Shown here: positions 1 through 64,000 of the stretch, piece by piece
Layout of the letters: the number at the start of each line of letters is the position of its first letter
Position numbering within the stretch: position 1 is the first letter of the stretch
NCBI GenBank assembly: GCA_964416445.1
Contig: CAYQEE010000002.1
Span: forward strand, 42,691 to 106,690
Length of the DNA: 64,000 nucleotides
Direction: 5' to 3'
DNA from: an uncultured Gammaproteobacteria bacterium
GTDB taxonomy: Bacteria; Patescibacteriota; Microgenomatia; Levybacterales; UBA12049
Notes under the pieces: generated by a model
Told to the model about the DNA's origin: nothing
Seen by the model: the letters and a program-made list of their open reading frames with translations, nothing else
The model's database searches: none
Program-made: the position numbers and the translations under genes

Positions 1-170
1 AACAATTTTCTAATCTGAGCACGCTTAAAATTCCGCAAGTTATCATGCAGGGTTTAAACCAAGGAATTTCTAAGAAATCTGAAGTAACCTATAAATTAAA
101 TATCTCAGCAACTCAGCCTGCAGGTCAGTATTCAAATTTGATTGAATACATTGCTATTCCAAACTTTTAA
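1..170 (+). CDS. 3' end of an upstream ORF (partial; C-terminal ~55 aa), hypothetical protein
   Basis: Open frame from the window edge to TAA at 168-170 (…YKLNISATQPAGQYSNLIEYIAIPNF*). No recognisable domain. Confidence 0.3.
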   Translation, partial: QFSNLSTLKIPQVIMQGLNQGISKKSEVTYKLNISATQPAGQYSNLIEYIAIPNF

Positions 171-172
171 AT

Positions 173-1093
173 ATGAAAAGAAATTTAATTATCGTTAGCT
201 TTGTTTTTATAATAACTCTATTATTTACCTCAAAAGTATACGCTCAACAGGTTTCACTAGGTATTTATCCACCTATTTTCCAAATAACCGTTAATCCTCC
301 TGAAAATATAAAAGTACCATTTACTATAAAAAATTATTCTGAAACTCCTGTTATTTTAGAAATTACTATTAAACCATTCAGACCTTCAAATAAAAATGAT
401 GGAGAAATTACCTATAATAATAAAGAACGTATTTTACAAACAGTACAAATTCTTCAAGATAATCATCCTATTGACCAAATAATTCTTGGGCCTCAAGAAG
501 AAAAAACTCTTTTATTAAATTTAGATATCTCCAAGGACGAACCAGAATTTGATCATTACTTCTCAGTTTTATTTATATCTAAAGATAACTTAAATAATCT
601 TAATACATCACAAATAACAACCGCAGGTATAGCAAGCAACGTTTTAGTTTCTATTGGAAAAAATTCTAAACCAGAAGGATTTTTATCCGAGTTCACTTCT
701 CCATTCTTATTAGCCAAAGGACCAGTACCTTTTCAAGTATTAGTGCAAAATACTGGAAAACATTATATTAAACCTAATGGATCAATTGTAATACGAAATA
801 TGTTTGGCCAAGTAGTTGGAAATATTAAATTATTACCTGTAAATATTCTTTCAAATTCAAGTAGGTACTTACCAGATTCAAGCTTGAGCTCAATAATATA
901 TGCAACCTGGCCTGAGAAGTTTATACTTGGCCCTTATACAGCAGAATTAACAATTGCTTTATCCCCAGACGGACCTTTATTTAAAAAAACTATTAACTTT
1001 ATTGGTCTACCTACTTCAATATTAATTAGTCTAATAATTACATGTTTATTACTGGCACTAATTGTATATCGAGTAAAAAGAAAACTTAAATAA
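173..1093 (+). CDS. Secreted or cell-surface protein with N-terminal signal peptide and C-terminal membrane anchor
   Basis: ORF track 306 aa. N-terminal signal (MKRNLIIVSFVFIITLLFTSKVYAQQ). C-terminus LPTS + hydrophobic helix + RVKRKLK, a tripartite sorting-signal-like tail. Confidence 0.55.
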   Translation: MKRNLIIVSFVFIITLLFTSKVYAQQVSLGIYPPIFQITVNPPENIKVPFTIKNYSETPVILEITIKPFRPSNKNDGEITYNNKERILQTVQILQDNHPIDQIILGPQEEKTLLLNLDISKDEPEFDHYFSVLFISKDNLNNLNTSQITTAGIASNVLVSIGKNSKPEGFLSEFTSPFLLAKGPVPFQVLVQNTGKHYIKPNGSIVIRNMFGQVVGNIKLLPVNILSNSSRYLPDSSLSSIIYATWPEKFILGPYTAELTIALSPDGPLFKKTINFIGLPTSILISLIITCLLLALIVYRVKRKLK

Positions 1094-2157
1094 CTGTCAA
1101 TTTCTATATTCGTCAAATAATAATATTTAAATCTAAAACATATACAAGCTATCTTAAAAATAGTAAACTTTAATGTAAATATCATTTATATTGTTAATAA
1201 CCGTTCAATGATTTATCAACAATAGTTTTATTTCTTCAGACAATAAGGGTCTAGTTTAGTATATTTTAATTAAATGAAAAATTATAACATAGCATTCTTC
1301 CAATTAGTCTACTAGCAGACAATCACCATGCTTTGCTTATACTATTTTCAATTGCCTATTAAAAAAATCATAATTTAAGCATTACCTGCATTAAATGTAA
1401 AAGTAGTGAATAATGGAGAATTTAGAAATTATAGGTAACTACTTTCCTTCACTTTAATATCAATGAAGCTGAATAAAAAAGAAAAAAATAAGATAATCCT
1501 ATTAAGTAAAATGTTAAATCAATATAAAAACTAATTGCTATCAATTTCGAGTTTAAATACTATAAACAATACTTTTTCAATTATCCTATTGGCCTTAGAG
1601 ACTTTTAGACTATCAAAACAGTCTAAATGCTAATTATAAAATGACTATCACTAGCAACAAAACGCTGCTAATTGACTAGCCTATACTCCTTTTCACAAAT
1701 AAAACTCTTTATTTTTTTCACAAGTAATTTTAATAGTTAATCTTTTTTCTTATCGTTTAATAAGTTACTTTTTTTCAAAAAAAGTAGTTTTCAAAATATT
1801 TTCTTACAAATGATTGACACATAATAAAGGACATAAATAACAAGATATTCACAAGATACATTTTGTACTATTTTGAATATTATCAATTGTATATTTTTTG
1901 CGTATGTTCGGGAATATGTACGTATTTTGTTTCTATTTTCACGGATAAAATCGTTCACGGCTTACCTTATAAATATATCAATAGGTATACAAAGATATCA
2001 TCTATTTGCAAAAACTTAAACTCTGGGATATTGACAAGAGGATGTATACTATTTACTCTTATTATTAGTAGTATGTATGAAATTAGTAAGTAAAATAAAA
2101 AGTATAATCCGTATAATGTGAGGCTAATTTCTATTTTCACAATTTTCATTACTTCTT

Positions 2158-5100
2158 ATGTCAATACTAGAATCATTTAAAAATTATTTATTTTCACAAA
2201 AGAATTCAGCTTCTCTACTTACCGTTAAAAACTATTTAGCAGATGTAAGAAAATTCATTCTATGGATCGAAAGAAAATATCAAGCTTCGTTTGACCCAAA
2301 AATCATAAATGCAGAGCTATTAAACGAATATAGGGAATATTTATCTAAAAAGTTTCTATCTTCATCTGTAGAAAGACAGTTCTCTGCATTACGAAAGTTC
2401 ATTCATTATTTAACGACTACTGGTCAATTAGTTGAAAATCCATTTGAACATATTGAACAAGTTGCCCAAGCATCGCAAGATTTATGGTATTTAAAATCAT
2501 TTAGGGCCTATCTATCAAACTACAACAATTCAAAACTAACTATAAAGAACTATATAATAGATATTAAACAATTTCTTTTATGGAGCCAGGATATATTTGG
2601 CATTACAGTTGGTGATCATAAAAAAGAATTAAACAAATTAATTACACTCGAGCTCATTGAAGATTATAAACAAAAATTATTAACTGAAAAAATATATTCG
2701 ACGTCATCGGTAAACCGTAAACTATCATCCTTACGTAAATATTTTCTATGGCTAAATCATGAGAATTTAATTAACAATAATATTTCTAGAGATAATATAA
2801 CTCAAACTAATTCTAATATAGGGTCTTCATTAAGAAAAGAATTTAATATTGAAGCTATCCTTGGAAATTCTTCAGAAAGCATTGTGGCTGAGAAGCTAGA
2901 AGATAAAGAACAACTTGTAGGCGTACAAACATATTCAAAGTTTCCCCCAATAAGATTATTACAAAAAACAGTTAAAATAATTAGTTACATACTCGATAAA
3001 TTTATTATCACTCCCATTGTTCAAGTAACAATTTTGAGCCTATTTTATTCTAAACTGGCTAAGAAGAGACCGGTTTTCTCAAAAACTACAAATATACTTG
3101 CAAATAATCACACAAATTCAACTTTTTATTCATATTCTCCTTCCCTATTAACAGAATCATCTAATGAAAAACTTCGCTTCAAAATAAGTAATTATTTTTT
3201 TAATATAGGATTATCAATATCTTATAAAATCAAAAGATATCAAAATAAGTTAATTTTTAAATATTTTAACTTTATTGCATTAACTATTTTATGCACAATA
3301 ACAATTGTATCACTCTATATTACATTTTTTCGCAATAGCACTGGTTCATTAGCAACAAATTTAGCTGCGCCACCCAGGGTCTTATCATTTCAAGGACGTC
3401 TCACTGACTCCTCAAATAATCCAATTACCGCAGCGACTGATCTGCGGTTCAGTATATATAATGATCCTTCAGCTTCAAGTGCACCAGGAGAAGGATCATT
3501 AATTTGGCAAGAAGCGGATTACAATGTAGTTCCTGATTCAAATGGAATTTTCACTGTGTTGCTTGGTAGAAACGAAACGATACCCCAAAGTATCTTTTTT
3601 CAAAACACTTCACTTTACTTAGGAGTATCTATTGCAAATACAAAGGAACTTAAACCTAGACAACAATTAGCTACAGTATCTTATGCTAAAAATACTGAAG
3701 AGCTCCAAGGTATGACAACTATCACTGATCCTTCAGTTTTAAACAATCAAAATGTCATTTTAGCACTAAATAGTAATGGAGTATTAAGCATTCCCGGTAA
3801 TTCGAATACAACGTTTCAGTCACCTAATGGAGAATTTACACTAACTGGAAAAACTTTAACGCTTAGTACTGCACCAGGTACAGATACAAATATTCAATTG
3901 GCACCAGATGGGATAGGAGTGATAGATATTCAAAAGCCAATAACGAATTCAACCCTAAATAGTAATATTAGATCAGCCGATGGATCATATACTTCAGCTG
4001 GTGCTGTTGAAATTGATAAGATGCTTGGTATTCTCGCTACATCTAGTGGTCAATCAGCATTTACGATTGATCAAGAAGGACTTGGACCGGTTATAAGTGC
4101 ATCTCATAGCGGTGTCGGTATCTTCACCGTTGATACCACTGGAAATGTATCTGCAACAGGAAATATAACAGGTAATACACTTTTTACAGGAAATGGCAGT
4201 TCCTACTATATTTCTGCTAGCACTTCAAACTTGAATGGCTTAACTCTTTCTGGTAACTTAAATCTCTTGGGAAATATTACATCTAATATTACTCCCTCTG
4301 CTAGTGGCGTTTATAACTTGGGCTCTCCTACTCAATATTTTGGTACGCTTTATGCTCAAAATATTATTACGAATGCTATTAGCGGACAAAATGGGTTTTG
4401 GGAAATTAACCAAGGAGTAATCAGTCCTAGTAATTCTTCTAATGATTTTACTATTGGTGGAAATGCTACCGGATCAGCATTTCAAGTTTTTGCAAATGCC
4501 ACTGATAATGGTCCTGCCGGAACAGCCTCAACAACAGGAAACCTCGTATTTGCAGGTAATTCCCCCACTATTCAAAGTATTTCCAATAATTCTCTAACTA
4601 TCGGGGGAACAACTACGGGTAATATTATTTTATCTCCTGGAAATGGTAGCGGTTCAGTAGCTCTTACAGGTAGTTCTTCATTTATGACCGGCACAGGACT
4701 AACAACAATTGGTGGCAACTTAGTAATAAATGGCGTTTCCAACGGACCGAGCACTCTAATTCATAATCCAAACACAAATTCTAATACAATGTATGAGATA
4801 CTCCAATTAACAACAAACAATCAAGGTGTTGGGGCAGGTGGATATATACAATTTAAGGATTTAACAAATACCGACATTGCCAAAATTGGATTTAGCGATA
4901 GCAGCAATAGCGGTGGATCTCTGGTTTTTTACACTAAACCTGCAAATGGAAATGCTTTAAGTCACTCAATTGAACAAGCTAGAATAGATCCAAATGGCAA
5001 CCTTGGGTTAGGAACTATTTCACCTCTTGCAACTTTAGATATTCGAGGGAATTCAAATACTTCTCCTATTGCTTCTTTATCAGGTACTACTAATTTTGCT

Positions 5101-8100
5101 GGTTTAGTAGTAGATCAATCGGGATCAGGAGATATTATTGCTGCTTCCCAGTCAGGGTTAGCTCGTTTTACTGTATCGAATAATGGAACTATTCAGGATA
5201 GTAAATATACAATCCCAGGAGGAATAGTATATAGTACTTCTACTGGATTACTACAACAAACCACATCAGGAAATATCGGCGACTGTCTAAAGTCAAATGG
5301 AACCGGAGTTCCATCGTGGGGACCATGTGGTAATTCAGCTTGGCAACTAAACGGAAATCTTATTTCTCCTACTAACTCCAATTATGATTTAACTATTGGA
5401 GGTAGTGCTACCGGATCAGCATTTCAAGTTTTTGCAAACGCTAGCAAGAATCAGCCAGCAGGTACTGTTTCAACATCTGGTAACTTGATTTTTTCAAGCA
5501 GTTCTCCAACTATTCAAACAACCTCAGATAACATGCTTACGATAGGAGGCAACACCACAGGAGATATTAATCTAATTCCTTCTCATGGAAATGGGAGTAT
5601 CATATTAGGGAGTGGAGAGTCTGGAACTCCAAGTGCAATAACACTGCGTGGTGCAAATGCCGCAGGTTCAAACATACTAGGTGCAAATACAATCTTCGCT
5701 GCTTCGAATGGTACGGGTATGGCTGGTTCTGGAGAATTGATTTTCGAAACCGCACCAGGAGGACCAGCTCTTGATAATACTAGCGTCTCCACAAGTAATT
5801 CAAATGCTACCACTCTTACCTGGAATCATCTGGTGGGTTCTGAAAACAATATGATATTAGTTGTAGGTGTTGCGATTAATAGTAATAGTATCTCAACAGC
5901 TACCTTAACCCTCGATAATTCGACAAACTTTACGAATATAGGTAGCATAACAGCTTCAGGTACACGAAGCGAACTTTGGTATATTAAAAACCCAGGTTCA
6001 GGTAACCATACAATTGCACTAAAATTAACTGGAGCTGCACACATTACTGCTGGTGGAGCCTCGTATTATAATGTCAATCTACAAAATCCTATAGGAATAC
6101 TTAGTTCTCAATCAGGCACTAGCTCTAATGCTTTAATTACCAACACTCCTACGAATACCAACCAAGTAATTATTGATATGGTATCAACTCCAAATATAGG
6201 AGGAAATCCTTCACTGAATCAAGTAACTCTCTTTAATTCAAGTAGTTATACCGAAGGAGGAATGTCAGCAACAATAGGATCTCAAGGAAACACGCCTACT
6301 AGCTGGTCCTTTATTACGGCTACTCCATGGGCATATACTGCAGTTCCGATAAATGGGATATCCTCCGGAACATCTGATGCCTTAGCACAAAGAATGACAA
6401 TTGACCAAAAAGGTAATGTAGGTATAGGTACAATAAGTGCAGCAAGAACGTTAGATGTTAACGGAACTTGGGGTGGAAATACAGAAATTCGAGTAGATAC
6501 TATAGGGAGTGATCAAACGATTCAAGATAATGTAAAAGCAGTTGCTTACGATTTTGAGAATAATCAAGGTTCAGTAGATAAAGATGCTCGAATTACCTAT
6601 AATATTTTAGGTCTTCCTTCTACTGATGGTACATTCGCTTTTATTCATCTTGTTGCTGAAAAAGATACTACGTTAGCAAATCACCAAGATTGTATTGATG
6701 TAGAAGTTCAGAGTCAACTCGTTGAATCTGCAACTACAAATTCTGGTTGTACGTTAAACACAACAGCTTCATCATCAGCAGTTAAAGATTTTATGTTAAT
6801 TCGAACTAATGGAAACTGGCATACAGCTTCAGGAGAATCTACAAATAACTTAGCTGATTTAGCAGAATACTTTGATACAACAGGTAAATTACCTCAAGCT
6901 GGTGAACTGGTAAGTAGTGTTGATAATACACATGTATCAGAAACGCAAAGTGCATATGATTCAAAAGTAATGGGAATTGTATCAACAAATCCTAATACTA
7001 CTTATGGTGCATACTCCACTAGTTCAATTCCTTTGGCTCTTACAGGTCGAATACCTGCGATCGTCACGTCGGTAAATGGGAATATTTCAAATGGTGACTT
7101 CATTGTATCCTCCCCTTTTCCCGGAATAGGAATGAAACCCTCAAAAGAGTCCTATTCTGTAGGAAAAGCGTTAGAATCATTTACACCGACAGCCCAGACA
7201 TGTACAACTATTACATCTCTTAATAACATTCCATGGCCTGCTGATGATGGACTCAATGTTTCTAAACCTTGTTTTCAATTAAAAGTATCCTCACTAGATT
7301 TAGCTATGCAAATGATTCTTGCAATAGATTATAATCTCCAACCGACTGATACTATTTATATAGGAAAAATAATGGCTTTAGCGAATCTTTCTAATTATAA
7401 CCCTCAGATTGAATTAACTAGTACAAATAATTTCACATTAATATCACAAAATGCATCAAACATAAGCAACTATATAATTAAAGATTTTTCAGGAAAACTA
7501 GTACAGCAAGTTGCTGTGCTAAGTAACGCACTTATAGGGAATCTTAAAGCAGGCGCAATCATTAGTGAAGAACTTACAACCAATAAACTTACTATAGCTG
7601 GCCAGAGTCTAAAAGACTATATACTTGCAGTAGTTAATCAAGCAGGATTAGGATCGAATGGCACTCAAGTGATTTCACCTACTCTTCAGACAGGTGAAGT
7701 TCATACAAATATTATTTCTCCTCTCGGATCTACATCGATAGGTATCAAACTAGACAAGAATAAGATTTCAATTACTAATAACGCAAGTAATTCTGCCGTT
7801 GCGGTAATAGATAACCAAGGTAATGCTAGTTTCTCAGGAAAATTAAACTCAAATAATCTTGCAGTAAATTCTGATGCAACGATATCTGGAACGTTATATG
7901 CGCACCGAATAAAGGCTGATCAGATTGATGGACTCGCTCAAAATCTGAGCACAATTTCTGCACAAAACATAACGAATATCACAAATATTTACTATGCCAC
8001 CCCTACTCCAACGGTCCAACAGACATCCAGTGAAAGCGGAGCAATTTCTCTTAGCAATATTACAAATTCACTGCCAGATTCTCATGAAAACTATGAAAAA

Positions 8101-8853
8101 TTAAGTTCCTACTCAGCCTTCCTCTCTTATGTACCAAAATTAGAGGCTCTTACAGCACAATTTGATCAGGGTCTTATGTCTTTTGGACCCACTTCACTAT
8201 CAGATACCTCGATTACCGGCCAATTAGCAATCGGTGGGCAAATGATACTGAATGATAACGGGATAAATGTTCTAGGAACAGAATTAGCATTACAGCCATT
8301 ACGACAGGGTGGGCTGTCTCTTGAAGGCGGACAAATTAAAATAGATACCGATGGTAATATAAGCGTTAATGGAAAAGCAATATTTTATAATACACTTGCT
8401 ACAAATATACTTTCACCTATAGGAGGAAATGACTTAACAATTAAACTTGGTTCCGATACAAATGTCACTTCACAAAGTTCTTTCAAAGTAGAAAATGCAT
8501 CAAGTTCAGCAATATTTGGAATTAATCAACTTGGAGATATTTTCGCTTCAGGAGCTGCAAATATTAATAAACTGAATTTTAATGTTGTGGCACCTGCACT
8601 TGCAGTATCTGAAAACGAGGTAATTGCAACAAGTTCGGCTGGCACATCAAATATTTCGCCAAATCAACAACAAGTAACAATAGATGATTCTCTAGTTACA
8701 CAAAATTCTTTAATTTATATAACTCCAGTTGGAACCGTAAGCGCTATTGATGCACCATATTTACTGAGACAAGTTCCTCAAAAATCATTTAGTGTAGGAA
8801 TTTCACAACCTGTAGATGTTCCTATCCAATTTAATTGGCTTATTGTTAACTAA
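2158..8853 (+). CDS. Giant (2231 aa) membrane-anchored surface protein: two N-terminal integrase-type core-binding (SAM-like) domains, TM helices, ~1800-aa Ser/Thr/Asn/Gly-rich repetitive ectodomain
   Basis: Residues ~1-95 and ~100-195 match the XerC/XerD N-terminal core-binding-domain pattern (…LTVKNYLADVRKFILW…RQFSALRKFIHYL…G…NPF and …LTIKNYIIDIKQFLLW…RKLSSLRKYFLWL). No R..K..HxxR..Y catalytic domain follows. Hydrophobic helices near aa 275-300 and 365-390. The remainder is low-complexity S/T/N/G-rich with internal repeats. Confidence 0.7.
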   Translation: MSILESFKNYLFSQKNSASLLTVKNYLADVRKFILWIERKYQASFDPKIINAELLNEYREYLSKKFLSSSVERQFSALRKFIHYLTTTGQLVENPFEHIEQVAQASQDLWYLKSFRAYLSNYNNSKLTIKNYIIDIKQFLLWSQDIFGITVGDHKKELNKLITLELIEDYKQKLLTEKIYSTSSVNRKLSSLRKYFLWLNHENLINNNISRDNITQTNSNIGSSLRKEFNIEAILGNSSESIVAEKLEDKEQLVGVQTYSKFPPIRLLQKTVKIISYILDKFIITPIVQVTILSLFYSKLAKKRPVFSKTTNILANNHTNSTFYSYSPSLLTESSNEKLRFKISNYFFNIGLSISYKIKRYQNKLIFKYFNFIALTILCTITIVSLYITFFRNSTGSLATNLAAPPRVLSFQGRLTDSSNNPITAATDLRFSIYNDPSASSAPGEGSLIWQEADYNVVPDSNGIFTVLLGRNETIPQSIFFQNTSLYLGVSIANTKELKPRQQLATVSYAKNTEELQGMTTITDPSVLNNQNVILALNSNGVLSIPGNSNTTFQSPNGEFTLTGKTLTLSTAPGTDTNIQLAPDGIGVIDIQKPITNSTLNSNIRSADGSYTSAGAVEIDKMLGILATSSGQSAFTIDQEGLGPVISASHSGVGIFTVDTTGNVSATGNITGNTLFTGNGSSYYISASTSNLNGLTLSGNLNLLGNITSNITPSASGVYNLGSPTQYFGTLYAQNIITNAISGQNGFWEINQGVISPSNSSNDFTIGGNATGSAFQVFANATDNGPAGTASTTGNLVFAGNSPTIQSISNNSLTIGGTTTGNIILSPGNGSGSVALTGSSSFMTGTGLTTIGGNLVINGVSNGPSTLIHNPNTNSNTMYEILQLTTNNQGVGAGGYIQFKDLTNTDIAKIGFSDSSNSGGSLVFYTKPANGNALSHSIEQARIDPNGNLGLGTISPLATLDIRGNSNTSPIASLSGTTNFAGLVVDQSGSGDIIAASQSGLARFTVSNNGTIQDSKYTIPGGIVYSTSTGLLQQTTSGNIGDCLKSNGTGVPSWGPCGNSAWQLNGNLISPTNSNYDLTIGGSATGSAFQVFANASKNQPAGTVSTSGNLIFSSSSPTIQTTSDNMLTIGGNTTGDINLIPSHGNGSIILGSGESGTPSAITLRGANAAGSNILGANTIFAASNGTGMAGSGELIFETAPGGPALDNTSVSTSNSNATTLTWNHLVGSENNMILVVGVAINSNSISTATLTLDNSTNFTNIGSITASGTRSELWYIKNPGSGNHTIALKLTGAAHITAGGASYYNVNLQNPIGILSSQSGTSSNALITNTPTNTNQVIIDMVSTPNIGGNPSLNQVTLFNSSSYTEGGMSATIGSQGNTPTSWSFITATPWAYTAVPINGISSGTSDALAQRMTIDQKGNVGIGTISAARTLDVNGTWGGNTEIRVDTIGSDQTIQDNVKAVAYDFENNQGSVDKDARITYNILGLPSTDGTFAFIHLVAEKDTTLANHQDCIDVEVQSQLVESATTNSGCTLNTTASSSAVKDFMLIRTNGNWHTASGESTNNLADLAEYFDTTGKLPQAGELVSSVDNTHVSETQSAYDSKVMGIVSTNPNTTYGAYSTSSIPLALTGRIPAIVTSVNGNISNGDFIVSSPFPGIGMKPSKESYSVGKALESFTPTAQTCTTITSLNNIPWPADDGLNVSKPCFQLKVSSLDLAMQMILAIDYNLQPTDTIYIGKIMALANLSNYNPQIELTSTNNFTLISQNASNISNYIIKDFSGKLVQQVAVLSNALIGNLKAGAIISEELTTNKLTIAGQSLKDYILAVVNQAGLGSNGTQVISPTLQTGEVHTNIISPLGSTSIGIKLDKNKISITNNASNSAVAVIDNQGNASFSGKLNSNNLAVNSDATISGTLYAHRIKADQIDGLAQNLSTISAQNITNITNIYYATPTPTVQQTSSESGAISLSNITNSLPDSHENYEKLSSYSAFLSYVPKLEALTAQFDQGLMSFGPTSLSDTSITGQLAIGGQMILNDNGINVLGTELALQPLRQGGLSLEGGQIKIDTDGNISVNGKAIFYNTLATNILSPIGGNDLTIKLGSDTNVTSQSSFKVENASSSAIFGINQLGDIFASGAANINKLNFNVVAPALAVSENEVIATSSAGTSNISPNQQQVTIDDSLVTQNSLIYITPVGTVSAIDAPYLLRQVPQKSFSVGISQPVDVPIQFNWLIVN
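4399..5630 (+). repeat. Intragenic duplicated module (~290 bp, two copies ~942 bp apart) inside the giant surface-protein gene
   Basis: Near-identical stretches at ~4399-4690 and ~5341-5630 (e.g. accggatcagcatttcaagtttttgcaaa at 4470 and 5411). Protein: …ISPSNSSNDFTIGGNATGSAFQVFANATDNGPAGTASTTGNLVF… vs …ISPTNSNYDLTIGGSATGSAFQVFANASKNQPAGTVSTSGNLIF…. Confidence 0.8.
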
Positions 8854-8907
8854 CTTTTTTATATATTATCCTTGACATTATATAAATAGTTAGTTTAAAG
8901 TTAATAT

Positions 8908-10995
8908 ATGCAAGATAAAAAAGTGCGTTACTCTGTTACTTCAAGTAACATATTAAATTTTATCTGGGGCTTTTTCTTTATTATATTCCCTATATTCTTT
9001 CTTACATTTACAACTGAAAATTTTGTTTTACCAAAACAAATAATTGTAGGATTAATAGCTTTAGTTTCATTATTAGTTGTGGGGATAAGAACAGTATTAG
9101 ATAAAAAACTAATTTTTCGAGAATCATTTTTGGATTTACCAGTTTTCCTTTTTATACTCTCATTACTTTTATCGACTCTTTTTTCAGTAGATCGAATTAA
9201 CAGCATAATCACCTTTATTCCTGTTTTGTTTCTAGCAATTAGTTATTTCGTAATAACAAATACGGTAAGAACAGAACAAATCGCATTCTATTTCGTCTCA
9301 GCAATACTGTTAAGTGGATGTATCATAGCATTATTAGCAATCTTTACCTTTTTGAAAGCTTATATCATTCCTTTCGGATTCACTCATGTACAGTCATTTT
9401 CTCCTTTAGGAAGTCTTCTAGACCAAGCAATCTACTTAGCAGCATTAATTCCCATCACTCTTTACTTTTCGTATCCTATGCTTAAGGGCAAAAATGATGG
9501 AAGAGTATTAAGCTTTGGAATTATTTCCCTAATTTTACTTGCAGGTTTTGGAATTAGTGTTTATCAATTATTTACCTCCCAAAAACCAATAATTTTGCCT
9601 TTTACCACAGGATTCCAAATTGCATTTGCAGCAATTTCTCAAGATAGTCCAAGAATTGCACAGGGCTTCTTTCTTGGAAGTGGATTTGGTACATTCTTTA
9701 CAGCGTTTACTCGATTTAAGCAGCCTGCTTTCAATATTTATCAAAATCTCTGGTTTCTTAATTTCACCCAGTCAACGACTTTTCTCCTTGAATTACTCAC
9801 AACAACAGGATTATTAGGTGTATTATCATTCCTATTTATTCTTGCAAGAGCATTAACAAAACCATTTAAAACTATTGATAATCCTCTCTTCTTTTCGATC
9901 GTTATACTAGGAATTACCGCATTTGTTTTCCCTTATTCTTTTACTATCCTTGCGTTATTATTCTTTTTATTAGCAATATTCTCAGCAGCTGAAGGCATGA
10001 AAAATCCAGAGAAGTCATTTGATCTCGAGTTATCCCTAATTGCACTAAAAAAAAATCTATTCAACATTCATTCAGAACAACATGGTTCACACAAACCAAG
10101 TCAAGCATTACCAATAACGTTTTTAATATTAGTACTCATAGTTACAGGTTTAATTGGATTCTTTTCTGTAAAATATGTCATTGCAGACATCCTTTTTGAT
10201 CAATCATTAGTAGCAGCTGCAAACAACAATGGTTCAATAACTTATCAAAAACAAGTTGATGCAATTACCATGTTTCCCTACAATGATGGTTTTTACCGAA
10301 TATTTTCACAAACAAACTTATCTATAGCAAATTCATTACTCGCATTAAACGCAAGTCATCAATCCTCAAATTCTCAGAATCAATCAACGGCTCTAAATCT
10401 CATTCAACAATCAATTAATGTAGCTCGAACAGCTACAACATTGTCGCCTATGGACACATTAAATTGGCAGAATCTAGCTTCAGTCTACCGTAGTTTAATT
10501 AATTTTGGTCAAAATGCTGATCAGTTTGCAATTGCAACAACACAACAAGCAATTGTGTTAGACTCAGCTAATCCCCAAGAATACCTGACACTAGGAGGAA
10601 TTTATTACCAACTTGGTCAATATGATAATGCAATAAGACAATTCCAAATTGCTGTAAATCTTAAGCCAGATTATCCAAATGCCTATTACAATTTGGGACA
10701 TGCATATGAAGCCAAGGGAGATTTACAAAACGCCCTCAGTAATTATCAAGCCGTTAGGACATTAATCCAAAGTGATAAAACTAATCTTGCTAAAATAAAT
10801 AGTGAAATTGATGCATTGAATTCGAAAATAAATAGTAATACGAGTCAATCTCAAACAAATACCAAGCCAACAACTGAAGTTACACCATCAGCAACTCCTC
10901 AACAATTAAACTTAAATCAATCAACAACACAACTTCCAAAACAAACAAACCAAATTAAGTTACCTCCTCCAACGGCAACTAATTCAGCAAAATAA
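8908..10995 (+). CDS. Polytopic membrane protein, O-antigen ligase (Wzy_C)-like, with C-terminal TPR repeats
   Basis: 695 aa. About 10-12 predicted TM helices in the first 430 aa. C-terminal TPR units (…YLTLGGIYYQLGQYDNAIRQFQIAVNLKPDYPNAYYNLGHAYEAKGDLQNALSNYQ…). This architecture is typical of Wzy_C/O-antigen-ligase family proteins. The family call is from architecture only. Confidence 0.4.
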   Translation: MQDKKVRYSVTSSNILNFIWGFFFIIFPIFFLTFTTENFVLPKQIIVGLIALVSLLVVGIRTVLDKKLIFRESFLDLPVFLFILSLLLSTLFSVDRINSIITFIPVLFLAISYFVITNTVRTEQIAFYFVSAILLSGCIIALLAIFTFLKAYIIPFGFTHVQSFSPLGSLLDQAIYLAALIPITLYFSYPMLKGKNDGRVLSFGIISLILLAGFGISVYQLFTSQKPIILPFTTGFQIAFAAISQDSPRIAQGFFLGSGFGTFFTAFTRFKQPAFNIYQNLWFLNFTQSTTFLLELLTTTGLLGVLSFLFILARALTKPFKTIDNPLFFSIVILGITAFVFPYSFTILALLFFLLAIFSAAEGMKNPEKSFDLELSLIALKKNLFNIHSEQHGSHKPSQALPITFLILVLIVTGLIGFFSVKYVIADILFDQSLVAAANNNGSITYQKQVDAITMFPYNDGFYRIFSQTNLSIANSLLALNASHQSSNSQNQSTALNLIQQSINVARTATTLSPMDTLNWQNLASVYRSLINFGQNADQFAIATTQQAIVLDSANPQEYLTLGGIYYQLGQYDNAIRQFQIAVNLKPDYPNAYYNLGHAYEAKGDLQNALSNYQAVRTLIQSDKTNLAKINSEIDALNSKINSNTSQSQTNTKPTTEVTPSATPQQLNLNQSTTQLPKQTNQIKLPPPTATNSAK

Positions 10996-11012
10996 TAACT
11001 ATTACGAATAAA

Positions 11013-12362
11013 TCATTTGTTATTAACTCCTTGAAGATATTCACTAATTGAATTCCAGAAATAATGTACTCCATGGGGGCTCAATTCTGAGAAATTATTC
11101 GTTTCGTCTTTCTTATGTACCATTTGAAGAAGTAGATGGCTCTTTAAAGCCCACAGAATGAATTGAGACGCTTTATTTGGATTATTCGGCAATATCAATG
11201 CTCTCCAATTCAAAGCATTTAAATAAAGCTCATCTGATTGTAAAACGTTTATCCCTTTGTCAGCTTTCTCCCATAATTTATGCAATTCACTACTCTGAGG
11301 AATTAATTTATGTCTCTGAAGAAATGCTAGATTGTCAAATTCTTGCCTCCCTACTGGCTCTGAGAAAAACATCAATGACCCTCCCCTCCTCCTAGGATTT
11401 ATCAATGCTTTAAAAGCTTGCTCGCTGGGCTTTGTTATTTCTAGTGAAATAATTTCATTTAAATATGCTTGCTCATACATATTCACAACTTCTCTATCAG
11501 CTACAGAAACATGTAAATCAACTGAAGTCCAAGGTAATATTGTTTGAAGAAAGGTTTGAGTATAAGGTGCAGATTTTGCAATAACATGAAATTTGAACCT
11601 ATTGCTTGCTTTCGTTAAAATACTGATAATTGATGAATAAAAACTCATTCCAACCGCAGCCCCAGAAATAGGAACAACAAAATGTATCAGACTATGACTT
11701 TCAGGATCTAATTGCTCTATTCTTTTTTTATGCTCATCGTGTGACAACAAACTAACAAAGAGCGGGCTAATTGGATACGGATTTACAATAAATTTAACAG
11801 GAGCTAATTTAGCTTGTTTTGCATATTGTTGTAATTTAGAAACAGTCTGATGACTAGGAGAGAAAATTATATCCGCATCCGGAACATACCATAATTTCTG
11901 AGGAGAATCATCAGTTATCTGAACAATTAATACGATTTTTATGTTTTTTTCTCTTTCTAATCTTTTTTTTATTGCACTTAATTGATGCGCAAGACCAAAG
12001 TGAGTTGCAACAACAATAATAGTTTCTGGTATGTCGATTCTTTGATCAAGGATAGTTGTTAACTGTTGATACAACAGCTCTCCATGAGATCTAAGATAGG
12101 TTTTATAAAAGTAAGTAAAGATGTTTTCGCCAATACCACTTTGAGACCACTCCATCAATGCACGAGTTGCTGGATGAATACTGACAAATCGATAAATATT
12201 GCTAATAGATTGATCCTGTGATCCAAGAAGTACCGGGGTAATAGCTTGCGGCAAACCATGATATAACGCGTCAGATACCCTTAAGTGGCCAAAACCAACA
12301 GGGGCATATGCAAAAATTAGTATAAATGGTTTTTTACCTAATACTGCTGCTAAATCCGACAT
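11013..12362 (-). CDS. GT-B glycosyltransferase, UgtP / MGDG-synthase (GT28)-like
   Basis: 449 aa. The N-terminus LIFAYAPVGFGHLRVSDAL resembles the UgtP/MurG-family G-x-G-H motif (B. subtilis UgtP LILTANYGNGHVQVAKTL). No TM segments. Confidence 0.45.
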   Translation of the reverse strand: MSDLAAVLGKKPFILIFAYAPVGFGHLRVSDALYHGLPQAITPVLLGSQDQSISNIYRFVSIHPATRALMEWSQSGIGENIFTYFYKTYLRSHGELLYQQLTTILDQRIDIPETIIVVATHFGLAHQLSAIKKRLEREKNIKIVLIVQITDDSPQKLWYVPDADIIFSPSHQTVSKLQQYAKQAKLAPVKFIVNPYPISPLFVSLLSHDEHKKRIEQLDPESHSLIHFVVPISGAAVGMSFYSSIISILTKASNRFKFHVIAKSAPYTQTFLQTILPWTSVDLHVSVADREVVNMYEQAYLNEIISLEITKPSEQAFKALINPRRRGGSLMFFSEPVGRQEFDNLAFLQRHKLIPQSSELHKLWEKADKGINVLQSDELYLNALNWRALILPNNPNKASQFILWALKSHLLLQMVHKKDETNNFSELSPHGVHYFWNSISEYLQGVNNK

Positions 12363-12459
12363 ATAGATAGTCTATCGAAGTTATGTTAATCAAGCAACAC
12401 GATTAACAAAAACAAGCACTCATATGAGTGCTTGTTCAAAAGAAATATTTCTTTTTCTA

Positions 12460-12771
12460 TTATGCAGCCCGTTTGTCTCTAAAACAGTCTCTACATAATA
12501 CTGGTCTATCACCTTTTGGCTGAAATGGGACGGTATCTTTTCGTCCACATTGAGCACAAGTGATTTCAAACATTTGTTTTTGACCACCACCAAATCCACC
12601 ACTTCGTCCTCCACTATCACCCATTCTCTGTTTTTTAAGAGATCGACAATTAGGACATCGAACTGGAGCATTTTGAAAACCCTTTTTCTGATAGAAATCT
12701 TGTTCTGAAGCAGTCCAAACAAATTGCTTTCCGCAATCGCGGCATGTTAAATTTTTATCTTGAAATTGCAT
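12460..12771 (-). CDS. Small zinc-ribbon protein (two CxxC…CxxC pairs, Gly-rich linker)
   Basis: 103 aa: CRDCGKQF…CPNCR and CAQCGRK…CRDC. Strong Shine-Dalgarno site (AGGAGG) upstream on the minus strand. Confidence 0.6.
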   Translation of the reverse strand: MQFQDKNLTCRDCGKQFVWTASEQDFYQKKGFQNAPVRCPNCRSLKKQRMGDSGGRSGGFGGGQKQMFEITCAQCGRKDTVPFQPKGDRPVLCRDCFRDKRAA

Positions 12772-12905
12772 TACTAGTCACCTCCTCTTGAATCTTATTT
12801 TCCAATTGTATACCTTTGCTGGCTTTCCAGAGAAGGTGAACCTTGGACAATTCGTTTGGATAAGTATAGGGTAAAAGGCCTAAAATAGCAAATGCGACTT
12901 TTGAG

Positions 12906-12976
12906 TGGACCCGAGGGGAATCGAACCCCTTACTCTTCCATGCCATGGAAGCATGTTACCGGTATACCACGGGCCC
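12906..12976 (-). tRNA. tRNA-Ala (anticodon GGC)
   Basis: Minus-strand sequence GGGCCCGTGGTATACCGGTAACATGCTTCCATGGCATGGAAGAGTAAGGGGTTCGATTCCCCTCGGGTCCA folds as a cloverleaf. Anticodon loop AUGGCAU gives GGC. Acceptor G3:U70 is the Ala identity pair. The T-loop is GGTTCGATTCC. CCA is not encoded. Confidence 0.85.
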
Positions 12977-12993
12977 AGAAATAACTAATTCAG

Positions 12994-13066
12994 TGGACCT
13001 GAGCGGATTCGAACCGCTGATCTCCACAATGCGAATGTGGCGCATTACCAACTGTGCTACAGGCCC
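12994..13066 (-). tRNA. tRNA-Ala (anticodon CGC)
   Basis: Minus-strand sequence GGGCCTGTAGCACAGTTGGTAATGCGCCACATTCGCATTGTGGAGATCAGCGGTTCGAATCCGCTCAGGTCCA. Anticodon loop UUCGCAU gives CGC. G3:U70 is present. Confidence 0.85.
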
Positions 13067-13104
13067 ACATATGATTCAAATCTTATACTCTATTATACAC
13101 ACTT

Positions 13105-14247
13105 CTACTGAACGTATGGAAGTGGATTTACAGTAACATTGTTTTTCCTAATTTCAAAATGAACATGTGGACCAGTAGTATGACCGGTTACACCAATATA
13201 CCCTACAATAGTTTTTCCTCCAATTACATCTTGTCCAACACTTACTGCTACGGCAGACATGTGAGCATATAAACTAGTAATGCCATCTCCATGATCAACA
13301 ACAACATTCGTACCATACCCATAATTCCATCCACCAACCTCTACTCGCAAGACTTTTCCATTTTTTGTTGCTACTATTGGTGACCCAATTGGCGCAGCAA
13401 TATCCAATGCCATATGATACCAAACAGGATATTGAGTAACCAACCCATTTGAAGGCCAGTAATACCCTCCGGACGAAACAACGGAACCAGGTTGAATTTG
13501 AGAAACATAGGACTGTTGTTCAGTTGGGGTAGCATGTTCTGATGGTATTACACCATCAGGAACAATTAAAATTTCACCAGCAACTAGAGAAAAAGTTTCA
13601 GGATTTGCAAATTCATTAAATGGCCAGTTAACAATTTTTTCAGCATCTACACCAAAATGTTTCGCAATAGTATAAATTGTATCACCTTTCTGTACTTTAT
13701 ACGCTATTCCAGTGACTGGCAAGATGCGTAACATATCTCCAACGCTTAAATCATCGTTGCTTAAATTGTTTTCCCAACGAATCGTATCTTGAGAAATACC
13801 AAATTTATCAGCTATTGTTGAAATTGTATCTCCTCTTTCAACGGTATAATCAATAATTTGATCACGCGGTTTTTGAGAAATATTCGTTTGAAAAATATTA
13901 TTATCAGCAATTATTGATTGCGTGGAAGATGAAGGCGATGGCAATTGATTGACTGCAGATGCCTTTCCAGACAAGATAGGATAGGTATCTGCAATGAAGG
14001 GACCAACTAACACCCCAATGATTATGATACCCATCGTGGCTATATGAAGAAAGGGTCTATTATAACGACCTCTCTTCATAAGAAGGAATTTAACAAGAAT
14101 ATTTTTATTTTTTTCAAACCATAAGAATGTTTTAGTTAGCTTTTTCTTAATATAAAAAAGAAAATATTCCCCAAATAATTTTGCGTCATGCAATCTATTA
14201 GGAAAAAATCGTGATATAACTTTAAAACCTTCGAGAATATGAAACAT
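13105..14247 (-). CDS. LysM-domain (x2) M23 family peptidoglycan endopeptidase
   Basis: 380 aa. N-terminal TM/signal. Two LysM motifs (DTISTIADKFGISQDTI; GDTIYTIAKHFGVDAEKI). C-terminal M23 signature (…VDHGDGITSLYAHMS…GVTGHTTGPHVHFEIR). Confidence 0.8.
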   Translation of the reverse strand: MFHILEGFKVISRFFPNRLHDAKLFGEYFLFYIKKKLTKTFLWFEKNKNILVKFLLMKRGRYNRPFLHIATMGIIIIGVLVGPFIADTYPILSGKASAVNQLPSPSSSTQSIIADNNIFQTNISQKPRDQIIDYTVERGDTISTIADKFGISQDTIRWENNLSNDDLSVGDMLRILPVTGIAYKVQKGDTIYTIAKHFGVDAEKIVNWPFNEFANPETFSLVAGEILIVPDGVIPSEHATPTEQQSYVSQIQPGSVVSSGGYYWPSNGLVTQYPVWYHMALDIAAPIGSPIVATKNGKVLRVEVGGWNYGYGTNVVVDHGDGITSLYAHMSAVAVSVGQDVIGGKTIVGYIGVTGHTTGPHVHFEIRKNNVTVNPLPYVQ

Positions 14248-14299
14248 GTGGGTGAAAAAGATGGTAACAAACTTATTAATTTATGTCAAATTAGTAAGC

Positions 14300-15634
14300 T
14301 TATTTACCAAGATTAGTCAAAAATTCTTCGTTAGTCTGTGTTCTTTCAAGTTGTTGTATCATGATATCAGTTCGTTCTTCCTCACTGAGCATTTCAATCA
14401 TCCTTCGAAACGTATTTATCTTTTTCATATACTCTGGACCAAATAACAAATGTTCTTGTCTTGTTCCTGATCGAGAGATATTGATTGAAGGAAAAATTCT
14501 TCTTTCTGCAAGTTTTCTGTCAAGATGTAATTCCATGTTACCTGTTCCTTTAAATTCTTCATAAATTAAATCATCCATACGCGAACCTGTATCTACCAAA
14601 GCGGTACCAATAATTGTTAATGAACCACCTTCTTGACAGTTACGAGCTGCACCAAAGAATCGTTTTGCTGGCCACAAAGCGGCAGGATCAAATCCTCCTG
14701 AAAGCGTTCTCCCGCTAGGAGCAACAGATAGATTATATGCTCGTGCAAGACGAGTGATTGAATCCAAAAGGATAATTACATCTTTACCTTGTTCAACCAA
14801 CCGCTTAGCTCTCTCTAAAGTAATTTCTGCTACTCTCGTTTGATTTTCAGGAGCTTCGTCAAAATGTGAAGCTACCACATCTCCCTTAACTGACATACTG
14901 ATATCGGTAACTTCTTCCGGCCTTTCGCCTATTAAAGCGGCCATAAGAACTGCTTGAGGAAAGTTTGCCGTAATTCCTGCAGCTATTTCTTTAATAATGG
15001 TTGTTTTTCCAGCTTTTGGTGGAGAAACAATCATACCTCTTTGTCCAAAACCTATGGGAGAGATTAAATCAATCATTCTGGTAGAAAGTGGATTTTTACC
15101 TGTCGTAAGTACAACTTGTTTTTTAGGATAGATTGGAGTTAAATCATCAAAATAAGGCCGTTTTATTGCGCTATCTGCTACAGTATCATTAACCTTCTCA
15201 ACCTTAAGAAGTCCAAAATAACGTTCATTATCCTTCGGAGGCCTTGCCAAACCTGCTACCAAATCACCTGGACGCAAGAGAAACCGTCTTATTTGTGATT
15301 GAGAAATATAAATATCCCTACTTGAAGGAATGTATTTAGGTCTTAAGAATCCATGACCTTCAGGTTGCAAATCTAAAATCCCTGCAACACTTTCTGTAGG
15401 ACCTTGATTAGCAAAATTAAAAGATTGGGATGTATGACTATGTTGATAAGGACGTTGTTCTGGTGCATTTGTTGTACTTGAAGCAACTTTTGGTGTAACA
15501 AATGCTGTTTGAGTAGGCTCTGATACCGACTCTTTAACTATTGGTTGTACTGTCTCTACAACAGGGGTCACACCACTCGGTGCTTGACCTACTAAATCGT
15601 CAGCCGTGTTTTTTTGAACTTTTTTATAAGGCAT
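14300..15634 (-). CDS. rho: Transcription termination factor Rho (with ~140-aa low-complexity N-terminal extension)
   Basis: RNA-binding OB region (RRFLLRPGDLVAGLARPPKDNERYFGLLKVEKVN). Walker A (GFGQRGMIVSPPKAGKTT). Rho C-terminal region. Confidence 0.9.
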   Translation of the reverse strand: MPYKKVQKNTADDLVGQAPSGVTPVVETVQPIVKESVSEPTQTAFVTPKVASSTTNAPEQRPYQHSHTSQSFNFANQGPTESVAGILDLQPEGHGFLRPKYIPSSRDIYISQSQIRRFLLRPGDLVAGLARPPKDNERYFGLLKVEKVNDTVADSAIKRPYFDDLTPIYPKKQVVLTTGKNPLSTRMIDLISPIGFGQRGMIVSPPKAGKTTIIKEIAAGITANFPQAVLMAALIGERPEEVTDISMSVKGDVVASHFDEAPENQTRVAEITLERAKRLVEQGKDVIILLDSITRLARAYNLSVAPSGRTLSGGFDPAALWPAKRFFGAARNCQEGGSLTIIGTALVDTGSRMDDLIYEEFKGTGNMELHLDRKLAERRIFPSINISRSGTRQEHLLFGPEYMKKINTFRRMIEMLSEEERTDIMIQQLERTQTNEEFLTNLGK

Positions 15635-15774
15635 AAAGGAAATTAACTTTAATATTTCATCAATGGGATATACACTATTGTTGAATGCTATGAAGATACT
15701 CTAGCTTAATTGTACATATTACATCATATCTCATCATTATTGTCAATAAGCAAAGTGTAATTAGACAATCATGC

Positions 15775-16488
15775 TTGCAAAAATCACTACAGGATGATAA
15801 AATTGCGTCAATGAAAAAACTGTACATTTTAACTCTCTTAGCTGGATTCCTAACGCTTGCTTGTTCCCCCATTTATGCAGATGGCAGTATGGGAAATGTG
15901 ACGATTAGTAAGACCGTATTGAATCCACAAACAAAAACGTATGTAAAAAACCTTGGCATAGGAGATGCTATTTATCATCCAGGCGACACAGTAATTTTTC
16001 ATATTACACTTACAAATACAGGCTCACAAAATGTTCAACAATTAGTTGTTAAAGATATTTTTCCTCAATATTTGAATTTTGTATCCGGTGTTGGTAGTTA
16101 CGACCAAAAGAACAAAATTCTTTCATTTATTATCTATAATTTAAAGCCAAATACGACGCAATCATATGCAGTATCAACACAAGTAGTTCCTGCTAGTCAA
16201 TTTCCTACTAATCAACAACAATTATGTCTTATGAATAAAGCTACGGTTTTATTTGGACAGAATCAATTAACACAAGATTTATCCCAATTTTGTATTCAAT
16301 CGCTAAATCCAACGACACAATCAAGTCAGCCTGCCACAAGCAGTAATCAACCTGTTTATCCCCCAACGAAAACAAAAACTTCACCTTCTACCGGACCTTC
16401 TTCATTTATTATTCTTAGCTTATTATTTCTCGCATCAGTTGGTTTTATTTTAATAAAGAAAACTCACAATTTCATATCTATCTCCTAA
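15775..16488 (+). CDS. Cell-surface lipoprotein with C-terminal sorting-signal-like anchor
   Basis: 237 aa. Lipobox LTLAC. Beta-rich repeat-like body. C-terminus …TSPSTGPSSFIILSLLFLASVGFILIKK (motif + hydrophobic + basic). Confidence 0.5.
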   Translation: MQKSLQDDKIASMKKLYILTLLAGFLTLACSPIYADGSMGNVTISKTVLNPQTKTYVKNLGIGDAIYHPGDTVIFHITLTNTGSQNVQQLVVKDIFPQYLNFVSGVGSYDQKNKILSFIIYNLKPNTTQSYAVSTQVVPASQFPTNQQQLCLMNKATVLFGQNQLTQDLSQFCIQSLNPTTQSSQPATSSNQPVYPPTKTKTSPSTGPSSFIILSLLFLASVGFILIKKTHNFISIS

Positions 16489-16669
16489 TAAAGTTAACTA
16501 TATAGAAAATAATTGATATTTTCACTTCATAAGATTAGCTATCAATTTGCAAATCGTAAGTATGAGTTAATATAAAAATTTGACAAATATAGCATTCCTT
16601 GTTAAACTATTCAACAATTCAAATCTTCTGCCTCTGCCCCTCGAAATCCTGCCTAATACATAATTCAAT

Positions 16670-17446
16670 ATGAATCAGTTTTCCGACAAGTTATCTCCTT
16701 TACTATCAGTTATTCTACCTATAAGAAACGCCGAATCGTATCTTTCTGATTGCTTAGATAGCCTTATTAACCAAAATTATTCTCGTATAGAAATCATAGC
16801 TATAGATGATTATTCAACTGACAAATCATGGAAAATCCTTAGAAAGTATAGAAAACTTGATAATCGGCTTAAAATATTTAGGAATGTTAAAAAATATGGA
16901 TTAGCAATAACCCTAAATAGGTGTTTAAAACGCGCAAAGGGAAAGTTTATCGTTTTTATGGATGCAAGAGATTCCATAACAAAAAACAAATTTCAAAAAC
17001 AATTACTGTACTTAATGGAAAATCAGAAAGTTGTGGCTGTGGGAACACAATGTATCTATTTAAGCGATAAAAACAAAAGAATAGGTAAAAGTTCATTCCC
17101 TAGTTTACACGAAGATATTTCAGAAAAACCTTTACATGGCATTTCAGTTCTCTTTGAAGGAATTATGATAAATAAATATCGAATTCCGAAAGACTTATTA
17201 TATTTTCCAACCTATAAGCACTTATTTCTATATACAGATATGGCTATGAAATTACTACAATACGGAAAATTAGCAAATCTATCTGAATATTTACATTTTC
17301 ATCGAAAACACGATTATGCTTTTCAATCAGGAACAAAACATGTCTTCTCGTTATTTAAATTATGGGTAACTTCAAGAACTCAATATGAAATTTCTCCTTC
17401 TTTAAGAGGAATCTTTTCTGGAATTCTAAAACCATCAACTTCATAA
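16670..17446 (+). CDS. Family 2 glycosyltransferase
   Basis: 258 aa. LSVILPIRNAESYLSDCLDSLINQNYSRIEIIAIDDYSTD is a typical GT2 N-terminal DxD-region signature. Confidence 0.75.
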   Translation: MNQFSDKLSPLLSVILPIRNAESYLSDCLDSLINQNYSRIEIIAIDDYSTDKSWKILRKYRKLDNRLKIFRNVKKYGLAITLNRCLKRAKGKFIVFMDARDSITKNKFQKQLLYLMENQKVVAVGTQCIYLSDKNKRIGKSSFPSLHEDISEKPLHGISVLFEGIMINKYRIPKDLLYFPTYKHLFLYTDMAMKLLQYGKLANLSEYLHFHRKHDYAFQSGTKHVFSLFKLWVTSRTQYEISPSLRGIFSGILKPSTS

Positions 17447-19893
17447 GTATCCCCAAGATATCCTCACTCATTAAAAAAAGTTATCCACATTTTTTAACAT
17501 GTAATATTTAGATTGATATGACGGCGTTTTTAAAGGATAATATAATATAGGCCTATGGTATTTTGGTGGATATTTTTCTATAGGTTGACAAAACAAGGGT
17601 CCTATGTTAGCATTTAATTCAATATGAGAATTTTTAAAGTAATTTATCATCGATTATTTGACCAGAAACAAGTTATTAACAAAGAAATCAAAGATGACCA
17701 AAATGAGTTGTTACGAATTGGAAGAGAACAATTTAAAAAGTTAACTAAGCTTGGTAAAGTACCAGTAGTTTTTTTGTAGAAATTGTAATACAAAAAAAGA
17801 GCATCGCTTTCGTTACTCAAATAGATAAAGACTCGGTACGAAAAGCAATGCTCTTGTGATTTTGCAATTAGTCCTTAAAGGCAGGATAAAAACTAAGTGC
17901 AACTATAATTAATACAGGAAACGAAAATATTTGTCAAGAAAAATTGACGAAGCTAAAAATAATAGATTTTACTGTTAATACAATATTTTTTTAGTCTTTA
18001 ATGAAGTAAGAAAGTTGGGCAGGCTTTCTTACTTCGTTAAAGCTTAAAATTAATATCTTGTACTCAATATTAAATTTTTACCTTTAATCTACGATTAAAT
18101 CCTTTCACATTCTGAATTGTAAATTTATTTCCTTTTCGTAAGAGATCTTTATTCAAAATAATAATAGAAACTAACACACCGTTCATTTTTCCATAAAAAT
18201 TTCTATTATCTATTTATATCAAAGAATACTAATCTATATCATTTAGCAGAATTTATAATGAATAAAAAATCGAGTATCATACGAGATAATAAGAGGCTTT
18301 GTTAAATCACTTAGTTAAATAAAAAGAGACTATAAAAAACAACCTACTCTTCAGTAAAAAATATCCACTCTCTACAATGACGTAAGATTAATTAAAAATA
18401 TTAAACCTTATCCATTCATCTAAATTAACTAAAGACTCTCCTTACGTGATTCTAGAGGCGCATAGAGATAAATCTTCTCATGAAATTATCAAATTTTAAT
18501 AATGAGTTACCTAATTGTATTAGCAATATTTTAGTCACCAAAATATTTAAAAATGAAGATCTATAATCCTATAGCCTTTTTTATAACATAAAACATTCTA
18601 CTAGCTGGTATATATCAATATATTAAGTAAAGATCTTTATGGTGATTTAATGTATCAATATTTAGATAAATAAACTTTACTATTTAAATAAAGCCAAAAA
18701 AACAAGTAGTCTTGTATAAATACCGGGCGATAAAACGAGTTTCATTTGTTTAATTAGTTATCTTTCTTATATACTTATATTTCTCACTATATTAGACTGA
18801 AAGCCATATAATAAACAAATTAGCAAAATAATGTTAAGGAGCTTAACTTTTATCTTCTACCCCACAGAAGTGATATCATTAATATTCAAAACTAATCCTT
18901 TTAAAAATCCTTGATTAAATTCCAAAGTTTAACATTAAAGAGAAATGTTATTTTGTCAAAGCATTCATAACTCAGTTGATATATTCCTTCAAACATACCA
19001 CCAATAAATAAACTATTATTTTTAGTAAATCATGACCAAAAGATATGCTTCACAATATTATCGATACGCAAAAGGCTTATATATCGATAGCAAAAATATT
19101 AATTTAATTACTTAAAAACTCAGGATAATGAGAGATTTAGCATAAATAATAGCATAATAATTGGACACAATTTGTTTTCTAAAAGAGGCTTTCGGACTAC
19201 TTGCCGCAACGCTTAGAAAACCTATAATAATTTTTGGCTTTGCGTGTGAAAATAATAAACAATAAAAAGACGATAAATTCTCCAATATGTATCATTTTTG
19301 TCTAAAACTATCAACCGAAGGGACGCATAGTTTTTTTGTTTAAAAAACTATCCCCTTTTTGGTGAAAACAAAAGCAACTAAACAAAACACAAGAGTTATA
19401 AATAGAAAACAGCACCTCAGCTAAAAACTGTATGACTTCAGAAAATATAGCAATAAAACACATGAATTGATAGCACCTGCCGTCTATCCAAATAGGTTAA
19501 TAACACAATATAAAGACTATGTACAAATTAATGCTTTATTACATTAGTTTTATACGATTCTTATAATTAATATTTTTCATGGTCACCTTTCATTCTTTTA
19601 AAATAGGTTTTCCCCATCCAAAATAAGCACTCAACAATACACTTTGCTATACTTTTTGCTTCAAAGCACTTTTTACTTTAAGCATAGTTTTAAACCCAAA
19701 AATATATCCTTATTAATGTAAATGAGACAAGTTTAATATCTAAACTAGGCAATGAGCAGATTACAAATATACTTACAATAAATCTTAAGGTAAGCAGTTA
19801 ATATAAACAATCAAAGAAACAAGTATATTTTGGGTTCAGTTGAAGTTAAGTACTCCATAAAAGTTCAATGACAAATAAAGAATCAAACTATTT

Positions 19894-20697
19894 TTATAAC
19901 GTGCTCTTTTTTGCAAATAATATTTTTCCTGAGGATGTTTGAATTACTCGAGAGACAATAACGTCAAGTGTATTTCCTAACTCATTGCTTCCTTTCTCGA
20001 CTACAATCATCGTACCATCTTCTAAATACCCTACCCCTTGAGAAGAATCTTTACCAGTATGCAATACTTTTACTTGAACATTTTCTCCAGGAATTGCAGC
20101 AACTTTTAAACTTTGTGCTAAAGCATGCATATTTATAGCTACAACGCCATGAACACTTGCTTTCTTTTCCAGATTATAGTCGCAGGTTATTATTTTCCCT
20201 TTATAAGCTTTTGCAGTTTTAATGAGAAGCTCATCTACTTCTTTATATTTATCTTTAATACTTTTATCTGTTGATACTACTACAATTTTTACACCTTTAC
20301 TTCGCTTTATCTTTTCTAATCTCTCTAACCCCTTTCTGCCCCTTTCTTTTTTTAAAGGATCTTTAGAGTCAGCTATATGCTTTAATTCAAGCAATATATC
20401 TTCAGTAATAACAACAACTCCACTAACAATCCCAATAACAATTACATCAAAAATTCTTGCATCAATTATAGCTGATGTATCTAAAAAGAATCCGCCTTGG
20501 GCCTGTTTGGATTTCTTAATTGGTTTTTTCTTTACTCTATTACTAAATTTGGGCATTCGCTTAATAACTAGCTTTGCAATTTCGTCGGCGAATGACCCCA
20601 TAATACTGGGATGAAAGGTTGACGGTCTTTCTGCTGAATCAACTAACGTTTTTTCTTCTTTTGAGTCTATTTTATTTACTTTCACGTCCTTGTCCAT
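19894..20697 (-). CDS. yacL: PIN + TRAM domain protein (YacL-like)
   Basis: 267 aa. PIN core (FFLDTSAIIDARI…) and C-terminal TRAM-like beta domain (…VQVKVLHTGKDSSQGVGYLEDGTMIVVEKG…). Lies immediately upstream of radA, as in Firmicutes. Confidence 0.6.
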   Translation of the reverse strand: MDKDVKVNKIDSKEEKTLVDSAERPSTFHPSIMGSFADEIAKLVIKRMPKFSNRVKKKPIKKSKQAQGGFFLDTSAIIDARIFDVIVIGIVSGVVVITEDILLELKHIADSKDPLKKERGRKGLERLEKIKRSKGVKIVVVSTDKSIKDKYKEVDELLIKTAKAYKGKIITCDYNLEKKASVHGVVAINMHALAQSLKVAAIPGENVQVKVLHTGKDSSQGVGYLEDGTMIVVEKGSNELGNTLDVIVSRVIQTSSGKILFAKKSTL

Positions 20698-20707
20698 ATA
20701 TTAACAT

Positions 20708-22102
20708 TTACTCTTTATTTAATTTCCAGTGTCTTTCATCTTCCTGTTTCCAGGCTGTTTTTTCTTGCATGTGCCATCCTAGATCTTGCAAAACTGAACT
20801 TAATGATTTATGAGTTAGAGAAGTGATAATCGTTTGAAACCCTAGTTTTTTAGCTTCTCTCGTTCTTTTTTCAATTCCACCTACCCCACGTAATTCTCCT
20901 AATAACCCCACTTCTGCTATTCCTACTGTATTAGTAAGTGGTTTATTTTTCAAGCTCGAAAAAACTGCTAAACATATACCCAGATCTATTGCCGGATCAG
21001 ATACTTTTAACCCTCCAGCAACATTAACAAATACATCCATATTCTCTAAAGAGATTCTACATTGTTTCTGAAGTACGGCAAGAAGAAGTTCAAGACGTTT
21101 ATGATCGATTCCTGAAGCTACTCTTCTCGGCATTGCTAACTTCGAATAGACAACTAGTGCTTGTATTTCAATTAAAAAGGGTCTTGTACCTTCTAGTATA
21201 ACAACAAGAATTGAACCTGGGACAGATTCTTCTCGTTTCGTTAAAAATAATTGTTCTGGATTTTGGACTTCATTCATTCCTTCTCCCTCCATAACAAAAA
21301 CACCTACTTCATCTACAGGACCAAATCGGTTTTTTAAACTACGTAACAATCTCGTTTTAGTAAATTTTTCACCTTCTAAAAAGATAACGCTATCCACCAT
21401 ATGAGATAGTACCATTGGACCTGCAACCATTCCTTCTTTCGTGACATGACCAACAATTATTATTGGGATTCCCAACGATTTTCCAATTCTAATTAATTGT
21501 GTTGCTGCATATCGTACTTGCCCAACCGAACCAGATAATCCTGAAAGAGCCTCAGATTCTACTGTCTGAATTGAATCAACAACGACGATTGATGGCTTTT
21601 CCTTTGCAATAGCTTCAACAGCAGTATCTACATTTGAAAGAGAAAGTAATAAAAAGTTGTTATTATCAAGGTTTTGCGTAATTCGCAATGCGCGCAACTT
21701 AATTTGTTCGACAGATTCTTCACCTGAAATATAGAGTACTTTTTTACCTCTTTCTGCTATTTTTAGACATAATTGCAGTAATAAAGTTGACTTACCAATA
21801 CCGGGATCTCCAGCCAAAAGTGTAATAGAACCGGGAACAATACCACCGCCTAAAACATTATCCATTTCCCGATACCCTGTCTGAATTCTTTCCACTTCTT
21901 GTAAATTAATATCTTTTAGAGTTTTAGGAATAAGTGATTCTACGGACAGAGAACTATTTGAATGTATGTTCGTCTTCTGAAATTTTGGTTGTTGAAACTC
22001 TTTAAAAGAATTCCACGTATTACATTCAGGACATTTACCAAGCCATTGAGGGCTATCGTAACCGCATTCTTGACACACAAATGATATAGTAGTTTTAGGC
22101 AT
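20708..22102 (-). CDS. radA: DNA repair protein RadA/Sms
   Basis: N-terminal C4 zinc finger (CQECGYDSPQWLGKCPECNTWNSF). Walker A GDPGIGKST. KNRFG motif. Lon-protease-like C-terminal domain. Confidence 0.9.
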   Translation of the reverse strand: MPKTTISFVCQECGYDSPQWLGKCPECNTWNSFKEFQQPKFQKTNIHSNSSLSVESLIPKTLKDINLQEVERIQTGYREMDNVLGGGIVPGSITLLAGDPGIGKSTLLLQLCLKIAERGKKVLYISGEESVEQIKLRALRITQNLDNNNFLLLSLSNVDTAVEAIAKEKPSIVVVDSIQTVESEALSGLSGSVGQVRYAATQLIRIGKSLGIPIIIVGHVTKEGMVAGPMVLSHMVDSVIFLEGEKFTKTRLLRSLKNRFGPVDEVGVFVMEGEGMNEVQNPEQLFLTKREESVPGSILVVILEGTRPFLIEIQALVVYSKLAMPRRVASGIDHKRLELLLAVLQKQCRISLENMDVFVNVAGGLKVSDPAIDLGICLAVFSSLKNKPLTNTVGIAEVGLLGELRGVGGIEKRTREAKKLGFQTIITSLTHKSLSSVLQDLGWHMQEKTAWKQEDERHWKLNKE

Positions 22103-22160
22103 ATAGACTATATTGTACTACTAACAGCCTCGAAGAGCCAGCGGAAGAAAAATAAATATA

Positions 22161-23255
22161 TTATCGATAGGTTAAGGGTTTCTCGAGAAGAACTGGAGTT
22201 AAATAAACTCTATGTTTTTTTACATCAGTTTGACTCACGGTTAATGTGACTTTTTGACCTATCTCATATTTTGTTGTAGGTGGGATTTTTTCTTTTCTAA
22301 TAAACCCTTCTATACCTTCTTCTTCCATATCAATGACGACGCCAGTATCGCTAATCTTAGAGACTGTCCCTGTCACTTTCTGGTCAACTTTATATTGCTT
22401 TAAGATTTCTTCAAATGGGTCATTTGTTAACCGTTTAATTGATAGGTCAACTCTTTTTGCACTTGAATCAAAACCAACTACTTGAGCTTCAATAGTATCA
22501 CCTATTGCATAAATTGCTGCTAAATCTGAAACTTTATCCCATGAGACTTCTGATATATGAATAAATCCATCAAGAAATGTATCTTTCTTTTCTTTATCTT
22601 TAACCTGAATACTGAGAAATAATCCAAAAGGAGCAATATGTGCGACGATCACTGATACTTTTTCTCCTATTTTTAAAGATTTTGCAAGCTCATCAAAATC
22701 TTTAGATCCAAGCACGGTTTTTTGGGAAACAATAAGCTTATGTGTTTCAGGATGGATTTCTGCAATCATGACATTAAGAGTACTTCCAATAATTTCTTGG
22801 GTGTTTTGTTGAAATGATATGTGGGAATTTGGTAAAAATCCATCTAAACCTTCTTTGGTTTCTACAATATATCCTCCCTTAGTTGCATTCTTGATCATTA
22901 CATCAATTTTTTCATGATTTTTTTCTGTTTCAATAAGCTTATTCCACATATTACTGTCAATATACTTTCGGAGAGATACTACTGAATTACCCGTGTCAGA
23001 TTCTGGATTTAAAACGGTTACCGTTACTGTATCCCCAACCTTTAAAAGAGACATCATTGCTCGAATATATTTTCTTTCTTTCTCTAAGACAACTGCTTCG
23101 GTTTTTGCATTAATATCAAGTAATATTTCACTTGGAGTTAATTTGGTAATAACACCTTTAATTTCTTCTCCCTTATGTAATGTAATGAGTGGTGATTTAT
23201 GACTGGCCATTAATTCGGCCATTGAAGATGCACCTTTAGAAGATTTTGTATTCAC
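22161..23255 (-). CDS. rpsA: Ribosomal protein S1-like (short form, 4 S1 domains)
   Basis: 364 aa of repeated S1/OB-fold modules (…GEKVSVIVAHIAPFGLFLSI…; …GDTIEAQVVGFDSSAKRVDLSIKRL…). Confidence 0.6.
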   Translation of the reverse strand: MNTKSSKGASSMAELMASHKSPLITLHKGEEIKGVITKLTPSEILLDINAKTEAVVLEKERKYIRAMMSLLKVGDTVTVTVLNPESDTGNSVVSLRKYIDSNMWNKLIETEKNHEKIDVMIKNATKGGYIVETKEGLDGFLPNSHISFQQNTQEIIGSTLNVMIAEIHPETHKLIVSQKTVLGSKDFDELAKSLKIGEKVSVIVAHIAPFGLFLSIQVKDKEKKDTFLDGFIHISEVSWDKVSDLAAIYAIGDTIEAQVVGFDSSAKRVDLSIKRLTNDPFEEILKQYKVDQKVTGTVSKISDTGVVIDMEEEGIEGFIRKEKIPPTTKYEIGQKVTLTVSQTDVKKHRVYLTPVLLEKPLTYR

Positions 23256-23373
23256 GATTCATGTATACCTTTCGACTTAAGATAAAACTATTATACTACT
23301 AAAATAGTTGAGACGCAATTGATGAAATTACTTTTTACTAAAAAATAGGTTTTTTTATATGATACTTATACAA

Positions 23374-23403
23374 AAAATCCCGCTTAATAGCGGGATTTTT
23401 ATG
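23374..23403 (-). terminator. Rho-independent terminator downstream of 5S rRNA (minus strand)
   Basis: Inverted repeat aatcccgc-ttaata-gcgggatt. On the minus strand it is followed by a U-run (…GGGATTTTTTGT). Confidence 0.6.
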
Positions 23404-23421
23404 TTTTTGTACTTAAGTTCT

Positions 23422-23535
23422 CCGGCCTTGACCCATTGTCCCGATGAGCTAGGCTCACAAGTATCGTAGGCGCTGAAGTGTTTCACTTCTCTGTTCGGAA
23501 TGGGAAGAGGTGGTGCCACTTCGCTCCAAAGACCG
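23422..23535 (-). rRNA. rrf: 5S ribosomal RNA
   Basis: The minus strand reads CGGTCTTTGGAGCGAAGTGGCACCACCTCTTCCCATTCCGAACAGAGAAGTGAAAC…GGGTCAAGGCCG. It contains the universal CCGAAC…GAAGTGAAAC motif. The 5'/3' ends pair as helix I (7 bp). Confidence 0.85.
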
Positions 23536-23599
23536 AAAGACTTCAGTACAAAAACAATTACAAAGAGTTGAAGCTCTCTGAAAAGTAAAGAGAAGAAGA

Positions 23600-26880
<3,281 letters not shown>

Positions 26881-27002
26881 AAATGTTAATATGCATTAAC
26901 ACTAAAAAGACCTTCTTCTCCTCACTTGTCAAAGAGCTTCTCTCATTATCATCTAAGGTAAACCCCCTCTTTCTAGGGGGCTTGCCCTAGATGATACTTA
27001 AG

Positions 27003-27075
27003 TGGACCGGAAGAGATTCGAACTCTCGACCTTCGCGATGCAAACGCGACGCTCTACCAGCTAAGCTACCGGCCC
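27003..27075 (-). tRNA. tRNA-Ala (anticodon UGC), at the 5' side of the 23S gene
   Basis: Minus-strand sequence GGGCCGGTAGCTTAGCTGGTAGAGCGTCGCGTTTGCATCGCGAAGGTCGAGAGTTCGAATCTCTTCCGGTCC. Anticodon loop UUUGCAU gives UGC. G3:U70 is present. Confidence 0.85.
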
Positions 27076-27307
27076 AAACGCCATAATACTTCCGATCCAA
27101 ATTAAAAATTTATTTTTCAAGCGGAAATCAATTTAAATTATGAGACGATATGAAGACCCTACTGCGGGATTACAAAATATATGAAAAGACTTCTCATAAA
27201 ACGAATTGAGTTTCCATGAATGATAGTAGCACAGGATTTTGAGGCTGTCAACGGGGAAAAATTATTTACTTTATCTTAACGTTTAGAATATACTAATTAT
27301 ACCATTT

Positions 27308-30300
27308 ATGATTGAATTAGATCAAGCTCCCGCACCAAAACCACTAGCAAAACCAGCAAAAGTTAAAGTAAAACCAATATCCGAAAGAGTAACTACAAGC
27401 GCTCGTGATACATTAGAGAAAATGTTTGGATTGGCTCCATTACTCCCCGCGCCGACGAAAACTCCTGATAAAAAAAACAAAAAACCACCTGAGGTGGATA
27501 TTACTCGCCAACCTACACAAAAATTGCCAAGTATAGATATCGAAGACCAACCGACTCAAATCTTACCACGTATAGATATGACCCGCCAACCTACACAAAA
27601 ATTGCCGAGTATAGATATTGAAGACCAACCGACTCAAATCTTACCACGAATTGAGCTATCTCTCCCTCATACTAATGAAGCTCCTGTACAGTTTGATTAT
27701 CCCCCCCTGCCACCAATGGAACCGCATCATCCCGAGAATGAACCTATTCAGCAAGAAGAACGTTTTCCAAATATGGATAATGAATACATGCAAAAGGCAC
27801 AGCAATATCTAGAGCCTGTTATGTTAGCACCAGCTTTAGAATCTACCTTTCAGTATCTTTCAGAAACAAGAGACCTTGATTTTGATTTTAACTCTGAACG
27901 ATATAAACAAATCCATGAAATTACAGATAAAATGAGCGAAGGATTTTTGTTTAAACCCAGAGTGGTTATTATGCGAAAAGGCAACGATGCATTCATTGGA
28001 TCTGATGGCACTATATTTCTTGCTCAAGGATTAATAAATAAACTTGATACGTTAGACGAAGTTGGAGCAGTTTTAGCTCATGAAATTAATCACCTTATTC
28101 ATATGGATGTTTGGCGTACTAACTCAAATAATGCACGACTATTAGATTATGAGGCCGTCGGTTGGTTACAAGAATTTGCAGCCGATATTGGAACAATGAA
28201 ACTCTTGGAAAAAGCTGGTCTTTCATCAGATGCATTTCGGACTGCAATTATGAAACTCGATTCAACAAAAGGTTTTACGCACCAAAGTGGTGGCATGCGT
28301 GCATTAGAAGTACAATTAGGACATGAAATTTGGAATTATGACACGAGTGATCAACCGCAACAACCAATGCCTGAGACATGGAAACAGCAAAGCAGGCTAA
28401 CAAACCTCGAAATTATAAATAATGGGAAACATAAGAGAGATTATGGTTACTACCCTGACGGAAAAAATCCAGAGGTATTTGCCGCATTAGCAAAGTTACA
28501 TAGAGTAGATTTAGAAAAACTTTACTCGCAAGATAATCGTCTTGATTATAACTTTGGGGAAAGTGTCATAAGATTTTTGTCTGAACGATTACGCACATAT
28601 GGATATACCGAAAGTCAAATCCTCACTTACTTTAGTTCATCATTAAAAGATGTAAATTTTGCAATTATAAAGGAGCCAGAACAGGCGGTTGACGTATTTG
28701 ATCATTTACATGAATATATTAACGATAAAACAAATGAAAAAATAGAAAACGACCTTTTTGGAATAAAACCGAACAAATGGCGTGAGGCAACAACATTTCC
28801 ACTTGCTAGCCTTCTTTATAAGCTTATGAAAAATATAAAAGTTGGGAATTCTTGGCACTCAGAAGAATTGCCAGTTACCGAAGATAGTTTTATTCATATC
28901 CTCCAAAAAATCTCAGAATTTGAAAAACTTAGTTTTGGTATTACTGCTGAAACGTATATTACAAAAGCAGTTCTTGAATTTATAGATTCCGAATTCTCTC
29001 ATGGCTGGTGGGAGAATGGAAAGGAAGTTAATTTACCAAAGACAAAAGCGTTTTTATACAAATTAAAGGCTGCTCATATTCCCATAAAAACAGAGCAAGT
29101 AATTAGCAACTATCAACTTGATTATGGTCTCTTAGCACGACATCATTTTAGAGATACTGATTATCTGAATATCATTGATTTTTTGGAAACAGAGTATGAA
29201 GGAAAACCTCGGACAAGTATTGAAGAGAAAATTGATACATTTTTCCAAGATATGTCTCGTGGACCAAAATCTCAAGAGGATATCAATAAACAAGGAGCTC
29301 AAGTAAAGGATTTTTTGTTGCGACTTAAGTTTGATTTTAATCGGGAAGAGATTCCTGAACATATCCGAATTACGTATATAACAGATATTTTAACTCGAAT
29401 TAATGGATCAAATTATGCAGTATCTGATAATATGGTAAAGTATTTAAAAAATAACTTTCCATCGGTTATCAGTTCTGGCTTAACTCCACCAGAATTGCTT
29501 TATCATAATCAGACACAAAATGGCGATACATTTATTATTTCACCTGATATGCAGGAAGATCTTATCACTTTATTAAAACCGGAGAATCTTGAACGATATA
29601 ATCAAAAGATTCAAGCAAATATACAAAAAATGATTAAATTTAACTTACAATTAATGACCATTAAAAGTCTCTTTAAAGAGGATTCACAAGGATACTACGA
29701 CACAATAGTCAAAATAATGAACGAAAGTGGTATTAACAGTAACAATATAGCTTTCTCTGAACTAATGCATTTATCCAGCCCACTTTTTAAGAATGATAAA
29801 TATTTTAACAATTATCAATTATTATTATCGGGTGGAAGTTTCGATAAAAGTGTTGCCTCAGTAGACTGTAATAACTATGATCTTCTAACACAACTACCAT
29901 TTATAAAAGACCTCATCGATAGAAATAAAGAAATTTCCGTAAATTCTATGGACGAACTCTATAATTATACAAATAATCTTACTATGTCTTTAGAAGGTAT
30001 ACCCGGTTTTCGAAGGGAATTATTTTCAGATTCTCTAACTACGTTAATTATCACAAAACCAATTCAAGAGGCATACTTACGATTACTAAAGCAAGGGATT
30101 CCTGAGAATCAACTCTCTGCACAATATAAATTTATTCGTGATTATTTTCCTGAAGACCCCGGTAAAAAGGGCTTTTTAAAAGAATACAATTTAAAAATCC
30201 TTTCATCCCCTAGCCTTTCACTCCAACATAAAATAAATCATTTACGTGAGAATATTCGATACATTGGACCTGAAGGACTTATTATTCTTGGTGAACAAAT

Positions 30301-32671
30301 ACAAACTATTGAAGAATACCGCCAATTTCGATACGCAATGGGTGAAGAAATTAAAAAATATTTATCTCCTTCTTCACTTTTAACACAAATAGCAGCAGCA
30401 GACTATTTATCAATGTATTTTAACCGGGGATTTGACTTGATCGCCTCTTGTGATTCGTCAGATGAAGCAAAAGTTCGCGAATCAACAAAGTTAGCCGAAG
30501 AATGGGTAACAAATTTCTTTACCCGTGTGTACTATTCTTCAGAACATCTTGAATATTTACATCGAGAAACAACAAAAGTTGAGTATGACCCTGTTAGTGG
30601 AAAAATCGTCCTTGATGATATAAGAAAAAAAGTATTCCGCTCATATCATGATCTTCTTAATATTTTACATGATTTAACACCTTCACAACGTTTTGCAATC
30701 GCGAGCAAATTACTTGTGGAGGAACCACATGGAGCACTCGTTACTTCGGAAAATAGATCTAAACTAGCAACCTATTTGAATGATGCTTTGCAAGCAAAAG
30801 GATTTATGAAGATTGCTCTCGAACAGGCAATTATTAATGGCGATCAAACACTTCTCGCTTTACCTGCTGCTGCAATGATTGGTCCATTACTATTTACTGG
30901 CTATGATGAACAAGCAATTAATTATTCAAAAGTCATGCAGACTGAAGTTGAAGATCCAACTCCAGAACAATATGCAAAAATCCCTTTTAGTAATCTTATT
31001 CCGAATCAAAGAATTCCCTCACTTATGCAATCAACTACTCAAGATATCGTCTTCTTTGGTAGAGAATATAAAAATTATCCACAATCAGTCGTTTACCAAT
31101 TGGCTGAAGGATCTCGAGAACGATATTACGAAATTTATGCATATCTTGAAAAACAAACACGAAATTTAGCAGGAAAACCAGAAACCCCTGAAAAACAAAC
31201 AGCGAGTTATAAAGGTGTCGAAGCAGTAATTAGTGGGATCCAAAAAGCGAGTGCATTAGGCGTACGGGCACTTCAATTAACAAGTCAATTTTTTCATTTC
31301 TCCTCTCCAGAATTAAACAAGCGACTCGCTGAAAGTTTTGATAATAATCCTGGTATGAATAAACTTGTTTTTTGGGAAAACTTATATAAGATGGCAGAAG
31401 ATGGTAAAACGAATCCAAAATATAAATTTTATGAAGACTTTGTCTGGACAGACCATAACGAACCTACGAAAGAAGGAGAATATAAACTGGTAAGTATTGG
31501 AGACGCACTTGGACAAGGAAGCTTATTTACTACTCGAGCAGCAAAAATAGTAGACCGGAATGGAAATATTAAAGACGTTGCTCTCAAGCAATTAAATCCG
31601 AATGCAGTGAAACATATCGAGGATTATTATAAATTAGGTATGAATACACTTGAACAAGTTATACTCCATGGTACTCCCGAAGAAGTTTATTATGCAAATA
31701 TGGCAAAAATGATTCTCGATTTATCCCAAAATTGGTGTTTAAAAGATATTAATGATAAAGATTTTGATAAAAATGATGAATTATTTAGAAGTGCAATCAT
31801 AGCTGTTTATAACCAACAAGAAGGAAATAATGCCGTTTTTGCTCCTGTTGTATACTTCAATCAATTTAATATGCAATGTGAAGAACTTGTTAGTAATGGA
31901 GTAACATTAAATAAATTTTTGCATAGCAATAAACCAGCTGCAGAAATCAAAAAAACAATTAATCAAGTTGTTAACTTCTATCAGTTTCAAATGCATGCAA
32001 AACCTGCTATGCAAATTGAAGGAAAGGATCATTACATTGTTCATTCAGATCCAAATATTGGAAATTTCATAGTAGGAAGAGATGACAATGCTGTAGCCGT
32101 TTTGGATAGAAGAATGTATCTTATTTTAAATGATACTCAGATGAACGTGGGAAGAAAAGTCCTCGAAGGTGCTTCACGAGAAGAACTATTTCAAGCTTTT
32201 ATTGAAGCAGTTTGTGAAGATAATAATATTCGAACTCCTGAAGAGAAACTAATAATTTCACGAAATGTATTATATTCCGTGGGAAATCATTTGGGATTAT
32301 CTGCAGCAACTTTAAAACGAGAAGAATCTTTTTCTGAAAAACTATCATTATTCGGTAGTTCGCTTCGTTCCATGCCAAAAGGTATACGTTCTCTTTCCGG
32401 AGCGATGAAACAACTCAATGAAACAGCATCTGATGAAACAGAACCAAATAAAGTTCAACGAGCATTGAGATTACAAAGAGAGCTAAATAAACTAAAAATT
32501 CTAGGAAAAAGAATAAGTAGAAAAAGTGTCAAATCTCTTGATTCAATGGAATTTCTCCAAATCGCTGTCGAAAAATTATCTCAACAACAAATACATGTCT
32601 CATTAAATACCCAGCTTGCTGTGAGAAATGCGTCTGCTATGAGAGAATTGCAACAAAGATATGCTGCGTAG
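27308..32671 (+). CDS. Giant (1787 aa) mosaic protein: low-complexity repeat N-terminus, M48-like zinc-metalloprotease motif region, C-terminal ABC1/UbiB-like atypical kinase domain
   Basis: …VVIMRKGNDAFIGSDGTIFLAQGLINKLDTLDEVGAVLAHEINHLIHMD…QEFAADIGTMKLL has the M48 HExxH + ExxAD pattern. C-terminal …SIGDALGQGSLFTTRAAKIVDRNGNIKDVALKQLNP… matches a Gly-rich loop/VAxK. …HSDPNIGNFIVGRDDNAVAVLDRRMY matches the ABC1 motif HADPHPGNxxV…DfG. No signal peptide or TM helix seen. Confidence 0.6.
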   Translation: MIELDQAPAPKPLAKPAKVKVKPISERVTTSARDTLEKMFGLAPLLPAPTKTPDKKNKKPPEVDITRQPTQKLPSIDIEDQPTQILPRIDMTRQPTQKLPSIDIEDQPTQILPRIELSLPHTNEAPVQFDYPPLPPMEPHHPENEPIQQEERFPNMDNEYMQKAQQYLEPVMLAPALESTFQYLSETRDLDFDFNSERYKQIHEITDKMSEGFLFKPRVVIMRKGNDAFIGSDGTIFLAQGLINKLDTLDEVGAVLAHEINHLIHMDVWRTNSNNARLLDYEAVGWLQEFAADIGTMKLLEKAGLSSDAFRTAIMKLDSTKGFTHQSGGMRALEVQLGHEIWNYDTSDQPQQPMPETWKQQSRLTNLEIINNGKHKRDYGYYPDGKNPEVFAALAKLHRVDLEKLYSQDNRLDYNFGESVIRFLSERLRTYGYTESQILTYFSSSLKDVNFAIIKEPEQAVDVFDHLHEYINDKTNEKIENDLFGIKPNKWREATTFPLASLLYKLMKNIKVGNSWHSEELPVTEDSFIHILQKISEFEKLSFGITAETYITKAVLEFIDSEFSHGWWENGKEVNLPKTKAFLYKLKAAHIPIKTEQVISNYQLDYGLLARHHFRDTDYLNIIDFLETEYEGKPRTSIEEKIDTFFQDMSRGPKSQEDINKQGAQVKDFLLRLKFDFNREEIPEHIRITYITDILTRINGSNYAVSDNMVKYLKNNFPSVISSGLTPPELLYHNQTQNGDTFIISPDMQEDLITLLKPENLERYNQKIQANIQKMIKFNLQLMTIKSLFKEDSQGYYDTIVKIMNESGINSNNIAFSELMHLSSPLFKNDKYFNNYQLLLSGGSFDKSVASVDCNNYDLLTQLPFIKDLIDRNKEISVNSMDELYNYTNNLTMSLEGIPGFRRELFSDSLTTLIITKPIQEAYLRLLKQGIPENQLSAQYKFIRDYFPEDPGKKGFLKEYNLKILSSPSLSLQHKINHLRENIRYIGPEGLIILGEQIQTIEEYRQFRYAMGEEIKKYLSPSSLLTQIAAADYLSMYFNRGFDLIASCDSSDEAKVRESTKLAEEWVTNFFTRVYYSSEHLEYLHRETTKVEYDPVSGKIVLDDIRKKVFRSYHDLLNILHDLTPSQRFAIASKLLVEEPHGALVTSENRSKLATYLNDALQAKGFMKIALEQAIINGDQTLLALPAAAMIGPLLFTGYDEQAINYSKVMQTEVEDPTPEQYAKIPFSNLIPNQRIPSLMQSTTQDIVFFGREYKNYPQSVVYQLAEGSRERYYEIYAYLEKQTRNLAGKPETPEKQTASYKGVEAVISGIQKASALGVRALQLTSQFFHFSSPELNKRLAESFDNNPGMNKLVFWENLYKMAEDGKTNPKYKFYEDFVWTDHNEPTKEGEYKLVSIGDALGQGSLFTTRAAKIVDRNGNIKDVALKQLNPNAVKHIEDYYKLGMNTLEQVILHGTPEEVYYANMAKMILDLSQNWCLKDINDKDFDKNDELFRSAIIAVYNQQEGNNAVFAPVVYFNQFNMQCEELVSNGVTLNKFLHSNKPAAEIKKTINQVVNFYQFQMHAKPAMQIEGKDHYIVHSDPNIGNFIVGRDDNAVAVLDRRMYLILNDTQMNVGRKVLEGASREELFQAFIEAVCEDNNIRTPEEKLIISRNVLYSVGNHLGLSAATLKREESFSEKLSLFGSSLRSMPKGIRSLSGAMKQLNETASDETEPNKVQRALRLQRELNKLKILGKRISRKSVKSLDSMEFLQIAVEKLSQQQIHVSLNTQLAVRNASAMRELQQRYAA
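27506..27661 (+). repeat. 78-bp perfect-to-near-perfect tandem duplication (2 copies) in the 5' part of the 1787-aa gene
   Basis: cgccaacctacacaaaaattgcc[a/g]agtatagatat[c/t]gaagaccaaccgactcaaatcttaccacg appears twice in tandem. It encodes TRQPTQKLPSIDIEDQPTQILPRI ×2. Confidence 0.85.
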
Positions 32672-32682
32672 ATTACCTCATT

Positions 32683-34605
32683 CTAAAGTGCTTGGATAAT
32701 TTTTTTCACATTCGTAGTATTCAATTCGTCACTAAATCTTTTATATTCTTTGAATGTAGGTTTTCGATGCTTTCTGCGTTCATATTCAGCGACAATTTGA
32801 TCTAAGTTAGCTTTCCTCATTCGAAAATCACTACTTGAACGCATTTTTTGAAGAGTTATATGTAATGGCTCACCTATAGGGTATACCCTTTGCGCATATT
32901 TATCTGTAGCATATGAGTTACGTCCCAGGAGTACTTTATACAAACGACTCACATCGGCAGTTTCACCTAAAGCATTTCTTTTTTCTGATCTATCAAATTC
33001 GTCAACCATAAGATTTTCTGATAATTGTGTAAAAGAATAACGAGCAAGTACATGATCTCTAATCATTGACACAACATCTACCCATGCATGATCTGTATTG
33101 TAATCTGCTCTTCCTAATGCTTCATTTCTTAAAAGACGCATATCTTCACGAAGTTGGGTTATCCAGTTAGCATTTTCCGCATCATAAAGTACATGTTCCT
33201 GAGCCATACGTCCTCGAATATCAGCTAATTGAACTCCTTGGGGGATTTGTTTATAGAGACGATAATAATAGGCGAATCCCCAGGGATCAGGTTTTCGATG
33301 TGCTTCTTGTTCATACAGATGTTCCACTTCTTCCTTTTCTCTTATATTTTCCGCATGTTCAGGCCTAACGATCAACTGATCAAATAAAATGCCTAACGTT
33401 TGTGGACTACCTCCAGGACCACCGGAGAGAAAATTTCGAATCTCAGGAATTTGTAATGCAGCACGTCTATTTGGTAATCGAATACCCAATAATAAGTCAT
33501 ACATTTGAATTGCTTCATCAAGATTAATCATATTTTCAGCTCTCTGCAACGAACCACCGCCGAGAAAATTATCTGATTCATCAAAATTATTATCTGGATC
33601 CATTGCAGTTTGATGATCTCTAAAAAATTTATGCCAAACAAAACCATCTCGCGCATTTAACCCATCACGAAATTGTTTACTTCTAATAGCTTCTTCTTGT
33701 ATTTGTGCAAGTGTCATCCCTTGCGCTTGCTTTTCAAGCATAAGTGCTTCATCCTCTTGATCTAAAGGCCATGTTTTAAAAAATCGATACCACGACGTAA
33801 ATGCACTATCATCATTCCGTATATGCCAAGAATCCGCGCCTAAAATCTTCCCTTCAGTTTTTACCGGAGGTACTGAGCCATGCTGTTCCATCATTGAGGT
33901 AATTAATTGAACATCACGCTGTTTCATTCTTTCCATCCCATCATCCGTTGCTGCTTCATGAACCATCCGAAGACAGTTCGCAGCAACGACGGTGAAGTCA
34001 CTAATATGCATTGTTTGTCCAAAGGCAGGGAGAATATATTGATGCTCTAATTTTGCTTCAAGATCTAAAATATCAAGTATTTCTCTTCTCATAATCCAAC
34101 TTTCATCTAAGCTTTTTCCCGGTACTAAATTTTCTAAAGGTAACGCATTAATTCTTTCATTATATTGCTCGGGAGTTTCCACTCCCCTTGGAGGAAACAG
34201 ATGAACAACTGCGCGTAATTGCTCAGGAGATAATTGATGATACCCAGTCCGAGCAAAATACTCTCCAATCGCATACGCTGCATGAGAATACACTTCCCCA
34301 GATTGTACCGCATTTTCTAATTCAGGAGATAATTGTTGCAACCAATTACTATCTTGTTGGTCATAGGTAAAAAGTGCTTTTTGATCTTGAGGTCGTGGAT
34401 ACAAATGAGAATTAATCTGTTGTGCTGAAAATTGTTTGTCTGCCGCAGCTTGTAACGCGTTTCCCCATCCTCTACCCCGCTCATCTAATGATAGATTTGC
34501 ATTTATACAAGTTTTTATGCCAGTATTAATTTTCTCCGTTAAAAGATTTTCTCGATGTATCAACTGTGGACCAGTTTCTACGCCTTGTGATAAAAAATCA
34601 GACAT
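32683..34605 (-). CDS. Hypothetical 640-aa protein, paralog of the adjacent 510-aa protein (shared ~250-aa N-terminal domain)
   Basis: The two are alignable by eye, e.g. AAYAIGEYFARTGYHQLSPEQLRAVVHLFPP vs AAFAILEYFLRSDYHNLNEEQINSFSSMFPP, and ESWIMRREILDILDLE vs ETWVMRREILDMLEVS. No known domain recognised. No TM or signal. Confidence 0.6.
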   Translation of the reverse strand: MSDFLSQGVETGPQLIHRENLLTEKINTGIKTCINANLSLDERGRGWGNALQAAADKQFSAQQINSHLYPRPQDQKALFTYDQQDSNWLQQLSPELENAVQSGEVYSHAAYAIGEYFARTGYHQLSPEQLRAVVHLFPPRGVETPEQYNERINALPLENLVPGKSLDESWIMRREILDILDLEAKLEHQYILPAFGQTMHISDFTVVAANCLRMVHEAATDDGMERMKQRDVQLITSMMEQHGSVPPVKTEGKILGADSWHIRNDDSAFTSWYRFFKTWPLDQEDEALMLEKQAQGMTLAQIQEEAIRSKQFRDGLNARDGFVWHKFFRDHQTAMDPDNNFDESDNFLGGGSLQRAENMINLDEAIQMYDLLLGIRLPNRRAALQIPEIRNFLSGGPGGSPQTLGILFDQLIVRPEHAENIREKEEVEHLYEQEAHRKPDPWGFAYYYRLYKQIPQGVQLADIRGRMAQEHVLYDAENANWITQLREDMRLLRNEALGRADYNTDHAWVDVVSMIRDHVLARYSFTQLSENLMVDEFDRSEKRNALGETADVSRLYKVLLGRNSYATDKYAQRVYPIGEPLHITLQKMRSSSDFRMRKANLDQIVAEYERRKHRKPTFKEYKRFSDELNTTNVKKIIQAL

Positions 34606-34619
34606 ATCTTCTTATTCCG

Positions 34620-36152
34620 TTATATTTTAGTATACACGCCTCTCTTATCCTTTGAGAGTGCCATTGCGATATCTCTCATCACATTATCAGCAAATACTTG
34701 ATTTTTTTGTCCGATTGAGTTCCCTGGTAATTGATCTGCTTCATAAGTTTGTGGCTTTGTAAATATTACCTTATGAATAAAAGAACCATTTGACAACATT
34801 TCTTCACTGAAGGCTACTCCTACCACTGGGGCATGACTTTGCCTTGCGAGTAACCCTATTCCGCGTTGTGGACGTAACACTTCCTCTGCAGGAACCCCCT
34901 CAGGAGAAAGTAGAACAGCCTTGCCCTGATTGAGCGAATTAAGACAACTGTCCATAAAATTTGTTCCTTTCTTGTTTGCATTTGAAACATCAATCATATC
35001 AATATCATATAACTGACTAGCGCGCTCAACGCATTTATCGAGTAACCAAGGGAATTGTCTTTTGAGTAATTTCGGAGCTGTTTCAATGAAATAATTTAAA
35101 TACGCTACTAAAGCAATTCCTTTAGAATCTCTTTTCCCCTTTACTTCCTTAATCAGTGTTGCTAGTTCCCAGTTACTCGGTATTTGTCTATCCTTCCATC
35201 TATCTGTCATATGAGAGAATGCAATAACAACTGGACCACTTTTCGGAATATTCTCTACACCTTCAACATGTATATCTTCAGGCAGATCTAATATTGTCTC
35301 CATATCATGTCTAAAATCACGTGTTTGTGGGTTAGCTACCATTGATAGTAACATTAAAGGATGAGCAAGAAATCTTAACGTTGTTTCCATTTTAGACTTT
35401 TTATATGTGCTAATCTGATTTCCATTTAATGCATCTAAATCACGAACATTTATTTGATTCATACCACTGATCGTACTGGCTTGATGCACAGTATGTAATG
35501 CATCTCCACTAATTCGCATGAGATCAGTTATATATATCGTTTTCCCACGTGTATGTGAGAGAACTTTACGATTAATATTATTACTAACCTCAAGCATATC
35601 TAGTATTTCTCTTCGCATAACCCAAGTTTCTTCGGGTGATTTGTTAGGAACAATTACATTTGCGGCTTCTGATTCAACACGGTGTTTATAGGCACCAAAG
35701 TTTTCCTGATGAGCCATAGGAGGAAACATGCTCGAAAATGAATTTATCTGTTCTTCATTAAGGTTATGATAATCTGAACGCAAAAAGTATTCAAGAATTG
35801 CAAAAGCAGCTTGTGTATTAATTTCTCCCCGTTTTACCCTTTTCAACAATATGGGCGAATAACTCTCCAGTATTCTTTCATCTACAATAAAAGATTTATC
35901 AATAGTTGGTTGTTTATATTCAGCAGGACGAATATTTTGGGCAAGTTGTAAGCGAATAAAATATTTATCAATGACATTATTTAACGCATTATTCCAAGCT
36001 GCCCCTCTTGCTTCTAGTGGCTTGCTTGTATCCATACACGTACGCACATCTTGGCTAATTCTTTGAGTAAGGACGCGTTCTTTTTGTAATCTATTTTCTT
36101 TAACTACCTCACGTGCAATGGGTGTACGCAGTAATGCTCCTTCAAAAACCAT
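34620..36152 (-). CDS. Hypothetical 510-aa protein: N-terminal domain paralogous to the 640-aa neighbour; C-terminal PlsC-like (lysophospholipid) acyltransferase-like domain
   Basis: The C-terminus …EGVENIPKSGPVVIAFSHMTDRWKD…LLSPEGVPAEE…APVVGVAF resembles acyltransferase motifs I (xH…D) and III (FPEG). This call is tentative. Confidence 0.5.
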   Translation of the reverse strand: MVFEGALLRTPIAREVVKENRLQKERVLTQRISQDVRTCMDTSKPLEARGAAWNNALNNVIDKYFIRLQLAQNIRPAEYKQPTIDKSFIVDERILESYSPILLKRVKRGEINTQAAFAILEYFLRSDYHNLNEEQINSFSSMFPPMAHQENFGAYKHRVESEAANVIVPNKSPEETWVMRREILDMLEVSNNINRKVLSHTRGKTIYITDLMRISGDALHTVHQASTISGMNQINVRDLDALNGNQISTYKKSKMETTLRFLAHPLMLLSMVANPQTRDFRHDMETILDLPEDIHVEGVENIPKSGPVVIAFSHMTDRWKDRQIPSNWELATLIKEVKGKRDSKGIALVAYLNYFIETAPKLLKRQFPWLLDKCVERASQLYDIDMIDVSNANKKGTNFMDSCLNSLNQGKAVLLSPEGVPAEEVLRPQRGIGLLARQSHAPVVGVAFSEEMLSNGSFIHKVIFTKPQTYEADQLPGNSIGQKNQVFADNVMRDIAMALSKDKRGVYTKI

Positions 36153-36159
36153 AGATATA

Positions 36160-38943
36160 TTATTGTCCTCCTGCTCCTACTACAATTTTTTCATTAAATG
36201 CACCAAAGATACCACTCTCTCCTGCATGAGCTGCAGCTAGATACCAGTCGCCATGGTCTTCCCAAGGTATTGATCTCCAAATATTAATCCATGTGGGAGA
36301 AGGTTGATCAGTAATAAATTTCTGAAAAGTCTGAGCGACATCTACGGGATTTTGATCTTGATACCCAAGTAATCGACGTCTATGGAGATTTTGAGCAGCA
36401 TCCATTAGTCCTTTAATAGCAACCTGATTCAAAAGTAAAAGGCTTTCCCGTGAATACCCTCGAGCAGCAACGTTCTCGGTAGGATTTTTTCGGGCTATTT
36501 TAGGTCCGACACCTCTTTTCTTGTCTTCAATAGCGGTAGCAGATGAATACGGACCATTATACAGAGCTTCAAACACTAAAAGCATATTATATGGATCGAG
36601 ATTAATTCCTGCATTCCCATTATCTTGCAAAAATCCATGCACGTGAGGAACATTCAATCTTGCATATTCACTGATATCTAAAAATTGTCCATCAACTACC
36701 TTTGCAGGATCAAGATCTTTTAAAAGAGCTTCAAATTTTAGAAACGTTTTTCCTGATCCACAGATTTGATCAGTAAGAATTACTTTTTTTGCTTTATCAA
36801 TACCTAATTGTTTAATGTATTTCTTATAGGTTTCTCGAAATTGAGCATCATCATCAAAACGATCAACAAATGCTCTCGAGACATGCATATATTTTATTTG
36901 ATCAGCTTTCACTCCCTTGTATACATCTGGTTCAAGGAATCTCATTAATTTTGCAACGACAGCCATTCCTAATCCATCACGTGCTAGGCATAACATCATA
37001 TCCATCTCCCCATTTGCTAATCTTTTAAGCTGTTGGTCAACAAGAGCTAAATAAGCAGGACCTGTTACTTCTCTTGATTTGTGATATATTTCCTGTGCCA
37101 TTTCACGCATTCGTGCACGTTCATGTGCAGGAACATGATAATTTTCCATCATTTGATCTATTTCAGCTTTTGCTTCTTGATTTTGTGAGTATAGATGCGC
37201 TTGGAGTGCTCTCTCTGCATAACCGGAATAATTATTATGATAAAAATCAGCTTTATCGAGATCTCTGTATGCAGTTAAATCTGGATTATTATATTGAATC
37301 GCATTCGCTCCTGCATTTTTTCCTCCCATTGCATCGTCCCAGGGATTATCTCCTACATGAATAATACGATCATAGCCACTAACTCCTAATTTATCCCATG
37401 AATAATGAAAAAAGTCTGTTATATGAGGTTTTTTCATTTTTCCCATCTGAGAAGAATAACTAATCGCAGCTTGATCAAGATTGTTACGATCAAAATTATA
37501 AAAATATTCCAGTAATCCAAATTTATGTAATACCCGTCTAATATGCTCACCAGACCAGGATGCATTTGAAGTTAATGCAACTTTGACTCCCATTGCATTA
37601 AGCTGTCGTAATGTATCTAACGCTCCCGGCATCGCACATGCGGTCTCTAATTCTACCGTATACCATGATTTTACTAAGTCTTGAACAATTTGATTGCGTA
37701 ATTGAGATGCATTGTTAGCTGGTTCACTTTTCGTAACAAATCTATTCCATAATTTAGCTACTCCTCTACTTTGACCCTGAACCTGATCTTGTAAATGGGT
37801 GATATTTTTTAGTCGAATGACATCATCTAACATCCACTTCATCGTTTCTTCAATTTTTACTTCATTTCCCGCTGCTTGGAATTCATCCCAACGTTTTCGC
37901 CAAGCTTCCCTACTAATTTGAGCAAATTCTGCTTCAGTCAAGGTGATACCGTATTTTTCCTCAAGTATTGTTACTGCTAATGTATCCATTCGATCTCTTC
38001 TTTCCTCTTGGCCACTTGACCATTGCACAAGAGTATCATACATATCAAAAGATACCGCTTCAATTTCAGGATGATTACGAGTTATATCAAGTATTTGTGT
38101 TAAATTTTGAATTTCTGTTGGCATTTTATCTTTTTCCACAATCGCCTCTACGAGCATTCGCATACTATCATTGGTAAAACAATCTCTAAATTCATTATTT
38201 GCACTTACAGCTATTCCAACAAAATTTGCAAGAGGAACTCGATCAGGATTCGCTGATTGCGCCTGGACTGACTCTAATGCATGAGCTCGCATCAATGTAT
38301 CTGCAACTAAATTTCCAATATCATTATCAAACATATTAATTTTTGACAAATCTTGATGAGCAACAATAAAACTAATTGCTCGTGCTCGGTCAAGAGGTGT
38401 CATGTCATATTCTCCAGTTTCCATAACAGAAGCGAATGCTACTGCTTGCGATTTGCTAATTCTTTTAGAACGATACATTTGCTCGAGTACTGTGCCCCCA
38501 TGCAATCGTAAATACTGTAAATCTCGTTCAGTTGCTAAATCTGGCGTGTAGTCTTCTTCTGTTGTTCGAATTGTTGCTTGGGTCTCTTTTCTTTTTGCAT
38601 AATCAGACATAAGAAGGTCCATTACTTTTGCTGCTGAAGCATTATCCATAGAATTACTCCCTGCCATTACTTCATTTGCGAAAGCAATTGATACTAACCG
38701 AGTACGGGCGTAATTTGACAAGCCATCAAAATTAGCTGTCATAAAACGAACTCTATCTAAAGCTGCATCTGAAACAGTAATATTCATCGCTATAGCAGTT
38801 TCATGGAGTGATACTTTGTTTTTTGACGATATTATTGCATTAAGATTTCGTTGCGTATTATCAACACTAGGAATACTATTAATCTTTGTTGTAGATTCTT
38901 GCGGTAAAGTCCCATTTGATTCAACTAATAAAACATCTGACAT
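36160..38943 (-). CDS. Large (927 aa) protein with an embedded HAD-superfamily hydrolase domain
   Basis: HAD motif I VSFDMYDTLV. Motif II …LTSNAS…. Motif III K (KKPHITDFF). Motif IV HVGDNPWDDAMGGKNAG. Downstream is a P-loop-like string ILTDQICGSGKTFL. N- and C-terminal regions are unassigned. Confidence 0.6.
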   Translation of the reverse strand: MSDVLLVESNGTLPQESTTKINSIPSVDNTQRNLNAIISSKNKVSLHETAIAMNITVSDAALDRVRFMTANFDGLSNYARTRLVSIAFANEVMAGSNSMDNASAAKVMDLLMSDYAKRKETQATIRTTEEDYTPDLATERDLQYLRLHGGTVLEQMYRSKRISKSQAVAFASVMETGEYDMTPLDRARAISFIVAHQDLSKINMFDNDIGNLVADTLMRAHALESVQAQSANPDRVPLANFVGIAVSANNEFRDCFTNDSMRMLVEAIVEKDKMPTEIQNLTQILDITRNHPEIEAVSFDMYDTLVQWSSGQEERRDRMDTLAVTILEEKYGITLTEAEFAQISREAWRKRWDEFQAAGNEVKIEETMKWMLDDVIRLKNITHLQDQVQGQSRGVAKLWNRFVTKSEPANNASQLRNQIVQDLVKSWYTVELETACAMPGALDTLRQLNAMGVKVALTSNASWSGEHIRRVLHKFGLLEYFYNFDRNNLDQAAISYSSQMGKMKKPHITDFFHYSWDKLGVSGYDRIIHVGDNPWDDAMGGKNAGANAIQYNNPDLTAYRDLDKADFYHNNYSGYAERALQAHLYSQNQEAKAEIDQMMENYHVPAHERARMREMAQEIYHKSREVTGPAYLALVDQQLKRLANGEMDMMLCLARDGLGMAVVAKLMRFLEPDVYKGVKADQIKYMHVSRAFVDRFDDDAQFRETYKKYIKQLGIDKAKKVILTDQICGSGKTFLKFEALLKDLDPAKVVDGQFLDISEYARLNVPHVHGFLQDNGNAGINLDPYNMLLVFEALYNGPYSSATAIEDKKRGVGPKIARKNPTENVAARGYSRESLLLLNQVAIKGLMDAAQNLHRRRLLGYQDQNPVDVAQTFQKFITDQPSPTWINIWRSIPWEDHGDWYLAAAHAGESGIFGAFNEKIVVGAGGQ

Positions 38944-39078
38944 AATTATAAATTTATTAGATCAACTATTTCACTAGCTGCATCGTTTGTGTTTTCATTT
39001 TGAACAATTTCGTCTAACTTATCATTATAATAAGAGACCTCTTCAGGTAATGAATCTTTTTTACGGTTACTTTCTTTT

Positions 39079-42000
39079 TTATTGTAAGGTAAGGTCTTTA
39101 GTTTTTTCATACAAGGTAATAAAAAGGAATAATTTATCATCAACGTCTGGCGCACTAAGATTAATTAACGGTCGTTGTGATAAAAATTTCGCTAATAAAA
39201 TTGATACTCCTCGAGATAAATTAGGATCAATTGATAAATCTGGGAATAAAACAGCTAATGCATTTACTCTATCTATGAGATTAATATCAAGGGATGGCTC
39301 TTCTTTCATACTTTCCTGAGGAGGATTCTTTTTAAGCCATACGACCATCTCTCTAAACCATCCGGCAGCTGTAGATTCACTTACGCCTGCAAGAAGAGCT
39401 TCATCCTTAAATTCTCTTGATCTGTTTAACGCGAGCGAGCGAGATTCTGCTGCTATTGGGGAGAGATGTTCATCAGCTAAAAATAGCTCGAGGTTCATTT
39501 GATCAACAGCAACAAATCCTTCTGGAGATTGATTCAGCTGGGCTAATTGTTCAAGTGATGGATTGAGAGGAGTATAAGGTGGAGCAGATGGTGCTGTATT
39601 TGGTTGACTCTCTACTGGTTGTTGCACTGGTCTTTGAGGTTCTGGTGTTAAAAGATTATCAAGAGCCTGTTGCAGTTGAGGCGTTATCGGAACATCTGCA
39701 TTTTGAGGTTGCGATCCTCCACCCGGAAGAGTTGGAGTTTCAACAGGTGGTACTCCCCTTCCATTTACTTCTTGAGAAATAGGTGCAACTGGAGAAACTT
39801 GGGGGGTATTAGGCCGAGGATAAGTAGGAACATTCATTCCATTCCCCGATCCTGCTTCAATAGGCGTTTGCGGTAGTGGAATACCTCCTACTGGTTGATT
39901 AAGTTGCGATGGCCCAGAAGCTTGCCGATTCCCTGGCATTGGAATATTAACTCCATACTGATACGGATTATTTACATTAATTTGTGGTTGTGGTGGAATA
40001 TTTGGGCTACCGGGAGGAGGAGTAATATTTGGACCATATTGATAGGGATTATTAGGAGTTTGCGGTACGTTTGGTGATGGCTGAATATTAGCGCCTGATT
40101 GGTAGGGAGAATTTGGAGCCAAAGGTGGTGTGGGAACATTCCCAACTGCTGCCGGTATTGGTGGTACATTCGGAGTAGTTGGAACCGGTGGAAGATTTGG
40201 GTTACCTCCATTATTTTGAGGCCCCGGCGCTTGATTAATAGGAGGAATATGGACTTTCTTTTTCTTTGGTGGTTCAGGAGGAGGAAGTCCAATACCAGGG
40301 AGATTTTGTTGATTATTTATATTTGGGCTAATGGGAGCATTAAGTGCAGCATTTGCGGGAGATAACGCATTCGCATTATAAGCGTTATTGGGAATTTGAG
40401 GCCTATTCTGTCGTGCAAACCCACTCGAACTGTATGGACTATTTGGGTTATAAGGACTATACGGATTATATGGACTATATGGACTCGGAATAATTGGAGG
40501 TGGAACTTGCGGAATGGGAGGAAGGCCTGGTGGAATTGTCGGACCGGGTGTTCGATCAACTAAGTCTCGCGGGTTAAAGATTAAAGGAAGAATAGGAGCA
40601 TCTATTGGTCCACCTGGCCCTGGTATGTTTTGCGGTACAACTCCAAAATCAATTTCGTTTATTGGTGTCGTAATTGCAGTTCTTGGTACAATAGAGACAG
40701 TTGCAGTAGATGTTTCGTTAAAGGGACGTGAAGCAAAGAAATGCATTGTAATTCCTTTTGTTCCATGTTGGATCCAATTAGAAGATTCTATAATCTGTCC
40801 ATTCGAATCAGTTGGAACACCCGCACCAACCCAGGCAACGAGTTCATTCGGCGTTCCTTGAGGAGTTTGTAATTCCGGAGGAAGAATTGCTGTACCATCC
40901 TTGCCACATGGTAACCAAAGTTCTTGACCACTTTTCAAACGTACAACCATAACCATTTTATCGTGTGGAATTTGGGGAGGATGGAGTAAATCGGTAATAT
41001 TTTTGTTTACATCAATAATATGTTGTAATTCTGTATCGTTATGATTTCCTAAGAATTTTGTATACTCAGAAATCAATGCTTGATATTTATCAGGATGGGT
41101 AAGCGCGTCTTTCGGCAATAATCCTGCTTCAACAAGACCTTGTATACGAGACTCAAGACCAAATTGCTCTGCGGTAATTGGATTTGCTAATACTCCCCCA
41201 AAGTTTAATGCCCCTTTATGGTTAAACCAGTTGCCTCCATTCGTCCAATCACGACCATCTCCCCAATGTAAATCTAATTCTAATCCTGCATACTGCTGAG
41301 GTACTCCTCCATTCATTCTTGTTAAATTGGTATAGTCACTAAATATATGATGATAACTCTCACCATAGTTTTGTGATTCAATATATGCTCCATATTCAGT
41401 AAGTAAATCTGGATGATGTTGGTAGAGATTATTCCAAGCATCGTTGAGTTGTTGAACTGTTTTAGGATTGTCTACAACTGCCCATAAATTTGCACTTGGA
41501 TCTGAAGCATTTTGAGGATCGAGAACGAGATTTCCATTTGCATCATGAGACATAATGAAGGTATAGTCATGTCCATTATGATCAATAACTGTTCGCATAT
41601 GGGACAAATCAACATTTTTGACATGATAACCGTCGGGTAAATAAAAATTAATTCCTGATTTATCGTGAATAAGATGACCATAATTTTGTTCTGATTGAAT
41701 TATTTTAAGTATTTCACTATCGTTTCCATGATTTGTGAGATCCCATTGTTTGAAGGCAGTCTCAACATGGCCTTTTTGTAATAATGCATGTTCTTTTGTC
41801 GCTATTTGAAAGTCAGAAGGCAATACATCATGACTGCTTAAAGGTGCACCTAAATGCCCTCCATTAATATCACTAATATATTGATAATTATATGTTTTGC
41901 CAGTAACATGATCGATAAAGGTAATTCTATGCTGTCCTGTTAAAGACGCGTCCCATCCTTTCGGTAAATTTAGCTGTAAATTGTTTGCCACTTTATCAAT

Positions 42001-43887
42001 ATGAAATCCTGGTCCCGAGGAGATAAGATTTGGTTGACGATGAAATATTGTATCAATTGTATTTCCTACGTTATGAACCCCAGCCGCAATTGATTGTCCA
42101 GCCTCACCAATTACTTGTCCTGGATGAGATACTGTTTGCACAGCATCGCTCACTAATTGTCCCGGATGTTGTGCAATCGTCTCAATAACCGTTGGTGCAA
42201 CAACTTGATGAAGTACATCTCTTTCAAATAAGGCAATTGCTTCTTGATCAATAAGTCCAAGAGTAATTGCTGAGATAGCAGCAATACCTGCCTGTCTTCT
42301 TCCTTGCGCACTAATATATGCTTTTGCACGTTTATCCTTTATTTCAATATCTTTTTGAATTTTATCCTTCCAGGCCTGTTTAAATCGCTCTATTAATGTA
42401 TTGACATCCGCTTCAGCCATCCCATCATCAATAAGCGATTGACGCAGTGCTGTGGCTTCATGCTCTAATTCTTTTTCTTTGGGTTTTATACTTTTATCTT
42501 CAAAATTAATAAGTCCTTTATTTAATAATCGATAATCTAATCTTGTGATAATCTCAGCTGCTCGTTCAGCGACCTTATCTCTATCAGATCCATGATTATA
42601 CGTTACCGTATGCAAAGCATTTTTCAATTCAGCAACTGATTTTCGCTGAATACCATATAGATCAGCTCCTCCTCCATTCATAAGCTCGCTATATGACGCC
42701 ATTTCATATTCAGTTGCTCGTAACGCTTCACGACGTTTTACTTCTCCCCTGGCAAGAAATTCTTTAACAAACTGAGGAGTTATTTTTGAAGGAATTTTCT
42801 TATATTCTCGGTTGAGTAAATAATTTTTTGCTCTCCCCGGCGCTAATTTAGCAATTCCTCTCAGAATTAATCCTGGAGGCTTAGGTGCTCTGGGACCAGG
42901 TGGAGTAGCATAATCTCCACCATATTCCCCTGCAGCTCGTCCTTTTTGAATATCTTTTTTCGCCTCATACCTTCCTCTGAAGCCAGCTATAACCACACCA
43001 ATTGTCGTACCAACAGCAGCTCCTGCAACAGGAATAAATCTTCTCGCCGCACCGGAAACAAGTCGCGAAGCGCCAAAAGCAACAATTGAACAGGCAAGTG
43101 CTGCACCAGTAGGACTTAAGAGATATCTCATTCTGGACCGTTGTGACCAACTGATAAACTTATCAAATTTACTCAGTTCAATACCTGTTGCATGAGCCCA
43201 TTTTGGATTCGCGATAAGAATGTTAATATTTTTATCAATTTCAGCTAAGGCATATTTATTCGTATCGATATCCTGTTTACATCGTTGGCCAAATTTTAAA
43301 AATTCGCCTGTCGCAGCAAATTCATCCGCTACGGTTGCAAAAGGATCATCTTTGTTATATATCTTCTTAACAAATTCAGATAGATTTGGGTCCTTACTGT
43401 CTGCGTATCTTCGAGCAAATTCCCGAAGGTAATCGTGCATTGTTGTCTCATCGGTAATTCTTCCATCTATCACTGGTTTCACCAGTTCTTCAATAATTTT
43501 TTCTTTCAAAACACCTTGCGCCTTATGAATATCACGAGCTCCTTCTGTCAATTGAGAGGTATATTGCTCGCGAACATGGTGAACTGCCTCTACTTCTTCT
43601 CTATCATGTTGTACCTTTTGTGCCGCTGCTACAGCGGTTGTAGCATCCATAGTAAGGAAGGAATTACCGGCTGCCTTCATGCGCTCTCGTAAATCACGAG
43701 CATTCTTGTAAATATAATAATCTTCAAAGGTGTGTAAACCAATTTTCTTCCAAAATCCTGCGCTCTTCATATCTCTTTCCCATTGAGCACGAGCTTCATA
43801 ATTTGCCCTTTTTGTAAGTTCTTGGCTCTTGTTGGCAATTACTCCAGTATTCTCTGGAGTTACTGGTATATCGGGTGTTACGACCAT
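39079..43887 (-). CDS. Giant (1602 aa) membrane protein: coiled N-terminal region, two TM helices (~aa 255-300), His-rich middle, long proline-rich repetitive region (PYSPYNPYSPYNP; NPYQYGxNI repeats), acidic C-terminal domain
   Basis: ORF track. TM stretch LACSIVAFGASRLVSGAARRFIPVAGAAVGTTIGVVIAGF. A ~450-aa Pro/Asn/Gln-rich low-complexity region. No recognisable catalytic motif. Confidence 0.55.
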   Translation of the reverse strand: MVVTPDIPVTPENTGVIANKSQELTKRANYEARAQWERDMKSAGFWKKIGLHTFEDYYIYKNARDLRERMKAAGNSFLTMDATTAVAAAQKVQHDREEVEAVHHVREQYTSQLTEGARDIHKAQGVLKEKIIEELVKPVIDGRITDETTMHDYLREFARRYADSKDPNLSEFVKKIYNKDDPFATVADEFAATGEFLKFGQRCKQDIDTNKYALAEIDKNINILIANPKWAHATGIELSKFDKFISWSQRSRMRYLLSPTGAALACSIVAFGASRLVSGAARRFIPVAGAAVGTTIGVVIAGFRGRYEAKKDIQKGRAAGEYGGDYATPPGPRAPKPPGLILRGIAKLAPGRAKNYLLNREYKKIPSKITPQFVKEFLARGEVKRREALRATEYEMASYSELMNGGGADLYGIQRKSVAELKNALHTVTYNHGSDRDKVAERAAEIITRLDYRLLNKGLINFEDKSIKPKEKELEHEATALRQSLIDDGMAEADVNTLIERFKQAWKDKIQKDIEIKDKRAKAYISAQGRRQAGIAAISAITLGLIDQEAIALFERDVLHQVVAPTVIETIAQHPGQLVSDAVQTVSHPGQVIGEAGQSIAAGVHNVGNTIDTIFHRQPNLISSGPGFHIDKVANNLQLNLPKGWDASLTGQHRITFIDHVTGKTYNYQYISDINGGHLGAPLSSHDVLPSDFQIATKEHALLQKGHVETAFKQWDLTNHGNDSEILKIIQSEQNYGHLIHDKSGINFYLPDGYHVKNVDLSHMRTVIDHNGHDYTFIMSHDANGNLVLDPQNASDPSANLWAVVDNPKTVQQLNDAWNNLYQHHPDLLTEYGAYIESQNYGESYHHIFSDYTNLTRMNGGVPQQYAGLELDLHWGDGRDWTNGGNWFNHKGALNFGGVLANPITAEQFGLESRIQGLVEAGLLPKDALTHPDKYQALISEYTKFLGNHNDTELQHIIDVNKNITDLLHPPQIPHDKMVMVVRLKSGQELWLPCGKDGTAILPPELQTPQGTPNELVAWVGAGVPTDSNGQIIESSNWIQHGTKGITMHFFASRPFNETSTATVSIVPRTAITTPINEIDFGVVPQNIPGPGGPIDAPILPLIFNPRDLVDRTPGPTIPPGLPPIPQVPPPIIPSPYSPYNPYSPYNPNSPYSSSGFARQNRPQIPNNAYNANALSPANAALNAPISPNINNQQNLPGIGLPPPEPPKKKKVHIPPINQAPGPQNNGGNPNLPPVPTTPNVPPIPAAVGNVPTPPLAPNSPYQSGANIQPSPNVPQTPNNPYQYGPNITPPPGSPNIPPQPQINVNNPYQYGVNIPMPGNRQASGPSQLNQPVGGIPLPQTPIEAGSGNGMNVPTYPRPNTPQVSPVAPISQEVNGRGVPPVETPTLPGGGSQPQNADVPITPQLQQALDNLLTPEPQRPVQQPVESQPNTAPSAPPYTPLNPSLEQLAQLNQSPEGFVAVDQMNLELFLADEHLSPIAAESRSLALNRSREFKDEALLAGVSESTAAGWFREMVVWLKKNPPQESMKEEPSLDINLIDRVNALAVLFPDLSIDPNLSRGVSILLAKFLSQRPLINLSAPDVDDKLFLFITLYEKTKDLTLQ

Positions 43888-44004
43888 ATAATACTCCTAT
43901 TTTAGCACATACGCGTATTAATATTCCCTCGCGCACCTACTAATACTAGCCTATTACAATAGTAAAAAGATTGCAATCACAATGAGGTTTTGGTACTTTA
44001 AAGG

Positions 44005-44364
44005 TTATTTGGTCTGAGGAACATTTTGAAGATACATGTCTCGAAACTCAACAAACGCTCGTTGAATTACCTCTTGAGTATTTGGCATATTATCCTTTAA
44101 AAACTTTTCAACTTCTTCACGAGGTCTCCGTTCATCATTTAACCGGATAAACTCGTCTAATTTATCCGCTGGTAAATTTTCCACTACTTTTATTGCTATA
44201 TATTTATCAAGGCGCTCATACATTTCTTTAAGCATTCCTTGATGAACACTTTCTTCAGCATTATATAGGTTTGCATCGACAAGGATCGTATCTAAATACT
44301 CTTTAATCTCCTTGGGGATAGAATCAAATTCAATGTCTCTCGTATCGTTTTGAGGTGTACTCAT
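44005..44364 (-). CDS. Small acidic hypothetical protein (119 aa)
   Basis: ORF only. No motif recognised. Confidence 0.4.
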   Translation of the reverse strand: MSTPQNDTRDIEFDSIPKEIKEYLDTILVDANLYNAEESVHQGMLKEMYERLDKYIAIKVVENLPADKLDEFIRLNDERRPREEVEKFLKDNMPNTQEVIQRAFVEFRDMYLQNVPQTK

Positions 44365-44430
44365 GTGACTATGATTTCATACTGTCTATTCTTTGTCAAG
44401 AAATATATGAGAACGTTTAGGAAAACATTC

Positions 44431-45348
44431 TTACTTACTTCTAATCCACCGTTCAATATCTAATGCAGCCATACATCCATATCCTGCAGCAGTGACTGCC
44501 TGCCTATATTGTTCATCTTCAACATCGCCTGATACAAAGATCCCTTCTATATTTGTTCGTGTTCCATTTTGAGCTCGGATATAATTATGTTCATTCAATT
44601 CTACTCCTTTGAATATTCTTGTATTTGGCATATGACCAATAGCAACAAAAACACCATCAATAGGTATTTCAGTAGTTTTATTTGTTTTATTATTGAAGAG
44701 TTTTACTTTTTCCACTTTATTTTCCCCCAAAATTTCTTTTATTTCTGTATTATAGAGAATATTAATCTTTGGATGTTTTTTTATTTTATCCTGCATAATT
44801 TGACTTGCACGAAAATCATCCTTTCTATGAATAACCGTAACATGATTAGCAACTCCTGCCAAAACAAGTGCTTCTTCCATCGCACTATCTCCTCCCCCAA
44901 CTACAATAACATTTTTATTGCGAAAAAACGGTGCATCACAGGGAGCACAAGAAGATACTCCTCTCCCTATTTTCTCTGCTTCACCAGGAACGCAAAGCCA
45001 TTTTGTATCTGCTCCGGTAGCAATGAGGACAGATTTTGATTTATATGTTTTCCCTTCAACGATCACCGAGAACGGCCCACCACTCTGTTTACTAAAATCA
45101 GTTTCGGGTAAATCAGCGTCTATAAACTTTGCTCCATGATGTTCTGCCTGTTTACGCATCGCAGCCATTAATTCAGGTCCTTGTATTCCTTCAGGAAATC
45201 CTGGAAAATTTTCAACAAGGGTAGTGAGCATTAATTGGCCTCCCCACTTTAAGCCAGCAATTACAAGAGTTTCCAAATTTGCTCGAGTGGTATAGATCGC
45301 CGCCGTAAGGCCTGCAGGACCTGATCCAATTATAATAACATCAAACAT
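44431..45348 (-). CDS. trxB: Thioredoxin-disulfide reductase
   Basis: FAD-binding GSGPAGLTAA. Redox-active CAPC (SCAPCDAPFF). NADPH-binding GGGDSAMEEA. Confidence 0.9.
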   Translation of the reverse strand: MFDVIIIGSGPAGLTAAIYTTRANLETLVIAGLKWGGQLMLTTLVENFPGFPEGIQGPELMAAMRKQAEHHGAKFIDADLPETDFSKQSGGPFSVIVEGKTYKSKSVLIATGADTKWLCVPGEAEKIGRGVSSCAPCDAPFFRNKNVIVVGGGDSAMEEALVLAGVANHVTVIHRKDDFRASQIMQDKIKKHPKINILYNTEIKEILGENKVEKVKLFNNKTNKTTEIPIDGVFVAIGHMPNTRIFKGVELNEHNYIRAQNGTRTNIEGIFVSGDVEDEQYRQAVTAAGYGCMAALDIERWIRSK

Positions 45349-45370
45349 ACACTAATAACTTAATCTGGAA

Positions 45371-45697
45371 TTAATTATTGAGGATTTCATCAATTGCTTT
45401 TTTAAGTACTTCTTTTCCTTGGGCACCAATAAGTGTCTTGACTACTTTACCTTTTTTGAAGAAGGCAAGCGTAGGAATACTCATAACACCATACGTAGAA
45501 GCTGTTTGTTGATTTTCATCAACATTTAATTTCCCAACAACTATTTTATCTCCATATTCTTTTGCAAGTTCTTCTATAATTGGTCCAACAATTCTGCATG
45601 GCCCACACCAAGGAGCCCAAAAATCTACTAGCACTGGTTTATCAGAATTTAGTACTGTTTGTTGAAAATTTTGATCGCTTACAACTAAATCAGCCAT
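45371..45697 (-). CDS. trxA: Thioredoxin
   Basis: 108 aa. WAPWCGPCR active site. Confidence 0.9.
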   Translation of the reverse strand: MADLVVSDQNFQQTVLNSDKPVLVDFWAPWCGPCRIVGPIIEELAKEYGDKIVVGKLNVDENQQTASTYGVMSIPTLAFFKKGKVVKTLIGAQGKEVLKKAIDEILNN

Positions 45698-45789
45698 GTA
45701 TTATTTATACTCCTAATAAGGTACTTCTGCAAGTGGTTAAATTACATACTAACTTACTATTCGGTATGTTTCTTTGAGTTGAAAATGTA

Positions 45790-47361
45790 TTATTCTAAAT
45801 CTTCTCTTTTTGCATGAAGATAAACAAATAATTCCTCAAAAAAGCCGAAAATAACTTTAAATGGAGCTTCTATAAGAAAATCAAAGATAAAGATAAGAAT
45901 ATTAATTTGAGAAATTCCATCAGTTAATCTCATACCGACTTTAATAATTGGTAAGAAAAGAATATCTATAAAAGGCGTTAATAACCCTTGCCCATTTTCT
46001 ACTGTATAAGCTTGTGCGGTTAGATTAATTCGATAAGATAGAAACGAAACAATTGTTATGAAAAAGATAAATACTGTTTGACTTACTGGATTAAAATTCA
46101 ATTTCGTTAATACCCAAATCATTAATCCAAAACTTAAACCAAAGAAAAGAATCCATAATAATGCAAAAATGCTAGTAGTAAGTGATCTTGTCTTTTTTGG
46201 TTTAATATACAATGTTAAATTCGGTGAAAGTTTCGGATGCTCTTCAAAAAGAATTGAGCGTGCTTTTGCTAAAATTCTTCGGGAATTAGATAACCCTGGT
46301 GTTTTAATAAAAAAGCTAACAATTATCATGAGTAATGGAGGGGCAGCTATATTAATAATTAATCCTGTCCAAATAATATGGCCATAGGTAATTCTGTCAT
46401 ATGTTCCTTCAACCGCAAATGCAAAAATAACTTTTGTTAAAAGTAAAAAGAAAACACTTCGAACAATCGCAGTTCGAACTTTAGAAGATATACTTTTATA
46501 CCGAGCATTACAAGCTGCAAAAATTGCTGAACCAAATTTTTCTTGATTTTCAATTAACGCAGGTATCGCATCTTTATGGGCATGTAATATATCCTCTAGA
46601 ATAAAAAACGTCGGAGTCTGTCTCTTTACAAATACATAAATTTTCTCTTTAAGTTGATAACTCAATTGATAGTTTATTTCTTTATATCCTCTCAAAAAAT
46701 TCTTTGCAATTTCATCTACACTACTCTCATTTAAAGGAGGAAAAATTTGTAAGAACAAATGATAGCGAAGAAATGCTAAATCATCTTTCGCTAACGCCCG
46801 ATGAACAGCAATAAAAACTTGAACATTCTTCGTATCTTCCGTATCATCCACGATCTCGATATGTTCTTTTAAAATATGATACATAAAATTATTCATTGCA
46901 TCTTTATCTTTATTTGGGTTTAATTCTTTAGCAATTTGACAAGACATTAATTGAAACATCCACGTATTGAGAGTTTTATCGGGAATTTTATGATAAGACA
47001 AAATTTTCTCTTTTAATTCAAGATATCTATCAATAACATGGGACGTCCGAATAATTAAACTTTGAGGAAGACTATTATCCGGAAAATATCGAGCCCAAAC
47101 AAGTTCACGAAGCAAAGGTTCTGCATTTTTTGCTCCTGATCCTCCTAGTAATAATCTTCTTTTCAAAATACGTTCTATAGCATTTTTCAAAATGATTTCT
47201 TCTTCTTGATAATCCATAGCATTTCTCAATTTTTCATACCAAGATGCTAATTCAGAAACGAAACGATTGACGGAAATTTTAGGATCTGTATTGATTTCAG
47301 ATTTTGATTGGAAAATGCTTATTACGGCACGTGCAAGAGGAGAAAGCTGTTGTACATTCAT
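45790..47361 (-). CDS. Hypothetical protein with ~300-aa soluble N-terminal domain and C-terminal multi-TM region
   Basis: 523 aa. Hydrophobic helices in the last ~200 aa. No motif recognised. Confidence 0.5.
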   Translation of the reverse strand: MNVQQLSPLARAVISIFQSKSEINTDPKISVNRFVSELASWYEKLRNAMDYQEEEIILKNAIERILKRRLLLGGSGAKNAEPLLRELVWARYFPDNSLPQSLIIRTSHVIDRYLELKEKILSYHKIPDKTLNTWMFQLMSCQIAKELNPNKDKDAMNNFMYHILKEHIEIVDDTEDTKNVQVFIAVHRALAKDDLAFLRYHLFLQIFPPLNESSVDEIAKNFLRGYKEINYQLSYQLKEKIYVFVKRQTPTFFILEDILHAHKDAIPALIENQEKFGSAIFAACNARYKSISSKVRTAIVRSVFFLLLTKVIFAFAVEGTYDRITYGHIIWTGLIINIAAPPLLMIIVSFFIKTPGLSNSRRILAKARSILFEEHPKLSPNLTLYIKPKKTRSLTTSIFALLWILFFGLSFGLMIWVLTKLNFNPVSQTVFIFFITIVSFLSYRINLTAQAYTVENGQGLLTPFIDILFLPIIKVGMRLTDGISQINILIFIFDFLIEAPFKVIFGFFEELFVYLHAKREDLE

Positions 47362-47598
47362 ATATTTGGATTATAGCATGATTACGGTATAAATTTAATT
47401 TTAAACAAGTATCCTATCATAGAGTAAGAGATAAGAACAATATAAATTGACAAACTAATAAGTAAGTTACTCTATATTCTATACTATTAATATAGTAAGA
47501 AAACGGAGAAAAATGGTGTTTTGCACCTCTTTTCCTTACTCTCTTCAATATTGCATATTGACAAACATTTGCGAATGTTTTTATACTAGAGCCTAACA

Positions 47599-48561
47599 AT
47601 GCCTAGAAAGAAAAAAGTTTTATCGGAAGAAATAACAAAAGATTCTCCTCCGATCTCCTCACAAAATATCCGATTGGAAAATAATAAAGAGTGTTGTAAT
47701 AATTGTGGCAAATGTGAAAATTGCCTTCATCCAATGGGAAATATTAAAAATTATACTCCTCTCCTTATGCTTCTTCTCATTGTATCTTCTTTTTTGCTCG
47801 GAATGTTACTAACAAAATTAGGATATCTAGAATCAAATGGAAGCTACCCTACAACCACGAGTGGAACAACGGGAACAAATCAACAAGCACAAAATCCAAC
47901 ATCTGCACCAAAACCTCTTCATGTTGCACAGGCAACAGGTATGGATGCAACAGCATTCAAAAAATGTCTTGATTCAGATAAGTATGCTCAGCAAGTTGCT
48001 GCAGATCTGTCTGATGGTCAAAAAGCAGGTGTAACGGGAACCCCTGCTTTCTTTATTGATGGTCTCTCATTAGTTGGTGCACAACCATATACTGTATTTC
48101 AACAAACCATAAATCAAGAATTAGCAGGATCACGTGCTAATACTCCTAATATTTTTTCTCAGTTAAGCGCAGCATTGAGTATGAAAGCATATGCTCAAAC
48201 TGTTACTGATACAACGACACCAACTCCAGCAGCAAGAGTTAATGTAACGGTTGGTCCATTTCCAGTTCTTGGAAATCCAAATGCTCCGGTAACAATTATC
48301 GAATATGCTGATTTTCAATGTCCTTTTTGTAAAGAAGCGTTCACTACAGTTGAACCTAATATAATAAAAGATTATGTAAATACGGGAAAAGCTAAATTTG
48401 CGTTTAAAAATTACGCCTTCTTAGGCCCTGAATCTATCGTTGCAGCAGAGGGTGCCTATTGTGCAAATGATCAAGGTAAATTTTGGGCATACCATAATTT
48501 TTTATATCAACACCAAGGTGCAGAAAGTTCAGGACAGTTCACGAAGACAAACTTAGAGTAA
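47599..48561 (+). CDS. Membrane-anchored DsbA/BdbD-like thiol-disulfide oxidoreductase with apparently circularly permuted thioredoxin fold and a cytoplasmic Cys-rich N-terminus
   Basis: N-terminus CCNNCGKCENC, then one TM. Next comes the segment normally C-terminal in DsbA (…MDATAFKKCLDSDKYAQQVAADLSDGQKAGVTGTPAFFIDG…, the cis-Pro loop region). It is followed by the segment normally N-terminal (…APVTIIEYADFQCPFCKEAF…GKAKFAFKNYAFLGPESIVAAEGAYCANDQGKFWAYHNFL…). The ORF ends right after. Confidence 0.6.
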   Translation: MPRKKKVLSEEITKDSPPISSQNIRLENNKECCNNCGKCENCLHPMGNIKNYTPLLMLLLIVSSFLLGMLLTKLGYLESNGSYPTTTSGTTGTNQQAQNPTSAPKPLHVAQATGMDATAFKKCLDSDKYAQQVAADLSDGQKAGVTGTPAFFIDGLSLVGAQPYTVFQQTINQELAGSRANTPNIFSQLSAALSMKAYAQTVTDTTTPTPAARVNVTVGPFPVLGNPNAPVTIIEYADFQCPFCKEAFTTVEPNIIKDYVNTGKAKFAFKNYAFLGPESIVAAEGAYCANDQGKFWAYHNFLYQHQGAESSGQFTKTNLE

Positions 48562-48581
48562 TATAAATTACTCCTACTTAC

Positions 48582-49145
48582 ATGCGCATGCCCACATGGA
48601 AAGAACTAATTATACGAGAATTCTTCTCTTTTAAAGCCCTCTTGCTTATTCCTTTTTTTACACTTCTCTATGCTACCTTATCAGTAGTTCTTCTCAATTA
48701 TCGTTTTATTTATCAAATTTTCAGTGAAAATTTTCAGCTACATTATAAAATAAATCTATTACTAGCACTCTTTTCTGGCTTATGGACAACATTATCACTA
48801 AATGACTTTATTCTCTTTGTAATAAATGCCCTTCTTGTAGGTATCAATTGTTATCTAATATTAAAAACCTTTTACTCATTAGAACATGACGGAGCTGTCA
48901 AGTTTTCAATAGGTGGGGCAACACTTATTGGATTAGTGACTACGGGTTGCACTTCTTGTGGACTATCGTTATTGTCATTATTAGGTTTATCGACATCTTT
49001 CTCACTTCTCCCTTTTCATGGTTTAGAATTACATCTGGTTGCTATTACGGTCTTACTGATCTCATTAGTATATATGACAAAAAAATTATACGCAGTTCAT
49101 TCCTGTAAACTACATTCAACTAAAAAGTTGACCGATATATCCTGA
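48582..49145 (+). CDS. Small polytopic membrane protein with intramembrane CxxC (GCTSCG)
   Basis: 187 aa with about 5 TM helices. CTSC lies at the start of a helix and a further Cys is in INCYLI. It sits next to the DsbA-like gene. A DsbB/VKOR-like partner role is speculative. Confidence 0.4.
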   Translation: MRMPTWKELIIREFFSFKALLLIPFFTLLYATLSVVLLNYRFIYQIFSENFQLHYKINLLLALFSGLWTTLSLNDFILFVINALLVGINCYLILKTFYSLEHDGAVKFSIGGATLIGLVTTGCTSCGLSLLSLLGLSTSFSLLPFHGLELHLVAITVLLISLVYMTKKLYAVHSCKLHSTKKLTDIS

Positions 49146-49198
49146 TTTGTCCTTGGATAACTAACGAGAAGAGATAATATGGTAAAATACAAGGACCA

Positions 49199-50335
49199 AT
49201 GAAAAAAACAATAATATTTTTTGTATTATTTATTGCTCTTCTTTTCATTGCTCAGCCACTCTTTGCACAATCATCTCCGCTCTCTGAACAACCTCTCGCT
49301 CAACAAGAGTATTTTGTGAAAGGAAAAGTTATCCAAATTATAAAAGAGAGTTACCAACAAGTTGATGGATATAATACTCTTACGCAAGTTGTTAAAGTAC
49401 AAATCCTTGAAGGCCCTCAAACAAATAAGATTGTTACTATTCAAAGAGGAAGTGATGTTAGACTAACCTCATCGCAAAAAATTGATGCAGGTACAACAGT
49501 TATTCTCGATGTTCTTAATGGCACAGGAACAGGAGCCCAATACAGTATTAGTGATACTTACCGGTTAAATTACCTACTCTATATTGGTATTGCTTTCTTC
49601 TTTGTTACATTACTTTTTACTGGAAAAAAAGGGCTAGGAGCAATCATCGGTTTACTTATTAGTTTACTCACCATTATGCTCTATATTGTTCCGCAAATTT
49701 TACATCACCAAAATCCCCTCATTGCAAGTTTGGTTGGATCTCTGATTATACTTATTGTAACTACCTATTTAGCTCATGGAATTTCAAAACAAACAAGCAT
49801 TGCAGTACTATCGACATTTTTTTCTCTCATTGGTGCTGTTATCTTTGCAATCATTTGTGTGAATATCGCCAGACTCGCAGGATTAGGTACGGAAGATTCC
49901 TATCTTCTGGAATTGAACCCAACACAGGCAATTGATCCAAAAGGATTACTTCTCGGAGGCATTTTAATAGGAACATTAGGAGCGCTTAATGATATTACGA
50001 CAACACAAGTAGCTGCGATATTTACGTTATTCAAACATAATAAGAAACTAAACTTCTTACAGTTAGCTGAACAAGGTTTTCTAATAGGTCGAGAACATAT
50101 TCTTTCATTAGTTAATACGCTCGTACTGGCATACGCGGGAACATCATTAACTATATTTATTTTCTTCGCCCTTAATCCTTCTCATCTTCCTTGGTGGGTA
50201 ATTATTAATAACGAATCTGTTGCAGAGGAAATAGTGAGGACAATTGCCGGGAGTGCCGGTCTTATTCTTGCTGTTCCAATTACTTCCTTTCTTGCTGCGT
50301 GGATCGCGACGAGAGAAGGATTAAAAGAAAGCTAA
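49199..50335 (+). CDS. YibE/F-like integral membrane protein (signal peptide + soluble domain + multi-TM)
   Basis: 378 aa. Signal MKKTIIFFVLFIALLFIAQPLFAQ. ~110-aa extracytoplasmic domain, then 6-7 TM helices. The architecture fits the YibE/F family. The family call is tentative. Confidence 0.4.
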   Translation: MKKTIIFFVLFIALLFIAQPLFAQSSPLSEQPLAQQEYFVKGKVIQIIKESYQQVDGYNTLTQVVKVQILEGPQTNKIVTIQRGSDVRLTSSQKIDAGTTVILDVLNGTGTGAQYSISDTYRLNYLLYIGIAFFFVTLLFTGKKGLGAIIGLLISLLTIMLYIVPQILHHQNPLIASLVGSLIILIVTTYLAHGISKQTSIAVLSTFFSLIGAVIFAIICVNIARLAGLGTEDSYLLELNPTQAIDPKGLLLGGILIGTLGALNDITTTQVAAIFTLFKHNKKLNFLQLAEQGFLIGREHILSLVNTLVLAYAGTSLTIFIFFALNPSHLPWWVIINNESVAEEIVRTIAGSAGLILAVPITSFLAAWIATREGLKES

Positions 50336-50607
50336 GGAACTTTAATAACAAAGTCTACAAATTCTTCTCCTGTATCATCCCATGAAACAGCAACATTATG
50401 AACTTCTGAAAGAAAAGGACCTTGCTTGCAGAACTCAATGAGCTGGTGAACTTTATCTTTATCTCCGAATGCAATTGCTTCCACACTTCCATCAGGAAGA
50501 TTACGAACCCAACCGTTTATCTGTAAACTCCTTGCTTTCCGCTTTACAGACTGACGAAACCCTACTCCTTGCACAAAACCTGTAATGAGAATATGAGCTG
50601 CTTGCAT
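50332..50607 (-). CDS. acyP: Acylphosphatase
   Basis: 91 aa. ITGFVQGVGFRQS…GWVRNLPDGSVE matches the acylphosphatase signatures. Confidence 0.8.
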   Translation of the reverse strand: MQAAHILITGFVQGVGFRQSVKRKARSLQINGWVRNLPDGSVEAIAFGDKDKVHQLIEFCKQGPFLSEVHNVAVSWDDTGEEFVDFVIKVP

Positions 50608-50644
50608 TGCAATTCGCTATTATTACGTTTCTATTTTACTAAAT

Positions 50645-50944
50645 TTAAAATAAACCCTTTTGACTTATCACTGAATCTACCGGTTTTTTTTGCTCTAATT
50701 TTAATTGTTTCAGTTTCCACATAAAGAGAGCACCTTTATTTCGAGCATTACTATCAATAGCAAAAGATAATGCTTTTTCTAATAGAGAACGATGCATAGT
50801 CTTTGAGAGTTTAATATAGAGGCTTTTATGCTTCATATCATCTAAATTTTCAGCTAAGTAGATGCCAAAAGTTTGAAATTCACGAGAAACATATTTATCA
50901 GTAGTTGGATTAAACTTTTTAAGAATATTTCCAATTTGTTGCAT
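50645..50944 (-). CDS. Hypothetical protein (99 aa)
   Basis: ORF only. Confidence 0.35.
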   Translation of the reverse strand: MQQIGNILKKFNPTTDKYVSREFQTFGIYLAENLDDMKHKSLYIKLSKTMHRSLLEKALSFAIDSNARNKGALFMWKLKQLKLEQKKPVDSVISQKGLF

Positions 50945-51015
50945 AAACCTACTTAGTAGTATAAGTTAAAAATTGGACAAATGCTAGTCTAGGTTACTAA
51001 GAAAAAGGTAAGAAA

Positions 51016-51645
51016 TTACTTCGTGTTAAATCTATTCATAGCAGCAGTTAAGTCGACATCTAAACCCATCATAATAGCTTTAGAGGCATGTTTAAGCATC
51101 TCTCGAACTTTAGCATGATCTTGACCAGAAAACATATCCAAAACATAATGTTCAACACCACTATGTTGACTTTCACCTGGTCTGCCGATTCCCATACGAA
51201 ATCTCCAAAATTTATCTGTACCGATATTATCAATTATAGACATTACTCCTCTGTGGCCTGCTGACGCTCCTCCTAAGCGTATTCTCATACTACCAACAGG
51301 AAAATCAACATCATCATGAATTACCCAAATATCTTCTTCAGAGATTTTATAAAAGTTTGCTAACAACTTTACCGCCATACCTGAATTATTCATAAATGTT
51401 TTTGGTTTTGCAAGAATCACTTTTTGTGCTGAGCTATTCTCTGGCTGCCATTCAATTTCGGCAATATCACTTTTAAATTTCTCGTTGTTATTCCAAACAG
51501 TTTGCTTTGTTGGTTCAAAATCTTTAAGAAACTGCTCTAGTACCATAAATCCTACATTATGACGCGTTTTCTCATATTGTTTACCTGGGTTCCCTAAACC
51601 AACAATCAATTTCATATCGGTACTAGTATATGTCGAGAAAGACAA
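51016..51645 (-). CDS. pth: Peptidyl-tRNA hydrolase
   Basis: MKLIVGLGNPGKQYEKTRHNVGF and …HDDVDFPVGSMRIRLGGASAGHRG Pth signatures. The true start is possibly the internal Met. Confidence 0.9.
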   Translation of the reverse strand: MSFSTYTSTDMKLIVGLGNPGKQYEKTRHNVGFMVLEQFLKDFEPTKQTVWNNNEKFKSDIAEIEWQPENSSAQKVILAKPKTFMNNSGMAVKLLANFYKISEEDIWVIHDDVDFPVGSMRIRLGGASAGHRGVMSIIDNIGTDKFWRFRMGIGRPGESQHSGVEHYVLDMFSGQDHAKVREMLKHASKAIMMGLDVDLTAAMNRFNTK

Positions 51646-51718
51646 AAATGCAATAAAAACCCTAAAGAGTACTTTCCATTTTTTTGAAAAATACTCTTTA
51701 TGTTTCTCTGCTCAGCCT

Positions 51719-52177
51719 TCATTTATAATATTGCTTAATTTGATATAACAAATAAAAAGCAGCTAATGATATTAGTATTCCTAAGAGTGATATGGATAGA
51801 ATTGATGATATGATACTAACTACATTACTCCAAAATAAAAGTTTCCATCCTTGATACACTCTTTTTTTTGTACCTGGAAATGATGCCAGCAATAAAATAT
51901 AAGTAATAAGGCCAAGTATACCACTGACAATTATTCCCGTTCCTCCCAAAAATGCAAAAGCAGGCAAAACAAATGGATAATATAACGTTAACAGACTATA
52001 TTTTATCGTTATACATAATCCTAAGATACCAAGAATTAACGTGATCCATGGAATAATATTGATTATTGCCTCTTTTGAGTTCTTTGAGAGAGGAGGAAGC
52101 ATTAAGAACCACTCTTCGAAAGAAGATTCCCAATTCTTAACTTTTTTTCTCTGTGAGCTATTTTTTGTAACTCCCAT
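51719..52177 (-). CDS. Hypothetical membrane protein (152 aa, ~4 TM)
   Basis: ORF plus hydrophobic helices. Confidence 0.4.
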   Translation of the reverse strand: MGVTKNSSQRKKVKNWESSFEEWFLMLPPLSKNSKEAIINIIPWITLILGILGLCITIKYSLLTLYYPFVLPAFAFLGGTGIIVSGILGLITYILLLASFPGTKKRVYQGWKLLFWSNVVSIISSILSISLLGILISLAAFYLLYQIKQYYK

Positions 52178-52276
52178 CTTTATTCACCTCCTTACCCTTT
52201 TATAAACGGAAAAAGTATTACTTCTTTAGTATGCAGGATATCAATGAAAAAAAACAAGTAATAATTTGCGGTTAAC

Positions 52277-53635
52277 TTATAAATCTAATCCTAACTGTGT
52301 TTTATCATCATGGGACTCCTTCTCATTAGATGGAACTTCATGCCATATTTTTACAGTTCCATAAACCCCATCAAAACCAGGTTTAATCATAATATTACCT
52401 TCTCTAACTTTTTGTATACCCTCTGCAATTTTTTCTCCAGCTACTTTCTTTATTTTTTTAAGTGGTGTATTTAGTAAAATATTTATTTCTGTATCTAGTT
52501 CATTGCACATTTTATTAAATAACGATTGAGCTTTTAAGCTACTTACTCGAGTTCCCACACCCTCTGCCACAATTTCCAAGAGTGGAACCATTTTTACAAA
52601 GGGTGGATGTTTTTTCTGAGGATCTATAAACCACGTCAATCCAGAAATATTTGGTTCTTTCTTACTCCGAGGATTTTCATTCGCAAGTTCTTGAACTCGA
52701 CGCATAACACCATCAGTAACTTTTCTTTTGCAAACTGGACAAATTCCATGGTGTACCTGTTGATCTTCAGGTGTCATGATAACATTACATTTTCTATGGC
52801 CAGAATAATGATACTTTCCTTCTTCAGGATAGAATTCAAAAGTATAAAGCACCTTGTTTTCAACTTTTTTTCCTTTACTTTTGAGATAGGGCTCCATCAC
52901 TGCTTCTCTAATAGCAGTATAACTAAAATTATTAAGAATAAAGATAGTTGCTTCCCGTCCCATTTTTGCTGGAGAATGGGCATCTGAGAAAGAAAGAATA
53001 GATCGTGTATTCAGCTCAGCAATTTGCCAATTCATTTCTGGATCGCTTGATAATCCTGTCTCTATGCCGTAAACATAATCGCTTAAGTCAGCGAAACCTT
53101 CTTGTAGTGATTGAAACCCTGAATTCATTCCATACAAACCAAACCAGGGAGTCCAGATATGACAAGGAATTAAAAGACACCTATCATCTATCCCTAATAC
53201 CATCTCTAATAGATCCCGAGAAGATAGACCAAGGATAGGTCTCCCATCCGAAGATATATTATAGCCTCTTTTCATCAATTCTTTATTAATCTTTTCTGCA
53301 GACTCAAAACTTGGACTCCACAGCAGATTATGTATTCTTCTTCCCTTTCCTGCTTGAGAATAAATATTAGAAACTTCCACTGATAGAAGAAATCGAGTAT
53401 TCTTCTGTTGTTCTGTTGGTTTTTTTATCTTGAAAATACCTTCTTCAGATTCAACAAGATTGGTACGCAGTTCTTGAAACCATTGAGGATGTGTCCAGTC
53501 TCCAGTAGCTAATAAATCTATCCCTTTCTGTTTAGCTACTTGGGCCATAGTAGAAATGACCATATTTTTTGAAACTGCCTGTGAATATTTTGAATGAAGA
53601 TGTAAATCAGCTATTACTTGCATATTGTACTCCAT
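52277..53635 (-). CDS. PHP-domain nuclease, endonuclease Q-like (TIGR00375-type), with C-terminal zinc finger
   Basis: PHP motifs ADLHLHSKYS, DWTHP, CHIWTPWF, SDAHSP. C-terminal CNV…HHGICPVCKRK Cys cluster. Length 452 aa is as in EndoQ. Confidence 0.5.
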   Translation of the reverse strand: MEYNMQVIADLHLHSKYSQAVSKNMVISTMAQVAKQKGIDLLATGDWTHPQWFQELRTNLVESEEGIFKIKKPTEQQKNTRFLLSVEVSNIYSQAGKGRRIHNLLWSPSFESAEKINKELMKRGYNISSDGRPILGLSSRDLLEMVLGIDDRCLLIPCHIWTPWFGLYGMNSGFQSLQEGFADLSDYVYGIETGLSSDPEMNWQIAELNTRSILSFSDAHSPAKMGREATIFILNNFSYTAIREAVMEPYLKSKGKKVENKVLYTFEFYPEEGKYHYSGHRKCNVIMTPEDQQVHHGICPVCKRKVTDGVMRRVQELANENPRSKKEPNISGLTWFIDPQKKHPPFVKMVPLLEIVAEGVGTRVSSLKAQSLFNKMCNELDTEINILLNTPLKKIKKVAGEKIAEGIQKVREGNIMIKPGFDGVYGTVKIWHEVPSNEKESHDDKTQLGLDL

Positions 53636-53685
53636 TCATGAAGTAGCACATGATTCACAAAGAAAAGTAAGCACTACAATACTAA

Positions 53686-55467
53686 TTATTTTTTTCCTTG
53701 GCTTTTATACATTTCAATCAATTCAGTAACTGTAGTTGCATCTTCTGCCTTTTTATCCTTATCTCGAAAAGAAACTAAACGAGGGAATCGCAACGCATAC
53801 CCAGCTTCAGCTCCATCTTTCCCCGCAGTATGAATTGGACTCCTAGTAATTTCATCTGCTAAAACTTCAATAACTATTCCAGGTTTTACCCATACCGAAG
53901 GAATAATAAGTGATTCTACTCTTGCAGGTTTATGATCAATTTCTAATCCTTTTGTTTTTACTTTAATACTCTGCCACTCTTCATCACTTAAACCGGTACC
54001 AATTTTAGAAACAGTTACGAAAGTATCTTTCTTCTTGTCATAGACACCTACGAGTAATGCACCTGCTCCAAACGCTGTCCGTTTTCCCTTTCCATAAATG
54101 TACCCTAAAACAACACAATCAATTGTATCTTTTAACTCACCTGTGGAATGACGTTTTAATTTAACCCAGTTAAAATTTCTCCCTCCTGCTTCGTATTTAC
54201 TTGATAACTTTTTTACGACAAGACCTTCAAGCCCCTTACTAATTGAATCTTCTAGCAAAAGCATAAGTTTTTTAGGATCATTTACCGTTTGGTTTTTTGC
54301 AGGAATAAGAGTTTCGGTAGGATGAATCGTATGTTTTAAAATTTCCAAACGTTCCGTAAGTGGTTTATCAATTAGCGACTCTCCATTTTTATATAAAATA
54401 TCAAAAACAAATGCTCTCAAGGGTAACTCTTTTGCAAGTTCTTCAATATTGTATTTCCGACGGCGTTTCGTTGTTTCTTGAAAAGGCAAAAATTCTTCCG
54501 ATGCTGGATTGTAAGCCATTGCTTCAGAATCAATAATTGCTGTATCTGCTTTAATCTCATTTCTCGCTCCTTCAATTAATTCAGGAAACATAGGAGTCAT
54601 ATTTTCAAGATTTCGAGAAAAAATAGAGATATGGTCGCCATTTTTATGAATTTGAGCTCTGAATCCATCATATTTTGACTGAACATCAACTTCGACCATT
54701 TTTTCAATTACTTTTTCCGGAGTCGGAAGACGCTCGCATAATTCCGATCGTATTGGCTTACCAACTTGCACGCGTAATGATTCAACTTCTTTGACTGCTT
54801 TTCGAGAATCTGCATGAAGCCAAAGTGTTTTACCGATAAGTCCTAAATCAGATGTTCTATTGTAAGCTGACTCGAGTAATTTCCTTTGAGACTTGTCGCC
54901 TAATTTAGCTTTTGCAAGCGCGTCAAGTATTGTTGGATCCCCTATTCCTAACCGTAAATTTCCTAAAGGTATTCTTACTAAATATTTAGCAGAAACAAAA
55001 TCTACTCGTTTTAATAAATTTGCGAAAGAATTGATTTTTTTCTCAATAGTACCGTCTCCACTCATTTTTGCTATCGCAGTAAGTATCTCTACTACTTCTT
55101 GAATCGTAATATTTGACGAGTTCTTTGAATGTGCGGCAAATTTCCCTACAGTTAATCCCATATCTCCAAGTTTGACGTATGTGTTCCAAACTTCTTCTGG
55201 CGATTCATTATAAGCAAGAGCAATTGCTTTAGCTACAGTCTTCTCAGCCATACCAATTTCCAGCGCTTCAAAGAAAGGTACAATTCTTCCTTGAACTAAA
55301 TAACAAATCTTTTCTACTTCTTCTGGTGATTTTACATGAGAAAATAATTTAGAAAGTATATCAATGAGAGCTAGTCGTGAAGATGTTTTTTCTAATTTTT
55401 CAAAATATTCTGAAAGTTTGGCAAATTGCATAAGTTTATTTTCCTTTAATAACTTTGAGATGAACAA
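53686..55467 (-). CDS. lig: ATP-dependent DNA ligase (archaeal/eukaryal type with N-terminal DNA-binding domain)
   Basis: Adenylation motif I KYDGFRAQIH. OB-fold region. 593 aa. Confidence 0.85.
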   Translation of the reverse strand: MFISKLLKENKLMQFAKLSEYFEKLEKTSSRLALIDILSKLFSHVKSPEEVEKICYLVQGRIVPFFEALEIGMAEKTVAKAIALAYNESPEEVWNTYVKLGDMGLTVGKFAAHSKNSSNITIQEVVEILTAIAKMSGDGTIEKKINSFANLLKRVDFVSAKYLVRIPLGNLRLGIGDPTILDALAKAKLGDKSQRKLLESAYNRTSDLGLIGKTLWLHADSRKAVKEVESLRVQVGKPIRSELCERLPTPEKVIEKMVEVDVQSKYDGFRAQIHKNGDHISIFSRNLENMTPMFPELIEGARNEIKADTAIIDSEAMAYNPASEEFLPFQETTKRRRKYNIEELAKELPLRAFVFDILYKNGESLIDKPLTERLEILKHTIHPTETLIPAKNQTVNDPKKLMLLLEDSISKGLEGLVVKKLSSKYEAGGRNFNWVKLKRHSTGELKDTIDCVVLGYIYGKGKRTAFGAGALLVGVYDKKKDTFVTVSKIGTGLSDEEWQSIKVKTKGLEIDHKPARVESLIIPSVWVKPGIVIEVLADEITRSPIHTAGKDGAEAGYALRFPRLVSFRDKDKKAEDATTVTELIEMYKSQGKK

Positions 55468-55501
55468 TACTATACATGATCTTGAATGGTATATACAAGA
55501 A

Positions 55502-56554
55502 TTATGACATTACATACTTAACCCCTTTAGTTACTCCATGTTTTTTAATAATTCCTGCTTTGATTAATGCTTGAAGGTCTAATAAAACACTATCTTCAGA
55601 AATCATCGGAAATAATAGTCTAAAAGCTTTATTCTCCAAATAACCTATTTTTTGAATATATTCAATAATCTTCAACTGTCTTTCAGAAAGCATCAAAGGT
55701 TGACCGCCTAACTTCTCTTTCAATTTTACATCTACTGAGACGCTTTCAACCTTTTCTTTAATTTTTGTTAATTCTATTGCTAGTCCTTCAGTGAAGTAAC
55801 TAAGCCATTTGGTTAAATCTCCATCATGTCTTTCGACACTTTGTAAGCTTTCATAATATCGATTTGCATCCATATCAAAGTATTCTTCAAGAGAAAAAAA
55901 TTTCCGAATATCATATCCTTCTTCAAATAAAATAAGTGTGGAAAGTGCACGGGCAACTCTTCCATTGCCGTCAACAAAAGGATGAATACGAACTAATTCA
56001 TAATGAACAATACCACTCTTCAAAACAATATGAACTTCATTTTCACCCATTGTATTAATAAATTCTATTAAGTCAGTAATTTGAAGTGGTACTGCCAAAG
56101 CAAGAGGAGGCCGAAAAACAACATCCCCACTCATATTATTTTTTATAACCACTTGTGTACTACGATATACCCCACACGTCTCTGGAGGTAAAATCTTTTC
56201 CACGGTAAGTTTATGAAGGTATAACAGTAAATCTTCTGTAATCTTTTTTTCTTTACTTTCGCTTCTCCATTTTCCAATATACTCAATTACTTTACGATAA
56301 TTAATTACTTCTTGAATATCCCGTTCCCTAGCAACTACTGACTGTCCTAGAACTACTCTTTCAGCTTGGGATAGATCTAGCTCATTTCCTTCGATATGCG
56401 TACCATAATGTACCGATCGAATTAATGCTTCATTTTGAAACTTTTTTTCATAATATGGCAATAACGGAGCGTGCCTAATTACTTCTCGACATGCTTCTAT
56501 TATTCCTATGTTTCTTAATATATTATTGGTAATAGTAAACTTTGGAGTATACAT
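55502..56554 (-). CDS. Fic/Doc family protein (AMPylation-type) with C-terminal wHTH
   Basis: Fic motif HPFVDGNGRVARAL. 350 aa. Confidence 0.85.
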   Translation of the reverse strand: MYTPKFTITNNILRNIGIIEACREVIRHAPLLPYYEKKFQNEALIRSVHYGTHIEGNELDLSQAERVVLGQSVVARERDIQEVINYRKVIEYIGKWRSESKEKKITEDLLLYLHKLTVEKILPPETCGVYRSTQVVIKNNMSGDVVFRPPLALAVPLQITDLIEFINTMGENEVHIVLKSGIVHYELVRIHPFVDGNGRVARALSTLILFEEGYDIRKFFSLEEYFDMDANRYYESLQSVERHDGDLTKWLSYFTEGLAIELTKIKEKVESVSVDVKLKEKLGGQPLMLSERQLKIIEYIQKIGYLENKAFRLLFPMISEDSVLLDLQALIKAGIIKKHGVTKGVKYVMS

Positions 56555-56583
56555 AGTTTATAAATTATTTTGACTTTCCACAG

Positions 56584-56889
56584 ATGAGTTTTTATAATTA
56601 TAACCCTATGGTTACAAAAAAACAAAAAATAATTACAAAGAAAGCAAAAAGAAAGGTACTTCCTGTAGAAGTAGTACGTCAAATGCTGACATTGGCAACG
56701 AGTGGCTTTGGATTAGTTGCTGCACTTGCTTGGAATAATGTCATTCAAGAATTAGTTAATAACTATGTGAAAAAATTCTTACCAAGCGGCAGTGGCATTA
56801 TTTCTCTCTTGCTTTATGCTGTTGTCGTAACTTTCATTGCCGTATTAATCACTATGGAATTATCCCAATTTGTTGAAAAACTAGAATGA
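56584..56889 (+). CDS. Small membrane protein (101 aa, basic N-terminus, 2 TM)
   Basis: ORF. Divergent from fic. Confidence 0.4.
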   Translation: MSFYNYNPMVTKKQKIITKKAKRKVLPVEVVRQMLTLATSGFGLVAALAWNNVIQELVNNYVKKFLPSGSGIISLLLYAVVVTFIAVLITMELSQFVEKLE

Positions 56890-56905
56890 AGATGTCGCGA
56901 AAAGC

Positions 56906-57790
56906 TTATGATTCCTGAATCAGATATTGCTTCATTACTTTTGGAATATCATTAACAAGTTCAGTTGCATTAAAATAATACCCTACCTGTTCAAATAACC
57001 TTTCACCTGCCTTTTTATTAAAGAAGCTTGCTGCCTTGGCACTTAGAAAAGGTTCGTTTTTAGTATAGAGTGCAGCTGTTAATCCTGCTAAGACATCACC
57101 TGTTCCTCCCTTTGTCATTCCAGCATTTCCTCCCTTTATTACAACGCAATCATTGGTATGACAAACAATATCAGTTTCACCCTTTAATAAAAGGGTAGTT
57201 TTATACGTTAAAGCCATGTCACTCACATTTTCAGGTGTAGGTTCCAATGTGAACACTCGTTCAAATTCTTTAGGATGAGGAGTAAGAATTGCCTTACCAT
57301 TGAGAGGCAATAACCATTTTGGATGAAGCATTTGCAAAGCTCCAGCATCAATAACCCATTTTTTATATGGATATTTCTCTAAAAGATATTTTGTTAAAAA
57401 ATAAGATTGTTTTCCTTCATCTTTAAGTTGATTGATTTCAACCAAATGAGTAATAGACTCCGATTCTTTTATTTTCTCATCAGTTCTGACCATTCCAGGT
57501 CCAATAAGAATAGCATCTGCTTCGGAAATATAATCTTCTATATGCTCTCTGGGAATAATAATTCCATTTCTAAAATTCTTTTTGATCTCAAAGACTATTT
57601 TATTATTTTCTGGTACCGAAGCATAAAAAACCATATCAACTATTTTTGATGCTATTTCTAACGCCCATAGTGAGGCTGCATGAAATAAATTCGAACCTCC
57701 AATTATGAGTAATTTACCATTTTGTCCTTTATGAGAATCTGAAGTAGGCAGATAAAGGTTCGTGAGTTCTGATTGATTAAAAACTTTCAT
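56906..57790 (-). CDS. nnrD: ADP-dependent NAD(P)H-hydrate dehydratase (YjeF C-terminal domain, Nnr)
   Basis: GKLLIIGGSNLFHAASLWALE… and …GNAGMTKGGTGDVLAGLTAAL are carbohydrate-kinase-like YjeF_C signatures. Confidence 0.75.
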   Translation of the reverse strand: MKVFNQSELTNLYLPTSDSHKGQNGKLLIIGGSNLFHAASLWALEIASKIVDMVFYASVPENNKIVFEIKKNFRNGIIIPREHIEDYISEADAILIGPGMVRTDEKIKESESITHLVEINQLKDEGKQSYFLTKYLLEKYPYKKWVIDAGALQMLHPKWLLPLNGKAILTPHPKEFERVFTLEPTPENVSDMALTYKTTLLLKGETDIVCHTNDCVVIKGGNAGMTKGGTGDVLAGLTAALYTKNEPFLSAKAASFFNKKAGERLFEQVGYYFNATELVNDIPKVMKQYLIQES

Positions 57791-57841
57791 AAATTAGCAT
57801 AGTTCAATTATGAGAATATGATAGTTATCACACGACGCTTA

Positions 57842-58906
57842 TTACTTTCCTAATTCTATCACAGAACATTCTCCAAGTATTTTCATATTTATAAATTCCT
57901 TGTGGGTGGTTGTCATAATTACTTGTTGGCCAATAATTCGCTTCATTACCAGTTGAATATGTCTTTCGTCTAATTCTGAAAAAATATCATCTAGTACTAA
58001 TAATGGTTTTTGAGAAAGTACAGTTTCTGTGTAATTAATATGAAGCATTTTTAATTGTAAGATCACAAGCCTTTGTTGTCCTCGTGATCCATAATGCTGA
58101 ACATTATGCCATCTACCAATAGAATCCTTCATCTCAATGTAAAAATCATCTCTCTGAGGGCCTACAAGAGTCATGCCAGCATGAATTTCGGCATCTTTAT
58201 ATTGTAATAATCTTTCCTGAGAAATAGTACTCTCGTCATACGTAATCATAAAATCAATAATATCTTTTTTCGCGTTATTAATGAATGAGATAAATGACTC
58301 ACGCTTTTGTGTTAAATAATTACCGTTTGCAATGAGTAAATTATCCCAGTATTGAAATTGTTCCTCTCTTCGCATACCTGTCTCTTTTGCTAAATCTAAC
58401 AAGGCATTTCTTTGTCTCAATGCTTTTTCATAAACTCCCTTTGCAATACGATAATTCTTATCTGCTTGTTCTAAAATATCATCAAGAAAATTACGACGCA
58501 TTGATGGACCATCGACAATAATATCCAATTCTTCAGGACGAAATAGAACCACGGGAAGAAATCCAATAAAATTACTTCGCGTTCGAGATACTCCATTTAC
58601 CAGATATTTTTTGGTAAACCTCCCTCCCGTTGCTGTACCATTTGCAACCATAATTTCCAATGTATCAATTTGAGAATTATGATTTACTAATGCTTTAATC
58701 CACGCAACTTCCTGTTCAAATCGAATAATTTCTGTTTCTTTCTCCGCACGAAAACTTTTCCCAAGAGCAAGGAGCATGATAGATTCAACAAGATTCGTTT
58801 TTCCTGCGGTATTAGGACCAACAATTACGGTAATTGGAGTTGTAAATTCAAATACTTTTTGAGGATAACTTCGAAAGTTTTGGAGGGCAAGTTTCTCAAG
58901 CAACAT
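57842..58906 (-). CDS. recF: DNA replication/repair protein RecF
   Basis: MLLEKLALQNFRSYP…GPNTAGKTNLVESI (Walker A). SMC-like signature region. 354 aa. Confidence 0.85.
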   Translation of the reverse strand: MLLEKLALQNFRSYPQKVFEFTTPITVIVGPNTAGKTNLVESIMLLALGKSFRAEKETEIIRFEQEVAWIKALVNHNSQIDTLEIMVANGTATGGRFTKKYLVNGVSRTRSNFIGFLPVVLFRPEELDIIVDGPSMRRNFLDDILEQADKNYRIAKGVYEKALRQRNALLDLAKETGMRREEQFQYWDNLLIANGNYLTQKRESFISFINNAKKDIIDFMITYDESTISQERLLQYKDAEIHAGMTLVGPQRDDFYIEMKDSIGRWHNVQHYGSRGQQRLVILQLKMLHINYTETVLSQKPLLVLDDIFSELDERHIQLVMKRIIGQQVIMTTTHKEFINMKILGECSVIELGK

Positions 58907-59613
58907 TATTCAATGACAGTACCAACAAATTCCTTCCCTGCTAAATAATTTTCAACATTTGAGAAATCGTCCCCGCTCATAACAACAACTCTCACACCTA
59001 ATTCTTGCGCTTTTTTTGCAGCTATTGGATCAAATGGAGCGTGCATGCCTGGATCCCATGAATCTCCAACAAGTTCTCGGAGATGATCCCATGACATATG
59101 TTTGAAAGCCTTTGCATCAGGAAATTTTTTGGGATCTCTATCATAAACTTGTTTTATATTACTCAGATTAATAACTGTCTTCACATTATAGTCCTGGCAA
59201 AGCAAGATAGCATCATAATCGGTAGAACATCCAGGCTTCCAACCAGCAGCTACGATAACTTGTTCATTAACTTTTCGAATAATCTCATAATGTTTTAAAA
59301 CATATGGGTGGGCAATATCACGAAATATTGTTCGAACAAGATGGGCATTCAACTTAGTCGCATGAATACCTAACCAATCTAAGTCATCAAGGGTAAGCTC
59401 ATGCCCAACAACATCTCTCCCAGCATCACGATAGTGTCTCGCGAGAGCTCCTCCACCGATAACAAGGAAAAATTGTTTTTGTGAGTTTTTTTTTAATTGA
59501 TCTCGAATAAACGTATTTAATTCTTTAAGGAAATCAGTACTTATACCGCCATTAGGAACAACTAATGATCCTCCTATGGAAAAAATTATTTTTTCTTTAT
59601 ATCCAGTATTCAT
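58906..59613 (-). CDS. pyrH: Uridylate (UMP) kinase, archaeal-type short form
   Basis: Collinear with the Pyrococcus UMPK pattern: IIFSIGGSLVVPN ~ IVFDIGGSVLVPE; LVIGGGALARHY ~ VVVGGGKLARKY; AAGWKPGCSTDYDA…YDRDPKKFP ~ MGGTHPGHTTDAVA…YTADPKKDP. Confidence 0.7.
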   Translation of the reverse strand: MNTGYKEKIIFSIGGSLVVPNGGISTDFLKELNTFIRDQLKKNSQKQFFLVIGGGALARHYRDAGRDVVGHELTLDDLDWLGIHATKLNAHLVRTIFRDIAHPYVLKHYEIIRKVNEQVIVAAGWKPGCSTDYDAILLCQDYNVKTVINLSNIKQVYDRDPKKFPDAKAFKHMSWDHLRELVGDSWDPGMHAPFDPIAAKKAQELGVRVVVMSGDDFSNVENYLAGKEFVGTVIE

Positions 59614-59674
59614 GAAATATAACCCCTATTGTAACGTAAAGGAAGAGACAAATGCAAGAAAATTCAATTAATTT

Positions 59675-60505
59675 TTACTTCTGACATTTCCCACAATAGT
59701 ATGTTCCCCGTCCTCCCAAAAAAAATTTTTGTATAATTTCACCGTCATACATACACGCTGTTCCCTTTTTACCATAAATTAATGTGTGATTTTGGTAATT
59801 TCCTTTTTCACCTAACACATTGACAAAATTACGTTCACTCGCCCCTCCTTCTTCCAATCCTTTTATTAAAACCGATTCAATAGCCTTAAGTAACTTACTT
59901 GCCTCTTTTTCAGACAGAGAATTAGCTTGTCTCTTTGGATGAATTTGTGCTAAGTAAAGTGCATCATTTGCATAGATATTCCCAATTCCTGCAATTGTAT
60001 TTTGATCCATAAGTACCAACTTAATAGCTGTTTTTGATTTCGAGATAATGTTCATGAATACTGGATATGTGAGGTTTTTCAGTGGTTCCGGCCCAAGTGT
60101 TTTAAAAAAGATTATAGTATCTATTTTGTTGGTTTTTACTACTTTTATCCAACCAAATCTCCTTTGGTCATTATAATAAAGCTTAGCATTTCTATCTAAG
60201 AGAAAGGTAATATGAGTATATTTTGTCGGTGGTTCATCCAAAAGAGAGATTGTTTTAATCTTGGGACTCTTATATATTAGCTGTCCTGTCATTTTGATAT
60301 GTATTGCTAAAGAATATCCATTATCCAAATCAACAATGAGTCCTTTTCCAAACCGACGTATTCGAAATATTGTTGCACTTTTTACCAGATAAGGATCTCC
60401 ATGAAACAGCTTTGTTTGTGTAATTATTATTTCACTAATTTTATGTCCAACAATATACGTTTCTAAACCTCTTCGAATTGTTTCCACTTCGGGTAATTCA
60501 GGCAT
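59675..60505 (-). CDS. mutM: Formamidopyrimidine-DNA glycosylase (Fpg/MutM/Nei family)
   Basis: N-terminal MPELPEVETIRRGL (catalytic Pro2/Glu3). H2TH region. C-terminal zinc finger …CGKCQK. Confidence 0.85.
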   Translation of the reverse strand: MPELPEVETIRRGLETYIVGHKISEIIITQTKLFHGDPYLVKSATIFRIRRFGKGLIVDLDNGYSLAIHIKMTGQLIYKSPKIKTISLLDEPPTKYTHITFLLDRNAKLYYNDQRRFGWIKVVKTNKIDTIIFFKTLGPEPLKNLTYPVFMNIISKSKTAIKLVLMDQNTIAGIGNIYANDALYLAQIHPKRQANSLSEKEASKLLKAIESVLIKGLEEGGASERNFVNVLGEKGNYQNHTLIYGKKGTACMYDGEIIQKFFLGGRGTYYCGKCQK

Positions 60506-60550
60506 GGTGGCATTGTATCATTCTTTTCCATGAGAAAATATTCATTTACT

Positions 60551-61684
60551 TTATCTCTGTTGTAAGTAGATAATATTCTTGATTTTTTCAGCAAATTTTT
60601 TACTTGAGAATTTTTCTGCCTGTTCTATACAATCTTGCGAACGTATTGTGCTCTTTTCAAATTGCGAAATGGCATTGTTCAGACTTTCTTCTGATAATTC
60701 ATGGAAAAATATACCTGTTTTACCAGCAATTACAGTTTCTTTAACACCTCCTGAATAATAAGCAATAACAGGAATACCTGCAGCCATTGCCTCAACCGGA
60801 ATAATACCAAAATCTTCATCTTCAGCTGCAAAGAAAAAAGCTTTTGCTTCTTTCATTAATTCAATTTTTTTGCTATCAGAAATTTCGCCTAAGAATTCCA
60901 CGGTGTTCCCGGCAATTCTATGTAATTCTTCTCCATATCCTGCAAAACCTTTTCCAAATACTTTTAACGGAATATTCTGTTTTGAACAAACTCGAACAAT
61001 AAGGTCAATATGCTTTGGTCTTGCTAGTCTTCCTCCTGCTAGATAAAAATTTCCATTACCTCGAGTTACCTGTTGCTGTGCAAATTGTTGAAGTTCTATC
61101 GGCGGATAAATTACTACCGCATCTTTTTTATAAAATTTTTTTATTCGTTCTGCAACATTTTTTGAATTTGCAATATATGTATCGACATTTTGAGATGCTT
61201 TGAAGTCAACAATTCGTAAGAAATGACTCATTAATAACAACCCGAACTTCATGAATGAATTTTTTTTCGTCTCTCGCGCTGTTGCATATCCATACAGGTA
61301 TCGCGGGGGTGTATGACAATAACAGATAAGGTTTGCAGATTTTTTATTTATACAATTTGGATTATATGCACCAGTAGCTGAAACGAGAATAATATTGAAA
61401 TGAGAGAAATTGAATTGTGAGAAAACAAATGGTGCTATTATTCGAAAAATACTAATAAATTTGTAACTGAATGGTACATATTGTAAAAACGAAGTTTTAA
61501 TTTTCCAGTTTTTAAATCGAGCTTTATGTGGTCCTAAAAAATTTGGAGCATACAGTAGCGTGTATACTGGCGCATCGGGGTACATCATATGAAGCTCTTC
61601 GAGTACTCTTTCCGCTCCGCCATATTCCTTAATATAATCGTGAACTAAAGCTATTTTTAATTGTTGAGACATGGTATTAAACAC
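60551..61684 (-). CDS. Family 4 (GT-B) glycosyltransferase
   Basis: C-terminal EX7E-type region EDFGIIPVEAMAAGIPVIAYYSGGVKETV. Confidence 0.75.
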   Translation of the reverse strand: MFNTMSQQLKIALVHDYIKEYGGAERVLEELHMMYPDAPVYTLLYAPNFLGPHKARFKNWKIKTSFLQYVPFSYKFISIFRIIAPFVFSQFNFSHFNIILVSATGAYNPNCINKKSANLICYCHTPPRYLYGYATARETKKNSFMKFGLLLMSHFLRIVDFKASQNVDTYIANSKNVAERIKKFYKKDAVVIYPPIELQQFAQQQVTRGNGNFYLAGGRLARPKHIDLIVRVCSKQNIPLKVFGKGFAGYGEELHRIAGNTVEFLGEISDSKKIELMKEAKAFFFAAEDEDFGIIPVEAMAAGIPVIAYYSGGVKETVIAGKTGIFFHELSEESLNNAISQFEKSTIRSQDCIEQAEKFSSKKFAEKIKNIIYLQQR

Positions 61685-62531
61685 GCAAAAAAATTCCCTT
61701 TGATTTTTCTAAGAAATCATCATAATGATTCATTAACTTGCGTAATACGGAAGGAAATGAAGGGAAAACAAAATCATCAATTTGATGAATTGGTAAAATT
61801 TTTGCACTTGTACTAGTAAAAAAAGCTGCATCATATTCTTTTAACTGAGAAAGAGATATATCCCACTCTTCAATGGAAAAACCTTTTTCTTTAGCAACAG
61901 CAATGACTGTTTGCCTGGTTACTCCATCAAGAATAGTTTTTTTGGGAGCAGTATATAAAACACGATCTTTCATTGTAAAAAAATTTGTTCGGGTTCCTTC
62001 AAGTATGTTACCATGACGATTTAGCAACAGTGCATCATAACAGTTTTTATCTTTTGCTTTTTTATATGCCAAGTAGCTTGGTAACATGTTTAATGTTTTT
62101 GCATTTGGAAAAAGCCGTTCATACTGAATCGTAATTGACGTAACACCCTGCGCATAGAATTTTCTCTGAGGATAATATGGAGCTAATGGAAGCATAAATA
62201 ATTGTGCGTTATCCTTTTTTTCCCCTCCAATAAGGATTATTTTGATATTAAATGATTCTCCATACACTGTATCAACCAATTGTTGTAGATAAAATCCTAA
62301 AGTATCGATCTCATAAGGGTGGTCAAGTTCTATGATTTTTGCAGATTGTATAAGTCTTTCGAGATGTTGCTGTGAAAAATACACTATTCCATTTCGAACT
62401 TTAAGCGTTTCATAAACTCCAAAACCGTACTGATATTCTATGTTCGTTAAAGGAATCACTGATTGATCGAAGGAAAGTAAATTCCCGTTTTTTAGAAAAA
62501 AAGGATATGCCATAAACACATTATACTGCAT
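61677..62531 (-). CDS. Class IV (fold type IV) PLP aminotransferase (D-amino-acid / branched-chain type)
   Basis: GFGVYETLKVRNG…HLERLIQSA and …EGTRTNFFTMKDRVLYTAP signatures. 284 aa. Confidence 0.7.
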   Translation of the reverse strand: MQYNVFMAYPFFLKNGNLLSFDQSVIPLTNIEYQYGFGVYETLKVRNGIVYFSQQHLERLIQSAKIIELDHPYEIDTLGFYLQQLVDTVYGESFNIKIILIGGEKKDNAQLFMLPLAPYYPQRKFYAQGVTSITIQYERLFPNAKTLNMLPSYLAYKKAKDKNCYDALLLNRHGNILEGTRTNFFTMKDRVLYTAPKKTILDGVTRQTVIAVAKEKGFSIEEWDISLSQLKEYDAAFFTSTSAKILPIHQIDDFVFPSFPSVLRKLMNHYDDFLEKSKGIFLRV

Positions 62532-62593
62532 TTACCATAAAGTTAGTCTTTAAGAATACTCTCAATTTCGTTCTTGCTTTTTTCTCAATTGCT

Positions 62594-64000
62594 TTGTACA
62601 ATTTGCTCATCGAACACCAATACTTTATCATTGATTTCGATAGTACTTTAGTGAGCGTAGAAGCTCTCGATGAGCTTGCTAAGGTTGCCCTTATAAATCA
62701 TCCTCATAAAGAGACTATCACTAAACAAATTGAAAAAATTACTCAGCAAGGTATGAATGGAGATATACCGTTCTCCGAAGCTTTAGGAAAAAGACTAAAA
62801 TTATTCTCATTACATAAAGATCATATTGCCCAAGTTATATCCAAATTACAAACGCTTATTAGCCCATCAATTGAACAAAATAGACAATTTTTCAAACAGT
62901 ATGCACAATACATCTACATCATTTCAGGAGGATTTAAAGAATATATATCACCCATCGCTTCATCCCTCGGTATTTTAGAAAACCATATCCTTGCTAATGA
63001 ATTTATTTTCGATACGAAAGGTAATGTTCTTGGTTACAATAAAAAAAATCCTCTTTCTCAAGATAAAGGCAAAATAAAAGTGATACAACAATTACATCTT
63101 AAAGGCAATGTCACTGTTATCGGAGATGGTTACACAGATTATCAAATTAAAGAAGCAGGTCTTGCCAATGAATTTATAGCATATACTGAAAATATTATTC
63201 GCCCGAATGTTACCAAAAAAGCTGATAAAACTATTAAAAACTTCGATGAGTTCTTACATTATTATAATTTTCCACGATCATTATCCTATCCAAAAAGCAA
63301 AATAAAGGTACTCTTGCTTGAGAATATTCATCAAGTTGCGATTGAACAATTAAAACAAGAAGGTTATCAGGTAGAAAGCTTAAGTACTTCCTTATCAGAG
63401 GAAGAATTAGTAAACAAAATAGAAGACATATCTCTTTTGGGAATTCGTTCAAAAACAGAAATTTCAAAAAAAGTACTTGATCAGGCAAAAAAACTTCTTT
63501 CAATTGGCGCATTTTGTATTGGAACAAACCAAATAGATCTTACCTATGCTACTCAAAAAGGAGTCTGTGTTTTTAATGCTCCATATAGCAATACCCGATC
63601 AGTTGTGGAGCTGGTCATGGGAGAAATTATTATGCTTTATCGTAGAGTCTTTGATAAAAGCAATAAACTTCATAAAGGGATATGGGATAAATCAGCAAAG
63701 AATAGTTTTGAAGTCCGAGGGAAAAAACTAGGTATTATTGGGTATGGAAATATTGGTACGCAGTTGTCAGTACTTGCAGAAAACTTTGGAATGAAAGTTT
63801 ATTTTTATGACATTAATGATAAACTCGCTCTCGGTAATGCTATTAAATGTACCTCACTCGAAGAGCTTCTGAAGATTGCAGATGTTATAACAGTCCATGT
63901 TGACGGTAAAAAATCAAATACCAATATGATTGGTGATCGAGAGTTTTCTTTGATGAAAAAGGGGGTTATTTTTCTCAATTTAAGTCGAGGCTTTGTTGTT
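62594..64000 (+). CDS. Fusion protein: HAD phosphoserine-phosphatase-like domain + D-3-phosphoglycerate dehydrogenase (SerB-SerA). 3'-partial (runs off window); start codon uncertain (TTG at 62594 or 62603)
   Basis: Open frame from after TAA 62513-62515 to the window end. HAD motif I FIIDFDSTLV. …GDGYTDYQIKEAG (motif IV-like). Then the 2-hydroxyacid dehydrogenase NAD-binding motif GIIGYGNIGTQLS. No in-frame ATG near the 5' end. Confidence 0.65.
   Translation, partial: MYNLLIEHQYFIIDFDSTLVSVEALDELAKVALINHPHKETITKQIEKITQQGMNGDIPFSEALGKRLKLFSLHKDHIAQVISKLQTLISPSIEQNRQFFKQYAQYIYIISGGFKEYISPIASSLGILENHILANEFIFDTKGNVLGYNKKNPLSQDKGKIKVIQQLHLKGNVTVIGDGYTDYQIKEAGLANEFIAYTENIIRPNVTKKADKTIKNFDEFLHYYNFPRSLSYPKSKIKVLLLENIHQVAIEQLKQEGYQVESLSTSLSEEELVNKIEDISLLGIRSKTEISKKVLDQAKKLLSIGAFCIGTNQIDLTYATQKGVCVFNAPYSNTRSVVELVMGEIIMLYRRVFDKSNKLHKGIWDKSAKNSFEVRGKKLGIIGYGNIGTQLSVLAENFGMKVYFYDINDKLALGNAIKCTSLEELLKIADVITVHVDGKKSNTNMIGDREFSLMKKGVIFLNLSRGFVV

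Follow-up and report, generated by a model that had tools for sequence, protein, structure and literature searches.

A giant type II membrane protein of a conserved Levybacteria family with tandem recombinase core-binding domains and a phage-fibre-like ectodomain

ORF 2158-8853 is a single reading frame without interruption, encoding 2231 amino acids on the forward strand of the 64-kb stretch of DNA analysed (the window). Its product is a type II membrane protein and a member of a genuine conserved family, in which two tandem Xer-type core-binding (CB) domains are followed by a linker, a transmembrane (TM) helix and a giant fibre (Table 1); such proteins are called CB-fibre proteins here. The protein is not a recombinase. 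Its architecture alone is established, while DNA binding by the CB pair is what we infer. The explanation that we tentatively favour is a surface fibre, probably trimeric, that is anchored in the membrane and retains DNA binding by its basic CB pair, the repeats in the leader of its own gene being the most plausible target.

Table 1. Coordinates of the CB-fibre gene, its leader and its syntenic neighbours in the window
Feature	Position (nt)	Strand	Residues	Basis or remark
Upstream syntenic gene, 306-aa surface protein	173..1093	+		Signal peptide, C-terminal TM anchor
Conserved promoter-proximal block ACTCTGGG, then -35 TTGACA (2031-2036)	2020..2036	+		Family consensus ACTCTAGG
TGTATACT, repeat-like unit between -35 and -10 region	2043..2050	+
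Leader element, three 9-bp-phased GTATAAT units and GAGGCTAA tail	2093..2127	+		Gene-specific
TTTTCACA motif in leader	2134..2141	+		TTTCAC count
Whole gene, 2231-aa type II membrane protein	2158..8853	+		CB-CB, linker, TM, giant fibre
CB1, Xer-type core-binding (SAM-like) domain	2167..2448	+	4-97	Pfam PF02899 (Phage_int_SAM_1)
CB2, second core-binding domain	2491..2766	+	112-203	Pfam PF02899; invariant NRKLSSLRKY helix
Cytoplasmic linker, variable, predicted disordered	2779..2928	+	208-257	pLDDT < 50 (AF2); alignment A1
YSxxPPxRLxQK motif and long helix, conserved	2932..3063	+	259-302
TM helix (signal anchor), sole conserved one	3271..3327	+	372-390
Membrane-proximal beta-rich ectodomain, conserved, PPRVLSFQGRLTD to NTEELQG	3370..3720	+	405-521
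Fibre shaft, S/T/N/G-rich, length-variable	3721..6780	+	522-1541
Peptidase_G2-type intramolecular-chaperone and autoprocessing domain	6781..7395	+	about 1542-1746
C-terminal module, conserved	7396..8850	+	1747-2231	tblastn; alignment A3
Downstream syntenic gene, 695-aa polytopic membrane protein	8908..10995	+		C-terminal TPR repeats

Scanned alone against Phage_int_SAM_1, CB1 (35.0 bits, E 1.7e-8) and CB2 (37.2 bits, E 3.6e-9) each exceeded the gathering score of 22.3 bits, so that both halves carry a significant integrase N-terminal profile match. The best profile matches to the CB region were NCBIfam XerC and XerD (E 1e-17 to 1e-19), whose models aligned only over positions 2-99 of 295, the N-terminal ~100, and CB1 and CB2 were 35% identical to each other (E 1e-14). 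In the AF2 model, pLDDT was above 90 for CB1 and about 85 for CB2, with a short linker between them. The top Foldseek matches in the PDB were all recombinase CB domains (XerD 1a0p, Brujita Int, XerA, IntI and lambda Int CB), the best being XerD 1a0p with an rmsd of 2.1 Å over 98 columns; E-values were weak because the entire 461-aa model was the query. The catalytic domain PF00589 was absent from the protein and from all 120 homologues listed, and no remnant of it was found in any of these homologues; recombination by a CB-fibre protein lacking this domain is therefore impossible. The Pfam matches, the XerD fold and the absence of PF00589 bear out the initial annotation, which had proposed tandem CB domains without a catalytic domain. 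With the Xer recombinases (XerC, XerD, XerH, XerA) the CB-fibre protein shares the four-helix CB fold and the signature residues; it differs from them in its missing catalytic domain, in the tandem duplication of the CB domain and in its membrane tether, followed by about 1840 extracellular residues.

The architecture was found in at least 162 species-representative genomes, mostly of Levybacteria (Patescibacteria), and is shared by about 250 protein clusters (251 at E<=1e-10), in all 251 of which the linker starts at residue ~235-300. It was continuous on 97 independent metagenome contigs. Homologues are named 'site-specific integrase' or 'XerD' by the NCBI and JGI pipelines, and for CB-fibre proteins the label 'site-specific integrase' is wrong. 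These names would fit a true site-specific integrase, or an artefact in which a frameshift or assembly error fused a recombinase gene to a surface-protein gene, but either reading is virtually excluded: the fusion recurs in too many species to be the product of a frameshift or misassembly, the XerC/XerD models stop at the N-terminal part, no catalytic remnant was seen among the 120 homologues listed, and no relatives were found among 2.9 million viral contigs. The artefact or ordinary-integrase reading of the ORF was rejected, being refuted by the recurrence data. No description of the architecture was found in the searchable literature, where the initial annotation's statement that it is undescribed holds; the proteins are in databases under wrong names.

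The TM helix had a Kyte-Doolittle value of 2.27 (family mean 1.99). Over 93 homologues, the 30 residues before it contained 6.4 K+R and 0.3 D+E (net +6) and the 30 residues after it 3.2 K+R and 1.5 D+E (net +1.7); the loop preceding the helix was 18% K+R. A signal peptide was looked for in the CB-fibre protein and was absent. The positive-inside statistics support a topology with one TM helix and the N-terminus, and with it the CB pair, inside the cell, as the initial annotation had supposed. It had also described several TM helices, of which one is conserved: the hydrophobic stretch at residues 274-292 was TM-like (Kyte-Doolittle >= 1.6) in only 32% of homologues and probably does not span the membrane. 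Its membrane span and giant S/T/N/G-rich ectodomain agree with the computed helix and composition (S 12.6, T 10.9, G 10.2, N 10.2%). The cytoplasmic position of the CB pair makes DNA uptake the least likely of the three functions that the initial annotation offered (nucleoid tether, DNA uptake, protein-interaction module). The 50-aa linker after CB2 differs in length among homologues and is unconserved in sequence (alignment A1), and in the motif that follows, the Y, S, R and Q/K vary little or not at all in the family alignment; helix 263-302 had a pLDDT of ~80 (AF2).

The ectodomain consists of a long phage-tail-fibre-like shaft, then a G2- or S74-type domain, then a distal module of ~550 aa. 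Its membrane-proximal part was found in all homologues inspected, with F411, G413, L415, D417, R430 and Y434 invariant (alignment A1), and family members, from about 1300 to 6048 aa long, are conserved at both ends and variable in between. Pfam G2 scored only 14.9 bits, sub-threshold, in the protein of ORF 2158-8853 and 27-30 bits, above threshold, at the equivalent position in homologues; above-threshold S74 or G2 matches in homologues argue for the fibre reading. Among 110 full-length members, 48 carried the G2 motif, 17 the S74 motif SDxRLK and two both; the median distance to the C-terminus was 603 aa, and the two types alternate at one position. The family profile matched the phi29 gp12 auto-chaperone 3gqh (D4 domain, E 1.1e-4), and the family D[LF]AEY aligned with residue 1 of the 3gqh cleavage product. 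From domain homology, the ectodomain is expected to fold as a homotrimer, like other fibres with these chaperone domains, and the chain to be cut directly before D1567 (DLAEYF, nt 6856) and to act as a surface or host-contact fibre.

The C-terminal module ends in a beta-sandwich (2147-2231) with the terminus FNWLIVN. The C-terminal region was 30-46% identical over about 650 aa in 53 loci (tblastn), with invariant residues in alignment A3. The AF2 model of the region was poor overall (pLDDT 45.6), with 75-90 for the last 85 aa; weak matches were to Pfam K1-lyase_C and, by Foldseek, to tailspike and depolymerase C-terminal domains and the Bdellovibrio Bd2439 fibre. In phage fibres and tailspikes (phi29 gp12, K1F endosialidase, T5 pb1) a G2 or S74 domain likewise follows a long beta-rich shaft, and Bdellovibrio MAT fibres are cellular derivatives of phage fibres in which, as in CB-fibre proteins, a conserved beta-rich domain adjoins the anchor and distal parts vary (PMC10769870). 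Phage and MAT chains end at the chaperone domain, whereas the CB-fibre protein continues into its conserved module; they attach by a virion-binding N-terminus or a cleaved signal peptide, the CB-fibre protein by a TM helix and a cytoplasmic tail of DNA-binding type.

The leader of the gene contains a triple repeat that is essentially exclusive to CB-fibre genes. Its units in the window are AAATAAAAA (degenerate), GTATAATCC and GTATAATGT, then GAGGCTAA; one exact copy was present in the 64 kb against a chance expectation of 0.17. In an unbiased 9-mer count, GTATAATCT occurred in 45 of 76 upstream regions (<= 13 in shuffles), and in 1.39 Mb of loci 77 of 98 occurrences of TATAATnnnTATAAT lay less than 200 bp upstream of a CB-fibre gene. 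A CB-fibre gene was directly downstream of 97 of the 108 matches to the element in the whole metagenome, the others being contig ends, one chimera and four unrelated repeats. Three units were present in 148 of 159 unique loci. TTGACA lay 60-87 nt upstream of the last TATAAT in 146 of the 156 unique loci with the element, with a TATTCT-like -10 about 18 nt downstream of it; the TGTATACT unit recurred at equal position in a subset of loci (L004, L005, L008, L010, L011, L063, L065 and others). TTTCAC was found in 74 of 156 unique loci, its offset from the last TATAAT varying with peaks at -30, +25 and +49. The element is a candidate operator for the CB pair and gives the idea of DNA binding a concrete candidate target: given a recombinase CB tail without the enzyme domain and a gene-exclusive repeat upstream, the surface fibre may be wired to DNA. 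The element is conserved in primary sequence, with no Rfam match, stable fold or consensus RNA structure found; the 9-bp phase, at about 31 Å, roughly matches the dimensions of a single CB domain, the linker between CB1 and CB2 is short, and no other conserved DNA-binding protein was found in the locus, all of which favours the CB pair as its reader. The repeat unit GTATAA also differs by one base from GCATAA, the inner XerC arm of E. coli dif, a 28-mer found as a single copy in 5130 of the 5426 E. coli genomes; a 5/6 match of an AT-rich hexamer could be chance. The repeats could instead have nothing to do with the CB pair and be promoter or pause signals, TATAAT being the sigma-70 -10 consensus as well.

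Properties of the CB pair also argue for DNA binding. The domains are strongly basic family-wide (CB1 means, pI 9.3 and net charge +4.7; CB2 mean pI 9.4; ~+4.7 per domain), in contrast to the ectodomain at pI 4.5, and the Xer signature residues T..Y..D...F..W and R..S..R.F are invariant across the family (alignment A1). Counting against it, a CB domain on its own generally has weak affinity for DNA, since the C-clamp is completed by the catalytic domain. The same weakness would suit a reading that we consider somewhat unlikely, in which the CB pair binds no DNA and is a repurposed protein-protein module docking the fibre base to a cytoplasmic partner, e.g. a cytoskeletal, divisome or secretion component, and the triple repeat is an unrelated expression signal. 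RodZ, likewise bitopic, provides the precedent of a DNA-binding fold as cytoplasmic anchor, its HTH binding MreB and not DNA, but has no fibre and is unrelated in sequence. Further partners are suggested by the conserved YSxxPPxRLxQK motif and helix and by a basic-aromatic juxtamembrane motif of the family, whose loss from the protein of ORF 2158-8853 (alignment) counts against our favoured explanation. The docking reading has to accommodate the basic charge and retained Xer residues, the lack of a conserved cytoplasmic partner gene in the locus, and the coincidence of a gene-exclusive cis-element beside a gene for DNA-reading domains.

Another reading, unlikely in our view, is that the CB pair binds chromosomal DNA elsewhere, at non-specific or dif-like sites. 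At the base of the fibre it would then hold the nucleoid or terminus to the envelope and serve segregation or polarity in these very small cells, while the leader repeats would be bound by something else or act as promoter or pause elements; a nucleoid tether was the function that the initial annotation proposed first. Elaborate promoters and leaders are common for strong surface-protein genes, and the basic CB domains fit such a tether, as does the CB domain being the sequence-reading part of Xer proteins (PMC5241119), yet the strict one-gene distribution of the repeat is left without a protein-linked explanation.

If, as we favour, the fibre reads its own leader, the CB pair would retain its Xer job of base-specific reading, about 5 bp per domain. 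In Xer proteins the CB domain makes most base-specific DNA contacts, and in XerH-difH it is the N-terminal domain that supplies most of them, at the five inner bp of each arm (PMC5241119). The likeliest target would be the leader's triple GTATAAT repeat with its 9-bp phase, which lies at about +10 to +50 relative to the TTGACA/TATTCT promoter. By binding there, fibres inserted in the membrane would regulate, through feedback, the gene that encodes them. The need to contact the chromosome from the membrane would constrain geometry, though ToxR and CadC manage. Together with TcpP, these proteins bind promoter DNA while membrane-inserted, the extracytoplasmic part sensing. Their layout is that of the CB-fibre protein, with a domain of DNA-binding type at the cytoplasmic N-terminus, one TM helix and an extracytoplasmic part, but they use an OmpR-type winged helix and small periplasmic sensors.

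Among eukaryotic transcription factors, the membrane-bound MYRF (myelin regulatory factor) carries an ICA (S74) domain of phage-tailspike origin, and its trimerisation imparts DNA binding (PMC3742443, PMC8094900). MYRF resembles the CB-fibre protein in its type II topology, cytoplasmic N-terminal module of DNA-binding type and chaperone domain of the phage-derived, trimerising, self-cleaving kind. The DNA-binding domains are unrelated (Ndt80-like in MYRF), and the chaperone domain of the CB-fibre protein is extracellular and far from the membrane, in a giant ectodomain. This likeness (PMC3742443, PMC8094900) and the 50-aa disordered linker would be in keeping with a transcription factor of MYRF, Notch or anti-sigma type that is tethered to the membrane until released: host contact or fibre tension would lead to proteolysis in the linker or membrane and free the CB pair onto DNA. 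We regard this as very unlikely: the autoprocessing cut cannot free the CB pair, and neither a site-2 protease nor another releasing enzyme is conserved in the locus.

The phage-fibre and autoprocessing ectodomain, the family's confinement, for the most part, to one lineage and the gene-specific upstream triple repeat are additions to the initial annotation. In 67 of 82 loci, a homologue of the 306-aa protein, which has a weak WxLIP_PGBD match (Pfam E 0.018), was encoded upstream in the same orientation. In at least 32 loci, a count limited by flank length, the CB-fibre gene was followed immediately and in the same orientation by the gene for the 695-aa protein, whose known-family matches are confined to the TPR part.

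The ORF was found to encode two N-terminal Xer-type core-binding domains (CB1 and CB2, together the CB pair) and no recombinase enzyme part, as the initial annotation had proposed. Phage_int_SAM_1 was detected twice by Pfam, at residues 4–97 and 112–203, and each half scanned alone exceeded the gathering score of 22.3 bits (35.0 bits, E 1.7e-8, and 37.2 bits, E 3.6e-9), which removes the annotation's reservation that integrase N-terminal profiles might not match significantly. The NCBIfam XerC/XerD equivalog models were matched only over positions 2–99 of 295 (62 bits versus a cut-off of 335 bits). The PF00589 catalytic domain, which contains the R-K-H-R-H/W-Y active site, was absent from the window protein in Pfam searches even at E ≤ 1 and was present in 0 of the 120 listed homologues, using precomputed domains. 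Because this defining domain was sought and is absent, the protein, which shares the core-binding domain with tyrosine recombinases, is not one of them. CB1 and CB2 are 35% identical (E 1e-14) and therefore represent a tandem duplication. In an AF2 model of residues 1–461 built with 20 family sequences, pLDDT was >90 for CB1 and ~85 for CB2, and every top Foldseek match in the PDB was a tyrosine-recombinase core-binding domain, including XerD (1a0p, rmsd 2.1 Å, 98 columns), Brujita integrase, XerA, IntI and the lambda Int CB domain; probabilities were ~1, with weak E-values because the query was the whole 461-residue model including disordered parts. The Xer signature T-x-K-N-Y-x-x-D-x-x-x-F-x-x-W plus R-x-x-S-x-L-R-K-[FY] was invariant or near-invariant in both domains in the N-terminal family alignment, and the domains were basic family-wide (mean pI 9.3 and 9.4, net charge ~+4.7 each; ectodomain pI 4.5). 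Single-sequence PDB searches with the CB pair, the first ectodomain and the Peptidase_G2 region gave nothing useful; family profiles alone worked. Chain 14 of PDB 9i5v, a P. gingivalis protein of 401 aa entered under the name 'RaiA', matched the family profile through a CB-like N-terminus (E 1e-9) and, judged by this match, is another CB-type domain fused to an unrelated function; it was rejected as a clue to CB function, as only 34 residues are modelled on the ribosome.

Features of the window with their coordinates and strands
Feature	Position	Strand
Upstream gene, 306 aa, signal peptide and C-terminal TM anchor, weak WxLIP_PGBD match	173–1093	+
Triple-repeat leader element, first unit degenerate	2093–2127	+
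Giant ORF, 2231 codons, uninterrupted	2158–8853	+
Downstream gene, 695-aa polytopic membrane protein, C-terminal TPR repeats	8908–10995	+
Tandem tRNA-Ala pair, GGC and CGC anticodons	12905–13066	-
23S rRNA, 3276 nt versus 2925-position model	23420–27075	-
Giant ORF, 1787 aa, HtpX/M48-like peptidase segment near residues 196–295	27308–32671	+
Adjacent ORFs, 640 and 510 aa	32683–34605, 34620–36152	-
Giant ORF, 1602 aa, no family match	39079–43887	-

With the whole protein as query, 226 proteins matched at E ≤ 1e-5. The homologues listed, 120 in number, were 1293–3903 aa in length and all had CB families; where names were given, these were 'site-specific integrase' or 'XerD', and the MAGs of origin were Patescibacteria or Levybacteria. 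Hundreds of Patescibacteria entries are misnamed in this way and would inflate mobile-element gene counts. Scanning one genome per GTDB species gave 162 confirmed loci, whose informative titles were nearly all Levybacteria or Levyibacteriota; contigs of the same kind titled 'uncultured Gammaproteobacteria', of which there are many, bear a placeholder name. A profile built from the family-specific linker and TM region only matched 414 cluster representatives at E ≤ 1e-3, of which 251 reached E ≤ 1e-10 and 145 reached E ≤ 1e-30; lengths extended up to 6048 aa. This region begins at residue ~235–300 in essentially every full-length member, leaving room for exactly two CB domains. The assembly or frameshift fusion considered in the annotation was rejected, since the ORF is continuous and the same architecture recurs in 162 species and 97 metagenome contigs; as a true integrase is likewise contradicted by the missing catalytic domain, the probability that the gene is an artefact or a true integrase is negligible. 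A phage or prophage origin was also rejected: no relative was present in 2.9 million viral contigs, the only phage-database match being a weak integrase CB match to one Bacillus phage under two accessions, and the neighbours in the window are chromosomal (Rho, M23/LysM peptidase, rRNA). In three long loci (L051, L069 and L071), the family ORF ends early, at 357–677 aa and well inside the contig, possibly due to long-read-assembly frameshifts or pseudogenes. The architecture was not described in full-text literature searches.

Membrane topology was examined over 93 homologues. One hydrophobic helix, window residues 372–390, was universally conserved (mean Kyte-Doolittle 1.99). The preceding 30 residues contained on average 6.4 K+R and 0.3 D+E, the following 30 contained 3.2 K+R and 1.5 D+E, and the ~75-residue stretch ahead of the TM was 18% K+R and 4% D+E. 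No N-terminal signal peptide was found in the window protein. By the positive-inside rule, these data support an N-in, single-pass, C-out topology, with ~370 residues including the CB pair predicted to be cytoplasmic and ~1840 outside. The annotation had described more than one TM helix, of which the conserved one stands. A second TM helix at residues 274–292, probably one that the annotation had counted, would leave either the CB pair or the fibre on the wrong side of the membrane. It was rejected at family level by hydrophobicity, as this stretch reached 1.6 in 32% of members and 2.0 in only 5%; in the AF2 model it sits within a long helix (263–302). Between the CB pair and the TM, a variable, disordered linker of ~50 residues is followed by a conserved YSxxPPxRLxQK motif and a long helix and, in most members, by the strongly basic-aromatic juxtamembrane motif N[IL]PKxxYAPLxISTxxFPxxKKxxHHLRYTRPxWYKxYHSY. 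In the window protein the latter has for the most part been lost (residues ~315–370, window 3100–3270), which accounts for its low rank against the family linker profile (E 5e-32).

The ectodomain consists of a conserved beta-rich domain directly after the TM (residues 405–521), a shaft of very variable length and a conserved end, the last ~550 residues being 30–46% identical across loci. At ~600 residues from the C-terminus, homologues matched one of two intramolecular-chaperone, autoprocessing domains, Peptidase_G2 (27–30 bits, above threshold) or Peptidase_S74 (E 1e-11 to 1e-16). Among 110 full-length members, 48 had the G2-type motif D[LF]AE[YW], 17 the S74-type motif SDxRLK and 2 both. 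The window protein, a borderline member of a family that does carry the domain, scored 14.9 bits for G2 (cut-off, 25 bits) and has DLAEYF at residues 1567–1572, within a putative chaperone domain at ~1542–1746 that is predicted to be extracellular, ~1150 residues past the TM. The family C-terminal profile matched the auto-chaperone domain D4 of phi29 gp12 (3gqh, E 1.1e-4) and chaperone domain D4 of tailspike Dpo31 (E 2.3e-4), and the family motif aligned with residue 1 of the gp12 cleavage product. From the chaperone-domain matches and the alignment at the gp12 cleavage site, we infer that the ectodomain trimerises and self-cleaves just before D1567. An AF2 monomer model of residues 1537–2231 was poor (pLDDT 45.6), and the end of the chain was confidently modelled as a beta-sandwich. 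Foldseek matches of this terminal fold, to tailspike/depolymerase C-terminal domains and the Bdellovibrio Bd2439 fibre, were weak (all E > 1e-3) and serve only as hints.

The protein, referred to here as the CB-fibre protein after its Levybacteria family, combines two known kinds, membrane-tethered DNA-binding proteins and phage-like cellular fibres. With the ToxR/CadC class it shares a cytoplasmic N-terminal domain of DNA-binding type followed by a single N-in TM, and by this analogy it may work in a similar way; unlike those proteins, it has no OmpR-type winged helix, its N-terminus matching only Phage_int_SAM families in Pfam and NCBIfam, and it is not a ToxR family member. The eukaryotic-type comparison is MYRF, a type II membrane protein that starts with a DNA-binding domain and also contains a trimerising, self-cleaving domain of phage origin (PMC3742443, PMC8094900). 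The CB-fibre protein shares the topology, an N-terminal domain of DNA-binding type and, at family level, the phage-derived chaperone domain, but the domain order differs, and with it the consequence of cleavage. A self-releasing transcription factor of the MYRF type was rejected on the outside location of the chaperone domain, and a releasable MYRF/Notch-like factor in general is very improbable for the same reason, namely that the self-cleaving domain is extracellular. Bdellovibrio MAT host-recognition fibres contain an anchor-proximal conserved beta domain, a shaft and an S74 or alternative tip (PMC10769870). The CB-fibre ectodomain has the same overall plan and appears to belong with these and with phage fibres.

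Upstream regions were searched for conserved elements by an unbiased 9-mer count. GTATAATCT was present in 45 of 76 regions, compared with at most 13 in shuffles, and belongs to an element of three 9-bp-phased units, [D]ATAAT-NN-GTATAAT-CN-GTATAAT, followed by YTYGWRGCTAA. The 35-bp element is AAATAAAAAGTATAATCCGTATAATGTGAGGCTAA in the window and GATAATCCGTATAATCCGTATAATCTCGAGGCTAA as consensus. In 1.39 Mb of loci, 77 of 98 occurrences of TATAATnnnTATAAT were <200 bp upstream of the giant gene, the rest mostly further upstream. When the entire metagenome collection was scanned with ATAATNNGTATAATNNGTATAATYTYG, 108 stretches matched. A CB-fibre N-terminus is encoded immediately downstream, in the same orientation, in 97 of these; the remaining 11 were contig ends (two with the gene start), one chimeric contig, one locus with an inserted small ORF and four unrelated repeats. 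The chimeric contig (L178) joins a Levybacteria leader to GC-rich foreign DNA, and the inserted ORF (L088, contig Ga0209514_10000010) encodes a small four-helix bundle of the 23S rRNA intervening-sequence type, between the repeats and the giant gene. Of 159 unique loci, 148 have all three units; conservation was 89–99% for the ATAAT of the first unit, the G ahead of each unit and the GCT tail, all of which the anchoring pattern left free. A TTGACA precedes the last unit by 60–87 nt in 146 of 156 unique loci and has a TATTCT-like -10 ~18 nt after it, a spacing that would place the repeats at roughly +10 to +50 of the transcript. A structured RNA or known RNA family was rejected, as Rfam gave no match at E ≤ 1, the element did not fold stably (z 0.44), and RNAalifold predicted zero pairs in 26 leaders. 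Conserved as primary sequence, the element looks like a protein-binding site. A regulon-wide motif was rejected on its exclusivity to the CB-fibre gene, for which the triple repeat is a candidate operator.

Minor features of the upstream region were also recorded. The AT-rich gap of ~1.06 kb (window 1094–2157, ~27% GC) that separates the giant gene from the surface-protein gene ahead of it had no credible ORF, and conservation across loci was confined to its final ~140 bp, which contain the promoter block and the repeats; a consensus promoter scan of this gap was uninformative (10 sites versus 10.1 expected). A TTTTCACA motif (window 2134–2141) occurred in about half of the leaders at offsets of -30, +25 and +49 from the last unit, and TGTATACT was within the promoter spacer in a subset of loci (window 2043–2050). 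A two-mismatch copy of the repeat pair (ATATAATCCGTATAGT) at 40456–40471 on the minus strand, inside the third giant ORF, is probably due to chance.

The architecture, its conservation and the exclusive linkage of the element to the gene were observed directly. No conserved cytoplasmic DNA-binding protein or recombinase was found near the giant gene in the loci, and neither the window nor 82 loci contained a further ORF with a CB domain. Within the locus, a conserved DNA-binding module is encoded solely by the gene that follows the element. In the XerH-difH complex, the N-terminal domain makes most base-specific contacts, and in each arm these involve the inner 5 bp (PMC5241119); by analogy, a CB domain is a plausible stand-alone reader of ~5 bp. 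The repeat period of 9 bp (~31 Å) roughly matches a single CB domain in size, and the CB1-CB2 join is short in the AF2 model. A single base separates the repeat unit GTATAA from GCATAA, the inner XerC arm of E. coli dif; the dif 28-mer was single-copy in 5130 of 5426 E. coli genomes. A CB pair acting as a nucleoid or dif tether is judged distinctly unlikely. In the most economical model, membrane-inserted fibres would bind the leader of their own gene via the CB pair, and this binding would feed back on the gene's expression; with the architectural part, which is secure, included in the estimate, its chances are put slightly below even. TATAAT is also the -10 consensus, and the repeats may therefore be promoter or pause signals. 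Isolated CB domains are usually weak DNA binders, and the CB pair could instead be a RodZ-like protein-protein module, a reading considered unlikely.

If the leader-binding model holds, the cell would count its surface fibres, or sense their state, at the level of transcription, and in this protein bacteria would have an equivalent of MYRF and other membrane-tethered transcription factors, one derived from a domesticated Xer core-binding domain. The full proposal, that a trimeric phage-derived adhesin with one TM and a recombinase-derived DNA-reading tail recognising three phased leader repeats of its own gene constitutes a new surface-to-DNA coupling device, is tentative and on balance doubtful. 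We know of no earlier surface structure whose cytoplasmic tail is the sequence-reading half of a tyrosine recombinase without the enzyme half; such a domestication would be the first. Together, a DNA-reading tail and a cis-element exclusive to its own gene would offer a simple, testable model of surface-to-DNA coupling. To our knowledge, host recognition and attachment in CPR/Patescibacteria are largely unexplained, and a lineage-wide fibre that resembles those with which phages and Bdellovibrio recognise their hosts is a concrete candidate for attachment.

In 67 of 82 loci, the giant gene is preceded on its own strand by a gene of the 306-aa type. One upstream cluster (L001, 700–6553) encodes two such anchored proteins plus two secreted proteins ending ...YTATPSF and ...YIATPTF, and resembles a WxL-type surface-complex locus. 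The TPR membrane-protein gene was downstream in at least 32 loci; its product, which has ~10–12 hydrophobic helices judged by eye and a polytopic part with no Pfam, NCBIfam or PDB family match, might modify or assemble the fibre. Elsewhere in the window, the other two giant ORFs neither resemble the CB-fibre protein nor are paralogous to it. The 23S rRNA probably carries an insertion, given its span relative to the model. The 5S adjoins the 23S, with tRNA-Ala(TGC) just upstream; no 16S follows, and since the next gene in its place is a plus-strand giant ORF, the 16S appears to be unlinked to the 23S and 5S. The 640-aa and 510-aa ORFs are paralogues, with 33% identity over 218 aa (E 2e-39).

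Follow-up and report, generated by a model that had tools for sequence, protein, structure and literature searches.

The gene block described here, part of a 64,000-nucleotide window (the whole stretch of DNA that was analysed), is best explained as an operon for a ribosylated and acylated envelope glycoconjugate standing beside an unrelated neighbour, P1, an explanation to which we assign a probability of about one half. According to this explanation a DUF5663 gene, the giant P5, a 54-aa ORF, P4, P3 and optionally P2 would form an operon that is vertically inherited in one CPR/Patescibacteria lineage, P4 being most likely a PRPP-dependent ribofuranosyltransferase-phosphatase.

Table 1. Genes and modules of the block with their positions in the window (nt)
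Feature	Position	Strand	Basis or remark
tRNA-Ala(TGC)–23S–5S unit	23420-27075	-	Rfam and ARAGORN; syntenic anchor downstream of cassette
P1, 1787 aa	27308-32671	+	ORF call
P1 N-terminal tandem repeat	27497-27648	+	
P1 M48 module	27905-28192	+	
P1 kinase-like module	about 31193-32257	+	
P2, 640 aa	32683-34605	-	ORF call
P2 C-terminal 395 aa, orphan, degenerate DUF4214-like strings	32683-33870	-	
P2 N-domain, aa 1-245, paralogue of P3 N-domain	33871-34605	-	BLASTP
P3, 510 aa	34620-36152	-	ORF call
P3 LPLAT/PlsC-type acyltransferase module, about aa 290-470	34743-35285	-	Pfam PF01553
P3 N-domain, aa 1-245, novel helical module	35418-36152	-	
P4, 927 aa	36160-38943	-	ORF call
P4 PRTase-like (gPRT/CriT-like) module, aa 572-900	36244-37230	-	Long helices, alpha/beta core 649-815, C-terminal helices
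P4 HAD phosphatase module, aa 294-556, CrpP/PRP-like	37276-38064	-	Pfam
P4 N-terminal all-helical domain, aa 1-292	38068-38943	-	AF2 model, helices 15-290
Small ORF, 54 aa, acidic	38946-39110	-	Overlaps P5 end, abuts P4
P5, 1602-aa giant	39079-43887	-	ORF call
DUF5663 protein, 119 aa	44005-44364	-	Pfam DUF5663, E 9.7e-9; first gene of co-directional array

The five large ORFs have the coordinates, strands and lengths that an earlier note on this DNA gave for them. The block is larger than the five genes counted there, comprising seven with the conserved 54-aa ORF, for which identical contigs carry a gene call, and the DUF5663 gene. Spacing within the array is tight, with gaps of 7 and 14 nt and one overlap, and no minus-strand terminator-like site was found inside it. 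The best promoter-like site of the region (44399-44371; weak evidence) lies just upstream of the DUF5663 gene.

The array of giant, small ORF, P4 and P3 recurs in at least six other distinct CPR contigs (L015/16, L017, L018, L019, L021 and L023), while L025 contributes the P4–P3 pair only; the named relatives that carry the cassette are Gottesmanbacteria and Levyibacteriota. The upstream end of the array is visible in L019, and there a DUF5663 homologue immediately precedes the giant. In L021, from a Gottesmanbacteria MAG, the small ORF, P4 and P3 lie upstream of a tRNA–23S–5S unit in the order and orientation seen in the window, the contig being cut at the C-terminal end of the giant. P1 and P2 are absent from this syntenic interval, where toxin-antitoxin genes are found instead, and in L019 and L023 HD-domain proteins come after P3, at the syntenic position of P2. 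The proposed check for absence of the block from relatives therefore gave a divided answer: the cassette of P5, small ORF, P4 and P3 is conserved, and P1 and P2 are variable, lineage-specific additions.

A predicted ribofuranosyltransferase-phosphatase

The block had been described as lacking any recognisable operonic function, a view that no longer holds as P4 can be assigned to the PRPP-dependent ribofuranosyltransferase-phosphatases. The internal HAD domain seen earlier in P4 is borne out by Pfam (Hydrolase, E 2e-15; HAD_2, E 1.5e-8), and the CGSGKT string, previously taken to be P-loop-like, probably corresponds to the 5-phosphate loop of a PRTase-type fold. In P4 the HAD module precedes the PRTase-like module in one polypeptide, and the bipartite family is defined by an N-terminal phosphatase module and a C-terminal PRTase-like transferase module (PMC11294581; PMC10299916). 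The AF2 model of P4 (pLDDT 80, pTM 0.72), in which the alpha/beta core is flanked by helical bundles, resembles as a whole the solved ribofuranosyltransferase-phosphatases more than single-domain HADs; differing domain orientations keep the TM-scores to the solved members low (0.2-0.4). As an HMMER profile of the P4 C-terminus returned no relevant match to solved members in the PDB, the assignment of the PRTase-like module rests on structure.

Conserved residues are in agreement with the predicted activities. In the HAD module D300 is invariant in nine sequences and is accompanied by an invariant Tyr at D+2; the phosphatase Asp is likewise invariant in PRP modules (PMC11294581; PMC10299916), and in the CrpP module of Bcs3 the first Asp alone of the DXD motif is retained (PMC10299916). 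In the transferase module the family-invariant residues R655-D656, S689-R690 and D725..S730-G-x-T733 directly follow strands 649-653, 683-686 and 720-724, just as S678-R679-D680, S707-R708 and E818..T825 directly follow three successive beta-strands in Bcs3, equivalences that are positional rather than derived from structural superposition (PMC10299916). In Bcs3 these segments supply a split acidic pair (D680/E818), Arg and Ser phosphate ligands, and a 5-phosphate loop, 821-825, that ends in Thr (PMC10299916). Across both domains the P4 orthologues are 32-44% identical, and their place in the gene order is fixed.

Judged from its model, P4 is thus probably the same type of enzyme as Haemophilus influenzae Bcs3 CrpP–CriT (8A0C/8A0M), Thermobacillus composti PRP–gPRT (7SHG) and Salmonella STM0726. 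It differs from the Bcs3/7SHG enzymes in its extra 290-aa helical N-domain, for which Pfam gave no match, in a transferase module lacking HMMER-detectable similarity to theirs, in its CPR lineage, and in having a hairpin-anchored giant and an acyltransferase of PlsC type as partners. Comparison of P4 with P3 by hhalign gave E-values of 0.3 for the full-length proteins and 0.056 for the N-domains alone, and a distant common origin of the two N-domains is at most a possibility. In its neighbourhood, too, the cassette is unlike every characterised Ribf-transferase locus: genes for polymerising or exporting glycans (an ABC/Wzx-type transporter or an initiating transferase) were seen beside it in none of the seven contigs, no polysaccharide-assembly locus (other glycosyltransferases with an exporter) is adjacent in the window or in L015-L023, and the nearest glycosyltransferases within the window are ~17-22 kb from the cassette. 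A literature search on CPR and ribofuranose returned nothing relevant.

The shared N-domain and the giant membrane proteins

P2 and P3 share a paralogous N-terminal domain, as had been proposed (BLASTP, 33% identity over 218 aa, E 1e-40). This 245-aa N-domain is a previously undescribed module common to several different enzymes. It has only 19 representatives among 1.84 billion proteins, all of which match through the N-domain itself; its model is confident (pLDDT 91), no solved structural relative was found, and a metagenome scan yielded one new contig only. The domain is fused to the acyltransferase in P3, to a PP2C domain in P0035, to a P4-like HAD-PRT enzyme in P0040 (hhalign probability 96%, E 2.7e-9) and to uncharacterised payloads. 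It also occurs alone, in tandem or C-terminally, and has at least five unrelated partners. The C-terminus of P2 has no relative outside its own 90% cluster among the 1.84 billion representatives, and nothing in Pfam exceeded the cut-off (DUF4214, E 0.028, lies below it).

P5 has the hydrophobic segments and the repeats ascribed to it. The two proposed transmembrane regions correspond to a hydrophobic hairpin at aa 256-302 and a weaker segment at 535-553, and the proline-rich region with PYSPYNP and NPYQYG spans about aa 1076-1450, with 21-34 Pro per 100 aa. Fragments of P5, and the four other giants, matched no Pfam family above threshold. The C-terminal part of P5 (aa 1441-1602) is a conserved domain with homology to the giants that precede the P4 homologues in L017, L018, L019 and L023 (E 5e-6 to 5e-12), and aa 744-1058 additionally match the L023 giant (E 7e-10). 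As phmmer and BLAST found nothing beyond these two regions, no full-length family of P5 was detected; the giants evolve very fast and have only about 140 aa in common. In L018 the conserved domain continues in frame into a PP2C domain, which favours a cytoplasmic C-terminus for the giants. The giant family does not include the 1367-aa protein that comes after DUF5663 in L006. ORFs of 58-61 aa occupy the position of the 54-aa ORF in L015/16, L017, L021 and L023, where position and acidic composition are conserved and sequence barely so. A literature search on DUF5663 returned nothing relevant.

These proteins also lend themselves to a reading in terms of cargo delivery, which we regard as possible, if on the unlikely side. 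The N-domain would be a trafficking or recognition module that, like LXG, MIX and XVIPCD, marks varied enzymes for export to a host; P5 would serve as adhesin or conduit at the cell surface, and the small acidic ORF as chaperone. The N-domain does display the pattern of polymorphic effector systems, one conserved module joined at either terminus to unrelated enzymes and also found alone or duplicated, although a trafficking role is putative and neither its fold nor its sequence resembles LXG, MIX or XVIPCD. This reading is consistent with P2, a lineage-specific pairing of the N-domain with an orphan C-terminus, with the small region shared by the giants, with the L018 cassette, which abuts PrgI/TraC/VirB4-type (type IV secretion) genes, with Fic and sortase/DUF11 genes near other cassettes, and with the source lineage, which we take to be episymbiotic CPR. 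Other data argue against delivery. P3 and P4 are conserved, full-length orthologues in fixed order, so that the acyltransferase and ribosyltransferase fusions are stable, in contrast to the variable tips of LXG, MIX and XVIPCD systems. Neither immunity genes nor a consistent secretion-system neighbour accompany the cassette, in contrast to those systems: no immunity-like small conserved gene follows P3, P4 or P2 in the window or in the cassettes of relatives, and secretion genes are adjacent in just one of seven contigs. The lack of signal peptides reported earlier was confirmed, P1-P4 having no N-terminal hydrophobic segment, and no positive sign of secretion was found. In addition, P4 has its nearest structural relatives among housekeeping glycan enzymes of the cytoplasm. 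We consider doubtful a version in which the N-domain defines an undescribed, CPR-specific recruitment or effector-delivery system. In it, P5 and the small acidic ORF would receive an exchangeable set of tagged enzymes (an acyltransferase, a PRPP-dependent ribosyltransferase-phosphatase, a PP2C and orphan payloads, among them the C-terminus of P2), which would act on the host cell or pass into it at the episymbiotic contact. What survives of the host-interaction proposal is the N-domain on varied enzyme payloads, the fast-evolving giants and the one T4SS-adjacent cassette; its island component does not.

The acyltransferase module and P1

The PlsC-like acyltransferase claimed for one of the two paralogues resides in P3, where the PF01553 match scores 28.2 bits against a cut-off of 23 and spans model positions 69-131 only. 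AFSH314 and D321 are invariant in the family, and all 11 sequences compared keep P417-E418-G419 (motif III, PEG) and G445-V446-A447-F448 (the hydrophobic block of motif IV). The canonical HX4D motif is replaced by H-X6-D in the P3 of the window and by H-X5-D in its relatives, H314 and D321 themselves being invariant. P3 is therefore similar to PlsC in its His, Asp, PEG and GVAF block and in a Pfam match above threshold, but differs from it in the H(X5-6)D spacing, in having no membrane-binding segment by hydropathy and in the novel 245-aa helical domain fused in front. The P3 orthologues share 38-48% identity over both domains, in fixed order, and the homologue P0023 is named '1-acyl-sn-glycerol-3-phosphate acyltransferase' by NCBI. 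Another member of the LPLAT/PlsC superfamily, PatA, acylates a sugar of a glycolipid. Nothing relevant was found in the literature on lipid acyltransferases of Patescibacteria.

P1 consists of two copies of an N-terminal 26-aa repeat, an M48 module, about 1000 helical aa and a kinase-like module. The M48 motif described earlier is supported by Pfam (Peptidase_M48, aa 200-295, E 7e-10), with HEINH at 258 and the ExxAD element formed by E289 and D293; H258-E259..H262, E289 and D293 are invariant in six sequences, and the family profile matches 3c37 at E 1e-8. The module is apparently an active zinc protease. It shares HExxH and the third ligand in ExxAD with soluble M48 peptidases (Geobacter 3C37, BepA-type) but, in contrast to them, is embedded in a protein of 1500-1800 aa and followed by ~1000 helical residues and the kinase-like domain; unlike HtpX and Ste24, P1 has no transmembrane helices. 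Pfam returned nothing above threshold for the middle of the protein.

The ABC1/UbiB kinase assigned to the C-terminus of P1 was upheld in part. HSDPNIGNF is present at residue 1579, and the P1 family profile aligns with E. coli UbiB in hhalign at E 0.0019 over 251 colinear columns, at a probability of 14%. The KxGQ region, Ala/Gly-rich loop, catalytic Lys (of VVIK), catalytic HxDxHxGN loop (HxDPHxGN) and metal-binding Asp of UbiB/ABC1 (COQ8) have putative counterparts in P1 that align in order, and G1402/G1404-S, K1427, H1579-S-D-P..G-N1586 and D1600-R are invariant in the family alignment A1. Direct searches did not retrieve ABC1: Pfam gave no ABC1 match to full P1, nor to its last 487 aa searched separately with E-values up to 10 allowed, and searches of the PDB with the kinase region (phmmer and profile) gave non-significant kinase G-loop matches only. 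P1 also differs from UbiB/COQ8 in having 'DR' in place of DFG and in lacking the C-terminal membrane helices. A UbiB-like kinase fold at the C-terminus is only moderately supported, by the profile comparison with E. coli UbiB. We know of no fusion of a UbiB-like kinase to M48. P1 homologues are found in unrelated contexts, never beside the cassette, and a scan of GTDB representatives with P1 found five loci, none with P2-P5. P1 is a convergent, variable neighbour and not part of the cassette.

P3 and P1 together could suggest lipid scavenging or remodelling, in which P3 would re-acylate host lysolipids, the P4 HAD module would be a lipid or head-group phosphatase, and the UbiB-like domain and M48 protease of P1 would act together at the membrane. 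In keeping with this, P3 falls in the PlsC superfamily with a homologue called an LPA acyltransferase by NCBI, P1 has UbiB-like motifs and the UbiB family is linked to lipid and quinone handling, and to our knowledge CPR cells are unable to make fatty acids or phospholipids and depend on their hosts for lipids. Such a role is nonetheless quite unlikely, as the whole P4 model matches ribofuranosyltransferase-phosphatases and not lipins or lipid phosphatases, P1 is unlinked to the cassette in every relative, and P3 combines a non-canonical HX4D with the lack of a membrane-binding segment.

Inheritance and proposed function of the operon

The base composition and codon usage of the block are native. 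Its genes have a GC content of 34-40% against a window mean of 35.0%, with similar values in the neighbouring trxB (37.9%) and rho (38.1%); GC3 ranges from 0.21 to 0.25 for the block genes and from 0.14 to 0.28 for the flanks, and in codon usage the block genes rank among those nearest to the remainder of the window. The higher GC suspected from spot counts thus gave way, once GC and GC3 were computed, to values with no enrichment indicating foreign origin, and the recommended comparison of codon usage and GC likewise showed a block that matches its flanks. Conservation in relatives together with uniform composition, named in the earlier note as arguing against an island, was found for four of its five genes. 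The label 'effector island' was premature, as large size and mixed domains need not mean foreign origin. A horizontally acquired island of effector genes is consequently most improbable: the absence of P1 and P2 from the L021 interval, with toxin-antitoxin genes in their place, and the scatter of P1 relatives are compatible with it, but the core cassette is conserved and, where visible (L021), syntenic with the rRNA unit, the block is uniform with its flanks in GC3 and codon usage, no integrase or tRNA-flanked repeats were seen at the block, and the PADLOC defence-system models gave no match except a weak PRTase match in P4. A phage origin was rejected, as the profiles of P4 and P1 brought up no relatives in scans of viral contigs.

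In the glycoconjugate reading, the cassette would be a cytoplasmic, membrane-anchored module. The PRTase-like module of P4 would transfer ribofuranose-5-phosphate from PRPP to an acceptor hydroxyl, and the HAD module would then remove the 5-phosphate, a two-step glycosyltransferase of the Bcs3/7SHG type. P3 would most likely acylate the P4 product or its lipid anchor. P5, presumably anchored by its hairpin, may be the membrane scaffold and possibly the acceptor, and the N-domain may dock enzymes of the P3, P2, P4-like and PP2C types to a common partner. The outcome would be an envelope glycoconjugate that bears ribose and acyl groups and is comparable to a teichoic acid or lipoglycan. P1, a soluble giant that combines an apparently active M48 zinc protease with a domain of UbiB-like kinase fold, would have no connection with the operon.

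There has been almost no biochemical characterisation of the envelopes and host contacts of CPR/Patescibacteria, for which the operon offers a concrete, testable enzyme. PRPP-dependent ribofuranosyltransferase-phosphatases have so far been described only from polysaccharide loci of cultivated bacteria, and the genetic setting here is a different one. With it comes a new domain, modelled with confidence, that connects giant membrane proteins with enzymes of several types. Should the N-domain prove to be a targeting signal, it would provide a means of listing what an as yet unknown CPR system carries as cargo; should the product be an envelope glycoconjugate, this would serve as both a marker of and a handle on the lineage.

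Conserved gene order of the block

The five large ORFs P1 to P5 lie exactly at the coordinates and on the strands reported in an earlier note, although the 'five consecutive genes' of that account overlooked two more, a 54-aa ORF and a DUF5663 gene. The block is bounded on one side by a partial rRNA unit and on the other by trxB/trxA. The minus-strand genes are separated by gaps of 7 and 14 nt, plus one overlap, and a consensus scan (weak evidence in itself) found no minus-strand terminator-like site inside the array, features compatible with a single transcript.

Genes of the block and its rRNA flank
Feature	Position	Strand	Remarks
tRNA-Ala(TGC)–23S–5S unit	23420-27075	-	without 16S gene
P1	27308-32671	+	1787 aa
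P2	32683-34605	-	640 aa
P3	34620-36152	-	510 aa
P4	36160-38943	-	927 aa
54-aa ORF	38946-39110	-	overlaps end of P5
P5	39079-43887	-	1602 aa
DUF5663 gene	44005-44364	-	

Nine relatives of P4 and eleven of P3 were found, and P4-like and P3-like genes are always side by side. The conserved order, a giant gene (1400-1730 aa), a ~60-aa ORF, P4-like and P3-like, is seen in the relatives' loci L015/16, L017, L018, L019, L021 and L023; the P4-P3 pair is also present in L025, and in L019, as in the window, a DUF5663 gene lies before the giant. In L021 (Candidatus Gottesmanbacteria, GCA_016194575.1), whose contig ends at the C-terminal end of the giant, the small ORF, P4 and P3 lie upstream of tRNA–23S–5S in the orientation of the window, with toxin-antitoxin genes in place of P2 and P1. 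The shared order and the L021 synteny show that P5–P3 is an operon passed vertically within the lineage, with P1 and P2 in a variable slot, and contradict the view that the block has no recognisable operonic function.

Several neighbouring features were also recorded. HD-domain proteins without the N-terminal module shared by P2 and P3 follow the P3-like gene, in the position of P2, in L019 (11525-13228, 567 aa) and L023 (11497-12756, 419 aa). PrgI-, TraC- and VirB4-type type IV secretion genes follow the P4-like gene in the JGI contig L018 (5088-10069). A Fic-domain protein (55502-56554, minus) adjoins an ATP-dependent DNA ligase (53686-55467, minus) in the window; in L017 and L003, too, Fic genes are found in the vicinity of cassettes or P1 homologues. 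As the 23S model has 2925 positions, the 3276 nt spanned by the 23S gene of the window imply ~350 nt of insertions; that of L021 (unit at 9056-14720) is 5169 nt long, with two LAGLIDADG ORFs inside. A 320-aa protein with two separate DsbA/thioredoxin_4 matches (47599-48561, plus) is encoded near trxA-trxB and the gene of a YibE/F-like membrane protein; together they make up a small cluster of redox genes next to the cassette. A second giant ORF (2158-8853, plus, 2231 aa) of native codon usage carries two or three N-terminal phage-integrase SAM-like domains (PF02899, PF13495, PF13102), no match to the integrase catalytic domain, and hydrophobic segments at aa 274-300 and 372-390. In an AT-rich stretch of 2.4 kb (17450-19890, GC ~26%, longest ORF <=59 aa) no tandem repeats were found, nor did Rfam give a match at E up to 0.1.

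P1, P5 and the predicted enzyme P4

P1 is outside the operon; the six relatives found among 5.8 billion clusters have unrelated neighbourhoods that lack P2-P5, as do five GTDB loci, of which one bears the label Candidatus Levyibacteriota. Its proposed M48-type metalloprotease was confirmed by Pfam (Peptidase_M48, aa 200-295, E 7e-10), and the site is intact. As to the ABC1/UbiB-like kinase claimed for P1, LGxGSLxTT, K1427, HSDPxxGN and D1600-R are invariant in the C-terminal 400 aa of the family, and hhalign against E. coli UbiB aligns all five UbiB signatures in order over 251 columns (E 0.0019, probability only 14%), but Pfam and PDB searches returned no ABC1/UbiB match. A C-terminal kinase fold is a reasonable prediction; UbiB membership is unproven. 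A 78-nt tandem repeat in the P1 N-terminus (27497-27648, 1.9 copies, 94% identical) duplicates a 26-aa unit, TRQPTQKLPSIDIEDQPTQILPRI, and is missing from other family members.

The N-termini of P1-P4 are not hydrophobic, in line with the reported absence of signal peptides. P5, which matches no Pfam family, had been described as a two-TM protein with a proline-rich repeat region of ~450 aa; it contains a hydrophobic hairpin (aa 256-302), a weaker hydrophobic segment (535-553) and a proline-rich part (21-34% proline) of ~375 aa. The giants share with P5 only a ~140-aa C-terminal domain, plus one internal segment in L023, and certain pairs of giants align over their full length. In L018 (3-2336) the reading frame of the conserved C-terminal domain extends into a PP2C domain.

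The HAD hydrolase domain noted inside P4 was verified (Pfam, aa 294-556, E 2e-15). The P4 family profile matched many HADs in the PDB and, weakly, the 'ribofuranosyl transferase' 7SHG. In an AlphaFold model from a 9-sequence alignment (pLDDT 80.3, pTM 0.72), a helical N-domain (aa 15-290) is followed by the HAD module, then by a pair of long helices and finally, as the fourth part, by an alpha/beta core (strands 649-653, 683-686, 720-724 and 749-754) that leads into further helices. Foldseek against the PDB ranked first the Haemophilus influenzae type b capsule multienzyme Bcs3 (8A0M/8A0C; E 1.4e-12 to 1.8e-11 over 683-868 columns, counting gaps) and second the polysaccharide ribofuranosyltransferase of Thermobacillus composti (7SHG; E 3.7e-10, ~700 columns), ordinary HADs reaching 1e-5 at best. 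HMMER did not detect the similarity of the transferase module.

Enzymes of this family carry an N-terminal HAD phosphoribose phosphatase and a C-terminal PRTase-like transferase, which transfers Rib-5-P from PRPP to a sugar before the phosphatase removes the 5-phosphate (PMC11127046, PMC11294581, PMC10299916). In Bcs3 the two members of the usual PRTase 'DD' pair stand in separate loops, loop 1 (S678-R679-D680) and loop 3 (E818); loop 2 contains S707-R708, and T825 closes the 5-phosphate loop. Right behind the three matching strands the P4 family has invariant R655-D656, S689-R690 and D725..S730-G-x-T733, putative equivalents of the Bcs3 residues by their position. The P4 string VILTDQICGSGKT is also similar to the PRPP motif found classically in HGPRT-type enzymes, and weak matches to Pribosyltran, APRT and PRTase_III-A point in the same direction. 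Of HAD motif I, P4 retains the first Asp alone (D300, with Tyr at +2), as likewise reported for CrpP, the phosphatase module of Bcs3. From the Foldseek ranking, the loop residues and the single HAD Asp, P4 is predicted with fair confidence to be a PRPP-dependent ribofuranosyltransferase-phosphatase, the caveats being the HMMER result, the positional nature of the residue matches and the absence of glycan-assembly genes next to it. The novelty lies in the setting of this predicted Bcs3/7SHG-type enzyme: its architecture and lineage are new, and so is the domain with which it is combined.

The N-domain and its fusions

P2 and P3 are a paralogous pair, as had been proposed, with the first ~220 residues in common (33% identity, E 1e-40), and the PlsC-like acyltransferase resides in P3 (PF01553, 28.2 bits; cut-off 23). 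H314, D321, PEG417-419 and GVAF445-448 are invariant in the P3 family, although its His-Asp spacing is X5-6 rather than the X4 of PlsC-type acyltransferases. P2 matches no Pfam family. An exhaustive phmmer search with P2 (1.84 billion representatives) gave 19 matches, every one through the N-domain (aa 1-245 of P2 and P3), and no relative of its C-terminal 395 aa. Besides the P3-type acyltransferase family, the N-domain occurs fused to PP2C (P0035), as a stand-alone copy (P0030), as a tandem duplicate (P0031), at the C-terminus (P0029, P0034 and the 1575-aa P0033), and at the N-terminus of P0040 (hhalign probability 96%, E 2.7e-9), a P4-like HAD-PRT enzyme 28% identical to P4 over 519 aa. Judged by these matches, the N-domain is a rare, portable tag carried by several cassette enzymes. 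By inspection, P0028 and P0029 contain, outside the N-domain, strings resembling the nucleophile motifs of papain-type cysteine peptidases (NTCLFAAGVNAL, GICFFATPIALA); Pfam gave no match in these parts.

Possible function of the cassette

Under the best-supported reading, to which we give a probability of about 0.5, the cassette would be a membrane-anchored module in the cytoplasm for building or decorating an envelope glycoconjugate that contains ribofuranose and is acylated. P4 would act as a two-step ribosyltransferase and P3 as the acyltransferase, P5 may serve as scaffold or acceptor, and the N-domain would be a docking device. No glycan-assembly genes adjoin the cassette.

The main rival, in which the N-domain is a cargo signal and the cassette a host-directed delivery system, draws on the modular N-domain fusions, the fast evolution of the giants and the one cassette adjoining type IV secretion genes. 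Against it, P3 and P4 are stable orthologues, immunity genes are absent and nothing points to secretion; this reading is unlikely. A role in lipid remodelling fits the data less well than the glycoconjugate module and is improbable. That the block is a genomic island likewise fits less well and is very improbable; by composition it is not one. Its GC is slightly raised (34-40% by gene, against a window mean of 35.0%), as the earlier note suspected, but this stems from codon positions 1 and 2, that is, amino-acid content, whereas GC3 (0.21-0.25; 0.14-0.28 outside the block) and codon usage are not deviant, four block genes being among the five of 34 closest to non-block genes in synonymous-codon distance and P3 mid-range. 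Searches turned up neither phage relatives nor defence-system models. The observations behind the effector-island proposal largely stand; a foreign effector island without operonic function is only partly supported. Were the N-domain indeed a targeting signal, the finding would be of high interest.

Follow-up and report, generated by a model that had tools for sequence, protein, structure and literature searches.

The window, a stretch of 64,000 nucleotides, encodes a soluble four-part protein that joins an M48-type metalloprotease domain, a variable alpha-solenoid, a conserved module and a UbiB-like domain, and that belongs to a family of fixed architecture. Its open reading frame is uninterrupted over 5364 nt and codes for 1787 amino acids (Table 1), with the protease motif lying ~1140 residues upstream of the Gly-rich loop. 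Identical gene calls were obtained from two independent Logan assemblies, representing two sequencing runs. We propose, with a probability of about one half, that the protein is a soluble nucleotide-regulated protease whose two active sites would both be functional and coupled in one cytoplasmic machine. A preliminary description, made from the sequence alone, had reported the reading frame, its motifs and a fusion of M48-like and ABC1/UbiB-like domains. The frame is as it stated, the quoted motifs are all present (Table 1), and both domain assignments are supported by hhalign, structure prediction and the family, that of M48 also by Pfam. It also took the combination not to be a described family, which is consistent with literature searches for the M48 and ABC1/UbiB combination, and for UbiB in Patescibacteria; these gave no relevant paper.

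Table 1. Features of the fusion gene, in window coordinates.
Feature	Residues (aa)	Position (nt)	Strand	Basis
Complete ORF, M48-solenoid-UbiB-like fusion protein	1-1787	27308..32671	+	identical calls on two Logan assemblies
Pro/Gln-rich low-complexity N-terminal leader	1-165	27308..27802	+	composition; mostly insertion relative to homologues
Imperfect 78-bp tandem duplication	64-89 and 90-115	27495..27650	+	TRF; degenerate 13-aa unit
M48-type zinc metalloprotease domain	173-366	27824..28405	+	Pfam PF01435; hhalign to BepA; Foldseek 6ait, 3c37
HEINH, HExxH zinc-binding motif with catalytic Glu	258-262	28079..28093	+	conservation; BepA alignment
EFAAD, E289 predicted third zinc ligand	289-293	28172..28186	+	conservation; alignment to BepA E201
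HQSGGMR, variant of M48 plug motif HPx4R	325-331	28280..28300	+	H-x5-R spacing; conservation
Poorly conserved all-alpha solenoid-like region	367-954	28406..30169	+	AF2 model; generic Foldseek matches; no Pfam hit
Conserved family-specific 'pre-kinase' module	955-1290	30170..31177	+	near-invariant residues; without relatives in PDB or UbiB
Divergent UbiB/ABC1-type protein-kinase-like domain	1299-1786	31202..32665	+	hhalign; AF2/Foldseek; sub-threshold Pfam matches in homologues
RALQ, positional equivalent of UbiB KxGQ	1320-1323	31265..31276	+	column-for-column with UbiB K-F-G-Q
LGQGSL, Gly-rich nucleotide-binding loop	1401-1406	31508..31525	+	aligned to UbiB L-A-S-A-S-I
VALK, ATP-anchoring lysine	1424-1427	31577..31588	+	aligned to UbiB V-V-I-K
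HSDPNIGN, catalytic loop HxDxxxxN	1579-1586	32042..32065	+	aligned to UbiB H-A-D-M-H-P-G-N
DRR, metal-binding Asp, DFG equivalent	1600-1602	32105..32113	+	aligned to UbiB I-D-C-G

The protease domain is recognised by Pfam PF01435 over aa 200-295 (E = 7.4e-10, 39.4 bits against a gathering cutoff of 20.3), and the same profile scores 30.6-53.5 bits in five close homologues. Alignment by hhalign relates it to E. coli BepA at 91% probability and places H258, H262 and E289 on the BepA zinc ligands H136, H140 and E201 (ligand identities from PMC7950410), E289 falling on position 201 within the BepA sequence N-E-Q-E-A-D. The AF2 model of this part (pLDDT 79.9) has as its only high-probability PDB matches BepA (6ait and 6sar, probability 0.97-1.00) and 3c37, the latter with a Foldseek TM score of 0.57 over 216 columns at 19% identity. 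The Pfam/HHpred check proposed for the M48 assignment thus upholds it, with PF01435 above its cutoff, zinc ligands matching those of BepA and a matching fold.

HExxH is kept in 119 of the 121 family members, E289 in all 121 and the Asp of EFAAD in 120. The active-site plug motif HPx4R is autoinhibitory, provides a fourth zinc ligand and must move for activity (PMC7950410). At 63 residues after HExxH the family carries H325 (111/121 aligned rows) and R331 (116/121) in H-x5-R spacing, and the motif reads H-[Q/G/M]-x4-R, with Q, G or M in the place of Pro; of 114 full-length members, only 2 match strict H-P-x4-R and 106 match the relaxed form. All four predicted zinc-coordinating positions are present, the putative plug histidine in variant form.

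The kinase-like domain diverges from canonical UbiB, of which it is a variant. Direct profile scans of the window protein (Pfam, NCBIfam) give no ABC1 match, Pfam PF03109 being absent even at E <= 10, and its ABC1 identity was settled by family-level profiles, structure prediction and hhalign. Five close homologues show colinear ABC1 matches at 15.4-22.7 bits, below the 22.9-bit cutoff; three or four of the five span profile positions 24-39 to 222-236 of 244, homologue P0003 matches only the catalytic-loop end, and one distant member has a precomputed PF03109 match. A 24-sequence family profile aligns with E. coli UbiB at an hhalign probability of 95.9% over 259 columns, against 6.7% over 44 columns for the APH-like kinase SrkA used as a control. 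Among PDB sequences, a 6-sequence profile finds only non-significant kinase matches, and the best sequence-profile match is the small-molecule kinase APH(9) (E = 5.5e-4). Foldseek comparison of the AlphaFold (AF2) model (pLDDT 85.3) with the PDB puts COQ8A first, and COQ8A and MSMEG_1954 together fill the first eight ranks, at E values from 3.4e-7 to 3.4e-4. PRPK/Bud32 and eukaryotic protein kinases follow the UbiB-family matches, and the solved Rv3197 chain stands at rank 12, behind three PRPK chains. The ABC1/UbiB claim of the preliminary description therefore stands on hhalign, on homologue matches and on the AlphaFold check it had suggested, in which the top PDB matches are all of the UbiB family, but not on the window protein by itself: the profile searches that it had named as decisive find M48 there and not ABC1, and taken alone that protein would narrowly have failed the test.

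Five helices precede the first strand of the model (model residues 3-82, aa 1301-1380), and this helical N-terminal extension aligns with UbiB from residue 55 onward; the GQ-alpha helical extension and the Ala-rich loop of the UbiB family are defined in PMC4718504. At the position of KxGQ the family has RxLQ: of 140 ungapped rows, 131 begin it with R and 8 with K, all 140 end it with Q, and the Gly is replaced. Because the Gln, which is catalytically implicated (bioRxiv 10.1101/149823), is retained, RxLQ is a variant of KxGQ and not its loss. Where UbiB has A-S-A-S, the loop reads GxGS, G1402 being kept in 136 of 145 ungapped rows and both G1404 and S1405 in 144. The position of K1427 is occupied by K in 124 and by R in 21 of 145; D1581 is found in 148/151, N1586 in 151/151, D1600 in 150/150 and R1601 in 146/150. 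The N-lobe insert of UbiB, between beta3 and alphaC, bears an ExD motif; the model has three long helices between beta3 and beta4 in place of the one of a canonical kinase, and a conserved acidic cluster (D1480, D1483, D1490) is present, the hhalign register against UbiB E-L-N...E being uncertain by about one residue. As judged from these alignments, the domain keeps every residue predicted to bind nucleotide or to act in catalysis. The conservation counts refer to ~120-150 family representatives sharing <=50% identity, and near-invariance across so divergent a set makes the motifs more than chance.

The middle region has low column conservation (about 0.23-0.36, with one block at 0.05), its AF2 model gives generic helical-repeat or solenoid matches only in Foldseek, and neither the window protein nor its homologues have a Pfam match there. 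The pre-kinase module contains the near-invariant residues K975, G987, G990, W1066, D1115, K1134 and R1150, and comparison with PDB sequences and with UbiB gave no relative. The N-terminus was rightly described as Pro/Gln-rich: P makes up 17.6% and Q 8.5% of the first 165 residues, compared with 4.9% and 5.4% of the whole protein, and in the alignment with five close homologues the repeat region stands as an insertion that none of them has. It had also been said to hold a perfect 26-aa tandem duplication. TRF confirms the duplication (27497-27648, period 78, score 276, 1.9 copies, 94% matches) but shows it to be imperfect: 72/78 nt and 25/26 residues are identical in the best register, and 69/78 nt and 23/26 residues in the register first chosen for it (27506-27661). 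The 78-bp unit consists in turn of a degenerate 39-bp (13-aa) repeat, and its duplication is specific to the window copy among six close homologues aligned.

An exhaustive profile search recovered 491 cluster representatives at E <= 1e-3; word-indexed homologue searches under-sampled the family badly, returning 5 and then 3 matches. Both enzyme domains are present in 119 of 121 full-length representatives, and the full-length architecture recurs in more than 100 independent representatives and on more than a dozen independent contigs. All metagenome loci with enough contig hold a complete N+M+C gene of 1480-1699 aa. No stand-alone version is evident among the best 150 matches, the short ones resembling contig-end fragments, and the kinase-like domain also occurs within giant proteins of 2344-6575 aa. 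Existing annotation sees only the M48 part of these proteins, because the ABC1-like domain scores under the Pfam threshold. The family comprises ~500 clusters at 50% identity, and each gene takes up ~0.4-0.5% of a ~1 Mb genome.

The protein is predicted to be soluble and cytoplasmic. No 19-residue stretch of it reaches a mean Kyte-Doolittle hydropathy of 1.6, which is equally so in 106 of 115 full-length relatives, and inspection of the N-termini of the window protein and 25 relatives, all hydrophilic, revealed no signal peptide. The lack of signal peptides in the inspected N-termini and of transmembrane segments in the window protein and these 106 relatives argues against a membrane or secreted localisation.

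The ortholog and contig-context search called for in the preliminary description reveals a large conserved family with no recurring operon partner. Neighbours are housekeeping genes that differ between loci, and no tightly conserved neighbour is present; in an all-against-all ORF clustering of ~25 loci only a Fic gene and a PBP recur, at three loci each. Any partnership would therefore lie within the single polypeptide. Fic-domain genes are loosely recurrent near the gene, and window genes farther away show looser recurrences. A known anti-phage defence system was considered and rejected, the protein and its four downstream neighbours having no PADLOC-DB match at E <= 1e-3.

The host is probably a Patescibacteria/CPR bacterium, an attribution reached indirectly; if it is correct, quinone biosynthesis is an unlikely function. 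The Rho encoded in the window is only 54% identical to E. coli Rho, and the window also encodes an archaeal-type PyrH and an ATP-dependent DNA ligase; on these three features a gammaproteobacterial origin was rejected. Against the CPR attribution, four related MAGs are labelled Gammaproteobacteria or Pseudomonadales. The genome has features of a reduced, host-associated lineage.

In the nucleotide-regulated protease that we favour, the solenoid would recruit the substrate, and the nucleotide state of the UbiB-like domain, set by ATP binding and hydrolysis or by phosphotransfer, would govern how the substrate is engaged, whether the protease plug is displaced, or both. The two enzymes are probably active, their catalytic residues being near-invariant at <=50% identity. 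[quoted passage not shown] By analogy, the natural Gly-rich loop of the family suggests a module with a preference for ATP and a greater competence as a kinase than canonical UbiB has. UbiB proteins of the canonical kind work at membranes, where their targets are lipids or small molecules and not proteins (bioRxiv 10.1101/149823), and the analogy may not transfer, since the family lacks a membrane anchor. The fusion itself proves co-localisation, not coupling.

The same domains could belong to enzymes that are tethered yet independent, the UbiB-like one being a lipid or small-molecule ATPase or kinase, as are COQ8, UbiB and the macrolide-binding Rv3197/MSMEG_1954, the M48 domain carrying out unrelated proteolysis, and the solenoid only bringing both to one site, such as the inner membrane face. 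The UbiB-like domain might then handle lipids that the CPR cell scavenges from its host. The activities described for the UbiB family are lipid- or phenol-stimulated ATPase, lipid extraction and antibiotic binding, not protein phosphorylation, and the APH(9) match points likewise to a small-molecule kinase. The KxGQ domain of COQ8 mediates peripheral membrane binding (bioRxiv 10.1101/149823), and an equivalent extension is present here. The family lacks a membrane anchor, however, and with its Gly-rich loop the domain departs from the lipid-ATPase signature of canonical UbiB. The near-universal joint architecture, combined with the lack of stand-alone versions among the best 150 matches, argues for selection on the combination, and we regard independent action as possible but rather unlikely.

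A role as an effector or toxin, secreted or delivered by contact from an episymbiotic bacterium so that protease and kinase act on the host cell, much as big multidomain effectors serve other host-associated bacteria, would suit the large size, the disordered, repeat-bearing and fast-evolving N-terminus of the window copy, the reduced and host-associated character of the genome, the giant proteins that share the kinase-like domain and the Fic-domain genes nearby. It is hard to reconcile with hydrophilic N-termini devoid of signal peptides and the scarcity of strongly hydrophobic segments, and with housekeeping neighbours that vary between loci and include no linked secretion-system or immunity-like gene; nor is there a PADLOC match. 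Architecture and length are also very uniform across ~500 clusters, unlike those of typical fast-shuffling effectors, which leaves this role distinctly improbable. Still less credible is a mere scaffold with one or both domains catalytically dead. UbiB-family and other atypical kinases are often held to be pseudokinases (PMC4718504), and the window kinase-like domain is too divergent for Pfam detection, but the residues for zinc binding, catalysis, ATP binding and phosphotransfer are near-invariant, and the window copy has them all. An assembly or gene-calling artefact that joined two genes is effectively refuted by the uninterrupted frame, by the identical assembly from two sequencing runs and by the same architecture in more than 100 representatives and on more than a dozen contigs, even though the gene is split into two adjacent ORFs in two related loci (L003 and L019).

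If the nucleotide-regulated protease is real, its implications may reach further. Nucleotide-dependent proteases would gain a new class, with the M48 protease gated by a kinase-fold module of the UbiB type instead of by an AAA+ ring, and the fusion would give 'Rosetta-stone' evidence of an ancient M48-ABC1/UbiB partnership; we hold this wider proposal to be doubtful. Were it true, the partnership would still operate between separate proteins in plastoglobules, and perhaps in mitochondria, and a soluble protein carrying its own partner would make a tractable system for the biochemistry of the UbiB family. The biochemical role of UbiB/ABC1 proteins has long been puzzling: they are ancient and linked to human disease (COQ8A ataxia), and whether they act as kinases, ATPases or lipid extractors is still disputed. 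In this family a UbiB-like domain that is soluble and free of membranes comes permanently joined to a protease of which the regulation is known in outline, with a Gly-rich loop occurring naturally at the very position where the Ala-to-Gly change activates COQ8A. Together with the probable occurrence of the family in quinone-free organisms, these traits set the basic chemistry of the fold apart from coenzyme Q biology, and they point to a connection of UbiB-type modules with proteolysis that can be tested.

Among known M48 proteases the closest are soluble BepA (M48 and TPR) and Geobacter Q74D82 (PDB 3c37); HtpX, Ste24/ZMPSTE24, OMA1 and PGM48 also belong to this comparison. BepA pairs its M48 domain with a helical-repeat domain for substrate recognition (PMC7950410), and in the fusion protein, too, a helical-repeat region comes after the protease domain. 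About 37 residues are missing, relative to BepA, between the HExxH helix and the Glu helix, where BepA has its flexible 'lid' region. The fusion protein is further set apart from M48 proteins by being predicted cytoplasmic and soluble, not periplasmic or membrane-embedded, and by its kinase-like partner. With the UbiB/ABC1/ADCK proteins (UbiB, COQ8A/ADCK3, Rv3197/MSMEG_1954, plant ABC1K) the kinase-like domain shares the bilobal fold, the helical extension before beta1, the invariant Gln at the KxGQ position, the nucleotide-loop Ser, the VAIK Lys, an HxDxHxGN-type catalytic loop and the metal-binding Asp; its extra beta3-beta4 helices may correspond to the UbiB N-lobe insert. It departs from them in having RxLQ for KxGQ, a Gly-rich GxGS loop for the Ala-rich AxAS and ID-R in place of the DFG-like ID-C/F-G, and in scoring under the Pfam ABC1 cutoff. 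The family also lacks the transmembrane helices typical of UbiB and COQ8, always carries the domain behind ~1150-1300 residues of M48, solenoid and novel module, and has hosts that probably lack quinones.

In its proposed function the protein resembles FtsH and Lon, which combine a nucleotide-handling module and a protease in one polypeptide, the protease of FtsH being likewise a zinc metalloprotease. The module would here be of kinase fold and not AAA+ (the whole 1787-aa protein lacks AAA-type Pfam/NCBIfam matches), the protease belongs to M48 instead of to M41 or S16, and nothing points to ring assembly. Independent links between ABC1/UbiB proteins and proteases, which count in favour of the proposed coupling, are known elsewhere: ADCK1 acts via the protease YME1L1 (PMC6553794). 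A link between OMA1 and UbiB found no support in the paper examined for it. A further parallel concerns the plastoglobules of plant chloroplasts, where the M48 protease PGM48 is co-expressed with ABC1K7 and ABC1K3 and becomes enriched upon over-accumulation of ABC1K6. There, as in the fusion, an M48 protease and ABC1/UbiB-family proteins are found at the same site, but they are not joined in one chain and the site is a lipid droplet inside an organelle of eukaryotes; the ABC1Ks of plants have the canonical KxGQ and Ala triad. The fusion protein could be a covalent version of the PGM48-ABC1K partnership.

The open reading frame at 27308-32671 (+) of the window is uninterrupted and encodes a 1787-aa fusion protein, as the preliminary description had it, and all the motifs quoted there were found in the protein at the positions given. 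That description combined an M48-like metalloprotease motif and an ABC1/UbiB-like kinase domain in a single polypeptide, and we regard both domain identities as highly probable. Pfam places Peptidase_M48 at aa 200-295 with E = 7.4e-10 and 39.4 bits (curated cutoff, 20.3); NCBIfam gives only weak HtpX matches. A profile of 14 family sequences aligns to E. coli BepA in hhalign with 91% probability (E = 1.1e-6), bringing H258-E259-x-x-H262 onto H136-E137-x-x-H140 of BepA and E289 (in Q-E-F-A-A-D) onto BepA position 201 (in N-E-Q-E-A-D). In the BepA crystal structure, H136, H140 and E201 are zinc ligands, and the fourth ligand, H246, belongs to the 'active-site plug' H-P-x4-R, a motif which PF01435 members share and which must shift before the enzyme acts (PMC7950410). 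H325 and R331 of the fusion protein match the plug spacing exactly, with histidine in 111 and arginine in 116 of 121 aligned rows; the position of the plug proline is taken by Gln, Gly or Met, so that the strict motif is present in 2 of the 114 full-length members and a relaxed one in 106. Where BepA has its flexible lid, between the HExxH helix and the Glu helix, the fusion family is about 37 residues shorter. The AlphaFold2 model of aa 165-1298 (48 sequences, mean pLDDT 79.9, pTM 0.76) returned high-probability PDB matches of two kinds only: BepA (probability 0.97-1.00) and 3c37, a soluble Geobacter M48 peptidase (TM 0.57 over 216 columns). At the domain level, as judged from profiles and predicted structure, this part of the protein is an M48 protease.

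The UbiB-like assignment is carried by the family. The window protein has no ABC1 match in Pfam even at E <= 10, and nothing significant was found among PDB sequences with its full length (phmmer) or with a profile built from 6 sequences of the C-terminal domain. All five close homologues, on the other hand, match Pfam ABC1 at 15.4-22.7 bits, slightly below the 22.9-bit cutoff, most of these matches spanning the bulk of the profile with the order kept, and one distant member of the family carries a precomputed PF03109 match. A 24-sequence profile recovered only protein-kinase-like entries from the PDB sequences: APH(9) (E = 5.5e-4), Cdc7 and, with weaker scores, two structures of the ABC1 family from mycobacteria. 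Against E. coli UbiB, the same profile reaches 95.9% probability in hhalign (E = 5.8e-9, 259 columns), compared with 6.7% over 44 columns for the control, the E. coli APH-like kinase SrkA. Matches 1-8 of the AlphaFold2 model of aa 1299-1786 (mean pLDDT 85.3, pTM 0.82) in the PDB are all of the UbiB family, namely MSMEG_1954 and human COQ8A, the latter aligning over about 340 columns at E = 3.4e-7; the solved chain of Rv3197 ranks 12th, amid PRPK/Bud32 chains, and ordinary protein kinases appear later. The ABC1/UbiB claim thus fails by Pfam on the window protein and holds by family profiles, the alignment to UbiB and the structure model, and this family-level evidence, in sequence and predicted fold, settles the assignment.

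The UbiB-specific features listed in PMC4718504 were checked one by one on the fusion family. The helical extension preceding beta1 is present, and the KxGQ motif aligns column-for-column with R1320-x-L-Q1323, where Arg (131 rows) or Lys (8) occupies the first position and Gln is invariant in all 140 ungapped rows; in COQ8, this glutamine is proposed to place the water for ATP hydrolysis (bioRxiv 10.1101/149823). In place of the Ala-rich loop of UbiB, the family has a Gly-rich G-x-G-S loop. Additional beta3-beta4 helices and a conserved acidic cluster are consistent with the N-lobe insert and ExD motif of UbiB, in a region of uncertain alignment register. There is hardly any variation at the Lys, at the Asp and Asn of the catalytic loop or at the metal-binding Asp, and no transmembrane segment was found in the fusion protein. 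Two UbiB-defining motifs are therefore absent in their literal form, with the key residues of both retained, and because of this feature-by-feature comparison the domain is regarded as a divergent variant rather than a canonical member. [quoted passage not shown]

Between the two domains, residues 367-954 are nearly all helical and poorly conserved, and match only generic solenoids, among them Ski3, Ctr9 and importins, at low probability. Residues 955-1290 are clearly more conserved, with near-invariant K975, G987, G990, W1066, D1115, K1134 and R1150; no relative was detected among PDB sequences or in UbiB, and we regard this pre-kinase module as specific to the fusion family. The N-terminus is Pro/Gln-rich, as described, here over the first 165 residues. 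It contains the reported 78-bp tandem duplication (TRF score 276, 94% matches), which is not perfect: the original register gives 69/78 identical nucleotides and 23/26 residues, and the best register, 27495-27650, gives 72/78 and 25/26. The repeat-bearing stretch is an insertion missing in all five aligned homologues. Leaders upstream of the M48 domain share in most members a short conserved motif, roughly D-(D/E)-F...L-(K/R)-P-L, which is degenerate in the window copy and might have a docking, processing or degron role.

A word-indexed search returned five homologues only. When a profile was run exhaustively against 1.84 billion cluster representatives, 491 of them matched at E <= 1e-3, of which 168 reached E <= 1e-30; the majority are 1500-1700 aa long and have the UbiB-like domain C-terminal. 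The gene is divided in two related loci, L003 and L019: one ORF covers the M48 domain with the first part of the middle region, and another the remainder. A frameshift, an error in sequencing or a true gene split may lie behind this. Among larger proteins bearing the UbiB-like domain, P0133, P0138, P0143 and P0150 match the family M48 block and lack the middle region, and P0126 has neither. Gene neighbourhoods consist of housekeeping genes varying by locus, with no tightly conserved partner across those compared. Three distant neighbours of the window gene recur near family genes elsewhere, which suggests that the genomes are related and keep their gene order loosely, rather than that the genes form a functional operon; a weak functional link may also account for them.

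Coordinates and remarks for features of the window and of related loci and proteins
Feature	Position	Strand	Remark
23S rRNA gene	23602-26877	-	3276 nt vs 2925-position model; about 350 nt excess
Group I intron-like stretch in 23S	24014-24277	-	RF00028 full-length, sub-threshold
tRNA-Ala genes	12905-13066 and 27002-27075	-	anticodons GGC, CGC, UGC
S1-domain protein	22161-23255	-	four S1 repeats
2231-aa ORF	2158-8853	+	sole Pfam matches are N-terminal phage-integrase SAM-like domains
640-aa ORF	32683-34605	-	directly downstream of fusion gene, convergent
1602-aa ORF	39079-43887	-	downstream of fusion gene, convergent
523-aa protein	45790-47361	-	no Pfam match; recurs near family gene in L027 and L024
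523-aa protein, L027	13121-14689		50% identity; about 2 kb downstream of family gene
523-aa protein, L024	56-1738		24% identity; directly upstream of family gene
DNA ligase	53686-55467	-	ATP-dependent, dnl1 type
Fic protein	55502-56554		recurs near family gene in L008, L022, L026
UMP kinase, archaeal type	58906-59613	-	TIGR02076 E = 2e-52 vs bacterial type E = 2e-11
GT4 glycosyltransferase	60551-61684		recurs near family gene in L003, L005
Split family gene, L003	321-5110		two adjacent ORFs
Split family gene, L019	6317-11407		two adjacent ORFs
Leader motif	A1 (six-sequence alignment) columns about 125-150		consensus DE.{8}L.PL in family alignment A5; leaders otherwise variable
Larger proteins with UbiB-like domain			P0138 5745 aa; P0150 6575 aa; P0133 3306 aa; P0143 2690 aa; P0126 2344 aa

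The window has a low GC content (35%). The fusion gene is divergent from a minus-strand tRNA-Ala(UGC)-23S-5S cluster, which has no adjacent 16S gene, since the fusion gene begins 232 bp past the tRNA. The intron-like match within the 23S gene scores 29.3 bits (E = 1e-4), where the gathering score is 50. Three tRNA-Ala genes lie within 15 kb, two of them adjoining, and the S1-domain protein has a weak linker-histone H1/H5-like match towards its N-terminus, at aa 83-139 (E = 1.7e-3, below cutoff). The 2231-aa ORF carries two or three SAM-like domains, PF02899 (E = 2e-13) and PF13102; no recombinase catalytic domain is recognisable in it and about 2000 residues have no Pfam match. Neither the 1602-aa nor the 640-aa ORF matches Pfam or PADLOC, and between the two lie an acyltransferase-like gene and a gene for a 927-aa HAD hydrolase. 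The UMP kinase and ligase types are consistent with a Patescibacteria-like lineage. Rho of the window is 54% identical to that of E. coli, a level typical between phyla and lower than a gammaproteobacterium should show. Among the related loci, one belongs to a MAG named Candidatus Levyibacteriota, of the Patescibacteria group, and another sits on a 1.15-Mb contig, Ga0209514_10000003; four related MAGs labelled Gammaproteobacteria or Pseudomonadales, however, count against such a host. The host is probably a Patescibacteria/CPR bacterium. CPR bacteria generally have neither respiratory chains nor quinone synthesis; should this apply to the host as well, a role of the fusion protein in coenzyme Q synthesis is unlikely.

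The fusion protein presents two intact-looking catalytic centres in one soluble polypeptide, its protease bearing elements of an autoinhibitory plug. The M48 and UbiB-like blocks occur together in 119 of 121 full-length representatives, and the family alignments show both centres to be held together by apparently strong selection. We propose that the protein is a nucleotide-regulated protease, whose solenoid would recruit the substrate and whose UbiB-like module, through its nucleotide state, would gate substrate engagement or release of the plug; we give this statement as a whole a probability of about 0.5. A main rival, of distinctly lower probability, is that the two activities are tethered but independent, such as lipid handling and proteolysis. 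The other main rival, a delivered effector, is doubtful; PADLOC gave no match for the fusion protein. A dead scaffold, which would have lost the activities that the near-invariant residues of both centres imply, is very unlikely. The gene is complete, at 1480-1699 aa, on every contig with enough room among 18 metagenome and 5 genome loci, and an assembly artefact is the least credible reading by far.

Both domains belong to known superfamilies, and the fusion family does not amount to a new category of system. The family is large and well conserved and has gone unannotated; precomputed Pfam annotation for its six closest members covers the M48 part only. The preliminary description knew of no such domain combination, which is in line with our searches: the searchable literature contained no description of the fixed M48-solenoid-UbiB-like architecture, the RxLQ/Gly-loop UbiB variant or the conserved pre-kinase module. 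The family offers a practical way into the question of what UbiB proteins do. The idea of a nucleotide-regulated protease is supported by three published parallels. BepA joins an M48 domain to a helical-repeat recognition domain (PMC7950410); PGM48, an M48 protease of plastoglobules, shows co-expression with ABC1K7 and ABC1K3, and plastoglobules become enriched in it when ABC1K6 is over-accumulated; and ADCK1 is reported to work via the protease YME1L1 (PMC6553794).

What the first reader, a model, noticed from the sequence alone, without database searches (positions are those of the whole stretch)
47599..49145. Circularly permuted DsbA/BdbD-like oxidoreductase with cytoplasmic CCxxCxxCxxC cluster, next to a CxxC membrane protein and trxB-trxA
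In the 320-aa ORF the segment that is C-terminal in DsbA/BdbD (…VAADLSDGQKAGVTGTPAFFIDG, the cis-Pro loop) comes first, after the TM anchor. The segment that is normally N-terminal (…PVTIIEYADFQCPFCKEAF…GKAKFAFKNY…KFWAYHNFL) comes last, and the ORF stops right after it. This is the order expected from a tandem duplication followed by truncation, so the domain appears circularly permuted. A Cys-rich motif (CCNNCGKCENC) sits on the predicted cytoplasmic side. The adjacent 187-aa membrane protein carries GCTSCG inside a helix. Upstream are trxB and trxA and a large membrane protein. Together these suggest a non-canonical disulfide-relay module.
Basis: partly seen in the sequence, partly recalled or inferred. 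Interest (0 to 1): 0.65.

Follow-up and report, generated by a model that had tools for sequence, protein, structure and literature searches.

The report
Naturally circularly permuted DsbA oxidoreductase
This candidate-phyla bacterium's membrane-anchored disulfide-bond enzyme (DsbA) has its two sequence halves swapped yet is still predicted to fold into a complete DsbA, and it sits beside an uncharacterised CxxC membrane protein that is probably its redox partner.

Summary
The ORF at 47599-48561 (320 aa) is a DsbA/BdbD-family protein with its halves in swapped order. From the N-terminus it reads: cytoplasmic tail, TM anchor, C-terminal half (cis-Pro loop), linker, N-terminal half (CPFC active site), stop.

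It is not an assembly artefact:
- 27 of the 120 best database homologues share the order and end at the same residue.
- An independent assembly reproduces the locus.
- The gene sits in the syntenic slot that holds a canonical DsbA in relatives.

AlphaFold gives pLDDT above 90 for both halves. The only full-domain PDB match is 1UN2, the engineered circular permutant of E. coli DsbA (termini Q100/T99).

Species-representative genomes hold further permuted DsbAs with three break classes inside a 22-residue stretch of the helical domain. Two- and three-domain tandem DsbAs also exist. This fits repeated duplication followed by truncation.

The neighbouring 187-aa protein belongs to a large family absent from Pfam and NCBIfam (1386 cluster representatives). 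It has an invariant intramembrane CxxC and lies directly downstream of DsbA in many unrelated contexts. In Chloroflexi that slot holds VKOR. It is a candidate new DsbA partner; the direction of electron flow is unresolved.

The CCxxCxxCxxC tail occurs only in the three closest sequences.

The parts
47558..47587 (+). Promoter-like site TTGACA-18-TATACT (11 of 12 matches), ending 12 nt before the ATG. This would give a very short or absent leader.
   Evidence: This is a consensus match only; the region as a whole is not enriched over shuffles.
47599..48561 (+). Circularly permuted, N-terminally membrane-anchored DsbA/BdbD-family thiol-disulfide oxidoreductase (320 aa).
47692..47724 (+). Cytoplasmic Cys cluster CCNNCGKCENC (aa 32-42). 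It is a lineage-specific insertion of unknown role.
   Evidence: Present only in P0001-P0003. AF2 pLDDT is below 50 here.
47755..47832 (+). Transmembrane anchor helix (aa 53-78).
   Evidence: AF2 helix H53-78 with block pLDDT 87-90. Aligns to the TM region of canonical relatives.
47911..48132 (+). Former C-terminal half of the DsbA domain (aa about 105-178). It contains the rest of the helical domain, the cis-Pro loop (T148-P149, nt 48040-48045), two beta strands, the last helix, and conserved Cys123.
   Evidence: Pfam DSBA profile positions 115-190; BdbD residues 130-194; invariant columns in A5; pLDDT 95-98.
48133..48249 (+). Linker joining the old C-terminus to the old N-terminus (aa about 179-217). 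It includes a short predicted helix at 185-193.
   Evidence: Linker length varies from 34 to 71 aa across the family. No significant similarity to the TM anchor was found.
48250..48561 (+). Former N-terminal half (aa 218-320). It contains beta1, the active site C241-P-F-C244 (nt 48319-48330), alpha1, beta3, the first helical-domain helices with Cys288, and the new C-terminus ...TKTNLE followed by the stop codon.
   Evidence: Pfam Thioredoxin_4 profile positions 6-96; BdbD residues 18-109; pLDDT 92-98.
48582..49145 (+). 187-aa polytopic membrane protein of a family absent from Pfam and NCBIfam. It has an invariant G-C123-x-x-C126-G (nt 48948-48959) at a helix break and a near-invariant Cys175 (nt 49104-49106). 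Candidate redox partner of DsbA.
45790..47361 (-). 523-aa membrane protein with no family match. It is conserved between trxA and DsbA in related loci.
45371..45697 (-). Thioredoxin (trxA).
   Evidence: PF00085, E 6e-34.
44431..45348 (-). Thioredoxin reductase-like flavoprotein (trxB).
   Evidence: Pyr_redox_2, E 3e-52.
49199..50335 (+). YibE/F-family membrane protein. It is a variable occupant of the same syntenic block.

Best explanation
The 320-aa ORF is a genuine, functional, naturally circularly permuted DsbA.

Architecture. Compared with canonical membrane-anchored DsbAs of related Patescibacteria, the chain has been re-threaded. After the cytoplasmic tail and TM anchor it starts in helix alpha4 of the helical insert. 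It runs through the cis-Pro loop to the old C-terminus, crosses a 35-70-aa linker to the old N-terminus, and runs through the CPFC active site to a new C-terminus in the alpha3/alpha4 region.

Fold and function. The two halves pack into one complete thioredoxin-plus-helical-domain fold. The protein probably does the job of the canonical DsbA it replaces at the same chromosomal locus, which is thiol-disulfide exchange on exported proteins outside the membrane.

Origin. The most likely route is tandem duplication or fusion of DsbA followed by loss of the first N-half and the second C-half. Different break points in other lineages suggest this happened more than once.

Partner. The co-transcribed 187-aa CxxC membrane protein is most likely the membrane redox partner of DsbA. 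It is linked to DsbA of either chain order.

Shown versus inferred. Shown: the chain order, its conservation, the synteny, the predicted fold and the gene linkage. Inferred: activity, the evolutionary route, and the partner's role and direction of electron flow.
For: Order of the halves.

Conservation:
- 27 of the 120 best hits are C-then-N. They share 45-75% identity and come from NCBI, JGI, ENA and Logan assemblies. All end within one residue of ...NLE or ...NLL.
- Invariant in the alignment of 26 permuted sequences: C241, P242, C244, T148, P149, and the second Cys pair C123/C288. Canonical relatives keep the same Cys pair.

Independent assembly.

Orthology by synteny: the block trxB-trxA-(523 aa) | DsbA | (187 aa) (YibE/F) | acylphosphatase-pth holds a permuted DsbA in the window, L005, L019 and L027. 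It holds a canonical DsbA in L007, L018, L025, L037, L046, L048, L079, L091 and L092.

Fold:
- AF2 block-mean pLDDT is 91-98 over aa 111-180 and 211-300, and 87-88 over 301-320.
- With Foldseek, canonical DsbAs align over only about 90 columns.
- The engineered permutant 1UN2 (cpDsbA_Q100T99) aligns over 215 columns with TM 0.60 normalised to the target.

Origin:
- Ten NCNC tandem DsbAs are among the best hits, and one NCNCNC is in L066.
- The window-type permuted clade is monophyletic and nested within canonical forms.
- Other permuted lineages group with tandem forms.
- Break points in canonical (P0021) numbering fall at about 181-186, about 193 and about 200.

Partner:
- The 187-aa family lies directly downstream of DsbA in 8 of 9 metagenome loci retrieved by the 187-aa protein itself. 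The ninth locus is too short to judge.
- The same pairing occurs in non-syntenic contexts L013 and L014.
- It occurs in 11 of 80 DsbA-centred genome loci, including two Nitrososphaeraceae archaea.
- VKOR occupies the same slot in Chloroflexi loci L056, L083 and L096.
Against: - No experiment has tested folding or activity.
- I could not inspect the AF2 coordinates, so I did not measure how close CPFC lies to the cis-Pro loop or C123 to C288.
- The trees are neighbour-joining on about 170 residues without support values, so the number of independent permutation events is uncertain.
- The tandem DsbAs found are not the closest relatives of the window-type clade, so no direct intermediate was found for it.
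- The linker shows no significant trace of a second TM anchor.
- Several permuted DsbAs lack the 187-aa gene at the locus (L003, L005, L017).
- Two distant members of the 187-aa family have no DsbA within 4 kb (L015, L016).
Confidence: 0.85

Rival explanations
1. Assembly or frameshift artefact: two partial DsbA genes were joined by misassembly near 48.1-48.3 kb.
For: Only the unusual order itself.
Against: - All three segments are in one frame with no stop codon.
- The same architecture appears in 27 cluster representatives from independent projects.
- An independent assembly differs by 2 SNPs in 2963 nt.
- The same break appears in loci L001, L003, L005 and L017.
Confidence: 0.01
2. Decaying remnant of a two-domain tandem DsbA. 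It would be a non-functional or merely structural protein whose halves no longer form an active enzyme.
For: Tandem DsbAs exist. The linker is variable and has low pLDDT.
Against: - The catalytic CPFC, the cis-Pro Thr-Pro and the second Cys pair are invariant across 26 sequences that have diverged to about 45% identity.
- It is the only DsbA at the syntenic slot.
- The model of both halves is high-confidence.
Confidence: 0.05
3. Domain-swapped oligomer. The C-half of one chain would pair with the N-half of another, so the functional unit would be a dimer and not a re-threaded monomer.
For: Circular permutants and duplicated domains can swap. The tools offered no multimer model or PAE.
Against: - The monomer model forms a full domain that matches the monomeric engineered permutant 1UN2 over 215 columns.
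- Even the short linkers (the 34-37-aa junction segments listed) are longer than the few residues needed to join the DsbA termini, which lie close together. That distance rests on my knowledge of the engineered permutants.
Confidence: 0.08
4. The module runs in the reducing direction. Cytoplasmic TrxB and TrxA would feed electrons through the 187-aa CxxC membrane protein, acting as a CcdA/DsbD/ScsB analogue, to the DsbA-like protein. That protein would then act as a reductase, isomerase or protector and not as the primary oxidase.
For: - trxB or trxA lie next to DsbA in several different arrangements. They are divergent in the window and many relatives. They form trxA-trxB-DsbA on one strand in L044, and DsbA-trxB in L041 and L089.
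- K/R counts across the family place loop 98-112 and the C-terminus with Cys175 in the cytoplasm. They put the CxxC about one third of the way in from the cytoplasmic face.
- Copper and metal genes lie near the pair in L013, L007 and L001. PDB sequence hits include ScsC-like proteins.
Against: - The closest solved relative is the oxidase BdbD.
- VKOR, an oxidant, fills the same gene slot in Chloroflexi.
- There is no Pfam match to the DsbD/CcdA families.
- Much of the trxB linkage could be inherited synteny.
Confidence: 0.35
5. The 187-aa protein is a thiol-based metal transporter (MerT/MerF-like) or other metal-handling protein, and its adjacency to DsbA is incidental.
For: - It has an intramembrane Cys pair plus a cytoplasmic Cys.
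- Zip, YibE/F, ZnuA/ABC-3/Fur and Cu-ATPase/HMA genes lie nearby in several loci.
Against: - The DsbA pairing is far more consistent than any metal gene. It is same-strand with spacing from overlap to about 100 nt (larger only in L007), and it occurs in unrelated neighbourhoods.
- There are no metal-family profile hits.
Confidence: 0.1

Closest known systems
BdbD of Bacillus subtilis (PDB 3EU3/3EU4); Pfam Thioredoxin_4 (PF13462) and DSBA (PF01323)
   Same: It is the best sequence and structure relative (E 4e-21; 37-38% identity over 90-94 aligned columns, rmsd 2.1-2.2 A). It shares the CPxC active site, the Thr-Pro cis-Pro loop and the helical insert, and it is extracytoplasmic.
   Different: BdbD has the canonical N-to-C order. 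Here the order is C-half then N-half, with the break between BdbD chain residues 109 and 130. The active site is CPFC where BdbD has CPSC. A second conserved Cys pair (C123/C288) is present. There is no adjacent DsbB-type BdbC.
Engineered circular permutant of E. coli DsbA, cpDsbA_Q100T99 (PDB 1UN2; from the random circular permutation work of Hennecke, Sebbel and Glockshuber 1999, cited in PMC13552848)
   Same: It has the same topology, with new termini in the alpha3/alpha4 region of the helical domain. It is the only PDB entry that aligns sequentially over the whole domain (215 columns, TM 0.60 normalised to the target).
   Different: It is man-made, soluble, and only 15% identical. Its break lies a few residues earlier than in the window protein, according to my own alignment from the remembered E. 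coli sequence. The other natural lineages (L027, L034, L036, L042) break almost at the engineered position.
Canonical membrane-anchored DsbAs of Patescibacteria (for example P0021 and P0022, and the Levybacteria protein P0041)
   Same: About 70% identical over the N-half. They share the same TM anchor, the same syntenic locus, the same Cys pattern and the same 187-aa neighbour.
   Different: They read straight through ...SKANLEQFASDLGLN..., the point where the permuted protein has its termini.
Tandem two- and three-domain DsbAs (P0023, P0024, P0035, P0038, P0048, P0085; L066)
   Same: A single local alignment spans their first C-half, the linker and their second N-half (58-66% of the query). 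This is the arrangement expected of a duplication intermediate.
   Different: They keep all four (or six) half-domains. They are not the nearest relatives of the window-type clade.
VKOR and DsbB, the membrane quinone reductases that reoxidise DsbA
   Same: The 187-aa protein occupies the gene slot directly after DsbA that VKOR holds in the Chloroflexi loci. It is a small helical membrane protein with a CxxC at the start of a helix.
   Different: - No homology was detected: hhalign probability 0.3%, no Pfam hit, no Foldseek PDB hit.
- It lacks a second loop Cys pair.
- Its CxxC is predicted nearer the cytoplasmic face.
CcdA / DsbD-beta / ScsB transmembrane thiol-disulfide electron conduits
   Same: Membrane-embedded redox cysteines; thioredoxin-system genes nearby; a periplasmic thioredoxin-fold client.
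   Different: - No profile match.
- The cysteines form a single CxxC in one helix plus one C-terminal Cys. CcdA-type proteins instead carry one Cys in each of two pseudo-repeats.
- It has about 4-5 helices where CcdA has 6.

Membership tests
DsbA/BdbD family (Pfam PF13462 Thioredoxin_4 / PF01323 DSBA) | Significant profile match above the curated cut-off. | tested here: met
   Thioredoxin_4 118.9 bits (cut-off 23.2); DSBA 69.4 bits (cut-off 25.6).
DsbA/BdbD family | CxxC active site at the N-terminus of helix alpha1. | tested here: met
   C241-P-F-C244 aligns to the CPSC of BdbD. It is invariant in 26 permuted sequences. AF2 helix H242-260 starts at the motif.
DsbA/BdbD family | cis-Pro loop (Thr/Val-Pro) before beta4. 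| tested here: met
   T148-P149 is invariant and aligns to the 'ATP' of BdbD. The cis conformation itself cannot be tested here.
DsbA/BdbD family | Thioredoxin fold with an inserted helical domain, forming one compact domain. | tested here: met
   AF2 block-mean pLDDT is 87-98 over both halves. There is a full-domain Foldseek match to 1UN2, TM 0.60 normalised to the target. This is a prediction, not an experiment.
DsbA/BdbD family | Canonical sequential order: beta1-alpha1(CxxC)-beta3-helical domain-cisPro-beta4-beta5-alpha7. | tested here: not met
   The order is permuted. The protein is a topological variant of the family.
DsbA/BdbD family | Extracytoplasmic location. | tested here: inconclusive
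   An N-terminal K/R-rich tail, one TM helix (aa 53-78) and a Thr/Gln/Pro-rich tether are arranged as in canonical relatives. Topology was not measured.
DsbA/BdbD family | Thiol-oxidase activity with reoxidation by DsbB or VKOR. | not testable with these tools
   The proteins of the locus that were scanned are not DsbB or VKOR. The rest of the window's ORFs and the rest of the genome were not examined.
Naturally circularly permuted proteins arising by duplication and truncation | Same fold and homologous segments in cyclically shifted order. | tested here: met
Naturally circularly permuted proteins arising by duplication and truncation | Existence of tandem-duplicated homologues as intermediates. 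| tested here: inconclusive
   NCNC and NCNCNC DsbAs exist and group with some permuted lineages. None is sister to the window-type clade.
VKOR (PF07884) / DsbB (PF02600), for the 187-aa protein | Profile or fold similarity, a four-helix bundle, and a CxxC plus a loop Cys pair. | tested here: not met
   - No Pfam hit at E up to 1, for the protein itself or for 39 family members.
- hhalign against a VKOR alignment gives probability 0.3%.
- No PDB fold hit at E up to 0.001.
- Only a CxxC plus one further conserved Cys.
CcdA/DsbD (PF02683, PF13386), for the 187-aa protein | Profile match; one conserved Cys in each of two pseudo-repeats. | tested here: not met
   No Pfam or NCBIfam hit. The Cys pattern differs.

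The most novel reading that the evidence does not exclude
The 187-aa intramembrane-CxxC family would be a third, previously unrecognised class of membrane redox partner for DsbA, unrelated to DsbB/VKOR and CcdA/DsbD. It has at least 1386 cluster representatives at 50% identity, mostly in Patescibacteria, with members in DPANN archaea and distant relatives in Nitrososphaeraceae. It would explain how organisms generally thought to lack quinones and respiratory chains drive or control extracytoplasmic disulfide chemistry. Alongside it, DsbA itself has been circularly permuted several times in nature, at the site that laboratory permutation of E. coli DsbA showed to be tolerated.
Probability: 0.35. 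Interest if true: 0.85.

Novelty: new variant of a known kind. Interest (0 to 1): 0.62.

Why it matters
DsbA is the textbook disulfide catalyst and a classic model for laboratory circular permutation. A conserved, apparently recurrent natural permutation, broken in the same helical-domain region as the crystallised engineered permutant, is a natural replicate of that experiment. It gives protein-evolution and folding researchers a set of matched canonical, tandem and permuted orthologues at a single genomic locus.

There is also a practical point. Annotation pipelines and sequential structure searches see only half of the domain, so such proteins get mis-scored.

The tightly linked CxxC membrane family, which Pfam and NCBIfam lack, is a concrete and testable candidate for the missing membrane partner of DsbA. 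It occurs in candidate-phyla bacteria, which by general knowledge lack quinone biosynthesis. How disulfide bonds are made or controlled in these organisms is an open question.

Tried and rejected
1. The inter-half linker (…FSQLSAALSMKAYAQ…) as a decayed second TM anchor. An HMM of canonical TM regions scored the long linkers no better than shuffled versions; one of 13 fell below 1% and the rest were between 9% and 100%. Rejected as unsupported.
2. Tandem DsbAs as direct ancestors of the window-type clade. In the NJ tree they form an outgroup. They are kept only as proof that the arrangement exists, and as possible relatives of other permuted lineages.
3. The 187-aa protein as a divergent VKOR, DsbB or CcdA. 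No Pfam or NCBIfam hit, hhalign probability 0.3%, no PDB fold match.
5. A metagenome scan with the broad alignment A3 failed because it had no conserved stretch to search with. The narrower alignment A1 worked.
6. The small ORFs downstream of DsbA in loci without the 187-aa gene were mostly spurious antisense frames.
7. Literature searches for a natural circularly permuted DsbA, or for DsbA partners in Patescibacteria, found only work on engineered permutants. The library is incomplete, so this is weak evidence of novelty.
8. Misassembly was rejected.
Full report
**1. What is in the sequence**

The window carries a 320-aa ORF at 47599-48561 (+). Twenty nucleotides later there is a 187-aa ORF (48582-49145), followed by a YibE/F-family gene (49199-50335). 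Upstream on the other strand lie a 523-aa membrane protein, trxA and trxB.

The order of the DsbA halves is swapped:
- Pfam Thioredoxin_4 aligns aa 222-311 to profile positions 6-96 of 165. Pfam DSBA aligns aa 96-171 to positions 115-190 of 191.
- Against the solved BdbD structure (3EU3), query 218-307 matches chain residues 18-109 and query 114-178 matches 130-194.
- tblastn with a canonical close relative (P0021, 265 aa) gives three HSPs in a single frame. In order along the DNA they are the TM region, the C-half (57.6% identity) and the N-half (71.6% identity). There are no other remnants in the window.

**2. It is not an artefact**

- Among the 120 best database homologues, 27 have the order C-then-N, 83 are canonical (N-then-C) and 10 are tandem (NCNC).
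- The permuted proteins are 45-75% identical to the query and come from NCBI, JGI, ENA and Logan assemblies. All stop within one residue of ...NLE or ...NLL, and all begin their extracytoplasmic part with ...PLHVAxxIGMD.
- An independent Logan assembly of run SRR12266074 reproduces window 46599-49561 with 2 mismatches in 2963 nt.

**3. It is the orthologue of a canonical DsbA**

One gene block recurs across many Microgenomates-like genomes: trxB-trxA-(about 525-aa membrane protein) | DsbA | (187 aa) (YibE/F) | acylphosphatase-...-pth.
- The DsbA in that slot is permuted in the window, L005, L019 and L027.
- It is canonical in L007, L018, L025, L037, L046, L048, L079, L091, L092 and others.
The closest named relatives are 'Patescibacteria group' and Levybacteria/Levyibacteriota MAGs.

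**4. The fold is predicted to be complete**

- AlphaFold2, run on an alignment of 32 permuted and tandem sequences, gives block-mean pLDDT of 91-98 over aa 111-180 and 211-300, and 87-88 over aa 301-320. It also predicts a confident TM helix at 53-78. The cytoplasmic tail, the tether and the inter-half linker have low confidence.
- Foldseek aligns sequentially. Canonical DsbAs (BdbD, S. aureus DsbA, Wolbachia DsbA1) therefore match over only about 90 columns.
- The one entry that matches across the whole domain (215 columns, TM 0.60 normalised to the target) is 1UN2, the crystal structure of the engineered circular permutant cpDsbA_Q100T99 of E. coli DsbA.
- The natural protein thus has the same topology as a laboratory permutant known to fold.

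Residues invariant across the 26 permuted sequences are the CPFC active site (C241, P242, C244), the Thr148-Pro149 cis-Pro loop, and a second Cys pair, C123 and C288. Canonical relatives also conserve that pair. By analogy with other DsbAs that have a helical-domain disulfide, I infer that it staples the two sequence-distant halves together. This was not tested.

**5. Origin**

- In the numbering of canonical P0021, the window-type proteins end at residue 192-193 and restart at about 188-196. That is an overlap of about three residues, inside the first turn of helix alpha4.
- A scan of GTDB species-representative genomes returned 80 DsbA loci, of which 10 are permuted.
- Besides the window type (L017, and probably L019), there are proteins that end right after alpha3, at about residues 181-186 (L027, L034, L036, L042, L044, L069). 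Two others end after alpha4, at about residue 200 (L021, L039).
- In a neighbour-joining tree of de-permuted domains, the window-type clade is monophyletic and nested among canonical Levybacteria-type DsbAs. The other permuted lineages fall in four or five separate places, several next to tandem two-domain DsbAs. A three-domain DsbA also exists (L066).

This pattern fits repeated duplication or fusion followed by truncation of the outer half-domains, always resolved within a 22-residue stretch of the helical insert. Two caveats apply. The trees have no support values. L019 and L027 share the window's synteny, so some of these 'lineages' may be one old event followed by divergence. My idea that the long linker is a decayed second TM anchor was not supported by a shuffle test.

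**6. The 187-aa neighbour**

Family properties:
- It has no Pfam or NCBIfam match, either for the protein itself or for 39 diverse family members.
- A full HMM search finds 1386 cluster representatives at 50% identity with E up to 1e-3 (476 with E up to 1e-10). The 150 best hits listed are stand-alone proteins, most about 155-195 aa.
- C123 and C126 are invariant. N89, G111, G127 and C175 are near-invariant.
- AF2 (pLDDT 82.8) predicts an all-helical membrane protein with a helix break exactly at G122-C123, so the CxxC caps helix 124-142.
- Family-wide K/R counts are 2.5 for the N-terminus, 2.9 for loop 98-112 and 2.6 for the C-terminus, against 0.15-0.7 for the other loops. This places loop 98-112 and the C-terminal Cys175 in the cytoplasm. 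It puts the CxxC about one third of the way into the membrane from the inside, and the conserved LPFxG loop outside.
- There is no PDB fold match and no profile similarity to VKOR (hhalign probability 0.3%).

Gene linkage:
- It sits directly downstream of DsbA on the same strand in 8 of the 9 metagenome loci retrieved with the 187-aa protein itself.
- The same pairing occurs in two unrelated neighbourhoods, with BlaR/BlaI-like and Cu-ATPase genes (L013) and with conjugation genes (L014).
- It occurs in 11 of the 80 DsbA-centred genome loci. Two of these are Nitrososphaeraceae archaea with distant but motif-conserving homologues.
- In Chloroflexi loci, the ORF in the same position is VKOR.
- The family pairs with canonical and permuted DsbAs alike. 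It is missing next to some permuted DsbAs (L003, L005, L017).

I conclude that it is very probably a DsbA redox partner. Whether it oxidises DsbA as a VKOR analogue, or passes electrons from the adjacent thioredoxin system as a CcdA analogue, is open. Two observations favour the reducing direction: the recurrent trxB/trxA linkage in different arrangements (L041, L044, L089) and the cytoplasm-proximal cysteines. Two favour the oxidising direction: the VKOR slot and the kinship with BdbD.

**7. The Cys-rich tail**

The motif CCNNCGKCENC (aa 32-42) is a 13-residue insertion present only in the query and its two closest relatives, P0002 and P0003. It lies before the TM helix, so it is cytoplasmic if the domain is outside. 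Its role is unknown. It is not a feature of the permuted family as a whole.

**8. Expression signals**

A near-consensus promoter-like site ends 12 nt before the ATG. No terminator-like site separates the DsbA gene from the 187-aa gene. These are consensus matches only.

**9. Comparison with the known, and novelty**

- The protein is a member of the DsbA/BdbD family by every tested criterion except chain order.
- It works like, and is topologically equivalent to, the engineered cpDsbA.
- I found no paper describing a natural circularly permuted DsbA or this membrane family, but the searchable library is incomplete.
- I rate the permuted enzyme a new variant of a known kind. The partner family may be something newer.

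Noticed in passing
window 45790-47361 (-): A 523-aa membrane protein (soluble N-terminal part of about 300 aa plus several TM helices) with no Pfam or NCBIfam match. It is conserved between trxA and DsbA in L005, L007, L019, L025, L027 and L091. It might belong to the same module.
   Followed up: partly
window 39079-43887 (-): A 1602-aa ORF with a long Pro/Asn/Gln-rich low-complexity C-terminal half. It is probably a large surface protein.
   Followed up: no
window 24001-28000: GC content rises to 0.42-0.46, against 0.27-0.39 elsewhere in the window. Possible rRNA genes or foreign DNA.
   Followed up: no
L066:3567-5906: A single ORF in a 'Candidatus Omnitrophota' MAG with three consecutive DsbA domains (NCNCNC).
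   Followed up: no
L036:4824-5720 and L042:2573-3442: Permuted DsbAs whose inter-half linker carries an extra conserved Cys pair (…NACTDYSEDLQQFCSD…).
   Followed up: no
L014:1276-1842, L020:5590-6285, L045:5633-6391: DUF3105 proteins recur next to DsbA genes in Patescibacteria loci. L014 and L020 have Pfam hits. For L045 the identification rests on my reading of the sequence only.
   Followed up: no
L041:5549-6550, L089:1394-2341, L044:3311-4938: Thioredoxin reductase (and thioredoxin in L044) lie on the same strand directly beside DsbA in Parcubacteria-type genomes. This arrangement differs from the divergent one in the window.
   Followed up: partly
L019, L020, L031, L033, L036, L038 and others (record titles): Many MAG records titled 'uncultured Gammaproteobacteria' carry Patescibacteria-type DsbA genes, and for L019 and L092 also the Patescibacteria-type synteny. 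The titles are probably wrong taxonomic labels.
   Followed up: no
L001:4124-6687, L007:5533-6258, L016:1192-1929, L013:1-1693 and 6367-6585: Metal-homeostasis genes (ZnuA/ABC-3/Fur, Zip, Cu-type P-ATPase, HMA) recur near the 187-aa family genes.
   Followed up: partly
L085:894-1481 and L086:5787-6374: Nitrososphaeraceae archaea encode distant homologues of the 187-aa family (E 1e-6 to 1e-8, motif STCASCSS plus a C-terminal Cys) directly after their DsbA gene.
   Followed up: partly
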